Below are positions 1 to 64,000 of a DNA stretch of 64,000 nt, piece after piece. The notes below the pieces were generated by a model. It searched no databases and was not told the DNA's origin. It saw only the letters and a program-made list of their open reading frames with translations. Made by a program: the position numbers and the translations under genes. Each line of letters starts with the position of its first letter. The first letter of the stretch is position 1. This DNA comes from Centroscyllium fabricii (lineage: Eukaryota), in NCBI GenBank assembly GCA_051313645.2, contig JBNRSN020000030.1, positions 37,944,001 through 38,008,000 on the forward strand. Reading direction: 5' to 3'.

Positions 1-63
1 CATTGTTGGTGATCTGGCCAACCACCGTGGTGTCGTCCGCAAACGTGATGACCATGTTGGAGC
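1..63 (-). mobile_element. 5' junction of a truncated Rex1/Babar LINE (duplicate of 13804-13866)
   Basis: Minus strand reads GSNMVITFADDTTVVGQI (RT FADD motif); same junction as at 13866. Confidence 0.8.
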
Positions 64-1010
64 CACAACTCGCTGTTTTCTATCCTTAAGCCAATTCCAT
101 ATCCAAGCTGCCACTGATCCATCTATTCCATGAGCCACAATTTTGTTAACCAGCCTTCTATGTGGTAATTTGTCAAACGCCTTACTAAAATCCATGCTGC
201 CAACATCCATTGCATTCCCTTCCGTGCAATCGTAAGCAAAAATCCCCATTGTTTAAATTATTTTGGAAGCAAGGTCATTGCTGTACCAGCTGAAGATCGT
301 TGGGACTAGGACACTGCCTTGCATAGAACCCTTATGAATTTGAAGAACTCTATCAGATCTCCTGGCAATCTTCTCTGTTCTAAGGAGAAGAACGACAACT
401 TCTCCAGTCTACCCAAGTAACTGAAGTCGCTCATTCACGGAAACCTGCTTGTAAATCTTTACTGCCTTTACATCCTTCATAAAATGTTCTCCCCAGAATC
501 CACCAGCTGAGGCCTCAGCAGTGATCTATAACGGATTAGCATTACTGCCTTGCTGTTGTAATCTATTGCTCTATTAATAAAGCCAAGTATCCCGTGTGCT
601 TTTTAAAAGCCTTCTCAACTTGTCCCGCCACCTTCAAAGATAGAGAAATATTTGGTAAATCTAGGTCTCTGTTCCTGCACACGATTTAAATTCGTATCAT
701 TTAGTTTATATTGCCTCAGTTCATTCTTCTCCGAAAACTGGATCACTTCACATTTCTCTGTGGTAAATTACATCGGCTATTCCTCTAACCATTTCACCAC
801 TCTGTAGATGCCCTCATAAAGTCTGTTACTTTCCGTGTCATTATTTAATACATTGCAGAGTTCCTTGCTACATGCACATTTTGATATTATGCCGAGTATA
901 CAGTAGTCCAGGTCCTTAATATATATCGAAAGGAGCAAGGGTCCTAATACCGACCCCTGGGGAACACCTCTCTATACTTCCCTCCAGTCTGAAAATTAAC
1001 CCTTCACCAA
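64..1010 (-). mobile_element. Old CR1 LINE fragments forming part of the repeat unit
   Basis: Degenerate AFDKLPH and PQGSVLGP-like RT pieces on the minus strand; the same block recurs in each unit. Boundaries approximate. Confidence 0.75.
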
Positions 1011-1091
1011 TATTTACAATTAACACACGAACTCATGATCGTACTGCTTCTATAAACACCCAGTTATACAGGAACACCAGACCCATATACA

Positions 1092-1320
1092 CTACAACAA
1101 ATACACCTTGCATTTATATAGTGCCTTTAAAGTATTAAAACGTCCCAAGCCGCTTCACTGGAGCGATTCTCAGACAGAATTTGAAACCGAGCCACATAAG
1201 GAGATATTAGGACAGGTGACCGAAAGCTTGGTCCAAGTTGCAGATTTTAAGGAGCGTCTTAAAGGAGGAAAGAGAGGCGGAGAGGTTCAGGGAGGGAACT
1301 CCATAGCTTCGGGCCTCGGC
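1092..1320 (-). mobile_element. L2-type LINE/SINE 3' tail within the repeat unit
   Basis: Minus strand ...LWSSLP...cctttaagacgctccttaaaa...ctatataaatgcaag...ttgttg matches the common shark L2 3' end. Also at ~3310, 14895, 19540, 33300, 41405, 47847, 55570. Confidence 0.7.
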
Positions 1321-1471
1321 TCACACACCCACACTTTATATTTTTACACCGCCTTCTGCCAGTTCTGAATATTTTTTTCCCGCCGCAGGTTTAATTGATT
1401 TTCAGAATCTGCCCTTCGAGCCTGCTCCGCCATTCAATGAGATCATGGCTGATCATCCAAACCCAGTACCT

Positions 1472-1911
1472 TAGCCAGCAGCGTAGTCAGGCTTCTGGAA
1501 TCTAATGACATCTCCTTTCATGTGTTAGGCAAGACACAATGTCTGTGAGTATCCTTGTTGAATAGTATACAAACGACATTGTCCATACAATATTTTGTTG
1601 ATACTTTGTAAATAAGTAGTTTCTTAGCTGCCAGATGTTAAGGATCGGCCTCAATGCTGTTTATTTCTAAAGTTACATATTTATCTGTATTACGCAGTCT
1701 TCTGTTCCGATAGACATTTTTGTTGCATCTTGTATAGCACCTAATGTATAGTATTTATCTTTATGTAAAGAAAATATTTTGTTACCGTTTCACAATTTTA
1801 TTCGAGTAAAGATTCAAAACAGACATGAGCTTTCTATCGAGAAGTTATTTGAATAAGTGTTTAGCTGGCTGGATAAGCTAGACAGCAACTACATCTAGCT
1901 GAACCAGTACA
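1472..1911. mobile_element. Solo LTR type A, partial copy (left part removed by deletion)
   Basis: Matches the right three quarters of 53386-53972 and ends in CCAGTACA. Confidence 0.6.
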
Positions 1912-3300
1912 GAGCCCTCTAACGGCCTTCACATCCTTCCCAAATTGTGGCGACCTGATCTGATGCAGTAACCTGCTGGCGGCCTGACCGGTGTTTTATA
2001 AACAATCAGAATAACATCTCTACTTTTGTACTCAATACCTCTATTTATGAGGCACAAGCTCCCACATGTTTTGTTAACCACTCTCTCCACATGACCTGCC
2101 ACCTTCAAGGACCTATGCACATTAACTCCCAGGTACATCTGTCCCTGCGCAATCTTTAAAACTGTGCCATTATGTGTATATTGCCTCTTGCTGTTTCTTC
2201 TGATAAAATGCTTCATCTCTCACTTCTCTGTAGTAAATTCTATCAGCCACTTGTCTGCCATTCCGCGAGCCATTCTCTGACCTGTTGCAGTTGATTGTTA
2301 TTATCCTCACTGTGTGTTACTCCCCCAAGTTTGTTGCAGTCAGCATATTTTGAAATTTTGCTCTGTAGTCAAATATCCAAGCCATTTATAAATATCACAA
2401 AAGTCATGTCACCAGCACTGACTCTTGGTTGGGAAACACCACCGTCTACCATCATCTAGTGTGCCAAACTGGAATTTACAACAACTCGCTGTTTTCCATC
2501 CTTAAGCACATTCCTTACTCAAGCTGCCACTGACCCATGTATTCCATGAACCTCAATTTTGTTAACCAGCCCTATGGTAATTTGTCAAACGCTTGACTAA
2601 AATCCTTGTTGACAACGTCCATTGCATTCCCTTCTATGCAGTCTTCAGCGAACATCCCCATTTCTGAAATTACTTTAAAAGTAAGGTCATTGCTGAACCA
2701 GCTGAAGATCGTTGGGACGAGGACACCGCATTGTATAGACTCCTCATGAATGTGATGAACTCTATCAGATCTCCTCGCAAACTTCTCTGTTCTAATGTGA
2801 ACAACGACAACTTCTCCATTCTACCCAAGTAACTGGAGTCCCTCATTCCCCGGAACCTGCTTGTAAATCTTTACTGCCATTACATCCTCCTAAAATGTTG
2901 CACCCAGAATCCACCAGCTGAGGCCTCAGCAGTGATGTATAACAGATTAACATTACTGCCTTGCTGTTGTAATCTATTGCTCTATTAATAAAGCCAAGTA
3001 TCCCGTATGCTTTTTAAAAGCCTTCTCAACTTGTCCCGCCACCTTCAAAGATAGAGAAACCTTTTGTAAATCCAGGTCTCTCTGTTCCTGTACACGATCT
3101 AAAATTGTATCATTTAGTTTATGTTGCCTCAGTTCATTCTTGCCCTAAAACTGGACCACTTCACATTTCTCTGTGTTAAATTACATCGGCTATGCCCCTG
3201 CCCATTTCCCCACTCTGTAGCCGTCCTCAGGAAGTCTGTTACATTCTCTGTCATTATTTTCTACATTTATGAGTTTCCTGCCACTTGCAAACTTTGAAAC
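1912..3300 (-). mobile_element. Old CR1 LINE fragments (unit component)
   Basis: ORF 1929..2216 gives LGVNVHRSLKVAGHVERVV...INRGIEYKSR, typical of the CR1 ORF2 C-terminal region. Equivalent blocks at ~18140, 26623, 39440, 46269, 53973, 61641. Confidence 0.8.
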
Positions 3301-3853
3301 TATGCAAAGGCGTTTCACAGGAGCGATTCACAGACAGAATTTGACACCGAGCCACATAAGGAGATATTAGGACAGGTGACCGAAAGCTTGGTCAAAGTTG
3401 TAGATTTTAAGGAGCGTCTTAAAGGAGGAAAGAGAGGCGGAGAGGTTCAGGGAGGGAACTCCAGAGCTTCGGGCCTCGGCTCACACACCCAGACTTTATA
3501 TTTTTACACCGCCTTCTGCCAGTTCTGAATATTGTTTCTCTCCGCAAGTTTAATTGATTTTCAGAAGCTGCTCGACCTGTTGTGTATTTTGAGCAGTTTC
3601 CCAGTTGATTTCCCTGTGATGTGATGATTGTGGGAGCTCGGTGCGGGTAATTGGATTTGCTGCAGTCCTCCGGCAGCAGGTGGTGAAACCGGGTGGGAGA
3701 CGGTGAGTGACAGGTGAGCGCTGCTTCTGATGCTGACTGACACCCGGTGGGAGTGGGCGGCGATTTTAAAGACCTTGACTTACTCCAAGGCAGGAGAAAT
3801 GAAATAGTGTTTCAGAAACGTGCAGATATACAAATATCCCAAGTTGAATTGTG

Positions 3854-3927
3854 GACTTCGTGGCGCAACGGTAGCGAGTCTGACTCCAGATCAGAAATGT
3901 AACGTTGTTCATATAACGTCGGGGTCA
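3854..3927 (+). pseudogene. tRNA-Trp(CCA) pseudogene
   Basis: GACTTCGTGGCGCAACGGTAGCGAGTCTGACTCCAGATCAGAA...CGTCGGGGTCA; variable loop and T-arm/B box are scrambled. Confidence 0.9.
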
Positions 3928-4184
3928 TAATTCTCCCGGAGTTAATATTTTCTTTGTTGTTTCACAATAACCAGGTCCTTTTTCTAAAGTCTTTCCCACT
4001 ATTTCCCCAATGTCAGGGAGAGAAGCGCCTGATGCTCTCATGTATTTAATTTTACTAATTCACAAATACAGGTGTTCATTCAAAATCAACCTGCTGGTGG
4101 CCACACATGGAATAAACAGAGCCAGAGAGACAGACAGAATCTGTAAACACCGGGAAATAGGCAAGAGATATTGACAAGCAGAAT

Positions 4185-4437
4185 TTTCCGAGACCAGAAC
4201 CTATCATTATTGATGAAGCACTGGAGCCTGTCCCAAAAAACTATCGACACAGAGCTGGATATACTGGGGTTTATAAAGATTGCTGATATTACCAGCCCAC
4301 CTGTCCTCTCTCGACACGTGGTTCTACCCATAGCCCCCAATAAAGAAGGTGTTGCCGTGGGGAGTGGATTACCTGAAGAAACTGAAGATGAGAACTCTGC
4401 CTCTCAGATTGCTGGAAAGATGCCATAATTTTGTGTC
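4185..4437 (+). pseudogene. INTS14: INTS14 (VWA9) coding fragment, frameshifted
   Basis: FPRPEPIIIDE../TIDTELDILGFIKIADITSPPVLSRHVVLPIAPNKEG...EDENSASQIAGKMP*FCV matches recalled vertebrate INTS14 (GFIDIADISSPPVLSRHLVLPIALNKEG...EDENSANQIAGKIPNFCV). The A6 run shifts the frame. Confidence 0.85.
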
Positions 4438-5193
4438 TAAATGCGCTTTGCGATCAGAACATTGCCTGAATCCCTGTGGTTATTGAAAGGGCTTGTGATG
4501 TTTGATTTTCTTATATACCTTGGAATTCAGGAGAACCTGGGTTATGGTTTGCAGAACAAGTTAAACCGCTGGAGCGGAACCAGCAGGCACTTGGCTGCAA
4601 ACAGCGACAAAGACGTTTAAAGTGATCAGACCCGGCGAGCTCAGTCGGCAGAGTGTGAGATTCTTAATTTCATGTTGGGCGGAAGCTTTTTGTTAAACTT
4701 TTATGTTGCTTTCACGGGAAAGCCTCATTAATTAACCAATAATCTTTTGCACTCAGAAGGAAATGCTAACGGAGGGAGAGTCGACATGTTTATTGTTGTC
4801 CATATATCATTTTACAAACTGAACTTTAGGAGTCTGGTGTAAAAATGTTCATTGCTGATGACAACAGGAATCTGGGGAACTTTCGTCAAATTGAACAGGA
4901 CCGTTTATTTCTACTTGTGCAGAAAATAGACTCAGTAGTGAACATAAAATCGCATTGTGCTGAATTTCAGGTTCAACGCAGTCAACTTTGAAATTATTTA
5001 ACAGTGAAAATATTTGGAAGTAATTTTTACTCGTATTTGTGCCTTTAATTAAAGTTAGTGGCGTCTGACTCCCGTAAGGTCTCTTTTTCCTCTTTTGAAT
5101 AAGAGCGTGGGGGTATGACTTTGACCAGACTGCACTGGCCCTGATATTTGTGAGCTCATCCTTTATATTGAGCGGTTTCTCGCTCACTGGTCG

Positions 5194-5282
5194 ACGTCAG
5201 CTTTAGCTCAGCGTTTACTTCGCAGCATCAACTTCATTGTAAGTTAGGCCCCTGTCTCACCACGGGCGCTGTCTGGCGTTTT
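5194..5282 (+). pseudogene. Vault RNA gene copy 1, degenerate
   Basis: GCTTTAGCTCAGCGTTTACTTCG...CACGGGCGCTGTCTGGCGTTTT; box A has a G>T change and box B reads GTTAGGCC. Confidence 0.85.
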
Positions 5283-5405
5283 AATTGTCATGTTCACCCC
5301 CTTTCCTTTCGCACCGAAACAAATTGTAATCGCGACTACAGATTCACTGCGTGAGATTGTTGGAGGATAACTTTAAACTATTTACCACCTATTTTTTGTC
5401 AGCTT

Positions 5406-5437
5406 GGAGACCCGGGTTCGATTCCCACTTAAGGAAT
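5406..5437 (+). pseudogene. tRNA T-arm remnant (Glu/Asp/Gly-like)
   Basis: GGAGACCCGGGTTCGATTCCC..AAGGAA resembles a tRNA 3' half; no recognisable 5' half; more eroded in other units. Confidence 0.4.
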
Positions 5438-6022
5438 TAATTTTGCCATCACCACTTTTAATTAATTAATGCGAAAAAAATGTATTAAATTAAAATCATG
5501 CATCAAATGTGAAAAAATAAGAATTGTTTTAATAACCATTATTGAACCAATAAATTATTTTGCAGATTGAAATATATTAAAATGTGGTTACTGAGGGAAA
5601 GTCGAAATTCAGTCATTTAATTTGTTCTTACATGTGCTGATCCTTTAACCCACATCTGATGTTTTGCATCTTATTTCAGGAGGATGGTTTAAAATGTTCA
5701 TTGCTGGTGAAAGCAGGGATCTGGGGCAACTTTTGTTAAATTTAACAGGACCGGTTATTTCACCGAAATGAAATATTCTCTGAACATGTTTCCAGTCCAT
5801 ACACTGAGCAATCTTTCTCAGACCCAAATAGGATGGTCTGACAGTTGCCCACTTTGAACTCCATTAATCGCAGTTCAGGGGAGATTTAATTGAGGTGATC
5901 AATATTACGGGGGAATCAGTTTCCACCGGCTGGAGGTTCAGCAGGGCTATGGGGGAAGAGCAGCTGACTGGGACTAATAGGATAGTTCTTTCCAAGATGC
6001 TGCATCAATTGTTCATTTTAAT

Positions 6023-6110
6023 CTTAATGTGGAGGTGCCGGTGTTGGACTGGGGTTAACAAATGCAAGAAGTCACACAACACCAGATTATAGTCCAACGG
6101 TTTTATTTTA
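6023..6110. mobile_element. Short Penelope-like repeat fragment
   Basis: gtggaggtgccggtgttggactgggg...cacaacaccagattatagtccaac resembles a common shark repeat end; absent from the matching position of the 36.1 kb unit. Confidence 0.45.
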
Positions 6111-6880
6111 ATCTGCGATAGACTGATTTTTGTTAACCAAAGTTGCTAAGCAATAATGCCAGTAGGTGAGACTCTTTATAATTGTTTCAGTCATCATTAA
6201 TCAACGCATAAAATTTTGTTGCACAATTCAGGAATTGCTAACAAGTTTTCAGGCTGACAGAGATACTTGAATAACCTTTTATAGAATCAGACAGCACAGG
6301 ACGGGGCCATTCGGCCCATAGTGCCTGCACTTTTCCCAAAACCCTGCAACTATTTCGTATTAAATTTCTTTCCCTATCGAAAGTTAATATTGGATCAGCT
6401 TCTACCACTCTGTCAGACAGAACAATATTGTCATTAATGTTATCCAAGTCCCATTTCATACAGTACTTTCCTTGCTTTCCATGTCATGTACATTTTCCCT
6501 CCTCACTTTATTTGAGCAGTTTGTTTCAAAATGTTCGATGATTGTGACATCAGCCATTGTTATATTGAAAGGTTGCAGCCACTTTCCTTGAAATCTCTAC
6601 CCCAAAGTGCTGTGGATGCTCATTTGTTGAGTATATTCAAGGCTGAGATCGATAGATTTTTGGACTGTAGTGGAATCCAGGGGTCTATGGACAGGCAGGA
6701 AAGTGGTGCTGAGGTCGAATATTATCCATGTCCTTATTGAATGGTGCAGCAAGGTCTGCGTGCCATAAGGCCTACTCCTTCTCCTAATTCTCTCGTTCTT
6801 ATGATATTATATCCTTTCACAGGAGGGCAATCTCATCCCTGGACCTACATGAGGAGCAAGTTCCAACAAATTGTTACCTC

Positions 6881-6909
6881 TAACGTGATATCTCCTACAC
6901 TGCGGAAAC
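6881..6909 (-). pseudogene. Old tRNA-Val 5'-half remnant
   Basis: aacgtgatatctcctacactgcggaaac versus Val gene aacgtgataaccgctacactacggaaac. Also at ~21903, 36926, 43805, 50215, 57975. Confidence 0.65.
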
Positions 6910-7048
6910 AACACCATTTTCAGTACGAGTTCTGATGGAAATGTTAAGCGAGCAGGTGAACCGCTGAATCCCACTTTTGATGGATCTCCCAAAGCGATTC
7001 TGTGTCGTCAAAATAAGTGAGTTGCACTTAATAATTAAATAGAGAGAA

Positions 7049-7128
7049 TATCAGGATTTGAACCCAAAGCCATTCAGGAGTGATTGCAACAATAACGGGA
7101 GCACATTGGACCGTTCGGCCATCCTGAC
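7049..7128 (-). pseudogene. tRNA-Leu pseudogene, heavily decayed
   Basis: Minus strand starts GTCAGGATGGCCGAACGGTCCAA and has GGGTTCAAATCC near its 3' end; same unit position as the other Leu relics. Confidence 0.7.
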
Positions 7129-7140
7129 TGATTAATTTAT

Positions 7141-7245
7141 TCCAGTTCTGATGAAAGGTCCAGAACCCGAACCGTTAACTCAGTTTCTCTCTCCACGGAT
7201 GCTGCCTGGCCTGCTGAGTATTTGCAGCATTTTCTGTTGTTATTT
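7141..7245 (+). mobile_element. Penelope-like element end with a degenerate hammerhead-type motif
   Basis: ctgatgaaaggtccagaacccgaaccgtt...gatgctgcctggcctgctgagt; CTGATGA-stem-GAA(C) arrangement. Confidence 0.5.
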
Positions 7246-8328
7246 CATGAAAAAAAAGCACTGGCAGGCAAAATAATGCAAAATCCCAAGGTGCTTTATA
7301 AGTATATTAGGGGCAAGACGATAATCAGGGGAAGAGTAGGTCCCATTAGGGACCGAAATGGCAATCTGTGTGTAGAGCCGGGAGACGTAGGTGGGGATTT
7401 TAAATGAATATTTTGCCACTGTGTTCACCGGCTCGGTGTCAAATTCTGTCTGATACTCGCTCCTGTGACGCAGCTTGGGTGTTTTACAACTTTAAAGGGC
7501 GCTATATAAATGCAAGTTGTTTTTGTTGTTCTTTTCCTGAGTGTGGTGTTTATATACAAGATCGGTGTTTATAGAATACTGCGCAAGTCTGTTATTTGTA
7601 AGTATTAATGAGCGGTTATTTTTCAGACTGGAGGGATGTATACAGTGGTGTTACACAGGGCTCGGTATTTGGACCACTGCTCCTTTCGATATATATTAAC
7701 GAGCTGGACTTGTGTATACTCGGCAAAATTTCAAAGTTTGCAAAAGGCAGGTAAGTCAGAAATGAAGTAAGTAATGAGACGGAAAGTAACAGACCTCATG
7801 AGGCCATCTACAGCTGGTGAAATGGGCAGAGACATGGTAGATGTAATTTAACACAGAGAGGTGTGAAGTGATCCATTTTGGCGCGAAGATTGAACGGAGG
7901 CAAAATATAAATTAAATGTCACAATTTTAATTCGGGTGCAGGAGCAACGAGACCTGGGGTGTATTTATTTATCTTTGATGGTGGTGGGACAAGTTGCAAA
8001 TGCTGTTACAAAACATACGAGATACTTGGCTATATTAATAAAGCCACAGAGGACAAAGGCAAGGAAGTAATATTAAGCCTTTATACATTATTGGTTGGGC
8101 CTCAGCTGGTGGATTCTGGGCACAACCGTTTAGGAAGAATGTGGAGGCAGAAAAGGTTTGCAAGCATGTTACGGGGGATGAGGGTCTTCAGCTATGTGGA
8201 CAGACTGGGGAAGCTGTTGTCCTTCTCCTTGGAGCAGAGACGATTGCGACGACATCTGATAGAGGTGTTCAAAATCACGAGGGGCCTAGACAGGACAGTG
8301 TCATAGGCCCAAACATCACCAGCTGCAT

Positions 8329-8735
8329 CATAGACATAGACATAGAAACTAGGAGCAGGAGTAGGCCATTCGGCCCTTCGAGCCTGCTTCGCCATTCAAT
8401 GAGATCATGGCTGATCATCCAAACCCAGCACCCCGCCCCTGCCCTCACCCCATATCCCTCGATCCCTATCGAGCCTCCATCAACACATATCCCACCCTAT
8501 CCCCGTAACCCCACATATTCAAACCCCCTAACACTAAGGGTCAATTTATCCTGGCCAATCAACCTAACCCGCACATCTTTGGACTGTGGGAGGAAACCGG
8601 ATCACCCAGAGGAAACCCACGCAGACACGGGGAGAATGTGCAAACTCCACACAGATAGAACCCGAGGCTGGATTTGAACCCGGGTCTCCAGTGCTGTGAG
8701 ACAACAGTGCTAATCACTGTGCCACCGTGCCACCC
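8329..8735 (-). mobile_element. HE1-like V-SINE
   Basis: tRNA-like head (GGTGGCACAGTGATTAGCA...GGTTCAAATCC), V-domain (gtgtggagtttgcacattctccccgtgtctgcgtgggtttcctc), CR1-type tail ending (ctatgt)n. Confidence 0.9.
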
Positions 8736-9255
8736 GAAACCATCAATGGCCTTCCCTCCAAAATAAGGTCAGCAATGGGAATGTTCGCTGAAGTCTGCAC
8801 ACAAAGGAATGAGATGGATGTTGTCTACATGGATTTTAAGATGGCGTTTGACAAAGTACCACATAGAAGGCTGGTCAACAAAATTGAAGCATGCGGAATA
8901 GGTGGGTCAGTGGCACCTTGGAGAAGGAGTTGGTTTAAGGATAAAATACAGCGAGTTGTTATAAATGTCTGTTTTTCACACTGGAGGATGGTAGACAGGG
9001 GTGTTCCCCAAGGGTCAGAGCTGGTGCCATAGCTTTTGTGATATATATAAAAAACCTGGATATTGGAATACGGGGTAGATTTATAAGTTTGCTAACGACA
9101 CCAAACTGAGGGTGTAATAAACAGTGAGGATGATACCAATCTACTGCAGCAGGACATAGAAAGGCTCGCATAATGGGCAGACAAGTGGGAGATGGAAATT
9201 AATACAGGGAAGTATGAGGTGATACATTTTGTCTGAGGGAACAGTGAGAGGCATT

Positions 9256-10155
9256 GGGCCCTGTCTTCCTGTGGCCCGATTGCTGCGGGTGCGTGCTGAC
9301 GTGCACCCGCGGCGCACGCGCACGTGATTTTTTTTTCTCTCAGCTGGTCTTCCTGTGGGAAATCCCGGGTTTTTTTCAGTCGGAGGGGACGTCTTTTTTT
9401 CGGTGCGGCGTGCAAGCCACGCCCACTGAGGTCGGCTTTACCCCCGAACGAAACACAGAATCGGCCAGCAGGATGAAGAACATCAGGTAAGAAGCACATT
9501 TTTTTTGTTTTTTTTACAGTTTCTAGGAAGCTGTTTTTTTAAAGTTTCTGCCTTTTCTGCTGATAGGGGGTTTTTTTTGCCAAAAAGTGAAAAAAACAGG
9601 TTTAAAGTTAAAAAAAAAGTTGTTCCTTTGGAGATATTTGTTTGTGGTCTTACAGCTTGTAAATGTGAAGGTTTATATATTTTTTGGTGATAGTGAAAAA
9701 AATCGGGGATTTGAACGCGATGTCAGCAGCTGTGAGGCTCTCAGAGCGGCTGACATCGCGTTGAAATCTCCGATTTTTTTAACTATCACCAAAATATATA
9801 TAAACCTTCACATTTACAAGCTGTAAGACCACAAAAAAATATCTCCAAAGGAATAAAAAAATAATAAATTTAAACCTGTTTTTTTCACTTCTCAAATCTG
9901 CCTGCAGCCTCTTAAGCCTCCTTTTTATATGGGCAGCAAAAGAGAGGCTTCCCCACGTGATACATCCGTATATTGAGCAGCTGACTACAGGAAATCTGCA
10001 GCTCAAGGTCTTCCTGGGGAGGAAGCTGAAGCCCCTTGCCCATCAGCACAGGAAGTTCACGTTTCTGGTAATCACCCGAGCTGCACCCCCACGAGGCATT
10101 TCTGACCCCCCTTCGTGGGGGTGCAGCTCTTCTGGAGCACAGGAAGACAGGGCCC
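9256..10155. mobile_element. Non-autonomous DNA transposon (Harbinger-like MITE) A
   Basis: 18-bp TIR GGGCCCTGTCTTCCTGTG at both ends; ATT/AAT flanks; interrupts the CR1 sequence gagaggcaatatacac; 900 bp. Confidence 0.8.
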
Positions 10156-10289
10156 AATATACACATAATGGCAGTTTTAAAGGGTGTGCTGGGACAGCCG
10201 TACCTGGGAGTTAATGTGCATAGGTACTTGAAGGTGGCAGGACATATGGAGAGATTGTTTAACAAAACATATGGGATCTTGGACTTAAT

Positions 10290-11188
10290 GGGCCCTGTTT
10301 TCCTGTGCTCCGTTTCATGCGGGTGCGCGCTCCTGCACACCCGCGACGCACGCGCACGTAATTTTTTTCCCCCGTCAATTTCCTGTGCCATTTGCCATCT
10401 TCATGGGCTGCGTAGCGATCTGGCCTCTCCTGCTGCGTTGAGCTTGCTGCGTGGGCTATGACCAAGCCCCGCCCACTGAGGTCTGATTTTTCTGAACAAG
10501 CCCCCACAGAACGCACAGAATCTTGCAGAACGAAGGAAAGGCTCAGCAGCTGAAAAGGAGATCTCTAGGTAGGAATGCTTAATTTTGATCCTTTTCTGTG
10601 ATAATTTGTTTAACTTAAAAAAAAAATTACCTCAAAAACCAGTGTTTAAAAAAGAAAAGGCAGCAAAACAGTTCAAAACCCGAAAAAAAACTTTAGAATC
10701 ACTCAAATTTAACAGTTCAAAAACACACACAGTGAGAAGACAGCTGCTAGTTATTTTTTACAAAAACGGTCTTAATAAAAGAAAAGGCAGCAAAACAGCT
10801 CAAAACCCTACAAAAAATATCAGAATCACTTCAATTTAACAGTTGAAACACCACACACACACATCAACAAATGAATCAACAAAAAACTTACCTTTTAAAG
10901 CTATCAGAGTGCTTTTCCCGTTCTCAACGCACCACAGCACACAGCAACGACTGATTCCTGGATGTGCAGCTGCAGAGAGACTTGCCCACGTGATGATACA
11001 TGCATTTTGACCCGTTCCGACAGGAAATCGTCAGTGCAAGGTCTTCCTGCGTTGGAAGCTGACGGGCCTTGCCCATCAGCACAGGAAATTACCGTTCGTG
11101 GGCATCCCCCGTGCTGCAAACCCACGGGGCATTTCTGACCCCCCTTCGTGAGTGTGCAGCTCCTCTGGAGCACAGGAAAACAGGGCCC
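10290..11188. mobile_element. Non-autonomous DNA transposon (Harbinger-like MITE) B
   Basis: 22-bp TIR GGGCCCTGTTTTCCTGTGCTCC, AAT target duplication, 899 bp; subterminal regions related to MITE A. Confidence 0.85.
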
Positions 11189-13020
11189 AATAAATAGAGG
11201 TATCCAATGCAAAAGTAGAGAAGTTATGCTGAACCTTAATAAAGCAGTGGTTAGGCCGCAACTTGAGTGCTGCATCCAGATCTGCTCACCACACTTTGGA
11301 AAGGATGTGAAGGCACTTGAGAGGGTGCAGTGGCGATTTACCAGAATGATCGCGGTGTTGAGGGATCTTAGCTACAATTACAGGCCGGAGAAGCTGCAAT
11401 TGTTTTCATTACAGCAGAAACAACTTGTATTTATATTTCGTCTTTAACATAGTAAAGCGATCCAAGGCACGGCACAGGAGTATTTAAGGCATATTATGTA
11501 ATGGGGTGAATTGATAGAGGTTTACAACATTAGGATGAGTTTGGATAACCTAGACGGGGAATGACTGTTTCCACTAGTTGATATTAAATGGACTAAGGGA
11601 GGCAGAGTTAAGATATTGGGCAAGAGATACAGGGGAGGTGTTAGGAAAACTGAACTTGCGCTGCAAGTGGTGAGGACCTGGAACTCGCTGCCGACGGAAG
11701 TGGTGGAAATGGAGACATTCAATGTTTTCAAGTGGACAATGGATAGAAACAAGACGGAAACAAACCTACCAGGCTCCAGGGATAGAATGGGGTAATGGGA
11801 CTGACTGGATCGCTCTACAGAGAGCCAGCACGGACTCGCTGGGCCGAATGGCCTCATTCTGTGCCATTATGATTCTTTTACTATGAACTATTGAGTAGTG
11901 ATAATGGTGAACTGCAACTGCCCTAATATGGTGGAGAATCAAGCTAAATATAGCATGTTCAGAGGAGAAGTGAAAAGGAAAGTAAGAGGGACAAAGAGTG
12001 GGTGTGAGAATGGGATGGCAGCTAGCAAAAAAGGCAAGCCAAAAGTCTTCTGTAGGCATATATTACCAAGTTAAACCACACTAGGTTAGTGGCACAGTGA
12101 GTCGTGTGGTTGGGAGCAGGACATTGAAAAAGGATACAGATTGAGTGGGCAAAATCAGAGGCATCTGATTCAAAAGATTCGCGACTTGGAAAGGATCTGT
12201 GTCCAATGTTCTTTTAATATCAACTAGTGGGACCGGCATTTCTCCGGCTCGCCTATCCAAACTCATCCTAATGTAGTACACCTCTATCAAATAAGCTCCG
12301 TTGTCTTAAAATACTCCTCTGCCACGCCTTGGGACGTTTTATTTTGTTATAGGCGCTATGTAAATAAAAGTTGTTGTGGCAATGAAAACACATGCAGATA
12401 CTCCAGCCTGTCCTTGAAGCTAAGCTTCCCCATCACAGCGATTATTCTGGTAAATCTCCACTGACCCCTCTGAGGGCCTTCACATCCTTCCTAAAGTGTG
12501 GTGACCAGATCTGGATGCAATGATCTAGTTGCGGTCTGACCTGTGCTTAGAAAGGTTCAGAATAACTTCTCTACTTTTGTATACAATACCTCTATTTATG
12601 AAACCCAAGATCCCATACGTGTTCTTATCCACTCTCTCCACAGGTCCTGCCAACTTCAAGGACCTATGCACAAAAACTCCCAGGTACATCTGTCCCTGCA
12701 CACTCTTTAAATCTGTGCCATTATGTGTATATTGCCTCTCACTGTTTCTTCTGCCAAAATGCATCATCTCACATTTCATTGAAGTAAATTCCATCTGCAC
12801 ATTGTCTGCCACTCCGCGAGCCTTTCTATGACCTGCTGCAGTCGATCGGTATTATCCTCACTGTGTAATACACCCCCAAGTTTGGTGCCCTCGAAATATT
12901 TAGAAATTCTATTCAGTGTTACAATATCCAGGCCATTTCTAATCATCACCTAAGTCATGGCACCAGCACTGACACTTGTGGAACAACACTGTCCGCCATC
13001 ATAGAGTGTGAAAAACAGCC

Positions 13021-13866
13021 ATTCAATTCAATTCAATTCAGTTCAATTTTATTGTCATTGCAGAGTACCAGTACAATACCACGAAACAAAGACTCGCGGC
13101 TCCCAGAAGTAGTGCAAATAAGTTAACATAAATTGCATACAATAAAGTAAATTTCAGGTGTGCAGATAGTGGAGCTTTTTGTTAGAGTTCAGGAGACTGA
13201 CAGCCCTGGGGAAGAAGCTGTTCTTGAATCTAGTCGTGCGGGTGTAAGTTGATCTGCAGCGTCTCCCGGAGGGCAGGGGGTCGAACAGACTACAGCTGGG
13301 GTGTGTGGGGTCTTTAACAATGTTCTGAGACCTCCGTAGGCAGCGTTTGAGGTAGGTGCATTCAATTGACGGTAGCTGGGTGCTGGTGATTCTTTGGGCA
13401 GTTTTGACTACCTGCTGCAGGGCTTTCCGGTCCGAGGTGGTGCAGTTTCCATACCAGACTGTGATGCAGCTTGTCAGTATGCTTTCGATTGTGCAGCGGG
13501 AGAAGTTGGTGAGGATGCCGGATGACAGTTTGGCTTTTTTCAGATTCCTGAGGAAATACAGGTGCAGTTGGGCCTTCTTTATCAGGGAGGAGGTGTTTAG
13601 TAACCAGGAGTGGACCCCGAGGAACTTGAAGCTGGACACACTTTCCATCTCAGCCCCTTGGATGAAGATGGGGCTCTGTCTTCTGCTTTTAGTCTTCTGG
13701 ACGTCCACTATGATCTCCTTGGTTTTCTTGGTGTTCAGTGCCAGGTTGTTGTCGGCACACCATCCCACCAGGCGCTGAATCTCATCCCTGTAGGTTTAAT
13801 CATCATTGTTGGTGATCTGGCCAACCACCGTGGTGTCATCCGCAAACGTGATGACCATGTTGGAGC
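13021..13866 (-). mobile_element. Rex1/Babar non-LTR retrotransposon, 5'-truncated
   Basis: FADDTTVVG, then ORF 13154..13768 WCADNNLALNTKKTKEIIVD...SSFKFLGVH...LYFLRNLKK...RFKNSFFPRAV; AATAAA plus (TGAAT)n tail on the minus strand. Confidence 0.88.
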
Positions 13867-15495
13867 CACAACTCGCTGTTTTCTATCCTTAAGCCAATTC
13901 CATATCCAAGCTGCCACTGATCCACCTATTCCATGAGCCACAATTTTGTTAACCAGCCTTCTATGTGGTAATTTGTCAAACGCCTTACTAAGATCCATGC
14001 TGCCAACATCCATTGCATTCCCTGCCGTGCAATCGTAAGCAAAAATCCCCATTGTTTAAATTATTTTGGAAGCAAGGTCATTGCTGTACCAGCTGAAGAT
14101 CGTGGGGACTAGGACACTGCCTTGCATAGAACCCTCATGAATTTGAAGAACTCTATCAGATCTCCTCGCAATCTTCTCTGTTCTAAGGAGAAGAACGACA
14201 ACTTCTCCAGTCTACCCAAGTAACCGAAGTCGCTCATTCACGGAAACCTGCTTGTAAATCTTTACTGCCATTACATCCTTCATAAAATGTTCTCCCCAGA
14301 ATCCACCAGCTGAGGCCTCAGCAGTGATCTATAACGGATTAGCATTACTGCCTTGCTGTTGTAATCTATTGCTCTATTAATAAAGCCAAGTATCCTGTGT
14401 GCTTTTTAAAAGCCTTCTCAACTTGTCCCGCCACCTTCAAAGATAGAGAAATATTTGGTAAATCTAGGTCTCTGTTCCTGCACACGATTTAAATTCGTAT
14501 CATTTAGTTTATATTGCCTCAGTTCATTCTTCTCCGAAAACTGGATCACTTCACATTTCTCTGTGTTAAATTACCTCGGCTATTCCTCTGACCATTTCAC
14601 CAGTCTGTAGATGTCCTCATGAAATCTGTTACATTCCGTGTCATTATTTAATACATTGCAGAGTTCCTTGCTACATGCACATTTTGAAATTATGCCGAGT
14701 ATACAGTAGTCCAGGTCCTTAATATATATCGAAAGGAGCAGGGGTCCTAATACCGACCCCTGGGGAACACCTCTCTATACTTCCCTCCAGTTTGAAAATT
14801 AACGGTTCACCAATATTTACAATTAACACACGAACTCATGATCGTACTCATTCTATAAACACCCAGTTATACAGGAACAGCAGACCCATACACACAACAA
14901 CAAATACACCTTGCATTTATATAGTGCCTTTAAAGTATTAAAACGTTCCAAGCCGCTTCACTGGAGCGATTCTCAGACAGAATTTGACACCGAGACACAT
15001 AAGGAGATATTAGGACAGGTGACCGAAAGCTTGGTCCAAGTTGTAGATTTTAAGGAGCGTCTTAAAGGAGGAAAAAGAGGCGGAGAGGTTCAGGGAGGGA
15101 ACTCCATAGCTTCGGGCCTCGGCTCACACACCCACACTTTATATTTTAACACCGCCTTCTGCCAGTCCTGAATAGTGTTTCCCGCATCAAGCTAATTTGA
15201 TTTTCAGAAGCTGCTCAACCTGTTTGAATGTTGAGCAGTTTCCCAGTTGATTTCCCTGTGATGTGATGATTGTCGGGGCTCGGTGCGGGTAATTGGATTT
15301 GCTGCAGTCCGCCGGCAGCAGGTGGTGAAACCGGGCGGGAGACGGTGAGTGACAGGTGAGCGCTGCTTCTGATGCTGACTGACACCCGGTGAGAGTGGGC
15401 GGGGATTTGAAAGCCCTTAAATTAATCCAAGGCAGGAGGAAGGAAACTGTGTTTGAGGAACCTGCAAATACAAAAACAGCCAGGGTTAGGCCGTG

Positions 15496-15567
15496 GGCAT
15501 CGTGGCGCAACGGTAGCGCGTCTGACTCCAGATCAGAAGGCTGTGTGTTCAAATCACGTCGGGGTCA
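15496..15567 (+). tRNA. tRNA-Trp(CCA), near-intact (A4:G69 mismatch; possibly a pseudogene)
   Basis: GGCATCGTGGCGCAACGGTAGCGCGTCTGACTCCAGATCAGAAGGCTGTGTGTTCAAATCACGTCGGGGTCA, 72 nt; D and anticodon arms intact. Confidence 0.75.
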
Positions 15568-16389
15568 TGTTTATACTAAATAATCTCGGAGTTCTAATTT
15601 TCTTTGCTGTTCCACAATAACCTGATCCTTTCTCTAAAGTCGTTCCCACACATCCCCAATGCCGTTAAAGGTGGTAATATCTGCCGATATAAGACTCTTG
15701 GATTGCCTTTTATGTTATCTGTAATTCTATTCTCACAGCCTCTCTTTGCCCCTCTTAATTTGCATTTCCCTTCTCCTCTGAACTTTCTATATTTAGTCTG
15801 CTTCTCAGCTATATTAGATAGTTGAAGTCCCCGATTCTCACTTCTCTATAGTTCATAGTCAAAGAGTCATAACGGCATCGAGTCTGTGCTGGCCTTCTGT
15901 AGAGTAATCCACTCAGTCCCATCTCCCGCTCTATCCCCGTAATCTGCTAAGTTAATTTCCCTCAAGTGCCTATCCATTATTCACTTGAAAACAATTATTG
16001 TCTCCGTTTGCACCACTTCCGTCGGCAGGGAAATCCAGGTCCGCACTGCTCGTTGGGTAAAAAGAAGTTTTCCTAACGTCCAATCTGTACCTCTTGCCCA
16101 ATACCTTAAATCTGTTTCCCCATGGTATTTAATATCAACTCGTGGGACCTGCTTTTCCACGCCTAACCTAACTAACTCATCATAATGTAGTAGACCTCTA
16201 TCAAATCACCCCCTTAGCTCCTTAGTCTTAGAATACTCTTATGTAGCGCCTTGGGACGTTTTATTATGTTAATAGCGCTATGTAAATACAAGTTGGTGTT
16301 AAAATGAAAGCAAATTCCGCTTCTCCAGCCTGTCTTTTTATCGAAGATTCCCCATCACAGCGATCATCCTAGTGAATCTCCACTGTACC

Positions 16390-16954
16390 TGTTCTAGACC
16401 TGGAACATGCCGACAGCGACGTCGAGTGGCAAATGTTGCTAGTACTCCCGAATGACAGTCTTGTAAAGCAATGTGTCCTTTGACCTTCGACCTCTCAGCA
16501 ACAGCAAGTAGTTTTGGAGGTAGTTTGCTGTGTTATAAGCCAGAGCCAGCAGCGTAGTCCGGCTTCAGGAATCTAATGACATCTCCTTTCATGTGTTAGG
16601 CAAGACACAATGTCTGTGAGTATCCTTGTTTAATAGTATACAAACGACATTGTACATACTATATTTTCTTGATACTTTGTAAATAAGTAGTTTCTTAGCT
16701 GCCAGATGTTAATGATCGGCCTCAATGCTGTTTATTTCTATAGTTATATATTTATCTATATTACGCAGTCTTCTGCTTCTATAGACATTTTTGTTGCATC
16801 TTGTATAGCACCCAGTGTATAGTATTTATCTTTATGTAAAGAAAATATTTTGTTACCGTTTCACAATTTTATTCGAGTAAAGCTTCAAACAGACATGAGC
16901 TTTCTCTCGAGAAATTATTTGAATAAGTGTTTAGCTGGCTGGATAAGCTAGACA
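16390..16954. mobile_element. Solo LTR type A (right end removed by the CR1 insertion)
   Basis: Starts GTACC|TGTTCTAG; homologous to 53386-53972. Confidence 0.65.
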
Positions 16955-18139
16955 CTTTAGCTTTTGATAAAGTCCCACATAGGAGACTAATAACAAAGGT
17001 TAGAGCGCACGGGATACAGGGTAACTTGGCACAGTGGATCGAAAATTGGCTGGGGGATAGGAGACAAAGGGTAATGGTAGAGGGCTGCTTCTGTGACTGG
17101 AAACCAGTAACCAGTGGCGTCCCCCAAGGATCGGTTTTGGGACCCTTACTGTTTCTAGTATACATCAACGATTTGGATATGGGAGTAGGGGGTACGATCA
17201 GCAAATTCGCTGATGATACGAAAATCGGAAGGGTGGTAAACAACGATGAGGATAGTAAGGGGCTTCAGGAGGATATAGATATAATGGTTAATTGGGCAGA
17301 AAAATGGCAAATGGAGTTCAACCCAGAGAAATGCGAGGTCATTCAATTCGGTAGACCAAATGGGGTAAGGGAATATACCATGAACAACAAAACGTTAAAT
17401 AGGACCGAGGAACAGAGGGACCTGGGGGTACAGGTGCACAGCTCCCTGAAGGTTGCTGGACACGTTAACAAGGTAGTTAAGAAGGCATACGGAATTCTCG
17501 CCTTTATTAACCAGGGCATAGTATACAAAAGTAGGGAGGTAATGTTAAACTTGTATAACACACTGGTGAGACCTCAGCTGGAGTACTGTGTGCAGTTCTA
17601 GTCACCGCACTACAGGAAGGATGTGGCTGCCCTGGAGAGGGTGCAGAGAAGGTTTACCAGGATGATACCTGGTCTGGGGGACCTGTGCTACGAGGAAAGG
17701 CTGGACAGGCTGGGGTTGTTTGCCTTGGAGAAGAGAAGGTGGAGGGGTGACATGATTGAGGTGTACAAGATCATGAGGGGACACGATAGGGTAGACAAAG
17801 GTGCATTGTTTCCCCTGGTGGGAGAGTCAAGCACTAGGGGACATAGATTCAAGATCAGGGGGGGGAGGTTTAGGGGGGAGGTAAGGAGAAATTTCTTTAC
17901 CCAGAGGGTGGTGGAAGACTGGAGCTCCCTGCCTGTGAGGGTGGTGGAGGCAGGAAACATCACAACATTTAAAAAATACTTGGACCAGCACATGAAGGAC
18001 CATAACATACAGGGTTATGGGCCAAGTGCGGGAAACTGGGGTTAGTACAGTGAGGAGTTTTTCTGGGCCGGTGCGGACTGGATGGGCCGAATGGCCCTTA
18101 TCCGCACTGTAAAATTTCTATGATTCTATGATTCTATGA
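16955..18139 (+). mobile_element. Young 5'-truncated CR1 LINE (ORF2 RT C-terminal part, one TGG>TAG stop)
   Basis: AFDKVPH, SGVPQGSVLGPLLF, KFADDTKI, YCVQF*SP; (ATTCTATG)n tail; unique to this unit; ~27 bp of target deleted relative to other units. Confidence 0.93.
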
Positions 18140-20085
18140 GTACCCTCTAACGGCCTTCACATCCTTCCCAAAGTGTGGTGACCTGATCTGATGCAGTAAT
18201 CTGCTGGCGGCCTGACCGGAGTTTTATAAACAATCAGAATAACTTCTCTACTTTTGTACTCAATACCTCTATTTATGAAGCCCAATATCCCATATGCTTT
18301 GTTAACCGCTATCTCCACATGTCCTGCCACCTTCAAGGACCTATGCACATTAACACCCAGGCACAACTGTCCCTGCACAGTCTTTTAAACTGTGCCGTTA
18401 TGTGCATATTGCCTTTCACTGTTTCTTCTGATAAAATGCTTCATCTCTCACTTCTCTGTAGTAAATTCTATCTGCTACTTGTCTGCCATTCCGCGAGCCT
18501 TTCTATGTCCTGCTGCAGTAGATTGTTATTATCCTCACTCTGTGTTACTCCCCCAAGATTGTTGCAGTCAGCATATTTTGAAATGTTGCTCTGTAGTCAA
18601 ATATCCAAGCCATTTATAAATATCACAAAAGTCATGTCACCAGCACTGACTCTTGGTTGGGAAACACCACTGTCTACCATCATCTAGTGTGCCAAACTGG
18701 AATTTACAACAACTCGCTGTTTTCCATCCTTAAGCACATTCCTTACTCAAGCTGCCACTGACCCATGTATTCCCTGAACCTCAATTTTGTTAACCAGCCC
18801 TATGGTAATTTGTCAAACGCTTGACTAAAATCCTTGTCGAGAACCTCCATTGCATTCCCTTCTATGCAGCCTTCAGCGAACATCCCCATTTTTGAAATTA
18901 TTTTGAAAATAAGGTCATTGCTGAACCAGCTGAAGATCGTTGGGACAAGGACACCGCATTGTATAGACTCCTCATGAATGTAAAGAACTCTATCAGATCT
19001 CCTCGCAATCTTCTCTGTTCTAATGTGAACAACAACAACTTCTCCATTCTACCCAAGTAACTGAAGTCCCTCATTCCCCGGAACCTGCTTGTAAATCTTT
19101 ACTGCCATTACATCCTCCTAAAATGTTGCACCCAGAATCCACCAGCTGAGGCCTCAGCAGTGATGTATGACGGATTAGCATTACTGCCTTGCTGTTGTAA
19201 TCTATTGCTCTATTAATAAAGCCAAGCAAGTATCCCGTGTGATTTTTAAAAGACTTCTCAACTTGTCCCGCCACCTTCAAAGATAGAGAAAACTTTTGTA
19301 AATCCAGGTCTCTCTGTTCCTGTACACGATCTAAAATTGTGTCATTTAGTTTATATTGCCTCAGTTCATTCTTTCTCTAAAACTGGATCACTTCATATTT
19401 CTCTGTGTTAAATTACATCGGCTATGCCCGTGGCCATTTCCCCACTCTTTCCCTGTCCTCATGAAGTCTGTTACTTTCCGTGTCATTATTTACTACATTT
19501 ATGAGTTTCCTGCCATTTGCAAACTTTGAAACTATGCAAACGCGTTTCACAGGAGCGATTCACAGACAGAATTTGACACCGAGCCACATAAGGGGATATA
19601 AGGACAGGTGACCGAAAGCTTGGACAAAGTTGTAGATTTTACGGAGCGTCTTAAAGGAGGAAAGAGAGGCGGAGAGTTTCAGGGAGTGAACTCCAGAGCT
19701 TCGGGACTCGGCTCACACACCCACACTTTATATTTTTACACCGCCTTCTGCCAGTTCTGAATATTGTTTCCCGCCGCAAGTTTAATTGATTTTCAAAAGC
19801 TGCTCGACGTGTGGTGTATTTTGAGCAGTTTCCCAGTTTATTTCCCTGTGATGTGATGATTGTGGGGGCTCGGTGCGGGTAATTGGATTTGCTGCAGTCC
19901 GCCGGCAGCAGGTGTTGAAAGCGGGCGGGAGACGATGAGTGACAGGTGAGCGCTGCTTCTGATGCTGTCTGACACCCGGTGGGAGTGGGTGGGAATTTTA
20001 AAGGTCTTTCATTACACCAAGGCAAGAGGATGGAAACTGTGTTTGAGGAACGTGCATATATAAAAACATGCATGGTGATGATGTG

Positions 20086-20157
20086 GACATCGTGACACAA
20101 CGGCAGCGCGTCTGACTCCAGATCGCGAGGCTGTGTGTTCAAATCACGTCGGTGTCA
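20086..20157 (+). pseudogene. tRNA-Trp(CCA) pseudogene
   Basis: GACATCG/CGGTGTC acceptor is paired, but the D stem (ACAC) and anticodon stem (TCGCG) are broken. Confidence 0.88.
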
Positions 20158-20423
20158 TTATTATACTAGATTATCACGGAGTTATAATTTTTTTGCAGTT
20201 TCAGAATAACCTGATTATTTCTCTAAAATCATTCTCACTGTTTCCCCAGTGTCAGGGAGAGAAGCGCCTGATGCTCTCATGTATTTAATTTTACTAATTC
20301 ACAAATACAGGTGTTCGTTCAAAATCAACCTGCAGGTGGCCACACATACACTAAGCAGAGCCAGAGAGACAGACAGAATCGGGAAACACCGGGAAATAGG
20401 CAAGAGATATCGACAAGCAGAAC

Positions 20424-20667
20424 TTTCCGAGACCAGAACCTGTCATTATTGATGAAGAACTGGAGCCTGTCCCAAAAAACTATCAGCACAGAGCTGGATA
20501 TACTGGGGTTATCAATGATTGCTGATATTACCAGCCCACCTGTCCTCTCTCGAAACTTGGTTCTACCCATAGCCCCGAATAAAGAAGGTAATGACGTGGG
20601 GAGTGGATTACCTGAAGAAACTGAAGATGAGAACTCTGCCTCTCAGATTGCTGGAAAGATGCCGTAA
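20424..20667 (+). pseudogene. INTS14: INTS14 coding fragment, frameshifted
   Basis: FPRPEPVIIDEELEPVPK/TISTELDILG...ITSPPVLSRNLVLPIAPNKEG...QIAGKMP*. Confidence 0.85.
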
Positions 20668-21476
20668 TTTTGAGTCTAAATGCGCTTTGCGATCAGAACA
20701 TTGCCTGAAGCCGTGTGGATAATGAAAGGGCTTTTGAAACTTGATTTCCTTACACACCTTGGAATTCAGGAAAACCTAGTTCGTGGTTTGCAGAACAAGT
20801 TAAACATCTGGAACTGAGTTAGCAGATGCCTGTCTGCAATCAGCGCCTAAGACTTTCAAAGTGATCAGACCCGGCGAGCTCAGTCGGCAGAGTGTGAGAC
20901 TCTTAATGTCATGTTCCTTGTTTCCAGGCCCATGTTGGGCGAAATAATTTTGTTGAACTTTTATGTTGCTTTCACGGGAAAGTGTCATCAATTAACCAAT
21001 AATCTTCTTTCGCACAATGGAAGAAATGCTAACTGAGGGAGATTCGACATTTCAGTAATTTGGACTTTTGCCCATATCTCATTTTACAAACTGTACTTTA
21101 GGAGTCTCGTTTAAACATGTGCATTGCTGAAGACACCAGGAATCTGGGCAACTTTGGTCAAATTTACCAGGACCGGTTATTTACATTTGTACAGAAAATA
21201 CAATCAGCCGAGTACATAAAATCCCATTGTGCTGAATTTCAGATTCAACGAATTCAGCTTTAAATTAAGGTCAAAATATTTTACAGTGAAAATATATGGA
21301 AGTAAATGTTACTCGTATTTGTGCTTTTAATTACAGTTTGTGTCGTCTGACTCCCGCTCTTGTCTCTTGTTCCTCTGTTGAGTAAGAAAGGATGGTCTTG
21401 AGTTTGACCAGACTGCACTGGCCCTGATATTTGTGAGCTCATCCTTTATATTGAGCGGTTTCACGGTCGTTGATCG

Positions 21477-21565
21477 ACGTCAGCTTTAGCTCAGCGGTTA
21501 CTTCGCAGCATCAACTTCATTGTAAGTTCGAGCCCTGTCGCACCGCAGGCGCTGTCTGGCGTTTT
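21477..21565 (+). ncRNA. Vault RNA gene copy 2
   Basis: ACGTCAGCTTTAGCTCAGCGGTTACTTCG...GTTCGAGCCC...CCGCAGGCGCTGTCTGGCGTTTT: vault 5' signature with box A, box B, terminal stem ACGTCAG/CTGGCGT and T4 terminator. Confidence 0.9.
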
Positions 21566-22075
21566 AATTTTCATTTTCTGTTACACCGAAACAAATTGTA
21601 CGCATGATTTTAATTTAGCAGTGTGATATATTTAGAGGGCAACTTTAAACGATTCGCAACCCATTCATATCAGAACTGACACCAGGATCCACTTCCCTAT
21701 TATGGAATTAATTTGGTCTCACCGTTTTTATTTCATTAATGTGAAGTAATTTAATCAATTAATAGCCTGCATCTAATGTGATAAAATGAGAATTGATTTA
21801 ATAAGCAACAGTGAACCAATAACTTTCTTTTGCAAAATGAAATACATTTTCAAATGAGAGTAAATTCGCCACAGGACATGCAAGTTGCAACAAAATGTTT
21901 CCGCCAACGTGACAGCTGCTACTCTGCGGAAACCTCTCCACTTTCAGTACCAGATCAGATGGAAATGTCCAGCGAGCAGATGAACCGCTGAAACCCACTT
22001 TTGAGGGATGTCCCAAAGATTTCCACAGTGGCTTGCAAAACAAATGAGCTGCACCTTGTAATTAAATATAGAGAT

Positions 22076-22158
22076 GGTCATAAGTGGGATTGGCACCGAA
22101 GCTTCCTGAAGCGATTGCGATTTGAACGCAGCGCCTTAAAACGCTCGGCCACCCTGAC
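22076..22158 (-). pseudogene. tRNA-Leu pseudogene (CAG-type body, anticodon reads CAA)
   Basis: GTCAGGGTGGCCGAGCGTTTTAAGGCGCTGCGTTCAAATCGCAA...GGTGCCAATCCCACTTATGACC, 83 nt; B box destroyed. Confidence 0.85.
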
Positions 22159-22769
22159 TGCTGGTAAACCTATTTGCAAGTACTCAGTTCCGCATTTGAA
22201 ATGTTTCAGACCGGGTGCTTGTTCACTGCTGCTCGAAGGCTCAGTGACCGGGATATCATCTCCCCCGGGGATTTCCCGAGCCTGTGCTCAATTTATGGAG
22301 TGATTTGACCCGGGTCCGTGGTATCTTGCAGCCCAGCGATGGATAATTACTCTCTGAGCTCTGGTGCTCTCTGAGAACGAGAATTTCACGGGCTTGTCTA
22401 TGCGTCTGAAATGCAGCCTAGATCTGCTGGTATTAACCGAGGCCGCGGCTGCGAATGATGCATTTTTTCACGTTTATTCAGAGGAATTTCCACAGTCAGT
22501 AGCTGAAAAGGACCAAGCGCCGATATACTCAAGCCGAAAGATAAGAACAACTCTTCAATGTCTTTTCTTGCAGTTTGGTGGTTAATTGTTTTAATCGCAA
22601 TTCATTATCCGATAGCGTTCTTGCAGAATGAATGAAATGCTCACATTGAGGGATTATCCAAACTTCAATAACGTAACTTTAATAATTTATGAAAACGTAT
22701 TAATTAATGAAGTTTTAGCACCGATCCGATCTTAGATTCATTTCACTCAAATGATACTCTCGAACATAA

Positions 22770-22842
22770 TGTTCCCGCCCGGGATCGAACCGGTGATTTT
22801 TCGCGTGTAAAACGAACGTGATAACCGCTGCACTACGGAAAC
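22770..22842 (-). pseudogene. tRNA-Val(TAC), mutated (probable pseudogene)
   Basis: GTTTCCGTAGTGCAGCGGTTATCACGTTCGTTTTACACGCGAAAAATCACCGGTTCGATCCCGGGCGGGAACA; T-stem mismatch. Confidence 0.8.
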
Positions 22843-23098
22843 CTCTGGTACAAGCCGTCTCCAGAAATATCTGTTCAAGGAGAAGGTTATTAATTTGCCA
22901 TCAGTAACAACTCTCTGCCTAAAAAACTGCGCAAGTCAAACATGTTCCGTTCAATTTCATTGAAGTCCCGAAATCATCCAAATCTTCTCAATCAGATGCC
23001 TCTGATTTTGCCCACGGAATCTCTGTCCATTTGCCATTTTCTGCTTCCATCCACACGACTTACTGTGTCACTAACTTGGTGCCTATAAACGTGGTAAT

Positions 23099-24264
23099 TT
23101 TGTTTATATTCATTGATGGGATGTGGGCGTCGCTGGCTGGCTAGGCCTGCATTTAGTGCCCATCCCTAATTGCCTTTGAGAAGATGGTGGTGAGCCACCT
23201 TCTTGAACCGCTGCAGTCTATATGGTGTAGGTACACCCACAATATTGTTAGGAAGGGAGTTCCAGGATTTTGGCCCAGCGACAGTGAAGGAGCGGAGATA
23301 CAGGTCCAAGTCAGGATGGTGTGTGGCTTGGAGGGGAACTTGTAGGTGGTGCTGTTCCCATGCATCTGCTGCCCTTGTCCTTCTAAGTGGTAGAGGTCGC
23401 GGGTTTGGAAGGTGCTGTTGAAGGAGCTTTGGCGAGTTGCTGCAGTGCATCTTATAGATGGTACACACTGCAGCCACAGTGCGCCTGTGGTGGAGGGAGT
23501 GAATGTTGAAGGTGGTGGATGGAGTGCCAATCAAGTGGCCTGCTTTATCCTGAATGGTGTCGAGCTTCTTGAGTGTTGTTGGAGCTGCACTCATCCAGGC
23601 AAGTGGAGAGTATTCCATCACACTCCTGACTTGTGCCTTGTAGATGGTGGGAAGGATTTGGGGAGTCAGGAGGTGAGACACTCGACGCAGAATTCCCAGC
23701 CTCTGGCCTGCTCTTGTAGTCACAGTATTTATATGGCTGGTCCAGTTCAGTTTCCGATCAATGGTAACCCCCAGGATGTTGATAGTGGGGGATTCAGCGA
23801 TGATAATGCCATTGAATGTCAAGGGGAGATGGTTAGAGTCTCGCTTGTTGGAGATGGTCATTGCCTGGCACTTGTGTGGTGCGAATGTTACTTGCTACTT
23901 GTCAGCCCAAGTCTGAATGTTGTCCAGGTCTTGCTGCATATGGACACGAACTGCGTCAGTATCTGACGAGTTTCGAATGGTGCTGAACAGTGTGCAATCA
24001 TCAGCGAACAGCCCCACTTCTGAACATATGATGGAGGGAAGGTCATTGATGAAACAGCTGAAGATGGTTGGGCCTAGGACACTGCCCTGATGAACTCCTG
24101 CAGTGATGTCCTGTGGTTGAGATGAATGACCTCCAACAACCACAGCCAACTTCCTTTGTGCTAGGTATGATTCCAACCAATGGAGAGTTTCCCCCTTGAT
24201 TCCCATTGACTTCAGCTTTGCCAGGGCTCCTTGATGCCACACTCGATCAAATGCTGCCTTATGC
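23099..24264 (-). mobile_element. 5'-truncated CR1-clade LINE with 7-bp TSD
   Basis: AFDRVWHQG, QGSVLGP, FADDCTL, ...HHHLLKGN; TGGTAAT duplicated at 23092-23098 and 24265-24271; empty site at ~38127 and ~45008. Confidence 0.9.
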
Positions 24265-24978
24265 TGGTAATATATGCCTATAGAAGATTTTGGATTGCCT
24301 TTTATGTTATCTGTAATTCTATTCTCACAGCCTCTCTTTGCCCCTTAATTTGCTTCTCACTTCTCCTCTGAACTTTCTATATTTAGTCTGCTTCTCAGCT
24401 ATATTAGTTAGTTGAAGTTCCCGATTATCACTGCTCTATAGTTCGTAGTCAAATAGTCATAACGGCATCGAGTCTGTGCTGGCCTTCTGTAGAGTAATCC
24501 ACTCAGTCCCGTTCCCCCGCTCTTTCCCCGTAACATGCTACGTTTATTTCCCTCAAATGCCTATCCATTATTCACTTGAAAACAATGATTGTTTCCTGTT
24601 CCACCACTTCCGTCGGCAGGGAAATCCAGGTCCGCACTGCTCGTTGATGCAAAAGAAAGTTTTCCTAACGTCCAAACTGTACCTCTTGTCCAATACCTTA
24701 AATCTGTTTCCCCATGGTATTTAATATCAACACGTGGGACCTGCTTTTCCACGCCTAACCTAACTCATCATAATATAGCGGACCTCTGTCAGCTCACCCC
24801 CTAAAATCCGAAGTCTTAGAATACTCTTATGTAGCGCCTTGGGACGTTTTATTATGTTAAAGGGTCTATGTAATTACAAGTTGGTGTTAAAATGAAAACA
24901 AATGCAGCTTCTCCAGCTTGTCCTTCTATCAAAGATTCCCCCATCACAGGGATCATCCTGGTGAATCAATACTCTACC

Positions 24979-26622
24979 TGTTCTGTACCTGTAACATGCC
25001 GACAGCGACATCGAGATGCAAATCTTTCTTGTACTCCTGAATGACAGTCTTCTAAAGGTATGTGTCCTTTGACCTTCGACCTGTCAGCAACAGCAAGTAG
25101 TTTTGGAGGTAGTTTGCTGTGTATAAGCCAGAGCCCGCATCGTAGCCAGGCTTCTGGAATCTAATGCCATCTCGTTTCATGTGTTAGGCAAAACACAATG
25201 TCTGTGAATATCCTTGTTCAATAGTAATACAAACTACATCGTCTGTACTATATTTTGTTGATACTTTGTAATTAAGAAGTTTCTTAGCTGCCACATATTA
25301 AGGATCGGCCTCAATGGTGTTTATTTCTATAGTTACATATTTAACTGTATTCGGTTTCCATAGACAAGTTTGCTACATCTTGTATATCACCTACTGTTTT
25401 CACAGTTGGCATACCCCTTTAAGGCATCCATTTTGGAATTCTAGGTTTTGTTTCTCTGTTTTGGGTTCATAGTATCTTAATTAACTGTTTCACATACCTG
25501 TGTGTTCCTGGTTCTCATTGCCTGCAGCTTATTGGCTAGCACTAAATAATCTGGTTTGCCTGTTTGGCTTATAAGCTGGATGCTTTGACCAGGCAGGTGC
25601 GGGATCATTAGATTCAACTTACCACTAATCACTACGAACTACTGGAAGGAGTGGTTGCTGTTCTGAGCTCCTGGAGAGGCATTGGGTTTTGGGCCTTCCC
25701 CTGCCCTGTGAGGATGGATTCTCTCCTTCTGAAGACTCTGACGAGATGGGTTCCTGCTGACAGCGGACTCTGGGAGAGTTCCATTGCTCATCCTGGACAT
25801 TGCACTCTACCACTTGAAGCTCAGGTTTGGACATTCCATCTGTTTAGTAAGGGCGTTCCCCTGCTAGTAGCTCAGGTATTCTCTTTTCTGTGATCTCCGT
25901 TGGGTTAAGTCCCCGCGGTGGAGCGGACTATGAAGAGATCCAGAATCTACTTCCTGGACATTGGTCGTTATCACCCGAACTGAGGTTTGGACGTTTCAGA
26001 AGGGTATGTGGGGAGTTTTCCTTGTTTGTGAAGAAGGATTCTCTCTCAGAAGACTCCATTGGAGTGAGTTCCGGCTGTTGGGCGAACTCGGGAGTATTCC
26101 TAAATTCAACATCCTGGACATTGCACGCACCCACCTGAATTCAGGGTTGGACATGTATTTCATTATACTATGATGTGCTTGGCTGCGTAGCATTCCATGC
26201 AACTATGGGAAGTTTTGTACCAGTTCTGAAAATAACTTGTTTTCTGTTTCTAACTTTGTATGTAGTTCTGTAATAAGCTTGTGCCAGTTTTCTGTTGAAG
26301 ACTTGTTTAGATGTTTTATATATTTTGGTATGTATGGATGCATTTATTAGGGTTTTTGTAATTTATATTTCAATAAAGGAGTTCTATCTCTAGACAGCCT
26401 TTTCAGTGTCTTTGCATTTGGGCCCCACACCCCACCGTTACAACTGTATAGGATTTACCTTTATGTAAAGAACATATTTTGTTCTGTTACCGTTTCAAAA
26501 TTTTATTTGAGTAAAGCTTCAAAACAGACAAGACCTGTCTCCCGAGCAGTTATTTGAATAAGTGTTTAGCTGGCTGGATAAGCTAGATAGCATCTGCATC
26601 TAGCTGAAGCTGAACCAGTACA
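24979..26622. mobile_element. Solo LTR type A carrying nested solo LTR type B
   Basis: TGTTCTG...CCAGTACA|GTACC termini as in the other units. Confidence 0.65.
25398..26442 (+). mobile_element. Probable solo LTR type B (1045 bp)
   Basis: ACTGT duplicated on both sides and single in other units; ends CCGTTACA; TTATAA near 25569 and AATAAA at 26372; left end reads TT rather than TG. Confidence 0.7.
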
Positions 26623-27663
26623 GTACCCTCTATGGGCCTTCACATCCTTCCCAAAGTGTGGCGACATGATCTGGATGCAATAATCTGGTTGCGGCCTGAC
26701 CGGTGTTTTATAAACAATCAGATAACTTCTCTACATTTGTATTCAATACCTCAGTTTATGAAGCACAATATCCCACATGTTTTACCATCCACTCTGTCCA
26801 CATGACCTGCCACCTTCAAGGACCTATGCACATTAACTCCCAGGTACATCTCTCCCTGCACCATCTTCAAAACTGTGCCATTATGTGAATATTGGCTTTC
26901 GCTGTTTGTTCTGTCAAAATGTATCATCTCACACTTCTCTGTAGTAAATTCCATCTGCCACTTGTCTGCCATTCCGCAAGCCTGTCTATGACCTGCTGCA
27001 GTCGAGTGGTATTATCATCACTCTGTGTTACACCGCCAGGTTTGGTGCCGTGGACATATATAGAAATTCTGCTTTGTATTGCAATATCCAGGCCATTTCT
27101 AAATATCACAAAAGTCATGACACCAGCACTGCCACTTGGGGAACAACACTGTCTACCATCATCGAGTGTGATAAACAGCCACTTACCACAACTCGCTGTT
27201 TCTTATTCTTAAGCCAAATCCATATTCAAGCTGCCAGTGACCCACCTATTCCATCAGCCTCAATTTTGTTAACCAGCCTTCTATGCGGTAATTTGTCAAA
27301 CCCCTTACTAAAATTCTTGTCGACAAATTCCATGCATTTTATTCTGTGCAATCTTAAGCGAACATCCCCAGTTTTGTAATTATTTTGGAAGCAAGGTTAA
27401 TGCTGATCCAGCTGAAAATCGATGGGACTAGGAAACTGCCCTGCATCGACCCCTCATGAATTTGAAGAAATCTATCAGATCTCCTCGCAATCTTCTTTGT
27501 TCTAAGGAGAACAACGACAATTCTCCAGTCTACCCACGTAACTGAAGTCGCTCATTCCTCGGAACCTGCTTGTAAATCTTTACTACCATTCCATCCTCCC
27601 AAAAATGTTGTCCCCAGAATCCACCAGCTGAGGCCTCAGCAGTGATGTATAATGGATTAGCAC

Positions 27664-27925
27664 TGTGACCTTCAATAACGTCCACGGAGTCGTGTAGTTG
27701 ATAAGAAACAATCAGGCTTTTATTGACTACAATAGGAATGCACAACAGCAAGCTGAATGTCCCCTGGAATGGCATGGGGGATGGGGACTGTCACTTAAGT
27801 ACTCCCTCCAGCGGGGGAGGAGTCGTGGGCGGAGCCAGGTATGTTCCAGGTATCACAGTGGAATGCATTACAGGTATGGGTTACATGGTGATTAACTATA
27901 TACAGTGATATACACGTTTATCACA
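27664..27925 (-). repeat. 3' LTR of the Gypsy element
   Basis: TGTGA...TCACA termini; matches 32069-32330. Confidence 0.95.
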
Positions 27926-27939
27926 TTCACCCCTTCTTT
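27926..27939 (-). promoter_or_regulatory. Polypurine tract
   Basis: Minus strand AAAGAAGGGGTGAA immediately precedes the 3' LTR. Confidence 0.85.
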
Positions 27940-28045
27940 AAGAACGAAAATACAGCGGGGTGAAGGACTAACAATTACAAAGGTGATCAGAAAAAAAAAA
28001 AAATATATATACAAACGCAGTTCTTATGATTACAAGTTTAATCTA

Positions 28046-31000
28046 TCAGGCGCTCCCCCAGCCGAGTCTTTCAGGCGGTTTGGTTGTCCGCGTCGATCTT
28101 CGCACCGCTGGTGGCGCCTGTGGTGTTCGTGGTCGTGGAGCGGCTGGTTGTGTCGGTTGCTCCATTGATGCCGGTCGACTAGTGGTGGTTGTTATGTTAC
28201 TTCTGGGTGGCGGTGGTGCCCTTATTCTGACAGCAGGGGGCGCGTTCTCTCCTTCGTCCTCTGACTCTAGGGGGCGCGCGCAGTGGATCCAAGCTTGGGG
28301 CCAGGTCGTGCTGCTCGCAGGTGCCTTGTGAGCATACTGGGGTACTGGGGCCACGTGTCGGGGAGCGTACTTCGGCTTCGGCGGCATGGGGTGCGTCACA
28401 GGACATTGTGGGTGCGCGACCTGCTGGGCGGGGCTTCTTGGGAGCTCGGGCTGCCTGGCGGGGCTGGGTTTTGGGACTCCTGCTGGGGCTAGGTCCTTTA
28501 TAGACACGGTGTCCTCCCTCCCTCGGGGAACGCTATGTAGGCGTACTGGGGATTGGCGTGCAGGAGGTGGACCCGTTCGACTAGGGGATCTGCCTTGTGT
28601 CCCCTCACATGCTTCCGGAGCAAGACCGGTCCCGGAGAGAGTAGCCACGCTGGTAGCGAGGTCCCGGAAGCTGACTTCCTGGGGAAGGCAAAAAGTATTT
28701 CGTGAGGTGTGGCATTGGTGGCAGTACACAGGAGGGACCGGATAGAGTGGAGTGCTTCAGGGAGAACGTCCTGCCATCGGGTGACTGGGAGGTTTTTAGA
28801 CCGTAGGTCTAACTGGATGGCTTTCCAGACCGTGGCGTTCTCTCTCTCTACCTGCCCGTTCCCCCGGGGGTTGTAGCTGGTTGTCCTGCTGGTCGCGATG
28901 CCTTTCGCTAGCAGAAACTGACGCAGCTCGTCGCTCATAAAAGAGGCCCCCCGGTCACTATGGATATAGTTAGGGTACCCAAACAGGGAGAAAATGCTAT
29001 TGAGAGCCTTGCTGACGGTGGTGGAGGTCATGTCCTGGCAGGGAATAGCGAAGGGGAAGCGGGAGTACTCATCTATTACGTTAAGGAAGTACACATTCCT
29101 ATTAGATGAGGGAAGGGGCCCTTTAAAATCGACACTGAGTCTTTCAAAGGGGCGAGTGGCCTTGATCAAGTGTGCCCGGTCTGGCCGGTAGAAGTGCGGC
29201 TTGCACTCCACGCAGACCTGGCAGTTGCTGGTCATGGTCTTGACCTCCTCGATGGAGTAGGGGAGGTTGCGGGACTTCACAAAGTGAACCAACCTGGTGA
29301 CCCCCGGGTGGCAGAGGTCATTGTGGAGAGTTTGGAGAATGTCAGCCTGTGCGCTGGCACAGGTACCGTGGGATAGGGCATCTGGGGTTTCGTTAAATTT
29401 CCCGTGCCGGTACAAGATATCATAATTGAACGCTGATAGTTCAATTCTCCACCTTAGTATCTTGTCGTTCTTTATTTTACCCCGTTCTTTGTTATTAAAC
29501 ATGAATGCGACTGATCGTTGGTCAGTCAACAGGGTAAAACGCTTGCCGGCCAGGTAGTGCTTCCAGTGCCGCACTGCTTCAACAATGGCCTGGGCCTCCT
29601 TTTCAACTGAGGAATGGCGAGTTTCGGGGCCTTGGAGGGTACGTGAAAAGAAGGCCACGGGTCTGCCCGCCTGGTTAAGGGTGGCGGCCAGGGCAAAGTC
29701 CGATGCATCACTCTCCACTTGGAATGGGACGGACTCATCCACAGCGTGCATCGTGGCTTTGGCAATATCGTTTTTAATTCTGCAGAACGCCGAGTTGGCT
29801 TCTGCAGAAAGGGGAAAAGAGGTCGATTTAAGTAGTGGGCGAGCTTTGTCCGCATAATTGGGGACCCACTGGGCATAATAGGCAAAGAATCCCACACACC
29901 GTTTAAGAGCTTTGGGGGAGTGGGGGAGGGGAAGCTCCATGAGGGGACGCATGCGGTCCGGGTCTGGACCGATGACTCCATTCTCCACCACGCTGCCGAT
30001 GATGGCTAGGCGGGTGGTGTTAAACACACATTTCTCCTTGTTATATGTTAGGTTCAGAGTTTTGGCCGTAAGGAGAAATTTTTGGAGATTATCATTATGG
30101 TCCTGCTGATCATGGCCGCAGATGGTCACGTTATCAAGATACGGGAATGTCGCTCGCAGCCCGTACTGATCAACCATTCGGTCCATCTCCCTCTGGAAGA
30201 CCGAGACCCCGTTTGTGACGCCAAACGGAACCCTGAGGAAGTGGTAAAGGCGACCGTCAGCCTCAAAAGCTATATAAGGACGGTCCTCTGGGCAGATGGG
30301 AAGCTGGTGATAAGCAGATTTTAAATCGATTGTGGAGTACACTTTAAATTGTGCGATTTGGTTCACCATGTCCGCTATCCGGGGGAGAGGGTAGGCATCT
30401 AGTTGGGTGAACCGGTTTATGGTCTGGCTGTAATCCACCACCATCCTATTCTTCTCTCCGATTTTTACTACCACTACCTGTGCTCTCCAGGGGCTATTAC
30501 TGGCCTCTATGACCCCCTCTTTTAGGAGGCGCTGCACCTCAGATTTTATAAATATCATGTCCTCAGCACTGTAGCGCCTACTTTTGGTGGCGACGGGCTT
30601 AAAGTCTGGGGTGAGGTTCGCAAATAGAGATGGAGGGGCAACCTTAAGGGTTGAGAGGCCACAGGTAGTGTACCCCCAGTACCGCCTTGAGCCGCGGTTC
30701 CTGACCGTGTGTGAGGGAAGGGGTCTGCCGAATGCCATAGTAACGCTCCGAAGATGGCACTAAAAATCCAGTCCCAGGAGTAGGGGGGCGCAGAGCTGCG
30801 GCAGCACGTAAAAACTAAAATCCTTAAACATAGCGCCCTGTACATTAAGCATTACAGTACAGCGCCCTGTAACGTCAGCGGATTCTGACTTTGATGCCAT
30901 AGATATTCTCTGGCGCGCAGGGATTACTTTAAGGGAGAGGCGCTTTACAGTATTTGGGTGAACAAAACTTACTGTGCTCCCACTGTCGAACAGGCACACC

Positions 31001-31209
31001 ACCTCTTCATCATTGACTTCCACCGGCATCATTGATTTCTCCAGTGGTTGAATCTTCCTCTGGTCTAGGCTCATCGATGCTAGCACAGGGTCCTCCGAGT
31101 TATCTTGATCCGGAGAGTAGTCCTCCGAGTCTGCTCCCCAAGATGGCTGCCGCCATGTGTTGGGCTGTGGAGATGGAGTCTGAGTCCAAGATGGCCGCTG
31201 TAGCTGCTG
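28046..31209 (-). pseudogene. pol: pol (protease, RT, RNase H, integrase) with one nonsense codon and one frameshift
   Basis: LFDSGS protease; YLDN RT motif; ESDASD RNase H; H-H-C-C and D,D,E integrase (VDF, SDRG, GQVER). In-frame TAG at 30760-30762; frameshift near 28520 moves the tail (EDTVSIKDLAP...RRSTRTTKPPERL) to another frame. Confidence 0.93.
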
Positions 31210-32049
31210 CTATGAGGGCTGCTGAGTGGGGGATAGGTGAGCCCAATGTGGCTGCTCCCCTGTTCCACACGCAGCGCTGCCCAGTTTAGATTTAAAGTTA
31301 GAGCTAGAGTTTTTACAGACCTTTGCATAATGTCCCTTTTTGTCGCATTTTGAACAGGTCGCTTCTCTGGCAGGGCAGCTGCGTCTTGAATGTTGAGGTT
31401 GCCCACAGAAGTAGCATCTAGCTTTAGCGTGGGCAGCTGTGAGTAGTTCTTCTGCCGGTCGTTGCACCGGCGTTGTCCAAGATTGCGGGGCTGGGCCCGT
31501 ATAATTACTTGAGTATGAGGATAAGTCCATTGATGCGCTATCCAGCGCGTGTCCCAAGTCTGTGGTCGCCTGTAAATCCTGGCCGTTCTGCTCCAGCAGT
31601 CTCTGTCTGGCATAGTCCGATTTTAGACCAGTTACGTAGGCGTCTCTGATGAGGCTCTCCATATGAACTTGAGCCGTTTGCGCTTTGCAATCACAGTCCC
31701 GAGCCAGAGTTCTGAGGGCTCTTAGGAACTGCACACTTGATTCGTTGTTCTGTTGCTTTCTAGTAGCAAGTATGTGTCTCGTGTGGACTATGTTCGGTGC
31801 CTGCTTATATTCCGCCTCGAGGAGTCTGATGGCCTCTTGGAACGATGGGGTGTCCACTGTCATTGAGTACATTTGAGGGCCCACTCGGGCGTTGAAGAGT
31901 CGCCGATTTTGCTCCTCGGTCACTATGACCGCCGCGTTGGCTCTGATGTACCCTTCGAGTACGTTTCTCCAGTGTGAGAAGGCGTTTGCTGCTCCTGAAG
32001 ATCGGGGGTCAACTTCGAACACTGATGGTTTAAGCATTGCAGTATCCAT
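31210..32049 (-). pseudogene. gag: gag of the Gypsy element, in frame with pol
   Basis: 279 aa with double zinc knuckle CYFCGQPQHSRRSC / CSKCDKKGHYAKVC; the TAG at 31210 sits in a PSW repeat, so it is probably TGG>TAG. Confidence 0.9.
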
Positions 32050-32068
32050 TTCCAGTTGTCAATAAAAT

Positions 32069-32330
32069 TGTGACCTTCAATAACGTCCACGGAGTCGTGT
32101 AGTTGATAAGAATCAATCAGGCTTTTATTGACTACAATAGGAATGCACAACAGCAAGCTGACTGTCCCCTGGAATGGCATGGGGGATGGGGACAGTCACT
32201 TAAGTACTCCCTCCAGCGGGGGAGGAGTCGTGGGCGGAGCCAGGTATGTTCCAGGTATCACAGTGGAATGCATTACAGGTATGGGTTACATGGTGATTAA
32301 CTATATACAGTGATATACACGTTTATCACA
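32069..32330 (-). repeat. 5' LTR of the Gypsy element
   Basis: 262 bp; AATAAA on the minus strand; gag ATG lies 20 nt downstream. Confidence 0.95.
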
Positions 32331-32664
32331 AGCATTACTGTCTTGCTGTTGTAATCTATTGCTCTATTAATAAAGCCAAGTATCCCGTGTGCTTTTTAAA
32401 AGCCTTCTCAACTTGTCCCGCCACCTTCAACGATAGAGAAATCTTTGGTAAATCCAGGTCTCTCTGTTCCTGCACAGGAATTAAAATTGAATCATTTAGT
32501 TTATATTGCCTCAGTTCATTCTTCCCCTAAAAGTGGATCACTTCACATTTCATTTCTCTGTGTTAAATTACATTGGCTATGCCTCTGCCCATTTCTCAAC
32601 TCTGTCGATGTCCTCATGAAGTCTGATACTTTCCGTGTCATTATTTACTACATTTCTGAGTTTC

Positions 32665-33068
32665 ATAGAAACATAGAAACTAGGAGCAGGAGTAGGCCAT
32701 TCGGCCCTTCGAGCCTGCTCCGGCATTCAATGAGATCATTCTGAGCATCCAAACCCAGTATCCCGCCCCTGCCCTCTCCCCATATCCCTCGATCCATATT
32801 GAGCCTGCATTAACACATATCCCACCCTATTCCCGTAACCCCACATATTCAATCCCCCTAACACTAAGGGTCACTTTATCATGGCCAATCAACCTAACCC
32901 GCAGATCTTTGGACTGTGGGAGGGAACCGGAGCACCCGCAGGAAACCCACGCAGACACGGGGAGAATGTGCAAACTCCACACAGATAGTACCCGAGGCTG
33001 GATTTTAACCCGGGTCTCCAGTGCTGTGAGGCAACAACGCTAACCACTGTGCCACCGTGCCGCCCACC
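32665..33068 (-). mobile_element. HE1-like V-SINE with GTTTC TSD
   Basis: tRNA head, V-domain and CR1 tail; the same insertion is at 62993; empty site at ~55335. Confidence 0.9.
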
Positions 33069-33900
33069 GTTTCCTGCCACATGCAAACTTTGAACGTATG
33101 CCGAGTATACACAAGTCCAGGTCATTAATATATATCGAAAGGAGCAGGGGTCCTGATTCCGACCCCTGGGGAACACCTCTCTATAATTCCCTCCAGTCTG
33201 AAAATTAACCGTTCACCAATATTTACAATTAACACACGAGCACAGCATCGTGCTCATTCTATAAATACCCATTTATATATAAACACCAGACCCATATACA
33301 CAACAACAAAAACACCTTGCATATATATAGCGCCTTTAACTTATTAAAACGTCCCAATACATTTCACAAGCGCGATTCTCAGACAGAATGTGACACCGAG
33401 CCACATAAGGACATATTAGGACAGGTGACCGAAAGCTTGGTCAAAGTTGTAGATTTTAAGGAGCGTCTTAAAGGAGGAAGGAATCGATGAGGTTCAGGGA
33501 GGGAACTCCAGAGCTTCGGGCCTCGGCTCACACACCCACACTTTATATTTTTACACCGCCCTCTGCCAGTTCTGAATATTGTTTCCCGCCGCAAGTTTAA
33601 TTGATTTTCAGAAGTTGCTCAACCTGTTGTGTATTTTGAGCAGTTTCCCAGTTGATTTCCCTGTGATGTGATAATTGTGGGGGCTCGGTGCCGGTAATTG
33701 GATTTGCTGCAGTCCGCCGGCAGCAGGTGGTGAAAGCGGACGGGAGACGGTGAGTGACAGGTGAGAGCTGCTTCTGATGCTGACTGACACCCGGTGGGAG
33801 TGGGCGGGGATTTTAAAGGTCTTTCATTACACCAAGGCAGGAGGAAGGAATCTGTGTTTCAGGAACGTGCATATATAAAAACATGCATGGTGTGCATGTG

Positions 33901-33972
33901 GACATCGTGGCGCAACGGTAGCGCGTCTGACTCCAGATCTGAAGGCTGCGTGTTCAAATCACATCGATGTCA
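33901..33972 (+). pseudogene. tRNA-Trp(CCA), mutated (probable pseudogene)
   Basis: Perfect GACATCG/CGATGTC acceptor; T:T mismatch in the anticodon stem and C:A mismatch in the T stem. Confidence 0.82.
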
Positions 33973-34239
33973 TTACTATACTCGATAATCCCGGAGTTAG
34001 AATTTTCTTTGCTGGTCACAATAACCAAATTATTTCTCTAAAGTCGTTCTCACTCTTTCCCCCAATGTCAGGGAGAGAAGCGCCTGATACTCTCATGTAT
34101 TTAATTTTACTAATTCACAAATACAGGTGTTCGTTCAAAATCAAACTGCAGGTGGCCACACATGAGATAAACAGAGCCGGAGAGATAGACAGAATCGGGA
34201 AACACCGGGAAATAGGCAAGATATATTGACAAGCAGAAG

Positions 34240-34491
34240 TTTCCGAGATCAGAACCTGTCATTATTGATGAAGAACGGGATCCTGTCTCAAAAACTATCA
34301 GCACAGCGCTGGATATACTGGGGTTTATAAAGATTGCTGATATTACCAGCCCACCTGTCCTCTCTCGACACTTGGTTCTACCCATAGCCCTGAATAAAGA
34401 AGCTAATTACCTGGGGAGTGAATTACCTGAAGAAACTGAAGGTGAGAACTCTGCTTCTCAGATTGCTGGAAAGATGCCGTAGTTTTGTGTT
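34240..34491 (+). pseudogene. INTS14: INTS14 coding fragment (80 open codons, no start)
   Basis: FPRSEPVIIDEERDPVSKTISTALDILGFIKIADITSPPVLSRHLVLPIALNKE...QIAGKMP*FCV. Confidence 0.87.
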
Positions 34492-35292
34492 TAAATGCGC
34501 TTTGCGATCAGAACATTGCCTGAAGCCCTGTGGTTAATGAAAGGGCTTTTCATACTTGATTTCTTTACACACTTTTTGAATTCTGGAGAACCTTATTCGT
34601 GGTTTGCAGAACAAGTTAAACACCTGGAACTGAGTAAGCAGACGCCTGGCTGCAATCAGAGCCAAAGACGTTCAAAGTGATCAGACGCGCCGAGCTCAGT
34701 CGGCAGAGTTTGAGACTCTTAATGTCATGTTCCTTGTTTCCAGCCCCATGTTGGGCCAAAACATTTTGTTGAACGTTAATGTTGCTTCCACGGGAAAGCG
34801 TCATTAATTAACCGATAATCTTCTTTTGCGCAATGAAAGAAATGCTAACTGAGGGAGATGCGACATTTCAGTAATGTGTGCGGTTGCCCATATCTCATTT
34901 TACAAACTGCAATTTAGGAGTCTCATTTAAACATGTGCATTGCTGACGACCCCAGGAATCTGGGGAAATTTGATCAAATTTTACAAGACCGGCTATTTCT
35001 ATTTCTACAGGAAATAGAATCTGTCGTAAACAGAAAATCCCATTTTGCTGAATTTCAGATTCAACGCAATCACCTTTAAAATAGGATGACATTATTTTAC
35101 AGTGAAAAGATTTGGAAGTAAGTGTTACTCGTATTTGTGCCTTTAATTACAGTTTGTGTCCTCTGACTCCCGCTCATATCTCTTGTTCCTCTGTTGAGTA
35201 AGAAAGGAGGGTCTTGAGGTTGACCAGACTGCACTGGCCCTGATATTTCTGAGCTCATCCTTTATATTGAGCGGTTTCTCACACATTGATCG

Positions 35293-35382
35293 ACGTCAGC
35301 TTCAGCCCAGCAGTTACTTCCCAGCATCAACTTAAATCTGAGTTCGAACCCTGTCTCACCGCGGGCGCTGTCTGGCGTTTTT
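35293..35382 (+). pseudogene. Vault RNA gene copy 3, box A mutated
   Basis: GCTTCAGCCCAGCAGTTACTTC...GTTCGAACCC...CCGCGGGCGCTGTCTGGCGTTTTT. Confidence 0.85.
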
Positions 35383-37096
35383 ATTTTAAATTTCTTTTAC
35401 ACCGAAACAAAATTTTCCCATGATTTTAATTTAACAGTGTGATATATTTAGAGGATGACTTAAACGATTCGCAACCCATTCAAATCAGAGCTGACGCACT
35501 GTTTCTATCCCAGTTAGGGACTTAATTTGATATCAACATTTTAATTTAATTAATGCGAAGTAATTTTATCAATTTAATAGCATGCATCTAATGTGATAAA
35601 ATTTGAATTGACTTAATAAACATTAGAGACCCAATAACTTTATTTTGCAAAATGAAAGACGTTAAATTGTGGTTAATGAGGGACAATGGAAACTTCAGTC
35701 TTTGAATTTGCTCTTGCATGTACTGAAAGTTTAACACATATCTCATTTTATACAACGAATTTCAGGAGAATGGTTTAAAATGTTCGTTGGTTGTGAAAGC
35801 AGGGGGCTGGGGCAACGTTTGTTAATTTAACAGGACCGGCTGTTTCACAGAATATAAATAGTCACTGACATCGTTTTTACAGACCATACAGTGAGCGATC
35901 ATTCTCAGAGCAAAAGTGGATGATCTGACACTTGCCCACGTTGAACTCCATGGATCGCTATTCAGGGGAGATCTTATGGAATTGTTCCAAATTATGGGGA
36001 ACAGTTTCCTCTGGCATGTGTGTCAGCAGGTCTATAGGGGAAGAGCTGCGGAGTGGGACTAATTGGAAAGCTCTTTCAACGATGCAATATGAATTGTTAT
36101 TTTTAATCTGCGATTGATAGATTTTTTTAGTAAATATATTAAATGCTCATTCAAATCTGTGAGACATTTATAATTGTTTCAATCATCACTAATTAACCCA
36201 CATACCGTGTTGCTCACTGCAGGGTTTGCTAAGAAGGTTACTGGATGACAGACAAACATTAATAACTTATTAGAGAATCCTAGAATCAGACAGCACAGAA
36301 AGAGACCATTCGGACTATGGTGTCTGTGCCGGCTCATTGAAAGGGGCGATCCAAATATTCCCAATTACCAACTCTTTTCCCAAAGTGTTTATTTTTCAAT
36401 TTATTTCCCATTTGAATGTTATTATTGAATCAGCTTTCACCACCATGTCTGGCAGAAAAATATTGACATCAATGTTATCCAAGTCTCATTTCGCACAATA
36501 CTTTCCCTGCTTTGCATGTCATGAAGTTTTATCCCTTCTCATGTTGCACACTCTATTTTAGCAATTTAAATAAAATGTTCGGCGATTGTGACATTAGCCA
36601 TTCTTACATTTTAAATAATTGCATCCGCTTTCCTGGGAAACCTCTACCACAAAATGGTGTGGCTGCACATTCATTGAGTATATTCAAGGCTGTGATCGAT
36701 GGATGTTGGGACTGTGGTGGATTCAAGGGATATGGCGATAGTCAGGAAAGTGGACTGGAGGTCGAAGGTCAGCCATGATCTTATTGAATGGCGGAGCAGG
36801 CTCGATGGGCCGTGTGGTCTGCACCCGCTCTTATTTCTTCCGTTGTCATGTTCTTATGTCTTTTCACATGAGAGCAAACTCGCCTTTGGACAAGCATGAG
36901 GAGCAAATTGCAACAACATGTGTCCGCGAACGTGATATCTCCCGCACTGCGGAACCATCTCCACTTTCAATACCAGGTCTGATGGAAATGTTCAGCGAGC
37001 AGGTGAACCGCTGAATATCACTTTGGAGGAGTTCCCAAAGCGCATTACAGGGGCGGCAAAAGAAATGATTTTCACTTAATAATTAAATACAGAGAA

Positions 37097-37178
37097 TGTC
37101 AGAAGTGCGATTGGAACCGAAGCTTCCAGAAGAAGTTCGATCTAAATACAGCGCCTTAGACCGCTCGGCCCCGCTGAC
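37097..37178 (-). pseudogene. tRNA-Leu pseudogene
   Basis: GTCAGCGGGGCCGAGCGGTCTAAGGCGCTG...GGTTCCAATCGCACTTCTGACA. Confidence 0.85.
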
Positions 37179-37806
37179 TGCCAGCGAGCGCCCTTCCAGG
37201 TTCTCACTTCGGCATTTAAAAAGTTTCATACCGGGTGTTTGTTCAATGTTGCTCCAGGGCTCAGTGACCAGGGATATCATCTCCCCCGGGGATTTGCCCA
37301 GCCTGTGCTCGGTGTATGGGGAGGATTGTCCCGGGTCCGTGGTATCTTGCAGCCCAGGGATGGACAATAACCTCCTGAGCTCTGGTGCTCTGTAAACCGA
37401 GTCATTAAGGGTTTGTCTCGGCGTCTGAAATGCGGCTTAGATCTGCTGGTTTTAACCGAGGCCGTCGCTGCGAGATGTTGCATTTTTTCACGTTTATTCA
37501 GAGGAATTTCCGCTGTCAGGAGCTGAAAAGGACCAAGCCCTGAAATACACAAGACGAATGATAAGAAATGTGAGGAATTGTGATCAACTCTTTAAAGGCT
37601 TTTCTGGTGGTTTTGTGGCTGACTTGTTTTAATCGCCATTCATTAACCGACAGCGTTTTTTAGAATGAATGAAATGCTCACACTGAGGGATTATCCAAAC
37701 TTCAATAACGTAACTTTAATAATTTATGAAAATGCATTAATTGATTAAGTTTTATCACCTGTCCGATCTTAGATATAATTCACAAAAATGGTACTCTCGA
37801 ACATAA

Positions 37807-37879
37807 TGTTCCCGCCCGGGATCGAACCGGGGATCTTTCGCGTGTAAAGCGAACGTGATAACCGCTACACTACGGAAAC
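37807..37879 (-). tRNA. tRNA-Val(TAC), intact cloverleaf
   Basis: GTTTCCGTAGTGTAGCGGTTATCACGTTCGCTTTACACGCGAAAGATCCCCGGTTCGATCCCGGGCGGGAACA; acceptor, anticodon and T stems pair; T5 run ~20 nt downstream. Confidence 0.92.
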
Positions 37880-38841
37880 CACTGCTACAAGCTATCTCCA
37901 GAAATATCTGTTCAAGGAGAAGGTTATTAATTTGCCATCAGTAACATCTCTCTGACCCAAACTGCACAAGTCAAAAATGTTCCTTTCAGTTTCATTGAAG
38001 TCCCGAAATCACCCAAATCATCTCAATCAGATGCCTCTGATTTTGCCCACGGAATCTCTGTCCATTTGCCATTTTCTGCTTCCATCCATACGACTTACTG
38101 TGCCACTAACGTAGTGCCGTTAACCGTGGTAATATCTGCCTATAGAAGACTCTTGGATTACCTTTTATGTTATCTGTAATTCTATTCTCACAGCCTCTCT
38201 TTGCCCCTCTTAATTTGCTTCTCACTTCTCCTCTGAACTTTCTATATTTAGTCTGCTTCTCAGCTATATTAGATAGTTGAAGTCCCCGATTATCACTGCT
38301 CTATAGTTCATAGTCAAAGAGTCATAACGGCATCGAGTCTGTGCTGGCCTTCTGTAGAGTAATCAACTCAGTCCCGTTCCCCCGCTCTGTCGCCGTAACC
38401 TGCGAAGTTAATTTCCCTCGAGTGCCTATCCATTATTCACTTGAAAACAATAAGTGTTTCCTTTTCCACCACTTCTGTCGGCAGGGAAATCCAGGTCCGC
38501 ACTGCTCGTTGACGTAAAAAATAGTTTTCCTAACGTCCAATCTGTCCCTCTTACCCAATACCTTAAATCTGTTTCCCCATGGTATTTTAATATCAACTCG
38601 TGGGACCTGCTTTTCCACGCGTAAGCTAACTCATCATAATGTAGTAGACCTCTATCAAACCACCCCCTAATCTCCTTAGTCTTAGAATACTCTTATGCAG
38701 CGCCTTGAGCTGTTTTATTTTGTTAAAGGCGTTATTTAAATACATGTTGGTGTTAAAATGAAAACAAATGCAGCTTCTGCAGCCTCCTTGTATCTAGGAT
38801 CCCGCATCACAGCGATCATCCTGGTGATTCGCCACTGTACC

Positions 38842-39439
38842 TGTTCTGGACCTGTAACATGCCGACAGCGACGTCGAGTGGCAAATGTTGCTCGTACTCC
38901 CGAATCACAGTCTTGCAAAGCAATGTGTCCTTTGACCTTCGACCTGTCAGCAACAGCAAGTAGTTTTGGAGGTAGTTCGCCGTGTTCTAAGCCAGAGACA
39001 GCATCGTAGGCAGGCTTCTGGCATCACATGCCATCTAGATTCACGTATTAGGCAAGACACAATGTCTGTGAGTATCCTTGCTTAATAGTATACAAACTAC
39101 ATCCTCCACACTATATTTTGTTGATACTTTGTAAATAGGAAGTTTCTTAGCTGACAGATATTAAGGATCGGCCTTAATGCTGTTTATTTCTATAGTTACA
39201 TATTTATCTGTATTACGCAGTCTTCTATTTCCATAGACATGTCTGTTGCATCTTGCATAACACCTAGTGTATAGTATGCACCTTTATGTAAAGAACATAT
39301 TTCGTTTTGTTACCGTTTCACAACTTTATTCGAGTACAGCTTCAAAACAGACATGAACTTTCTCTCGAGGAGTTATTTGAATAAGTGTTTAGCTGGCTGG
39401 ATAAGCTAGATAGCAACTACATCTAGTTGATCCATTGCA
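38842..39439. mobile_element. Solo LTR type A
   Basis: GTACC|TG...CA|GTACC. Confidence 0.7.
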
Positions 39440-40742
39440 GTACCCTCCAAGGTCCTTCACATCCTTCCCAAAGTGTGGTGACCAGATCTGGATGCATAAA
39501 TCTGCTGGCGGCCTGACCGGTGTTTTGTAAACAATCAGAATAAATTCTCTACTTTTGTACCCAATACCTCTATTTATGAAGCACAATATCCCATATGCTT
39601 TGTTAACCACTCTCTCCACATGACCTGCCACCTTCAAGGACCTATGCACATTAACTCTCAGGTGCATCTGTCCCCGCACAATCTTTTAAACTGTGCCATT
39701 ATGTGTATATTGCCTCTCCCTGTTTCTTCTGATAAAATGCGTCACCTCACATTTCTCTGTAGTAAATTCCATCTGCCACCTTTCTGCCATTCCGCTGGCC
39801 TTTCCATGTCCAGCTGCAGTCGATTGGTATCATCCTCACTGTGTGTTGCACCCCCAAGGTTGTTTCAGTCGGCATATTTAGAAATTATACACTGCACTCA
39901 AATATCCAGGCCAATTATAAATATCACAAAAGTCATGCCACCAGCAGTGACCCTTGGGAAACAGTTCTGTCTACCATCATCTAGTGTGCAAAACAGGCAT
40001 TTACAACAACTCGCTGTTTTCCATCCTTAAGCCAATTCCTTACTCAAGCTGCCATGATCTACCTATTCCATGAACCTCAATTTTATTAACCAGCCACCTA
40101 TATGGTAATTTGTGAAACGCTTGACTAAAACCAAAGTCGACAACATCCACTGCATTCCCTTCTGTGCAGTCTTCAGCGAACATCGCCATTTTTGAAATTA
40201 TTTTGGAAGCAAAGTCATTGCTGAACCAGCTGTAGATCGTTGGGACTAGGACAATGCCCTGTAGAGACTCCTCATGAATGTGATGAACTCTATCAGATCG
40301 CCTCGCAATCTTCTCTGTTCTAAGGTGGACAACTTCTCCAGTCTACCCAACTAACTGCAGTCCCTCATCCCGCGAAACCTGCTTGTAAATCTTTACTGCC
40401 ATTACATCATTCTTAAAATGTTGCACCCAGAATCCACCAGCTGAGTCCTCAGCAGTGATGTATAACGGATTAGCATTTCTGCCTTGCTGTTGTAATCTAT
40501 TGCTCTATTAATAAAGCCAAGTATCCCGTGTGCTTTTTAAAAGATTTCTCAACTTGTCCCGCCACCTTCAAAGATGGAGAAACCTTTGGTAAATCTAGGT
40601 CTGTCTGTTCCTGCACACGATTTAAAATTGAATCATTTAGTTTATATTGCCTCAGATCATTCTTCCCCTAAAACTGGATCACTTCACACTTTTCTGTGCT
40701 AAATAACATCGGCTATGCCTCTGCCCATTTCCCCACTCTGTA

Positions 40743-41119
40743 AGTCAAGTCAAGTCAAATTTATTGTCACATGTACCAAACAAAAATTGAGACAGTGAAA
40801 TGCATATTGCTTTCCGAACGCTACATCAACCGCACAACAAGAACACTAAGATGCACAGCACGCACGGAACCCGCAAGACGTCAGCCATTTTTCCGGCACC
40901 ATCATCGTGTGTCCACTTATGCTCCGCCCTCTCAGTGATGTCATCATCCTCCTCTGTTCCATCCACCACAATAGGCCGCTGAATTCAATGTTGACACTCG
41001 TCGCAGATGCAAAGCACAGTGTCCGATGGCCCAGGAGCCGAATTCCCGGAGCGATGTCTGATGTCCCGGGGTCTGCCTCTTGGCCCGATGACACCGCGGC
41101 ACACCCAAGATCTTCCAAA
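40743..41119 (-). mobile_element. Non-LTR retroelement 3' fragment, unit-specific
   Basis: Minus strand ends AATAAATTTGACTTGACTTGACTT; absent from the matching site (cactctgtcgatgtcc) in other units. Confidence 0.7.
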
Positions 41120-41956
41120 GATGTCTTCATGATGCCTGTTACTCTCCGTGTCATTATTTACTACATTCTTGAGTTTCCTTCCATTTGGAAACTTTAAAAT
41201 TATGCCGAGTATACACAAATCTAGGTCATTAATATATATCGAAATGAGCAGGGGTCCTAATACCGACCCCTGGCGAACACCTCTCTATACTTCCCTCCAG
41301 TCTGAACATTAACCGTTCACCAATGTTTACAAATAACACACGAGCACAGCATCGTACTCATTCTATAAACATTCATTTATATATAATCTCCACACCCGCA
41401 TACTCAACAACAAAAACATCGTGCATTTATAGGCGCCTTTAAAGCCGCTTCACAGGCACGATTCTCAGACAGAATTTGACACCGAGCCACACAAGTACTT
41501 ATTAGGACAGGTGACCGAAAGCTTGGTCCAAGTTGCAGATTTTAAGGAGCGTCTTAAAGGAGGATAGAGAGGCGGAGAGGTTCAGGGAGGGAACTCCAGA
41601 GTTTCGGGCCTCGGCTTACACACCCACACTTTATATTTTTACACCGCCTTCTGCCAGTTCTCAATATTGTTTCCCGCCGCAAGTTTTATTGTTTTTCAGA
41701 AGCTGCTCGAAGTGTTGTGTATTTTGAGCAGTTTCCCAGTTGATTTCCCTGTGATGTGATGATTGTGGGGGCTCGGTGCGGGTAATTGGATTTGCTGCAG
41801 TCCGCCGGCAGCAGGTGGTGAAAGCGGGCGGGAGACGGTGAGTGACAGGTGAGCGCTGCTTCTGATGCTGACTGACACCCGGAGTGAGTGTGCGGAGATC
41901 TCAAAGGCTTTAATTACTCCAAGGCAGGCGGAATGAAAGAGTGTTTGAGGAACGTG

Positions 41957-41968
41957 CATATATAAAAA
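41957..41968 (+). promoter_or_regulatory. TATA-like element upstream of tRNA-Trp
   Basis: CATATATAAAAA about 20-31 nt upstream of the tRNA; conserved in five units. Confidence 0.5.
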
Positions 41969-41987
41969 CATCCAGGGGTATGATGTG

Positions 41988-42059
41988 GACCTCGTGGCGT
42001 AACAGTAGCGCGTGTGACTCCAAATCGGAAGGCTGCGTGTTCAAATCACGTCGGGGTCA
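41988..42059 (+). pseudogene. tRNA-Trp(CCA) pseudogene
   Basis: Canonical GACCTCG/CGGGGTC acceptor and T arm; D-loop GG lost and anticodon stem mismatched. Confidence 0.87.
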
Positions 42060-42325
42060 TTATTATGCTAGCTTATCCCGGAGTTATAATTTTCTTTGCT
42101 GTTTCACAATAACCTGACTCTTTCTCTAAAGTCGTTCTCACTGTTTCCCCAATGTCAGAGAGAGAAGCGACTGATGCTCTCATTTATTTAATTTTACTGT
42201 TCACAAATACAGGTGTTCGTTCAAAATCAACCTGCAGGTGGTCACACATGAAATAAACAGAGCGAGAGAGACAGATATAATCGGGAAACACCGCGAAATA
42301 GGCAAGAGATATTGACAAGCAGAAT

Positions 42326-42569
42326 TTTCCGCGACCAGAACCTCTCATTATTGATGAAGAACTGGAGCCTGTCCCAAAAAACTATCAACACAGAGCTGGA
42401 TATACTGGGGTTTATAAAGATTGCTGATATTACCAGCCCACCTGTCCTCTCTCGACACTTGGTTCTACCCATAGCCCTGAATAAAGAAGGTGATGACGTA
42501 GGGAGTGGAGTACCTGAAGAAACTGAAGATGAGAACTCTGCCTCTCAGGTTGCTGGAAAGATGCCGTAG
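42326..42569 (+). pseudogene. INTS14: INTS14 coding fragment, frameshifted
   Basis: TINTELDILGFIKIADITSPPVLSRHLVLPIALNKEGDDVGSGVPEETEDENSASQVAGKMP*. Confidence 0.88.
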
Positions 42570-43317
42570 TTTTGAGTCTAATTGCGCTTTGCGATCAGAA
42601 CATTGCCTGACGGCGGGTGGATAATGAAAGGGCTTTTGATACTTGATTTCCTTCCACACCTTAGCATTCATAGAACCTTGTTCCTGGTTTGCAGAACTAG
42701 TTAAACACCTGGAACTGAGTTAGCAGACGCCTGACTGCAATCAGAGCCAAATAATTTCAATGTGATCAGACCCGGCGAGCTCAGTCGGCAGAGTGAGAGA
42801 CTCTTAATGTGATGTTCGTTGTTTCCAGCCCCATGTTGGACGAAAGAGTTTTGGTAAACTTTTATGTTGCTTTCACGGGAAAGCATCATTATTAACCAAT
42901 AATCTTCTTTTGCTCAATGAAACAAATTGTAACGGAGGGAGATTCGACATTTCAGTAATTTGTACTGTTGCCCATATCTCATTTTACAAACGGAACTTTA
43001 GGAGTCTCGTTTAAACATCTGCATTGCTGAAGACACCTGGATCTGGGAAACTTTAGTGAAATTTAACAATAGCGGTTATTTCTATTTGTACAGAAAATAG
43101 AATCGGTTGTGAACATAAAATCCCATTGTGCTGAACTTCAGATTCAACGCAATCAGCTTTAAATTAGGGTGAAATTATTTTACAGTTTAAATATTTGGAA
43201 GTAAATGTTACTCGTATTTGTGCCTTTAATTACAGTTTGTGTCGTCTGACTCCCGCTCATGTCTCTTGTTCCTCTGTTGAGTAAGAAAGGAGGGTCTTGA
43301 GTTTGACCAGACTGCAC

Positions 43318-43351
43318 TGACCCTGATATTTGTGAGCTCATCCTTTATATT
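43318..43351 (+). promoter_or_regulatory. PSE-like motif and TATA box upstream of vault RNA
   Basis: TGACCCTGATATTTG at -58 and TTTATATT at -32 to -25; TATA conserved in all six copies, upstream motif TG(A/G)CCCTGATATTT. Confidence 0.5.
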
Positions 43352-43375
43352 GAGCGGCTTCTCGCTCGCTGATTG

Positions 43376-43465
43376 ACGTCAGCTTTAGCTCAGCGGTTAC
43401 TTCGCAGCATCAACTTCATTATAAGTTCGAGCCCTATCGCACCGCGGACGCTGTCTGGCGTTTTT
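43376..43465 (+). ncRNA. Vault RNA gene copy 4
   Basis: Intact box A (TAGCTCAGCGG), box B (GTTCGAGCC), terminal stem and T5 terminator. Confidence 0.9.
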
Positions 43466-43975
43466 ATTTTCAATTTCTTTTACACCGAAACAAATTTTAC
43501 CCGTGATTTTAATTTAGCAGTGTGATATATTTAGAGGGAAACTTTAAACGATTCGCAACCCATTCATATCAGAACTGACGCCCGGATCCGCTCCCCAGTT
43601 ATGGAATTAATTTGGTCTCACCGTTTTTCATTCATTAATGTGGAGTACTTTTATCAATTAATATCATGCATCTAATGTGATAAAATGAGAATTGATTTAA
43701 TATCCAATACTGAACCAATAACATTTATTTTGCAAAATGAAATACATTTTCACATGAGAGTAAATTCGCCACAGGACGTGAAAGTTGCAACAAAAAATTT
43801 CCCCCAACGTGACAGCTGCTACTCTGCGGTAAACTCTCCACTTTCAGTACCAGACCTGATGGAAATGTCCAGCGAGCAGGTGAACCGCTGAAACCTACTT
43901 TTGAGGGATGTCCCAAAGATTTTCACAGTGGCTGTCAAAACAAATGAGCGGCACCTTGTAAATAAATATAGAGAT

Positions 43976-44058
43976 GGTCATAAGTGGGATTAGCACCCAA
44001 GCTTCCAGAAGCGATTGCGATTTGAACGCAGCGCCTGAAAACGCTCGGCCACCCTGAC
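43976..44058 (-). pseudogene. tRNA-Leu pseudogene
   Basis: 83-nt homolog of 22076-22158. Confidence 0.85.
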
Positions 44059-44687
44059 TGCTGGTAAACCTATTTGCAAGTTCTCAGTTCCGCATTTGAA
44101 ATGTTTCAGACCGGGTGCTTTTTCACTGCTGCTCGAAGGCTCAGTGACCGGGATATCATCTCCCCGGGGATTTACCGAGCCTGTGCTCGGTTTATGGAGT
44201 GATTTGACCCGGGTCCGTGGTATCTTGCAGCCCAGCGATGGACAATTAGTCTCTGAGCTCTGGTGCTGTGTAAGAGCGAGTATTTAACGGGGTTGTCTCC
44301 GCGTCTGGAATGCAGCCTAGATCTGCCGTTATTAACCGAGGCCGCGGCTGCGAGATGTCGCATTTTTTCAGGTTTATTCAGAGGAATTACCGCAGAGAGG
44401 AACTGAAAAGGGCCAAGCGCTGATATACTCAAGACGAAAGATAAGAAATGTAACAAATTGTGATCAACTCTTTAAGGTCTTTTCTGGTAGTTCGGTGTAT
44501 TAATTGTTTTAATCGCAATTCATTAACCGACAGCGTTCTTGCAGAATGAAAGAAAAGCTCACACTGAGGGATTATCCAAATTTCAATAACGTAACTTTAA
44601 AAATTCATGAAAATGTATTAATTGATGAAGTTTTATGAACTATCGGATCTTAGATTTAATGCTCTCAAATGATACTCTCGAAAATAA

Positions 44688-44760
44688 TGTTCCCGTCCGC
44701 GATCGAACCGGGGATTCTTCGCGTGCAAAGCGAACGTGATAACCGCTACACTACGGAAAC
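44688..44760 (-). pseudogene. tRNA-Val-derived pseudogene with TGC anticodon
   Basis: Val body, loop TT-TGC-AC, two T-stem mismatches. Confidence 0.82.
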
Positions 44761-45720
44761 CACTGCTACAAGCTGCCTCTAGAAATATCTGTTCAAGGAG
44801 AAGGTTATTAATTTGCCATCAGTAACATTACTTTCACCCAAACTGCGCAAGTCAAACATATTTCGTTCAATTTCATTGAAGTCCCGAAATCACCCAAATC
44901 TTCTCAATCAGATGCCTCTGATTTTGCCCACGGAATCTCTGTCCATTTGCCATTTTCTGCTTCCATCCACACGACTTACTGTGCCACTAACTTAGTGCCG
45001 TGAAACATGGTAATATCTGCCTATAGAAGACTCTTGGATTGCCTTTTATGTTATCTGTAATTCTATTCTCACAGCCTCTCTTTGCCCCTCTTAATTTGCT
45101 TTTCACTTCTCCTCTGAACTTTCTATATTTAGTCTGCTTCTCAGCTATATTAGATAGTTGAAGTCCCCGATTATCACTGCTCTATAGTTCATAGTAAAAG
45201 AGTCATAACGGCATCGAGTCTGTGCTGGCCTTCTGTAGAGTAATCCACTCAGTCCCATCCCCCGCTCTATCCCCGTAACCTGCTAAGTTAATTTCCCTCA
45301 AGTGCCTATCCATTATTCACTTGAAAACAATGAGGTTTTCCCATTTCACCACTTCCGTCGGCAGGGAAATCCAGGTCCGCACTGCTCGTTGGGAAAAAGA
45401 AATTTGCCTAACGTCCAATCTGTCCCTGTTGCCCAATACCTTAAATCTGTTACCCCATGGTATTTAATATCAACTCGTGGGACCTGCTTTTCCACGCCTA
45501 ACCTAACTCATCACAATGTAGTAGACCTCTATCAAATCACCCCCTAAGCTCCATAATCATAGAATACACTTATGTAGCGCCTTGGGACGTTTTATTATGT
45601 TAAAGGCGCTATCTAAGTACAGGTTGGTGTTAAAATGAAAACAAATGCAGCTTCTCCAGCATGTCCTTGTATCTAGGATCCCCCATCACAGGCATCATCC
45701 TGGTGAATCTCCACTGTACC

Positions 45721-46268
45721 TGTTCTGGACCTGTAACATGCCGACAGCGACGTCGAGATGCAAATGTTTCTAGTACTCCCGAATGAGTCTTCTAAAGGAA
45801 TGTGTCCTTTGACCTTCGACCTGTCAGCAACAGCAAGTAATTTTGGAGGTAGTTTGCTGTGTATATGCCAGAGCCAGCATCGTATCCAGGCTTCTGGAAT
45901 CTAATGACATCTCGTTTCATGTGTTAGGCAAGACACAATGTCTGTGAATATCCGTGCTCAATAGTAATACAAACTACATCGTCTGTACTATTTTGTTGAT
46001 ACTTTGTAATTAAGAAGTTTCTTAGCTGCCAGATATTAAGGATCGGCCTCAATGCTGTTTATCTCTATTTATCTCTATTCTCTTTCCATAGACATGTTTG
46101 TGACATCTTGTATATCACCTACTGTATAGTATTTACCTTTATGTAAATAACATATTTTGTCCTGTTACCGTTTCAACATTTTATTTGAGTAAAGGTTCAA
46201 AACAGACAAGACCTGTCTCCCGAGCAGATATTTGAATAAGTGTTTAGCTGGCTGGATAAGCTAGTACA
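45721..46268. mobile_element. Solo LTR type A
   Basis: GTACC|TGTTCTGG...AGTACA|GTACC with small internal deletions. Confidence 0.7.
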
Positions 46269-48451
46269 GTACCCTCTAAGGGCCTTCACATCCTTCCCAA
46301 AGTGTGGCGACCTGATCTGGATGCAGTAATGTGGTTGCGGCCTGACCGGTGTTTTATAAACAATCAGAATAACTTCTCTACATTTGTACTCAATACCTCT
46401 ATTTATGAAGCACAATATCCCATATGTTTTGTCATCCACTCTCTCCACATGACCTGCCACCTTCAAGGACCTGTTCACATTAACTCCCAGGTACATCTGT
46501 CCTTGCACAATCTTCAAAACTGTGCCATTATGTGTATATTGCCTTTCACTGTTCCTTCTGCCAAAATGTATCATCTCACACTTCTCTGTAGTAAATTCCA
46601 ACAGCCACTTGTCTGCCATTCCGCGAGCCTTTCTATGATCTGCTGCAGTCGAGTGGTATTATCCTCACTCTGTGTTACACCGCCAGGTTTGGTGCCGTGG
46701 AAGTAGTTAGAAATTCTACTTTGTTATCCAATATCCAGGCCATTTATAAATATCACAAAAGTCATGACACCAGCACTGCCACTTGGGGAACAACACTGTC
46801 TACCATCATCTAGTGTGATAAACAGCCACTTACCACAACTCGCTGTTCTCTATTCTTAAGCCAATTTCATATACAAGCTGCCACTGACTTACACAACTTT
46901 GTTAACCAGCCTTCTATGCGGTAATTTGTCAAATGCCTTACTAAAATTCTTGTCGACAAATTCCATGCATTTTCTTCCCTGCAATCTTAAGCGAACATCC
47001 CCAGTTTTGTAATTATTTAGGAAGCAAGGTTATTGCTGAACCAGGTGAAGATCGCTGGGACTAGGAAACTGCCCTGCATCGACCCTCTCATGAATTTGAA
47101 GAACTCTATCAGAGCTCCTCGCAATCTTCTCTGTTCTAAGGAGAACAACGACTATTCTCCAGTCTACCCAAGTAACTGAAGTCGCTCATTCCTCGGAACC
47201 TGCTTGTAAATCTTTACTGCCATTCCATCCTCCATAAAAAGTTGTCCCAGAATCCACCAGCTGAGGCCTCAGCAGTGATGTATAACGGATTAGCATTACT
47301 GCCTTGCTGTTGTAATCTATTGCTCTATTAATAAAGCCAAGTATCCCGTGTGATTTTTAAAAGCCTTCTCAACTTGTCCCGCCACCTTCAAAGATAGAGA
47401 ATCCTTTTGTAAATCCAGGACTCTCTGTTCCTGCACACGATTTATCATTGAATAATTTAGTTTATATTACCTCAGTTCATTCTTCCTCTAAAACTGGATC
47501 ACTTCACATTTCTCTGTGTTAAAATGCATCGGCTATGCCTCTGCCCATTTCTCAACTCTGTCGTGGCCTCATGAAGTCTGATACTTTCCGTGTCATTATT
47601 TACCTCATTACTGAGTTTCCTGCCACATGCAAACTTTGAAATTATGCCGAGTATACAGTAGTCCAGGTCATTAATATATATCGAAAGGAGCAGGGGTCCT
47701 AATACCGACCTCTGTGGAACACCTCTCTATACTTCCCTCCATTCTGAAAATTAACCGTTCACCAATATTTACAATTAACACACGAGCAAAGCATCGTGCT
47801 CATTCTATAAATACCCATTTATATATAAACACCAGACCCATATACACAACAACAAAAACACCTTGCATATATACAGCGCCTTTAAATTATTAAGACTTCC
47901 CAAGCTGTTTCACTGGCTCGATTCTCAGACAGAATTTGACACCGAGCCAGGTAAGGAGATATTAGGACAGGTGACCGAAAGCTTGGTCCAAGTTGTAGAT
48001 TTTAAGGAGCGTCTTAAAGGAGGAAAGAGAGGCGGAGAGGTTCAGGGAGGGAACTCCAGAGCTTCGGGCCTCGGCTCACACACCCACACTTTATATTTTT
48101 ACACCGCCATCTGCCAGTCCTGAATATTGTTTCCCGCCGTAAGTTTAATTGATTTTCAGAAGCTGCTCTACCTGTTGCGTATTTTGAGCAGTTTCCCAGT
48201 TGATTTCCCTGTGATGTGATGATTGTGGGAGCTCGGTGCGGGTAATTGGATTTGCTGCAGTCCGCCGGCAGCAGGTGGTGAAAGCGGGCGGGAGACGGTG
48301 AGTGACAGGTGAGCGCTGCTTCTGATGCTGTCTGACTCCCGGTGGGAGTGGGCGGGGATTTTAATGGCCTTTCAATACTCCAAGGCTGGAGGAAGGAAAC
48401 TGTGTTTGAGGATGGTCCATATATAAAAACATGCACGAGGGTGACGATGTG

Positions 48452-48496
48452 GACATCGTGGTCAGAAGGCTGCGTGTTCAAATCACGTCGGTGTCA
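48452..48496 (+). pseudogene. tRNA-Trp pseudogene with a 27-nt internal deletion
   Basis: GACATCGTGG joined directly to TCAGAAGGCTGCGTGTTCAAATCACGTCGGTGTCA; D arm and anticodon are missing. Confidence 0.9.
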
Positions 48497-48736
48497 TTAT
48501 TCTACTCGATAATCCCGGAGTTAACCAGATTATTGCTCTTAAATTGTTCTCACTGTTTCGCCAATGTCAGGGAGTAAAGCGCCTGATACACTCGGATTTA
48601 AATTTACTAATTCACAAATACAGGTGCTCGTTCAAAATCAAACTGCAAGTGGCCACACATGGAATAAACAGAGCCAGTGAGACAGACAGAATCTGGAAAC
48701 ACCGGGAAATAGGCAAGAGATATTGACAAGCAGAAT

Positions 48737-48982
48737 TTTCCGTGACCAGAACCTGTCATTATTGATGAAGAACTGGAGCCTGTCCCAAAAACTATCAACA
48801 CAGAGCTGGATATCCTGGGGTTTATAATGATTGCTGATATTACCAGCCCACCTGTCCTCTCTCTACTCTTGGTTCTACCCATAGCCCCTAATAAAGAAGG
48901 TGATGTCGTGGGGAGTGGATTACCTGAAGAAACTGAAGATGAGAACTCTGCCTCTCAGATTGCTGGAAAAATGCCGCAGTTT
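48737..48982 (+). pseudogene. INTS14: INTS14 coding fragment, nonsense codon near the start
   Basis: FP*PEPVIIDEELEPVPKTINTELDILGFIMIADITSPPVLS...QIAGKMPQF. Confidence 0.86.
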
Positions 48983-49788
48983 TCAAACTAATTGCGGTTT
49001 ACGATCAGAACATTGCCTGAAGCCGTGTGGTTAATGAAAGGGCTTTTCATACTTGCTTTCCTTACACACCTTAGAATTCAGGAAAACCTGATTCGTGGTT
49101 TGCAGAACAAGTTAAACACCTGGAACTGAGTTAGCAGAAGCCTGGCTGCAATCAGCGCCTAAGACTTTCAAAGTGATCAGACCCGGCGAGCTCAGTCGGC
49201 AGAGTTTGAGACTCTAAATGTCATGTTCGTCGTTAACAGCCCCATGTTGGGCGAAATAATTTTGTTGACCTTTTATGTTGCTTTCACGGGAAAGCGTCAT
49301 CAATTAACCAATAATCTTCTTTCGCACAATGGAAGAAATGCTAACTGAGGGAGATTCGACATTTCAGTAATTTGGACTTTTGCCCATATCTCATTTTACA
49401 AACTGTACTTTAGGAGTCTCGTTTAAACATGTGCATTGCTGATGACACCAGGAATCTGGGCAACTTTGGTCAAATTTACCAGGACCGGTTATTTCCATTT
49501 GTACAGAAAATACAACCGGCCGTGAACATAAAATCCCATTGTGCTGAATTTCAGATTCAACGAATTCAGCTTTAAATTAGGGTGAAGTTATTTTACAGTG
49601 AAAATATTTGGAAGTAAATGTTACTCGTATTTGTGCCTTTAATTAAAGTTTGTGTCGTCTGACTCCCGCTCATGTCTCTTGTTCCTCTGTTGAGTAAGAA
49701 AGGAGGGTCTTGAGTTTGACCAGACTGCACTGGCCCTGATATTTGTGAGCTCATCCTTTATATTGAGCGGTTTCTCACTCGCTGATCG

Positions 49789-49878
49789 ACGTCGGCTTTA
49801 GCTCAGCGGTTACTTCGCAGCATCAACTTCATTGTAAGTTCGAACCCTGTCCCACCGCGGGCGCTGTCTAGCGCTTTT
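49789..49878 (+). ncRNA. Vault RNA gene copy 5
   Basis: GGCTTTAGCTCAGCGGTTACTTCG...GTTCGAACCC...CCGCGGGCGCTGTCTAGCGCTTTT; terminal stem weakened. Confidence 0.88.
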
Positions 49879-50387
49879 ATTATCATTTTATTTTAGACCG
49901 AAACAAATTGTACCCGTGATTTTAATTTAGCAGTGTGATATATTTAGAGAGCAACTTTAATCGACTCGCAACCCATTCATGTCGGAACTGACGCCCGGAT
50001 CCGCTTCCCTGTTATGGAATTAATTTGGTCTCACCGTTTATATTTCATTAATGTGAAGTAATATTATCAATTAATATCGTGCATCTAATATGATAAAATG
50101 AGAATTGATTTAATAACCAATAGTGAACCAATAACTTTCTTTTGCAAAATGAAATACATTTTCACATGAGAGTAAATTCGCCACAGGACATGCAAGTTGC
50201 AACAAAATGTTTCCGCCAACGTGACAGCTGCTACTCTGCGGAAACCTCTCCACTTTCAGTACCAGATCAGATGGAAATGTCCAGCGAGCAGATGAACCGC
50301 TGAAACCCACTTTTGAGGGATGTCCCAAAGATGTTCACAGTGGCTTGCAAAACAAATGAGCTGCACCTTGTAATTAAATATAGAGAT

Positions 50388-50470
50388 GGTCATAAGTGGG
50401 ATTGGCTCCCAAGCTTCCAGAAGCGATTGCGATTTGAACGCAGCGCCTTAAAACGCTCGGCCACCCTGAC
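50388..50470 (-). pseudogene. tRNA-Leu pseudogene
   Basis: 83-nt homolog of 22076-22158. Confidence 0.85.
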
Positions 50471-50878
50471 TGCTAGTAAACCTATTTGCAAATTCTCAGT
50501 TCCGCATTTGAAATGTTTCAGACCGGGTGCTTGTTCACTGCTGCTCGAAGGCTCAGTGACCGGGATATCATCTCCCCCGGGGATTTCCCGAGCCTGTGCT
50601 CGGTTTATGGAGTGATTTGACCCGGGTCCGTGGTATCTTGCAGCCCAGCGATGGATAATTACTCTCTGAGCTCTGGTGCTCTCTGAGAACGAGAATTTCC
50701 CGGGCTTGTCTATGCGTCTGAAATGCAGCCTAGATCTGCTGGTATTAACCGAGGCCGCGGCTGCGAATGATGCATTTTTTCACGTTTATTCAGAGGAATT
50801 TCCACAGTCAGTAGCTGAAAAGTACCAAGCGCCGATATACTCAAGCCGAAAGATAAGAACAACTCTTCAATGTCTTTT

Positions 50879-50967
50879 ATAGAATCATAGAATCATAGAA
50901 GATAGTAGCAGGAGTAGGCCATTCAGCCTTTCGAGCCTGCTCCGCCATTCAATGAGATCATGGCTGA
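50879..50967 (-). mobile_element. 89-bp CR1/HE1 3'-tail insertion with TCTTTT TSD
   Basis: (ttctatga)n tail; empty site at ~22561. Confidence 0.85.
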
Positions 50968-51176
50968 TCTTTTCTTGCAGTTTGGTGGTTAATTGTTTTA
51001 ATCGCAATTCATTATCCGATAGCGTTCTTGCAGAATAAATGAAATGCTCACATTGAGGGATTATCCAAACTTCAATAACGTAACTTTAATAATTTATGAA
51101 AGCGTATTAATTAATGAAGTTTTAGCAGCGATCCGATCTTAGATTTATTTCACTCAAATGATACTCTCGAACATAA

Positions 51177-51249
51177 TGTTCCCGCCCGGGATCGAACCGG
51201 TGATTTTTCGCGCGTAAAACGAACGTGATAACCGCTACACTACAGAAAC
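51177..51249 (-). pseudogene. tRNA-Val(TAC) pseudogene
   Basis: Shares T-stem and anticodon-stem changes with the 22770 copy, plus acceptor and loop changes. Confidence 0.82.
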
Positions 51250-51503
51250 CTCTGGTACAAGCCGTCTCCAGAAATATCTGTTCAAGGAGAAGGTTATTAA
51301 TTTGCCATCAGTAACAACACTCTGCCCCAAACTGCGCAAGTCAAACATGTTCCGTTCAATTGCATTGAAGTCCCGAAATCACCCAAATCTTCTCAATCAG
51401 ATGCCTCTGATTTTGCCCACGGAATCTCTGTCCATTTGCCATTTTCTGCTTCCATCCACACGACTTACTGTGTCACTAACTTGGTGCCATTAAACGTGGT
51501 AAT

Positions 51504-52669
51504 TTTGTTTATATTCATTGATGGGATGTGGGTGTCGCTGGCTGGCTAGGCCTGCATTTAGTGCCCATCCCTAATTGCCTTTGAGAAGATGGTGGTGAGC
51601 CACCTTCTTGAACCGCTGCAGTCTATATGGTGTAGGTACACCCACAATATTGTTAGGAAGGGAGTTCCAGGATTTTGGCCCAGCGACAGTGAAGGAGCAG
51701 CGATACAGGTCCAAGTCAGGATGGTGTGTGGCTTGGAGGGGAACTTGTAGGTGGTGCTGTTCCCATGCGTCTGCTGCCCTTGTCCTTCTAAGTGGTGGAG
51801 GTCGCGGTTTTGGAAGCTGCTGTTGAAGGAGCTTTGGCGAGTTGCTGCAGTGCATCTTGTAGATGGCACACAATGCAGCCACAGTGCGCCTGTGGTGGAG
51901 GGAGTGAAAGTTGAAGGTGGTGGATGGAGTGCCAATCAAGCGGCCTGCTTTATCCTGAATGGCGTCGAGCTTCTTGAGTGTTCTTGGAGCTGCATTCATC
52001 CAGGCAAGTGGAGAGTATTCCATCACACTCCTGACTTGTGCCTTGTAGATGGTGGCAAGACTTTGGGGAGTCAGGAGGTGAGACACTCGACGCAGAATTC
52101 CCAGCCTCTGGCCTGCTCTTGTAGCCACAGTATTTATATGGCTGGTCCAGTTCAGTTTCCGATCAATGGTATCCCCCAGGATGCTGATAGTGGGCGAATC
52201 AGCGATGATAATGCCATTGAATGACAAGGGGAGATGGTTAGAGTCTCGCTTGTTGGAGATGGTCATTGCCTGGCACTTGTGTGGTGCGAATGTTACATGC
52301 CACTTGTCAGCCCAAGTCTGAATGTTGTCCAGGTCTTGCTGCATATGGACACGGACTGCGTCAGCATCTGACGAGTCTCGAATGGTGCTGAACAGTGTGC
52401 AATCATCAGCGAACATCCCCAATTCTGACCTTATGATGGAGGGAACGTCATTGATGAAAAAGCTGAAGACGGTTGGGTCTAGGACACTGCCCTGAGGAAC
52501 TCCTGCAGTGATGTCCTGTGGTTGAGATGAATGACCTCCAACAACCACAACCAACTTCCTTTGTGCTAGGTATGATTCCAAACAATGGAGAGTTTCCCCC
52601 TTGATTCCCATTGACTTCAGATTTGCCAGGGCTCCTTGATGCCACACTCGATCAAATGCTGCCTTATGC
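51504..52669 (-). mobile_element. 5'-truncated CR1-clade LINE (duplicate of 23099-24264), frame open
   Basis: ORF 51571..52767 with AFDRVWH, VPQGSVL, FADD; same TGGTAAT TSD. Confidence 0.9.
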
Positions 52670-53385
52670 TGGTAATCTATGCCTATAGAAGATATTGGAT
52701 TGCCTTTTATGTTATCTGTAATTCTATTCTCACAAACTCTCTTTGCCCCTCTTAATTTGCTTCTCACTTCACCTCTGAACTTTCTATATTTAGTCTACGT
52801 CTCAGCTATATCAGTTAGTTGAAGTCCCCGATTATCACTGCTCTATAGTTCATAGTCAAAGGCTCATAACGGCATCGAGTCTGTGCTGGCCTTCTGTAGA
52901 GTAATCCACTCAGTCCCATCTCCTGCTCTATCCCCGTAACCTGCTAAGTTAATTTCCCTCAAGTGCCTATCCATTATTCACTTGAAAACAATGAGTTTTT
53001 CCCGTTTCACCACTTCGGTCGGCATGGAAATAAATCCAGGTCCGCGCTGCTCGTTGGGGAAAAAAAGTTTTCCTAACGTCCAATCTGTACCACTTGCCCA
53101 ATACCTTAAATCTGTTTCCCCATGGTATTTAATATCAACTCGTGGGACCTGCTTTTCCACGCTTAACCTAACTCATCATAATGCAGTAGACCTCTATCAA
53201 ATCACCCCATAAGCTCCATACTCTTAAAATACACTTATGTAGCGCCTTGGGACGTTTTATTATGTTAAAGGCGCTATCTAAGTACAAGTTGGTGTTAAAA
53301 TGAAAACAAATGCAGCTTCTCCAGCCTGTCCTTGTATCTAAGATCCCCCATCACAGGGATCATCCTGGTGAATCTCCACTGTACC

Positions 53386-53972
53386 TGTTCTGGACCTGTA
53401 ACATGCCGATAGCGACGTCGAGATGCAAATGTTGCTCGTATCCCGAATGACAGTCTTCTAAATGTATGTGTCCTGTGACCTTCGACCTGTCAGCAACAGC
53501 CAGTAGTTTTGGAGGTAGTTTGCTGTGTATAAGTCAGAGACAGCATCGTAGCCAGGCTTCTGGAAACTAATGACATCTCGTTTCATGTGTTAGGCAAGAC
53601 ACAATGTCTGTGAATATCTTTGTTCAATAGTAAAACAAACTACATCTTCCGTAGTATATTTTGTTGATACTTTGTAATTAAGAAGTTTCTCAGCTGCCAG
53701 ATATTAAGGGTAGGCCTCAATGCTGTTTATTTCTATAGTTACATATTTATCTGTATTCTGTTTCCATAGACATGTTTGTGACATCTTGTATATCACCTAC
53801 TGTATAGTATTTACCTTTAGGTAAAGAACATATTTTGTTCTGTTACCGTTTCAAAATTTAATTTGAGTAAAGCTTTAAAACAGACAAGACCTGTCTCCCG
53901 AGCAGTTTTTTGAATAAGTGTTTAGCTGGCTGGATAAGCTAGATAGCATCTGCATCTAGCTGAACCAGTACA
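53386..53972. mobile_element. Solo LTR type A (587 bp)
   Basis: TGTTCTGG...CCAGTACA (7/8 inverted termini), GTACC TSD, inside a CR1 remnant whose empty form is seen at ~12460 and ~11325. Confidence 0.75.
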
Positions 53973-56159
53973 GTACCCTCTAAGGGCCTTCACATCCTTC
54001 CCAAAGTGTGGCGACCTGATCTAGATGCAGTAACCTGGTTGCGGCCTGACCGGTGTTTTATAAACAATCAGAATAACTTCTCTACAATTGTACTGAATAC
54101 CTCTATTTATGAAGCTCAATATCCCATATGTCTTGTCATCCACTCTCTTCACATGACCTACCACCTTCAAGGACCTATGCACATTAACTCCCAGGAACAT
54201 CTGTCCCTGCACAATCTTTAAAACTGTGCCATTATGTGTATATTGCCTTTCACTGTTCCTTCTGCCAACATGCATCATCTCACACTTCTCTGTAGTAAAT
54301 TCCATCTGCCACTTGTCTGCAATTCCGCGAGCCTTTCTATGACCTGCTGCAGTCGAGTTGTATTATCCTCACTCTGTGTTACACTGCCAGGTTTGGTGCC
54401 GTGGACATATTTAGAAATTCTACTTTGTATTACAATATCCAGGCCATTTCTAAATATCACAAAAGTCATGACACCAGCACTGCCACTTGGGGAACAACAA
54501 TGTCTACCATCATCGAGTGTGATAAACAGCCATTTACCACAACTCGCTTTTCTCTATTCTTAATCCAATTCCATATTCAAGCTCCCACTGACCCACCTAT
54601 TCCATGAGCCACAATTTTGTTAACCAGCCTTCTATGCGGTAATTTGTCAAATGCCTTACTAAAATTCTTGTCGCCATATTCCATGCATTTTCTTCTGTGC
54701 AATCTTAAGCGAACATCGCCAGTTTTGTAATTATTTTGGAAGCAAGGTTATTGCTGAACCAGCTGAAGATCGCTGGGACTAGGAAACTGCCCTGCATCGA
54801 CCCTCTCATGAATTTGAAGAACTCTATCAGAGCTCCTCGCAATCTTCTCTGTTCTAAGGAGAAAAACGACAATTCTCCAGTCTACCCAAGTAACTGAAGT
54901 CGCTCATTCCTCGGAACCTGCTTGTAAATCTTTACAGCCATTCCATCCTCCCAAAAATGTTGTCCCCAGAATCCACCTGCTGAGGCCTCAGCAGTGATCT
55001 ATAACGGATTAGCATTACTGCCTTGCTGTTGTAATCTATTGCTCTATTAATAAAGCCAAGTATCCCCTGTGATTTTTAAAAGCCTTCTCAACTTGTCCCG
55101 CCACCTTCAAAGATAGAGAAACCTTTGGTAAATCCAGGTCTCTCTGTTCCTGCCCACGATTTGTAATTCAATCAATTAGTTTTTATTGCCTCAGTTCATT
55201 CTTCCCCTAAAACTGGATCACTTCACATTTCTCTGTGTTAAATTACATCGGCTATGCCTCTGCCCATTTCCCCACTCTGTCGATGTCCTCATGAAGTCTG
55301 ATACTTTCCGTGGCATTATTTACTACATTTTTGAGTTTCCTGCCGCATGCAAACTTTGAAACTCTGCCGAGTATACACAAGTCCAGGTCATTAACATATA
55401 TATCGAAAGGAGCAGGGGTCCCAATCCCGACCCCTGGGGAACACCTCTCTATACTTCCCTCCAGTCTGAACATTAACCGTTCACCAATATTTGCAATTAA
55501 CACACGAGCACAGCATCGTACTCATTCTATAAATACCCATTTATATATGAACACCAGACCCATATACACAACAACAAAAACACCTTGCATATATATAGCG
55601 CCTTTAAATTATTAAAACTTCCCAAGCCGTTTCACAGGAGCGATTCTCAGACAGAATTTGGCACCGAGCCACATAAGGAGATATTAGGACAGGTGACCGA
55701 AAGCTTGGTCAAAGTTGCAGATTTTAAGGAGCGTCTTAAAGGAGGAAAGAGAGGCGGAGAGGTTCAGGGAGGGAACTCCAGAGCTCCGGGCTTCGGCTCA
55801 CACACCCACACTTTATATTTTTACACCGCCTTCTGCCAGTCCTCAATATTGTTTCCCGCCGCAAGTTTAATTGATTTTTAGAAGCTGCTCGACCTATGGT
55901 GTATTTTGAGCAGTTTCCCAGTTGATTTCCCTGTGATGTGATGATTGTGGGGGCTCGGTGCGGGTAATTGGATTTGCTGCAGTCCGCCGGCAGCAGGTGG
56001 CGAAAGCGGGCGGGAGACGGTGAGTGACAGGTGAGCGCTGCTTCTGATGCTGACTGACACCCGGTGGGAGTGGGCGAGGATTTTAATGGCCTTTAATTAC
56101 TCCAAGGAAACTGTGTTTGAGGAACGTCCATATATAAAAACATGCATGGTGTTGCTGTG

Positions 56160-56231
56160 GACATCGTGGCGCAACGGTAGCGCGTCTGACTCCAGATCAG
56201 AAGGCTGCGTGTTCAATTCGCGTCGTTGTCA
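56160..56231 (+). tRNA. tRNA-Trp(CCA), near-intact (one T:T acceptor mismatch)
   Basis: GACATCGTGGCGCAACGGTAGCGCGTCTGACTCCAGATCAGAAGGCTGCGTGTTCAATTCGCGTCGTTGTCA. Confidence 0.75.
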
Positions 56232-56495
56232 TTATTCTACTCGATAATCCCGGAGTTATAGTTTTCTTTGCTGTTCACAATAACTAAATTATTGCTCTTA
56301 AATTGTTCTCACTGTTTCGCCAATGTCAGGGAGTAAAGCGCCTGATGCACCCAGATTTAATTTTACTAATTCCCAAATACAGGTGCTCGTTCAAAATCAA
56401 CCTGCAGGTGGCCACACATGGAATAAACAGAGCGAGAGAGACAGAAAGAATCTGGAAACACCGGGAAATAGGCAAGAGATATTGACAAGCAGAAT

Positions 56496-56742
56496 TTTCC
56501 GAGACCAGAACCTGTCATTATTGATGAAGAACTGGAGCCTGTCCCAAAAACTATCAGCACAGAGCTGGATATACTGGGGTTTATCAATGATTGCTGATAT
56601 TACCAGCCCACCTGTCCTCTCTCGACACTTGGTTCTACCCATATCCCTGAATAAAGAAGGTGATGCCGTGGGGAGTGGATTACCTGAAGAAACTGAAGAT
56701 GAGAACTCTGCCTCTCAGATCGCTGGAAAGATGCCGCAGTTT
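56496..56742 (+). pseudogene. INTS14: INTS14 coding fragment, frameshifted
   Basis: FPRPEPVIIDEELEPVPKTISTELDILG/..IADITSPPVLSRHLVLPISLNKEG...QIAGKMPQF. Confidence 0.86.
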
Positions 56743-57548
56743 TCAGACTAATTGCGGTTTGCGATCAGAACATTGCCTGAAGCCGTGTGGTTTATGAAAG
56801 GGCTTCTGATACTTGATTTCATTACACTCCTTAGAATTCAGGAAAACCTGATTCGTGGTTTGCGGAACAAGTTAAACATCTGGAACTGAGTTAGCAGACG
56901 CCTGGCTGCAATCAGAGCCAAAGACTTTCAAAGTGATCAGACCCGGCGAGCTCAGTCTGCAGAGTTTGAGACTCCAAATGTCATGTTCGTTGTTTCCAGC
57001 CCCATGTTGGGCGAAAGAATATTGTTGAACTTCTATGTTGCTTTCACGGGAAAGCGTCATCAATTAACCAATAATCTTCTTTTGCACAATGGAAGAAATC
57101 CTAATTGAGGGAGATTCGACATTTGAGTAATTTGGACTTTTGCCCATATCTCATTTTACAAACTGTACTTTAGGAGTCTCGTTTAAACATGTGCATTGCT
57201 GATGACACCAGGAATCTGGGCAACTTTGGGCAAATTTACCAGGACCGGTTATTTCCATTTGTACAGAAAATACAATCGGCCGAGTACATAAAATCCCATT
57301 GTGCTGAATTTCAGATTCAACGAATTCAGCATAAAATTAGGGTGAAGTTATTTTACAGTGAAAATATTTTGAAGTAACTGTTACTCGTATTTGTGCCTTT
57401 AATTACAGTTTGTGTCGTTTGACTCCCGCTCATGTCTCTTGTTCCTCTGTTGAGTAAGAAAGGAGGGTCTTGAGTTTGACCAGACTGCACTGACCCTGAT
57501 ATTTGTGAGCTCATCCTTTATATTGAGCGGTTTCTCGCTCCCTGATCG

Positions 57549-57638
57549 ACGTCAGCTTTAGCTCAGCGGTTACTTCGCAGCATCAACTTAATTCTAAGTT
57601 CGAGCCCTGTCGCAGCGCGGGCGCTGTCTGCCGTTTTT
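57549..57638 (+). ncRNA. Vault RNA gene copy 6
   Basis: Intact boxes A and B and T5 terminator; two stem substitutions (AGCGCGG, CTGCCGT). Confidence 0.87.
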
Positions 57639-58147
57639 ATTATCATTTTCTTTTACACCGAAACAAATTGTACCCGTGATTTTAATTTAGCAGTGTGATA
57701 TATTTAGAGGGCAACTTTAAACGACTCGCAACCCATTTATGTCGGAACTGACGCCCGGATCCGCTTCCCTGTTATGGAATTAATTTGGTCTCACCGTTTA
57801 TATTTCATTAATGTGAAGTAATTTTATCAATTAATATCGTGCATCTAATGTGATAAAATGAGAATTGATTTAATAACCAATAGTGAACCAATAACTTTCT
57901 TTTGCAAAATGAAATACATTTTCACATGAGAGTAAATTCTCCACAGGACATGCAAGTTGCAACAAAATGTTTCCGCCAACATGATGGCTGCTACTCTGCG
58001 GAAACCTCTCCACTTTCAGTACCAGATCTGATGGAAATGTCCAGCGAGCAGGTGAACCGCTGAAACCCACTTTTGAGGGATGTCCAAAAGATATTCACAG
58101 TGGCTGTCAAAACAAATGAGCTGCACCTTGTAAATAAATATAGAGAT

Positions 58148-58230
58148 TGTCATAAGTGGGATTGGCACCCAAGTTTCCAGAAGCGATTGCGATTTGAACG
58201 CAGCGCCTTAAAACGCTCGGCCACCCTGAC
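58148..58230 (-). pseudogene. tRNA-Leu pseudogene
   Basis: 83 nt, GTCAGGGTGGCCGAGCG...CCCACTTATGACA. Confidence 0.85.
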
Positions 58231-58843
58231 TGCTGGTAAACCTATTTGCCAGTTCTCAGTTCCGCATTTGAAATGTTTCAGACCGGGTGCTTGTTCACTG
58301 CTGCTCGAAGGCTCAGTGACCGGGATATCATCTCTCCCGTGGATTTCCCGAGCCTGTGCTCGGTTTATGGTGTGATTTGACCCGGGTCCGTTGTACCTTG
58401 CAGCCCAGGGATGGACAATTACTCTCTGAGCTCTGGTGCTGTCTGAGAACGAGTATTTAACAGGCTTGTCTCCGCGTCTGAATTGCAGCCTAGATCTGCT
58501 GGTATTAACCGAGTCCGCGGCTGCGAGATGTTGCATTTTTTCGCGTTTATTCAGAGGAATTTCCGCAGTCAGTAGCTGAAAAGGACCAAGCGCCGATATA
58601 CTCAAGCCGAAAGGTAAGATCAACTCTTTAAAGTATTTTCTTACAGTTTGGTGTCTTAATTGTTTTAAGCGCAATTCATTAACCGACAGCGTTCGTGCAG
58701 AATGAATGAAATGCTCACACTTAAGGATTATCCAAACTTCAATAACGTAACTTTAATAATTTATGAAAATGTATTAATTGATGAAGTTTTAGCACCTATC
58801 CGATCTTAGATTTCTTTCATTCAAATGATACTCTCGAACATAA

Positions 58844-58916
58844 CGCTCCCACCCGGGATCGAACTCTCGATCTTTCGCGTGTAAAGCGAACGTGATAACC
58901 ACTACACTACGGAAAC
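58844..58916 (-). pseudogene. tRNA-Val(TAC) pseudogene
   Basis: 5' half and anticodon arm intact; T stem and acceptor 3' strand mutated. Confidence 0.85.
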
Positions 58917-59169
58917 AACTGCTTAGACATGTCTCCAGAAATATCTGTTCAAGGAGAAGGTTATTAATTTGCCATCAGTAACATCTCCTTCACTCAAACT
59001 GCGCAAGTCAAACATGTTTCGTTCAATTTCATTGAAGTCGCGAAATCACCCAAATCTTCTCAATCAGATGCCTCTGATTTTGCCCACGGAATGTCTGTCT
59101 ATTTGCCATTTTCTGCTTCCATCCACAGGACTTACTTTGCCACTAACTTGGTGCCATTAAACCTGGTAA

Positions 59170-60332
59170 AAAAAAAATTCATTGATGGGCTGTGGGCGTC
59201 GCTGGCTGGCTAGGCCTGCATTTAGAGCCCATACCTAATTGCTCTTGAGAAGATGGTGGTGAGTCACCTTCTTGAACCGCTGCAGTCCATATGGTATCGG
59301 TACACCCACAATGTTGTTAGGAAGGGAGTTCCAGAATTTTGGCCCAGTGACAGTGAAGGAGCGGCGATACAGTTCCAAGTCAGATGGTGTGTGGCTTGGA
59401 GGGGAACTTGTAGGTGGTGCTGTTCCTATGCGTCTGCTGCCCTTGTCCTTCTAAGTGGTAGAGGTCGCGGGTTTGGAAGGTGCTGTTGAAGGAGCTTTGG
59501 CGAGTTGCTGCAGTGCATCTTGTAGATGGTACACACTGCAGCCACAGTGCGCCTGTGGTGGAGGGAGTGAATGTTGAAGGTGGTGGATGGAGTGCCAATC
59601 AAGCGGCCTGCTTTATCCTGAATGGTGTCGAGCTTTTTGAGTGTTGTTGGAGCTGCACTCATCCAGGCAAGTGGAGAATATTCCATCACACTCCTGACTT
59701 GTGCCTTTTAGATGGTGGGAAGTCTTTGGGGAGTCAGGAGGTGAGACACTCGCCACAGAATTACCAGCGTCTGGCCTGCTCTTGGAGCCACAGTATTTAT
59801 ATGGCTGGTCCAGTTCAGTTTCTGATCAATGGTAACCCCCAGGATGTTGATAGTGGGGGATTCAGCGATGATAATGCCATTGAATCTCAAGGGGAGATGG
59901 TTAGAGTCTCGCTTGTTGGAGATGGTTATTGCCTGGCAATTGTGTGGTGCGAATGTTACTTGCCACTTGTCCACCCAAGTCCGAATGTTGTCCAGGTCTT
60001 GCTGCATATGGACACGGACTGCGTCAGTATCTGACGAGTCTCGAATGGTGCTGAACAGTGTGCAATCATCAGCGAACATCCCCACTTCTGAACTTTTGAT
60101 GGAGGGAAGGTCATTGATGAAACAGCTGAAGATGGTTGGGTCTAGGACACTGCCCTGAGGAACTCCTGCAGTGATGTCCTGTGGTTGAGATGAATGACCT
60201 CCAACAACCACAGCCAACTTCCTTTGTGCTAGGTATGATTCCAACCAATGGAAAGTTTCCCGCTTGATTCCCATTGACTTCAGCTTTGCCAGGGCTCCTT
60301 GATGCCACACTCGATCAAATGCTGCCTTATGC
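59170..60332 (-). mobile_element. 5'-truncated CR1-clade LINE (third copy of the same insertion)
   Basis: Same 5' junction ccttatgc|tggtaat; RT motifs in ORF 59708..60310. Confidence 0.9.
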
Positions 60333-61046
60333 TGGTAATATATGCCTATTGAAGATTTTGGACTGCCTTTTATGTTATCTGTAATTCTATTCTCACAGCC
60401 ACTCTTTGCCCCTTAATTTGCTTCTCACTTCTCCTCGGAACTTTCTATATTTAGTCTGCTTCTCAGCTGTATTAGTTAGTTGAAGTCCCCGATTATCACT
60501 GCTCTATAGTTCGTAGTCAAAGAGTCATAACGGCATCGAGTCTGTGCTCGCCTTCTGTGGAGTAATCCATTCAGTCCCGTTCCCCCGCTCTATCCCCGTA
60601 ACATGCTACGTTTATTTCCCTCAAGTGCCTATCCATTATTCACTTGAAAACAATGATTGTTTCCTGTTCCACCACTTCTGTCGGCAGGGAAATCTAGGTC
60701 CGCACTGCTCGTTGACGCAAAAGAAAGTTGTCCTAACGTCCAATCTGTTCCTCTTGCCCAATACCTTAAATCTGTTTCCCCATGGTATTTAATATCAACT
60801 CGTGTGACCTGCTTTTCCACGCCTAACCTAACTCATCATAATGTAGCAGACCTCTATCAGCTCACCGCCTAAAATCCGTAGTCTTAGAATACTCTTATGT
60901 AGCGTCTTGGGACGTTTTATTATGTTAAAGGGTCTTTGTAATTACAAGTTGGTGTTAAAATGAAAACAAATTCAGTTCCTCCAGCTTGTCCTTCTATCAA
61001 AGATTCCCCCATCACTGGGATCATCCTGCTGAATCAATACTCCACC

Positions 61047-61640
61047 TGTTCTGTACCTGTAACATGCCGAGAGCGACGTCGAGATGCAAATCTTTCTTGT
61101 AATCCCGAATGACAGTCTTCTAAAGGTATGTGTCCTGTGACCTTCGAACTGTAAGCAACAGCAAATAGTTTTGGAGGTAGTTTGCTGTGTATAAGCCAGA
61201 GCCAGCATCGTAGCCAGGCTTCTGGAATCTAATGCCATCTCGTTTCAAGTGTTAGGCAAGACACAATGTCTGTGAATATCTTTGTTCAATAGTAATACAA
61301 ACTACATCGTCTGTACTATATTTTGTTGATACTTTGTAATTAAGAAGTTTCTTAGCTGCCAGATATTAAGGATCGGCCTCAATGCTGTTTATTTCTATAG
61401 TTACATATTTATCTGTATTCGGTTTCCATAGACAAGTTTGCTACATTTTGTATATCACCTACTGTATAGGATTTACCTTTATGTAAAGAACATATTTTGT
61501 TCTGTTACCGTTTCAAAATTTTATTTGAGTAAAGCTTCAAAACAGACAAGACCTGTCTCCCGAGCAGCTATTTGAATAAGTGTTTAGTTGGCTGGATAAG
61601 CTAGACAGCATCTGCATCTAGCTGAAGCTGAAGCAGTACA
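61047..61640. mobile_element. Solo LTR type A
   Basis: TGTTCTG...CAGTACA|GTACC. Confidence 0.7.
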
Positions 61641-62992
61641 GTACCCTCCAAGGGCCTTCACATCCTTCCCAAAGTGTGGCGACCTGATCTGGATGCAATA
61701 ATCTGGTTGCGGCCTGACCGGTGTTTTATAAACAATCAGATAACTTCTCTACATTTGTACTCAATACCTCTATTTATGAAGCACAATATCCCATACGTTT
61801 TGTCATCCACTCTCTCCACATGACCTGCCACCTTCAAGAACCTATGCACATTAACTCCCAGGTACAAGTCTCCCTGCACAATCTTTAAAACTGTGCCATT
61901 ATGTGTATATTGCCTTTCACTGTTCCTTCTGCCAAAATGTGTCATCTCACACTTCTCTGTAGTAAATTCCATCTGCCACCTGTCTGCCATACTTTCTATG
62001 AACTGCTGCAGTCGAGTGGTATTATCCTCACTCTGTGTTACACCTCCAGGTTTGGTGCCGTGGTCATATATAGAAATTCTGCTTTGTATTGCAATATCCA
62101 GGCCATTTATAAATATCACAAAAGTCATGACACCAGCACTGCCACTTGGGGAACAACACTGTCTACCATCATCGAGTGTGATAAACAGCCACTTACCACA
62201 ACTCGCTGTTTCCTATTCTTAAGCCAATTCCATATTCAAGCTGTCACTGACCCACCTATTCCATCAGCCTCAATTTTGTTAACCAGCCTTCTATGCGGTA
62301 ATTTGTCAAACGACTTACTAAAATTCTTGTCGACAAATTCCATGCATTTTATTCTGTGCAATCTTAAGCGAACATCCCCAGTTTTGTAATTATTTTGCAA
62401 GCAAGGTTATTGCTGAACCAGCTGATAATCGCTGGGACTAGGAAACTATCCTGCATCGACCCCTCATGAATTTGAAGAACTCTATCAGATCTCCTCGCAA
62501 TCTTCTCTGTTCTAAGGAGAACAACGACAAATTCTCCAGTCTACCAATAACTGAAGTCGCTCATTCCTCGGAACCTGCTTGTAAATCTTTACTGCCATTA
62601 CATCGTCCCAAAAATGTTGTCCCCAGAATCCACCAGCTGAGGCCTCAGCAGTGATGTATAACGGATTAGCATTACTGCCTTGCTGTTGTAATCTATTGCT
62701 CTATTAATAAAGCCAAGTATCCCGTGTGCTTTTTAAAAGCCTTCTCAACTTGTCCCGCCACCTTCAACGATAGAGAAACCTTTGGTAAATCCAGGTCTCT
62801 CTGTTCCTGCACACGATTTAAAATTGAATTATTTAGTTTATATTGCCTCAGTTCATTCTTCCCCTCAAAGTGCATCACTTCACATTTCTGTTAAATTACA
62901 TTGGCTATGCCTCTGCCCATTTCTCAACTCTGTCGATATCCTCATGATGTCTGATACTTTCCGTATCGTTATTTACTACATTTCTGAGTTTC

Positions 62993-63380
62993 ATAGAAAC
63001 ATAGAAACTAGGAGCAGGAGTAGGCCATTCGGGCCTGCTCCGCCATTCAATGAGATCATGGCTGATCATCCAAACCCAGTATCCCGCCCCTGCCCTCTCC
63101 CCCAATCCCTCGATCCCTATTGAGCCTGCATCAACACATATTCCACCCTATCCCCGTACATTCAATCCCCCTAACACTAAGGGTCACTTTATCATGGTCA
63201 ATCAACCTAGCCCCCACATCTTTGGACTGTGGGAGGGAACCGGAGCACCCGGAGGAAACCCACGCAGACACGCGGAGAATGTGGAAACTCCACACAGATA
63301 GTACCGAGGCTTGATTTGATCCCGGGTCTCCAGTGCTGTGAGGCAACAATGCTAACCACTGTGCCACCGTGCCGCCCACC
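62993..63380 (-). mobile_element. HE1-like V-SINE (duplicate of 32665-33068)
   Basis: Same site and GTTTC TSD. Confidence 0.9.
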
Positions 63381-63674
63381 GTTTCCTGTCACATGCAAAC
63401 TTTGAACGTATGCCGAGTACACACAAGTCCATGTCATTAATATATATCGAAAGGAGCAGGGGTCCTGATTCCGACCCCTGGGGAACACCTCTCTAGACTT
63501 CCCTCCAGTCTGAAAATTAACCGTTCACCAATATTTGCAATTAACACACGAGCACAGCATCGTGCTCATTCTATAAATACACATTTATATATAAACACCA
63601 GACCCATATACACAACAACAAAAACACCTTGCATATATATAGTGCATTTAAATTATTAAAACGTCCCAATACAT

Positions 63675-64000
63675 ACCTGCGTGCTCGCCTTCAGCGACTG
63701 GTGCACAAGAACACCCAGGTCTCTTTGCACCTCCCCATCTCCCAATCTATTGCCATTTAAGTATTAATCTACCCTCCTGTTTTTGCCCCCAAAGTGGATA
63801 ACCTCACATTTATCTACATTATAGTGCATCTGCCATCTATCTGCCCAATCCCCCAACTTATCCAAATCACCCTGTAACTTCCTGACACCCTCTTCAGAGC
63901 CCGCCCCCCTCCTAGTTTGGTGTCATCCGCGAATTTGGAGATATTACATTCAATTCCCTGATCCAGATCATTAATATATATTGTAAACAGCTGGGGTCCC
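63675..64000 (-). mobile_element. CR1 LINE RT fragment running off the window
   Basis: Minus strand GPQLFTIYINDLDQGIECNISKFADDTKLGG. Confidence 0.88.

What the first reader, a model, noticed from the sequence alone, without database searches (positions are those of the whole stretch)
5194..57638. Vault RNA gene amplified as a fixed component of a tRNA tandem array
Seen: six ~89-nt copies (5194, 21477, 35293, 43376, 49789, 57549) with consensus ACGTCAGCTTTAGCTCAGCGGTTACTTCG-CAGCATCAACTTCATTGTAA-GTTCGAGCCCTGTCGCA-CCGCGGGCGCTGTCTGGCGTTTT, one per full unit, between tRNA-Trp and tRNA-Leu/Val. Known: GCTTTAGCTCAGCGGTTACTTCG and CCGCGGGCGCT...TTTT are the conserved ends of vertebrate vault RNAs, which in mammals are low-copy genes next to the protocadherin-alpha cluster and at TGFBI-SMAD5. 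Inference: this is a mixed Pol III array (vault RNA plus tRNAs) that could raise vault RNA dosage or co-regulate it with tRNAs. I do not know of a described equivalent. Four copies retain boxes A and B and the terminator, but each has private substitutions, so some may be inert.
Basis: partly seen in the sequence, partly recalled or inferred. Interest (0 to 1): 0.9.

Follow-up and report, generated by a model that had tools for sequence, protein, structure and literature searches.

The report
Two hundred shark vault RNA genes
This shark genome carries about 200 copies of the vault RNA gene, which mammals keep at one to four copies, repeated with tRNA genes in megabase arrays beside a histone cluster, and mutation patterns suggest many copies were likely transcribed in the germ line.

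Summary
Observation confirmed and larger than reported. All 6 copies are full-length Rfam Vault hits (41.5-61.8 bits, cut-off 34). The genome, an elasmobranch of 7.2 Gb, holds about 200 copies, nearly all in arrays on contig C823 (27.2-27.4 and 36.9-40.25 Mb) on both sides of a histone H1 cluster; 44 keep TATA, box A, box B and terminator. They are not SINEs: 71 of 73 sampled copies share the upstream flank. Across subfamilies the promoter and the 5' 28 nt change about three times less than the flanks. The 14 bp before the start are a mutation hot spot, as at active tRNA genes, and not at the dead tRNA-Leu next door. Vault-LINE retro-chimeras show that the RNA was made. Corrections: Leu is a pseudogene, many units lack Leu and Val, and within young subfamilies the vault body is no more conserved than spacer. 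Best reading: a vault gene captured into the tRNA/histone cluster and amplified by birth-and-death duplication; adaptive dosage is unproven. A second vault type survives only as a retrocopy; the protocadherin locus was not found in the assembly. Present-day expression is untested. I found no description in the searchable literature.

The parts
5194..5283 (+). vault RNA gene, subfamily B (no intact Leu/Val behind it); boxes A and B both damaged
   Evidence: RF00006 41.5 bits; box check
21477..21566 (+). vault RNA gene, subfamily A; TATA-like, A, B and T4 intact
   Evidence: 59.7 bits
35293..35382 (+). vault RNA gene with damaged box A
   Evidence: 52.9 bits
43376..43465 (+). vault RNA gene; all four elements intact
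   Evidence: 57.3 bits
49789..49878 (+). vault RNA gene; boxes intact, terminal stem weakened
   Evidence: 61.8 bits
57549..57638 (+). vault RNA gene; boxes intact, terminal stem weakened
   Evidence: 53.7 bits
21402..21462 (+). conserved upstream promoter (-75 to -15): TATA-like TTTATATT at -32/-25 and palindrome TGAGCTCA at -43/-36; the same block lies at 5119, 35218, 43301, 49714 and 57474
   Evidence: 1.09 changes per site against about 3 in far flanks; both motifs in 6 of 6 window copies
21463..21476 (+). hypervariable 14 bp just before the vault start, the likely footprint of transcription-associated mutagenesis
19845..19964 (+). unnamed conserved block of about 120 bp, 120-240 bp upstream of tRNA-Trp; further copies start at 3613, 15255, 33660, 41748, 48208 and 55930
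   Evidence: no Rfam match at E<=1
3854..3927 (+). degenerate tRNA-Trp(CCA) of the subfamily B unit
   Evidence: 31.9 bits
15496..15567 (+). tRNA-Trp(CCA) of a truncated unit without vault
   Evidence: 57.5 bits
20086..20157 (+). tRNA-Trp(CCA), degenerate
   Evidence: 33.8 bits
33901..33972 (+). tRNA-Trp(CCA)
   Evidence: 58.3 bits
41988..42059 (+). tRNA-Trp(CCA)
   Evidence: 51.8 bits
48462..48496 (+). 3' half of a tRNA-Trp
   Evidence: blastn
56160..56231 (+). tRNA-Trp(CCA)
   Evidence: 62.2 bits
22076..22158 (-). tRNA-Leu pseudogene with broken B box; further copies at 37098-37178, 43976-44058, 50388-50470 and 58148-58230
   Evidence: called by ARAGORN or blastn, below the Rfam cut-off; B box absent; no flank hot spot
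37807..37879 (-). tRNA-Val(TAC), best copy; weaker copies at 22770-22842, 44688-44760 (anticodon changed to TGC), 51177-51249 and 58843-58917
   Evidence: 63.9, 50.4, 50.4 and 32.1 bits; the 44688 copy is below the cut-off
27664..32330 (-). private LTR retrotransposon insertion (RT, RNase H, integrase domains; LTRs 98.9% identical); not part of the repeat unit

Best explanation
About 200 genuine vault RNA genes sit in tandem arrays with tRNA-Trp and remnants of tRNA-Leu, -Val and -Gln on this shark's tRNA/histone-cluster contig, likely because one vault gene moved next to a tRNA-Trp gene and was then multiplied by unequal recombination, and many copies were likely transcribed by Pol III in the germ line. 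Shown: identity, number, layout, subfamilies, promoter anatomy, retro-chimeras. Inferred: each copy is its own Pol III unit (upstream TATA-like and palindromic elements, internal boxes A and B, T-run stop) giving an RNA of about 89 nt. The family evolves by birth and death: selection keeps the promoter and 5' domain over long times, but single copies are redundant and decay. The largest young subfamily changed box B to GTTCGG and still shows the transcription footprint, so it would run mainly on its upstream promoter.
For: Identity: 6 of 6 window copies and 49 of 49 scored genome candidates over the RF00006 cut-off. Number: 141 exact 16-mer hits, 196 hits of a 22-mer at up to 2 mismatches, controls 0; 218 DNA candidates; extrapolation 184-214. 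Place: 93 of the first 100 listed hits on C823, 4 on C710; 23 of 84 H1 matches at C823 28.5-35.4 Mb, between the two arrays. Segmental origin: 71 of 73 copies share the upstream flank; 22 copies in 264 contiguous kb, 6.4-22.7 kb apart; 69 distinct bodies among 73. Long-term constraint in 69 copies: promoter 1.09 and nt 1-28 1.04 changes per site against 2.98 and 3.48 in far flanks. Transcription footprint: in 16 A units the 5' flanks of vault, Trp and Val carry 1.36, 1.35 and 1.60 changes per site against 0.43-0.49 in spacer, the dead Leu 0.30; in 30 B units the vault -14..-1 window is the most variable 14 bp of 2,341 columns (2.43 against a mean of 0.49; 2.12 at non-CpG sites) while the flank of the degenerate Trp is 0.70. 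This is the pattern reported for active tRNA genes (PMC6130373). Fossil RNA: a flankless array-type body (nt 2-92) is fused to a 5'-truncated CR1-type LINE on C711, and two more flankless copies lie on C1 and C469.
Against: Within subfamilies the vault body is no more conserved than spacer (0.53 against 0.48 in B and 0.43-0.49 in A; p = 0.9), and nt 1-28 is only marginal (p = 0.051 and 0.18). Only 44 copies match the strict four-element pattern and 31 of 73 sampled copies pass all four checks. 1 of 30 B units has a GTTCGA box. No covariation supports the fold, and single copies fold weakly (z 0.0 to -2.5). The flank hot spot shows past germ-line activity only, rests on parsimony over trees that gene conversion can distort, and its p-values treat columns as independent. 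The direction of the move (vault into the tRNA cluster) rests on literature synteny; the protocadherin locus could not be examined here.
Confidence: 0.62

Rival explanations
1. The array is an adaptive, germ-line or early-embryo vault RNA gene battery, selected for high output like oocyte-type 5S and tRNA arrays, while a second, protocadherin-linked gene serves somatic cells.
For: The footprint that marks these genes as active is by nature germ-line. Vault and Trp are the two genes kept across subfamilies while Leu died and Val is lost from many units; 10 of 69 sampled copies lie in tandem vault pairs. A different 95-nt vault type exists as a LINE chimera whose source gene is not in the assembly. 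The arrays flank a histone cluster. The oocyte-type analogy is recalled, not read.
Against: No constraint on the body within young subfamilies; most copies lack at least one core element; the units are poorly homogenised (spacer 4-8% within subfamilies, 11-14% overall); MVP gave one match; shark genomes have many tRNA loci in general (bioRxiv 10.1101/2025.06.08.657570).
Confidence: 0.22
2. The array is now a pseudogene field: all copies are silent today, and the conserved promoter and the hot spots are relics of earlier activity.
For: Body divergence equals spacer divergence within subfamilies; the dominant subfamily has a non-consensus box B; neighbouring Leu is dead and Trp and Val bodies change faster than spacer.
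Against: The hot spot accumulated inside the youngest subfamily (4% spacer divergence); 44 copies keep all four elements at exact spacing; the promoter is still constrained within A units (0.23 against 0.43-0.49, p = 0.01).
Confidence: 0.13
3. The copies are a vault-derived SINE or an assembly artefact.
For: Four flankless retrocopies exist.
Against: 71 of 73 sampled copies share the upstream flank and units align over kilobases; copies are clustered, not dispersed; 69 of 73 bodies differ; contigs of four public runs cover the cassette.
Confidence: 0.03

Closest known systems
Vertebrate vault RNA genes (Rfam RF00006; human VTRNA1-1/1-2/1-3 and VTRNA2-1)
   Same: Full-length model match, 89 nt, box A at +11..+21, box B near +50, T-run, paired 5' and 3' ends, upstream TATA-like box (reviews PMC7058938, PMC10491885).
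   Different: About 200 copies against one to four, with local multicopy clusters in a few mammals (PMC10491885 section 6); on a tRNA/histone contig, not at ZMAT2-PCDH or TGFBI-SMAD5; the palindrome is TGAGCTCA at -43/-36, not TGACGTAG at -53/-46 (PMC7279448 table 1); a large subfamily with box B GTTCGG.
Elasmobranch tRNA and histone supercluster (red stingray chromosome 28, over 300 tRNA loci; bioRxiv 10.1101/2025.06.08.657570)
   Same: tRNA arrays intermixed with a large histone cluster on a small chromosome-scale sequence.
   Different: That paper scanned tRNA and rDNA only; the word vault occurs 0 times in its main text. Orthology of C823 with that chromosome was not tested.
Tandem tRNA gene arrays (Xenopus 3.18-kb repeat, human 1q23 array) and oocyte-type 5S arrays - recalled, not read
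   Same: Several Pol III genes amplified together as one unit.
   Different: Here the units differ in length (6.4-22.7 kb) and by 4-14% in sequence, carry private retroelements and dead tRNAs, and include a vault gene.
Small RNA-LINE template-switch chimeras (U6-L1 type) - recalled, not read
   Same: The dispersed copies on C711 and C723 are a vault body joined to the 3' part of a CR1-type LINE; on C723 the interrupted host repeat resumes after the LINE tail.
   Different: Vault RNA with CR1 rather than U6 with L1; these are by-products, not the array itself.

Membership tests
Vault RNA (RF00006) | Full-length covariance-model match over the gathering score | tested here: met
   6 of 6 window copies, 41.5-61.8 bits against 34, model 1-99; 12 more in 150 kb of neighbouring DNA
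Vault RNA (RF00006) | Internal box A (TRGYnnARBGG) and box B (GGTTCRAnYCY), consensus as in PMC7279448 | tested here: met
   Both in 4 of 6 window copies; A in 63 and B in 42 of 73 sampled copies; the first G of box B is usually A or T; 44 genome copies pass the strict pattern
Vault RNA (RF00006) | Oligo-T Pol III terminator | tested here: met
   6 of 6 window copies, 66 of 73 sampled
Vault RNA (RF00006) | 5' and 3' ends pair into a stem closing a variable central domain | tested here: inconclusive
   Terminal stem in the predicted fold of 4 of 6 copies; 94% of cells pair in 33 copies but covariation does not exceed shuffles
Vault RNA (RF00006) | Composite promoter with upstream TATA-like and CRE-like elements | tested here: inconclusive
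   TATA-like box at -32/-25 in 65 of 73; a conserved palindrome TGAGCTCA at -43/-36 in 62 of 73 differs from the vault CRE in sequence and place
Vault RNA (RF00006) | Expressed as a Pol III RNA of about 90 nt | not testable with these tools
   Only indirect signs: flank hot spot and retro-chimeras
Vault RNA (RF00006) | Binds the vault particle through TEP1/MVP | not testable with these tools
   One MVP shoulder-domain exon found on C225; TEP1 not searched
VTRNA1 locus orthologue | Lies between ZMAT2 and the clustered protocadherins | tested here: not met
   No protocadherin match on C823 or C710; no clustered protocadherins found anywhere in the assembly
SINE | Dispersed copies with unrelated flanks and a 3' tail | tested here: not met
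   71 of 73 copies share the upstream flank; clustered on C823 and C710
Homogeneous tandem tRNA array (definition recalled) | Near-identical units of fixed length with intact tRNA genes | tested here: not met
   Spacing 6.4-22.7 kb; 27 of 69 copies have Trp, Leu and Val; Leu broken in 43 of 43; spacer diversity 0.11-0.14

The most novel reading that the evidence does not exclude
Sharks have two vault RNA systems, like the oocyte and somatic 5S rRNA types: a 200-copy germ-line or embryo battery inside the tRNA/histone supercluster, whose largest subfamily has swapped reliance on box B for an upstream promoter, and a separate low-copy gene. The battery would supply a large stock of free vault RNA far above the single MVP gene, offering a natural high-dose test of what vault RNA does outside the particle.
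Probability: 0.22. Interest if true: 0.8.

Novelty: new variant of a known kind. Interest (0 to 1): 0.58.

Why it matters
The function of vault RNA is a long-open question, and every described vertebrate has a handful of genes. A genome with about 200 copies, natural variants at box A, box B, promoter and stem, and an internal record of which copies were transcribed is a ready-made mutational series for the composite vault promoter. It also makes the dosage question testable across sharks. It shows that the old tRNA/histone cluster can capture and amplify other Pol III genes, which tRNA-only scans miss. The flank hot spot extends the tRNA mutagenesis signature to vault genes and gives a way to infer activity in arrays with no RNA data. 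If the array is only drift, the interest is mainly for non-coding RNA annotation and genome evolution.

Tried and rejected
Expression from public runs: no RNA holder listed; this is no evidence either way. Locating the canonical protocadherin-linked locus: PF15974 gave 0 matches; PF08266 gave 55 scattered matches of 89 scored and no dense cluster; PF16492 gave 1 of 21, PCDH10; a 210-residue piece of an elephant shark clustered protocadherin found nothing above 59% identity among 150 of 335 candidates scored; HARS gave 0; IK lies on C1011 and 150 kb beside it hold no Rfam match. So the locus seems missing from the assembly and cannot be judged. The idea that the C723 copy is the ancestral gene was rejected: it is a vault-LINE insertion that interrupts a repeat, and 150 kb around it gave no Rfam match and no coding exon that I recognised by eye. 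CpG decay as the cause of the hot spot was rejected: non-CpG sites show it too, and spacer CpGs are only slightly raised. Covariation test: negative. Tandem Repeats Finder: 0 rows, periods exceed its limit. Intron-mode ARAGORN calls were treated as noise. My anticodon pattern for Leu matched none of 43 copies, so no anticodon tally is given. Stadler et al. 2009 (Evolution of vault RNAs) and the elephant shark protocadherin paper were not held. Earlier findings of this scan: three look-ups, nothing.
Full report
OBSERVATION. Rfam scores all 6 as full-length Vault, 41.5-61.8 bits against a cut-off of 34. Four keep box A, box B and a T4 run; 5194 and 35293 do not. The layout is tRNA-Trp (+), about 1.4 kb, vault (+), then on the minus strand Leu at about 0.6 kb and Val at about 1.3 kb. 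The window holds seven Trp modules but six vault genes, and the 5194 unit lacks Leu and an intact Val. There is no host protein gene among the 12 of 39 long frames scanned: five have retroelement domains, one matches ALKBH8_N (which I take, from memory, for a LINE tail) and six match nothing.

ORGANISM AND SCALE. The genome has 7.2 Gb; the window lies at C823:37.94-38.01 Mb of a 45.7-Mb contig. Its protocadherin-10 is 96% identical to a sawshark entry, 91% to an electric ray, 85% to zebra shark and at most 81% to bony fish, so it is an elasmobranch, most likely a shark. A vault 16-mer has 141 exact hits and a 22-mer has 196 hits at up to 2 mismatches, with reversed controls at 0; the DNA search found 218 candidates. 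Scaling by the share of sampled copies that carry each motif gives 184-214. Of the first 100 listed hits, 93 are on C823, 4 on the 1.3-Mb contig C710 and 3 are single; two fully listed patterns (28 and 44 hits) show nothing on other contigs beyond the C711 single. The arrays span about 27.2-27.4 Mb and 36.9-40.25 Mb. Between them lie 23 of the genome's 84 histone H1 matches, at 28.5-35.4 Mb. MVP gave one match from 4 candidates.

ANATOMY. In about 0.8 Mb of fetched array DNA I found 73 vault copies; 71 share the upstream flank, and 69 bodies are distinct. In 264 contiguous kb there are 22 copies, 6.4-22.7 kb apart. Of 69 copies with room on both sides, 54 have Trp upstream, 39 Leu, 35 Val, 14 Gln, 10 a second vault about 0.95 kb away, and 27 have Trp, Leu and Val together; 51 of 67 Trp copies have a vault behind them. 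Three unit types stand out: A (Trp-vault-Leu-Val), B (degenerate Trp-vault, common at 38.3-39.95 Mb) and a type with Gln pairs and often two vault genes. All 43 sampled Leu copies lack a B box and none reached the Rfam cut-off. Upstream of the vault gene is a TATA-like TTTATATT at -32/-25 (65 of 73) and a palindrome TGAGCTCA at -43/-36 (62 of 73); 31 of 73 copies pass TATA, A, B and T4 together, and 44 copies in the genome match the strict pattern.

SELECTION. On 69 of the 73 copies (4 partial or interrupted copies dropped), parsimony changes per site were 1.09 for -75..-20, 1.04 for nt 1-28, 3.19 for the loop, 2.21 for nt 67-85, and 2.98 and 3.48 for far flanks. So promoter and 5' domain are held about three times tighter across subfamilies. 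Within subfamilies the signal is weak: the body equals spacer in 30 B units (0.53 against 0.48) and in 16 A units (0.53 against 0.43-0.49); the promoter is lower in A (0.23, p = 0.01) but not significantly in B (0.36, p = 0.22). Trp and Val bodies change faster than spacer in A (0.76, 0.89). To avoid choosing copies by their vault sequence, 20 extra loci were picked by the upstream block alone; 16 of 20 gave B units. Columns are not independent, so the p-values are a guide only.

SIGNS OF TRANSCRIPTION. Thornlow et al. (PMC6130373; passages and section 8 read) report that the 20 bp before active tRNA genes are hypermutable, with excess C-to-T and G-to-A, and suggest the same for other Pol III genes. 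Here the 5' flanks of vault, Trp and Val in A units carry 1.36, 1.35 and 1.60 changes per site, about three times spacer, while the dead Leu has 0.30. In B units the vault -14..-1 window is the most variable 14 bp among 2,341 columns (2.43; window mean 0.49, sd 0.27; 2.12 at non-CpG sites), and the degenerate Trp flank is 0.70. Transitions dominate there. Yet 21 of 30 B units have box B GTTCGGCCC and only 1 has GTTCGA, so these genes would lean on the upstream elements; this is inference. Independently, three flankless array-type copies start at nt 2 or 3, and the C711 one runs to the T-run and joins a truncated CR1-type LINE: a fossil of the RNA. None of this shows present expression.

OTHER ORGANISMS. 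Contigs of four runs from four coded organisms were laid on 19500-23200. Two contigs bridge promoter, vault and downstream flank: 21383-21751 with 57 other letters and 8 gaps (organism C) and 21404-21655 with 22 and 14 (organism D). So the gene with these flanks exists elsewhere. No listed piece joins vault to a tRNA gene, organism A may be the source species, and the codes hide how distant the others are.

THE CANONICAL LOCUS. Reviews place the gnathostome gene upstream of the protocadherin cluster (PMC10491885 section 6; PMC7058938 passages). No protocadherin match lies on C823 or C710, and clustered protocadherins and HARS were not found anywhere, so that region seems unassembled. A different 95-nt vault type (58.6 bits) on C723 is a vault-LINE insertion with no source gene in the assembly. 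It suggests a second gene, perhaps the canonical one; that is untested.

MECHANISM. Most likely (0.62) a vault gene came to lie behind a tRNA-Trp gene in the old tRNA/histone cluster and was multiplied by unequal recombination; many copies were transcribed in the germ line; selection acts on the family, not on each copy. An adaptive germ-line battery (0.22), a now silent field (0.13) and a SINE or artefact (0.03) are the rivals.

COMPARISON AND NOVELTY. By sequence and promoter these are members of RF00006; expression and particle binding could not be tested. Reviews list one to four genes and small local clusters (PMC10491885 section 6 and passages; PMC9179338 and PMC7058938 passages; PMC7916137 passages held nothing on copy number). 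An avian survey counts 9 hits in human and 2 in chicken (PMC4378963 passages). Promoter consensus comes from PMC7279448 (passages and table 1). The Squalomix preprint describes abundant shark tRNA loci and a tRNA/histone cluster but does not contain the word vault in its main text (section 6 and passages read; supplements closed and could bear on this). Eight searches that included the word vault and one on shark tRNA arrays listed no title or abstract start that describes such an array; I saw listings only, and only the top rows where lists were long. Stadler et al. 2009 could not be read, and automatic Rfam annotation of shark genomes may already list such loci. Verdict: a real and apparently undescribed variant of a known gene family, interest 0.58.

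Noticed in passing
window 19845-19964 and six more copies (3613, 15255, 33660, 41748, 48208, 55930): An unnamed 120-bp block upstream of tRNA-Trp is as conserved as the vault promoter (0.21 against 0.43-0.49 changes per site in A units, p = 3e-4). A 22-mer of it has 199 exact genome hits; the 100 listed are all in the arrays. No Rfam match. It holds a CTCF-core-like word, a GC box and an inverted CCAAT (motifs recalled, binding untested); a possible insulator or enhancer.
   Followed up: partly
L022:4876-4970 (G000 C723:64,875-64,969, minus): A second, 95-nt vault RNA type (58.6 bits) fused to about 900 bp of a CR1-type LINE 3' end and inserted into a repeat; no source gene found in the assembly.
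   Followed up: yes
L003:4772-4861, L001:4741-4825, L002:4667-4706: Three flankless copies of array-type vault RNA on C711, C1 and C469; the C711 copy is fused to a CR1-type LINE from ORF1 through RT.
   Followed up: partly
G000 whole assembly: Clustered protocadherins and HARS were not found, while dozens of short EC1-like protocadherin fragments with 40-250 aa frames are scattered over many contigs, perhaps carried by a mobile element or retrocopied.
   Followed up: no
L097-L100 (G000 C823:36.893-36.921 Mb): A dense array of 30 tRNA-Gln-like copies, mostly 0.6-0.7 kb apart, abuts the left end of the vault array.
   Followed up: no
window 27664-32330: A young LTR retrotransposon (LTRs 98.9% identical; gag and pol broken into several frames) sits in one unit.
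   Followed up: partly
window 44688-44760; L015:4402-4473; L010:6425-6498; L013:5318-5389; L038:9207-9279: Anticodon changes on Val, Trp and Gln bodies give ARAGORN calls of Ala, SeC (TCA on a Trp body), Gly, His and Cys; such copies could inflate tRNA counts in shark genomes, selenocysteine calls included.
   Followed up: no
window 20868-20940 and 21903-21933: Remnants that look like a tRNA-Lys 5' half (recognised from memory) and a Val 5' fragment lie in the spacer, so the ancestral unit likely held more tRNA genes.
   Followed up: no
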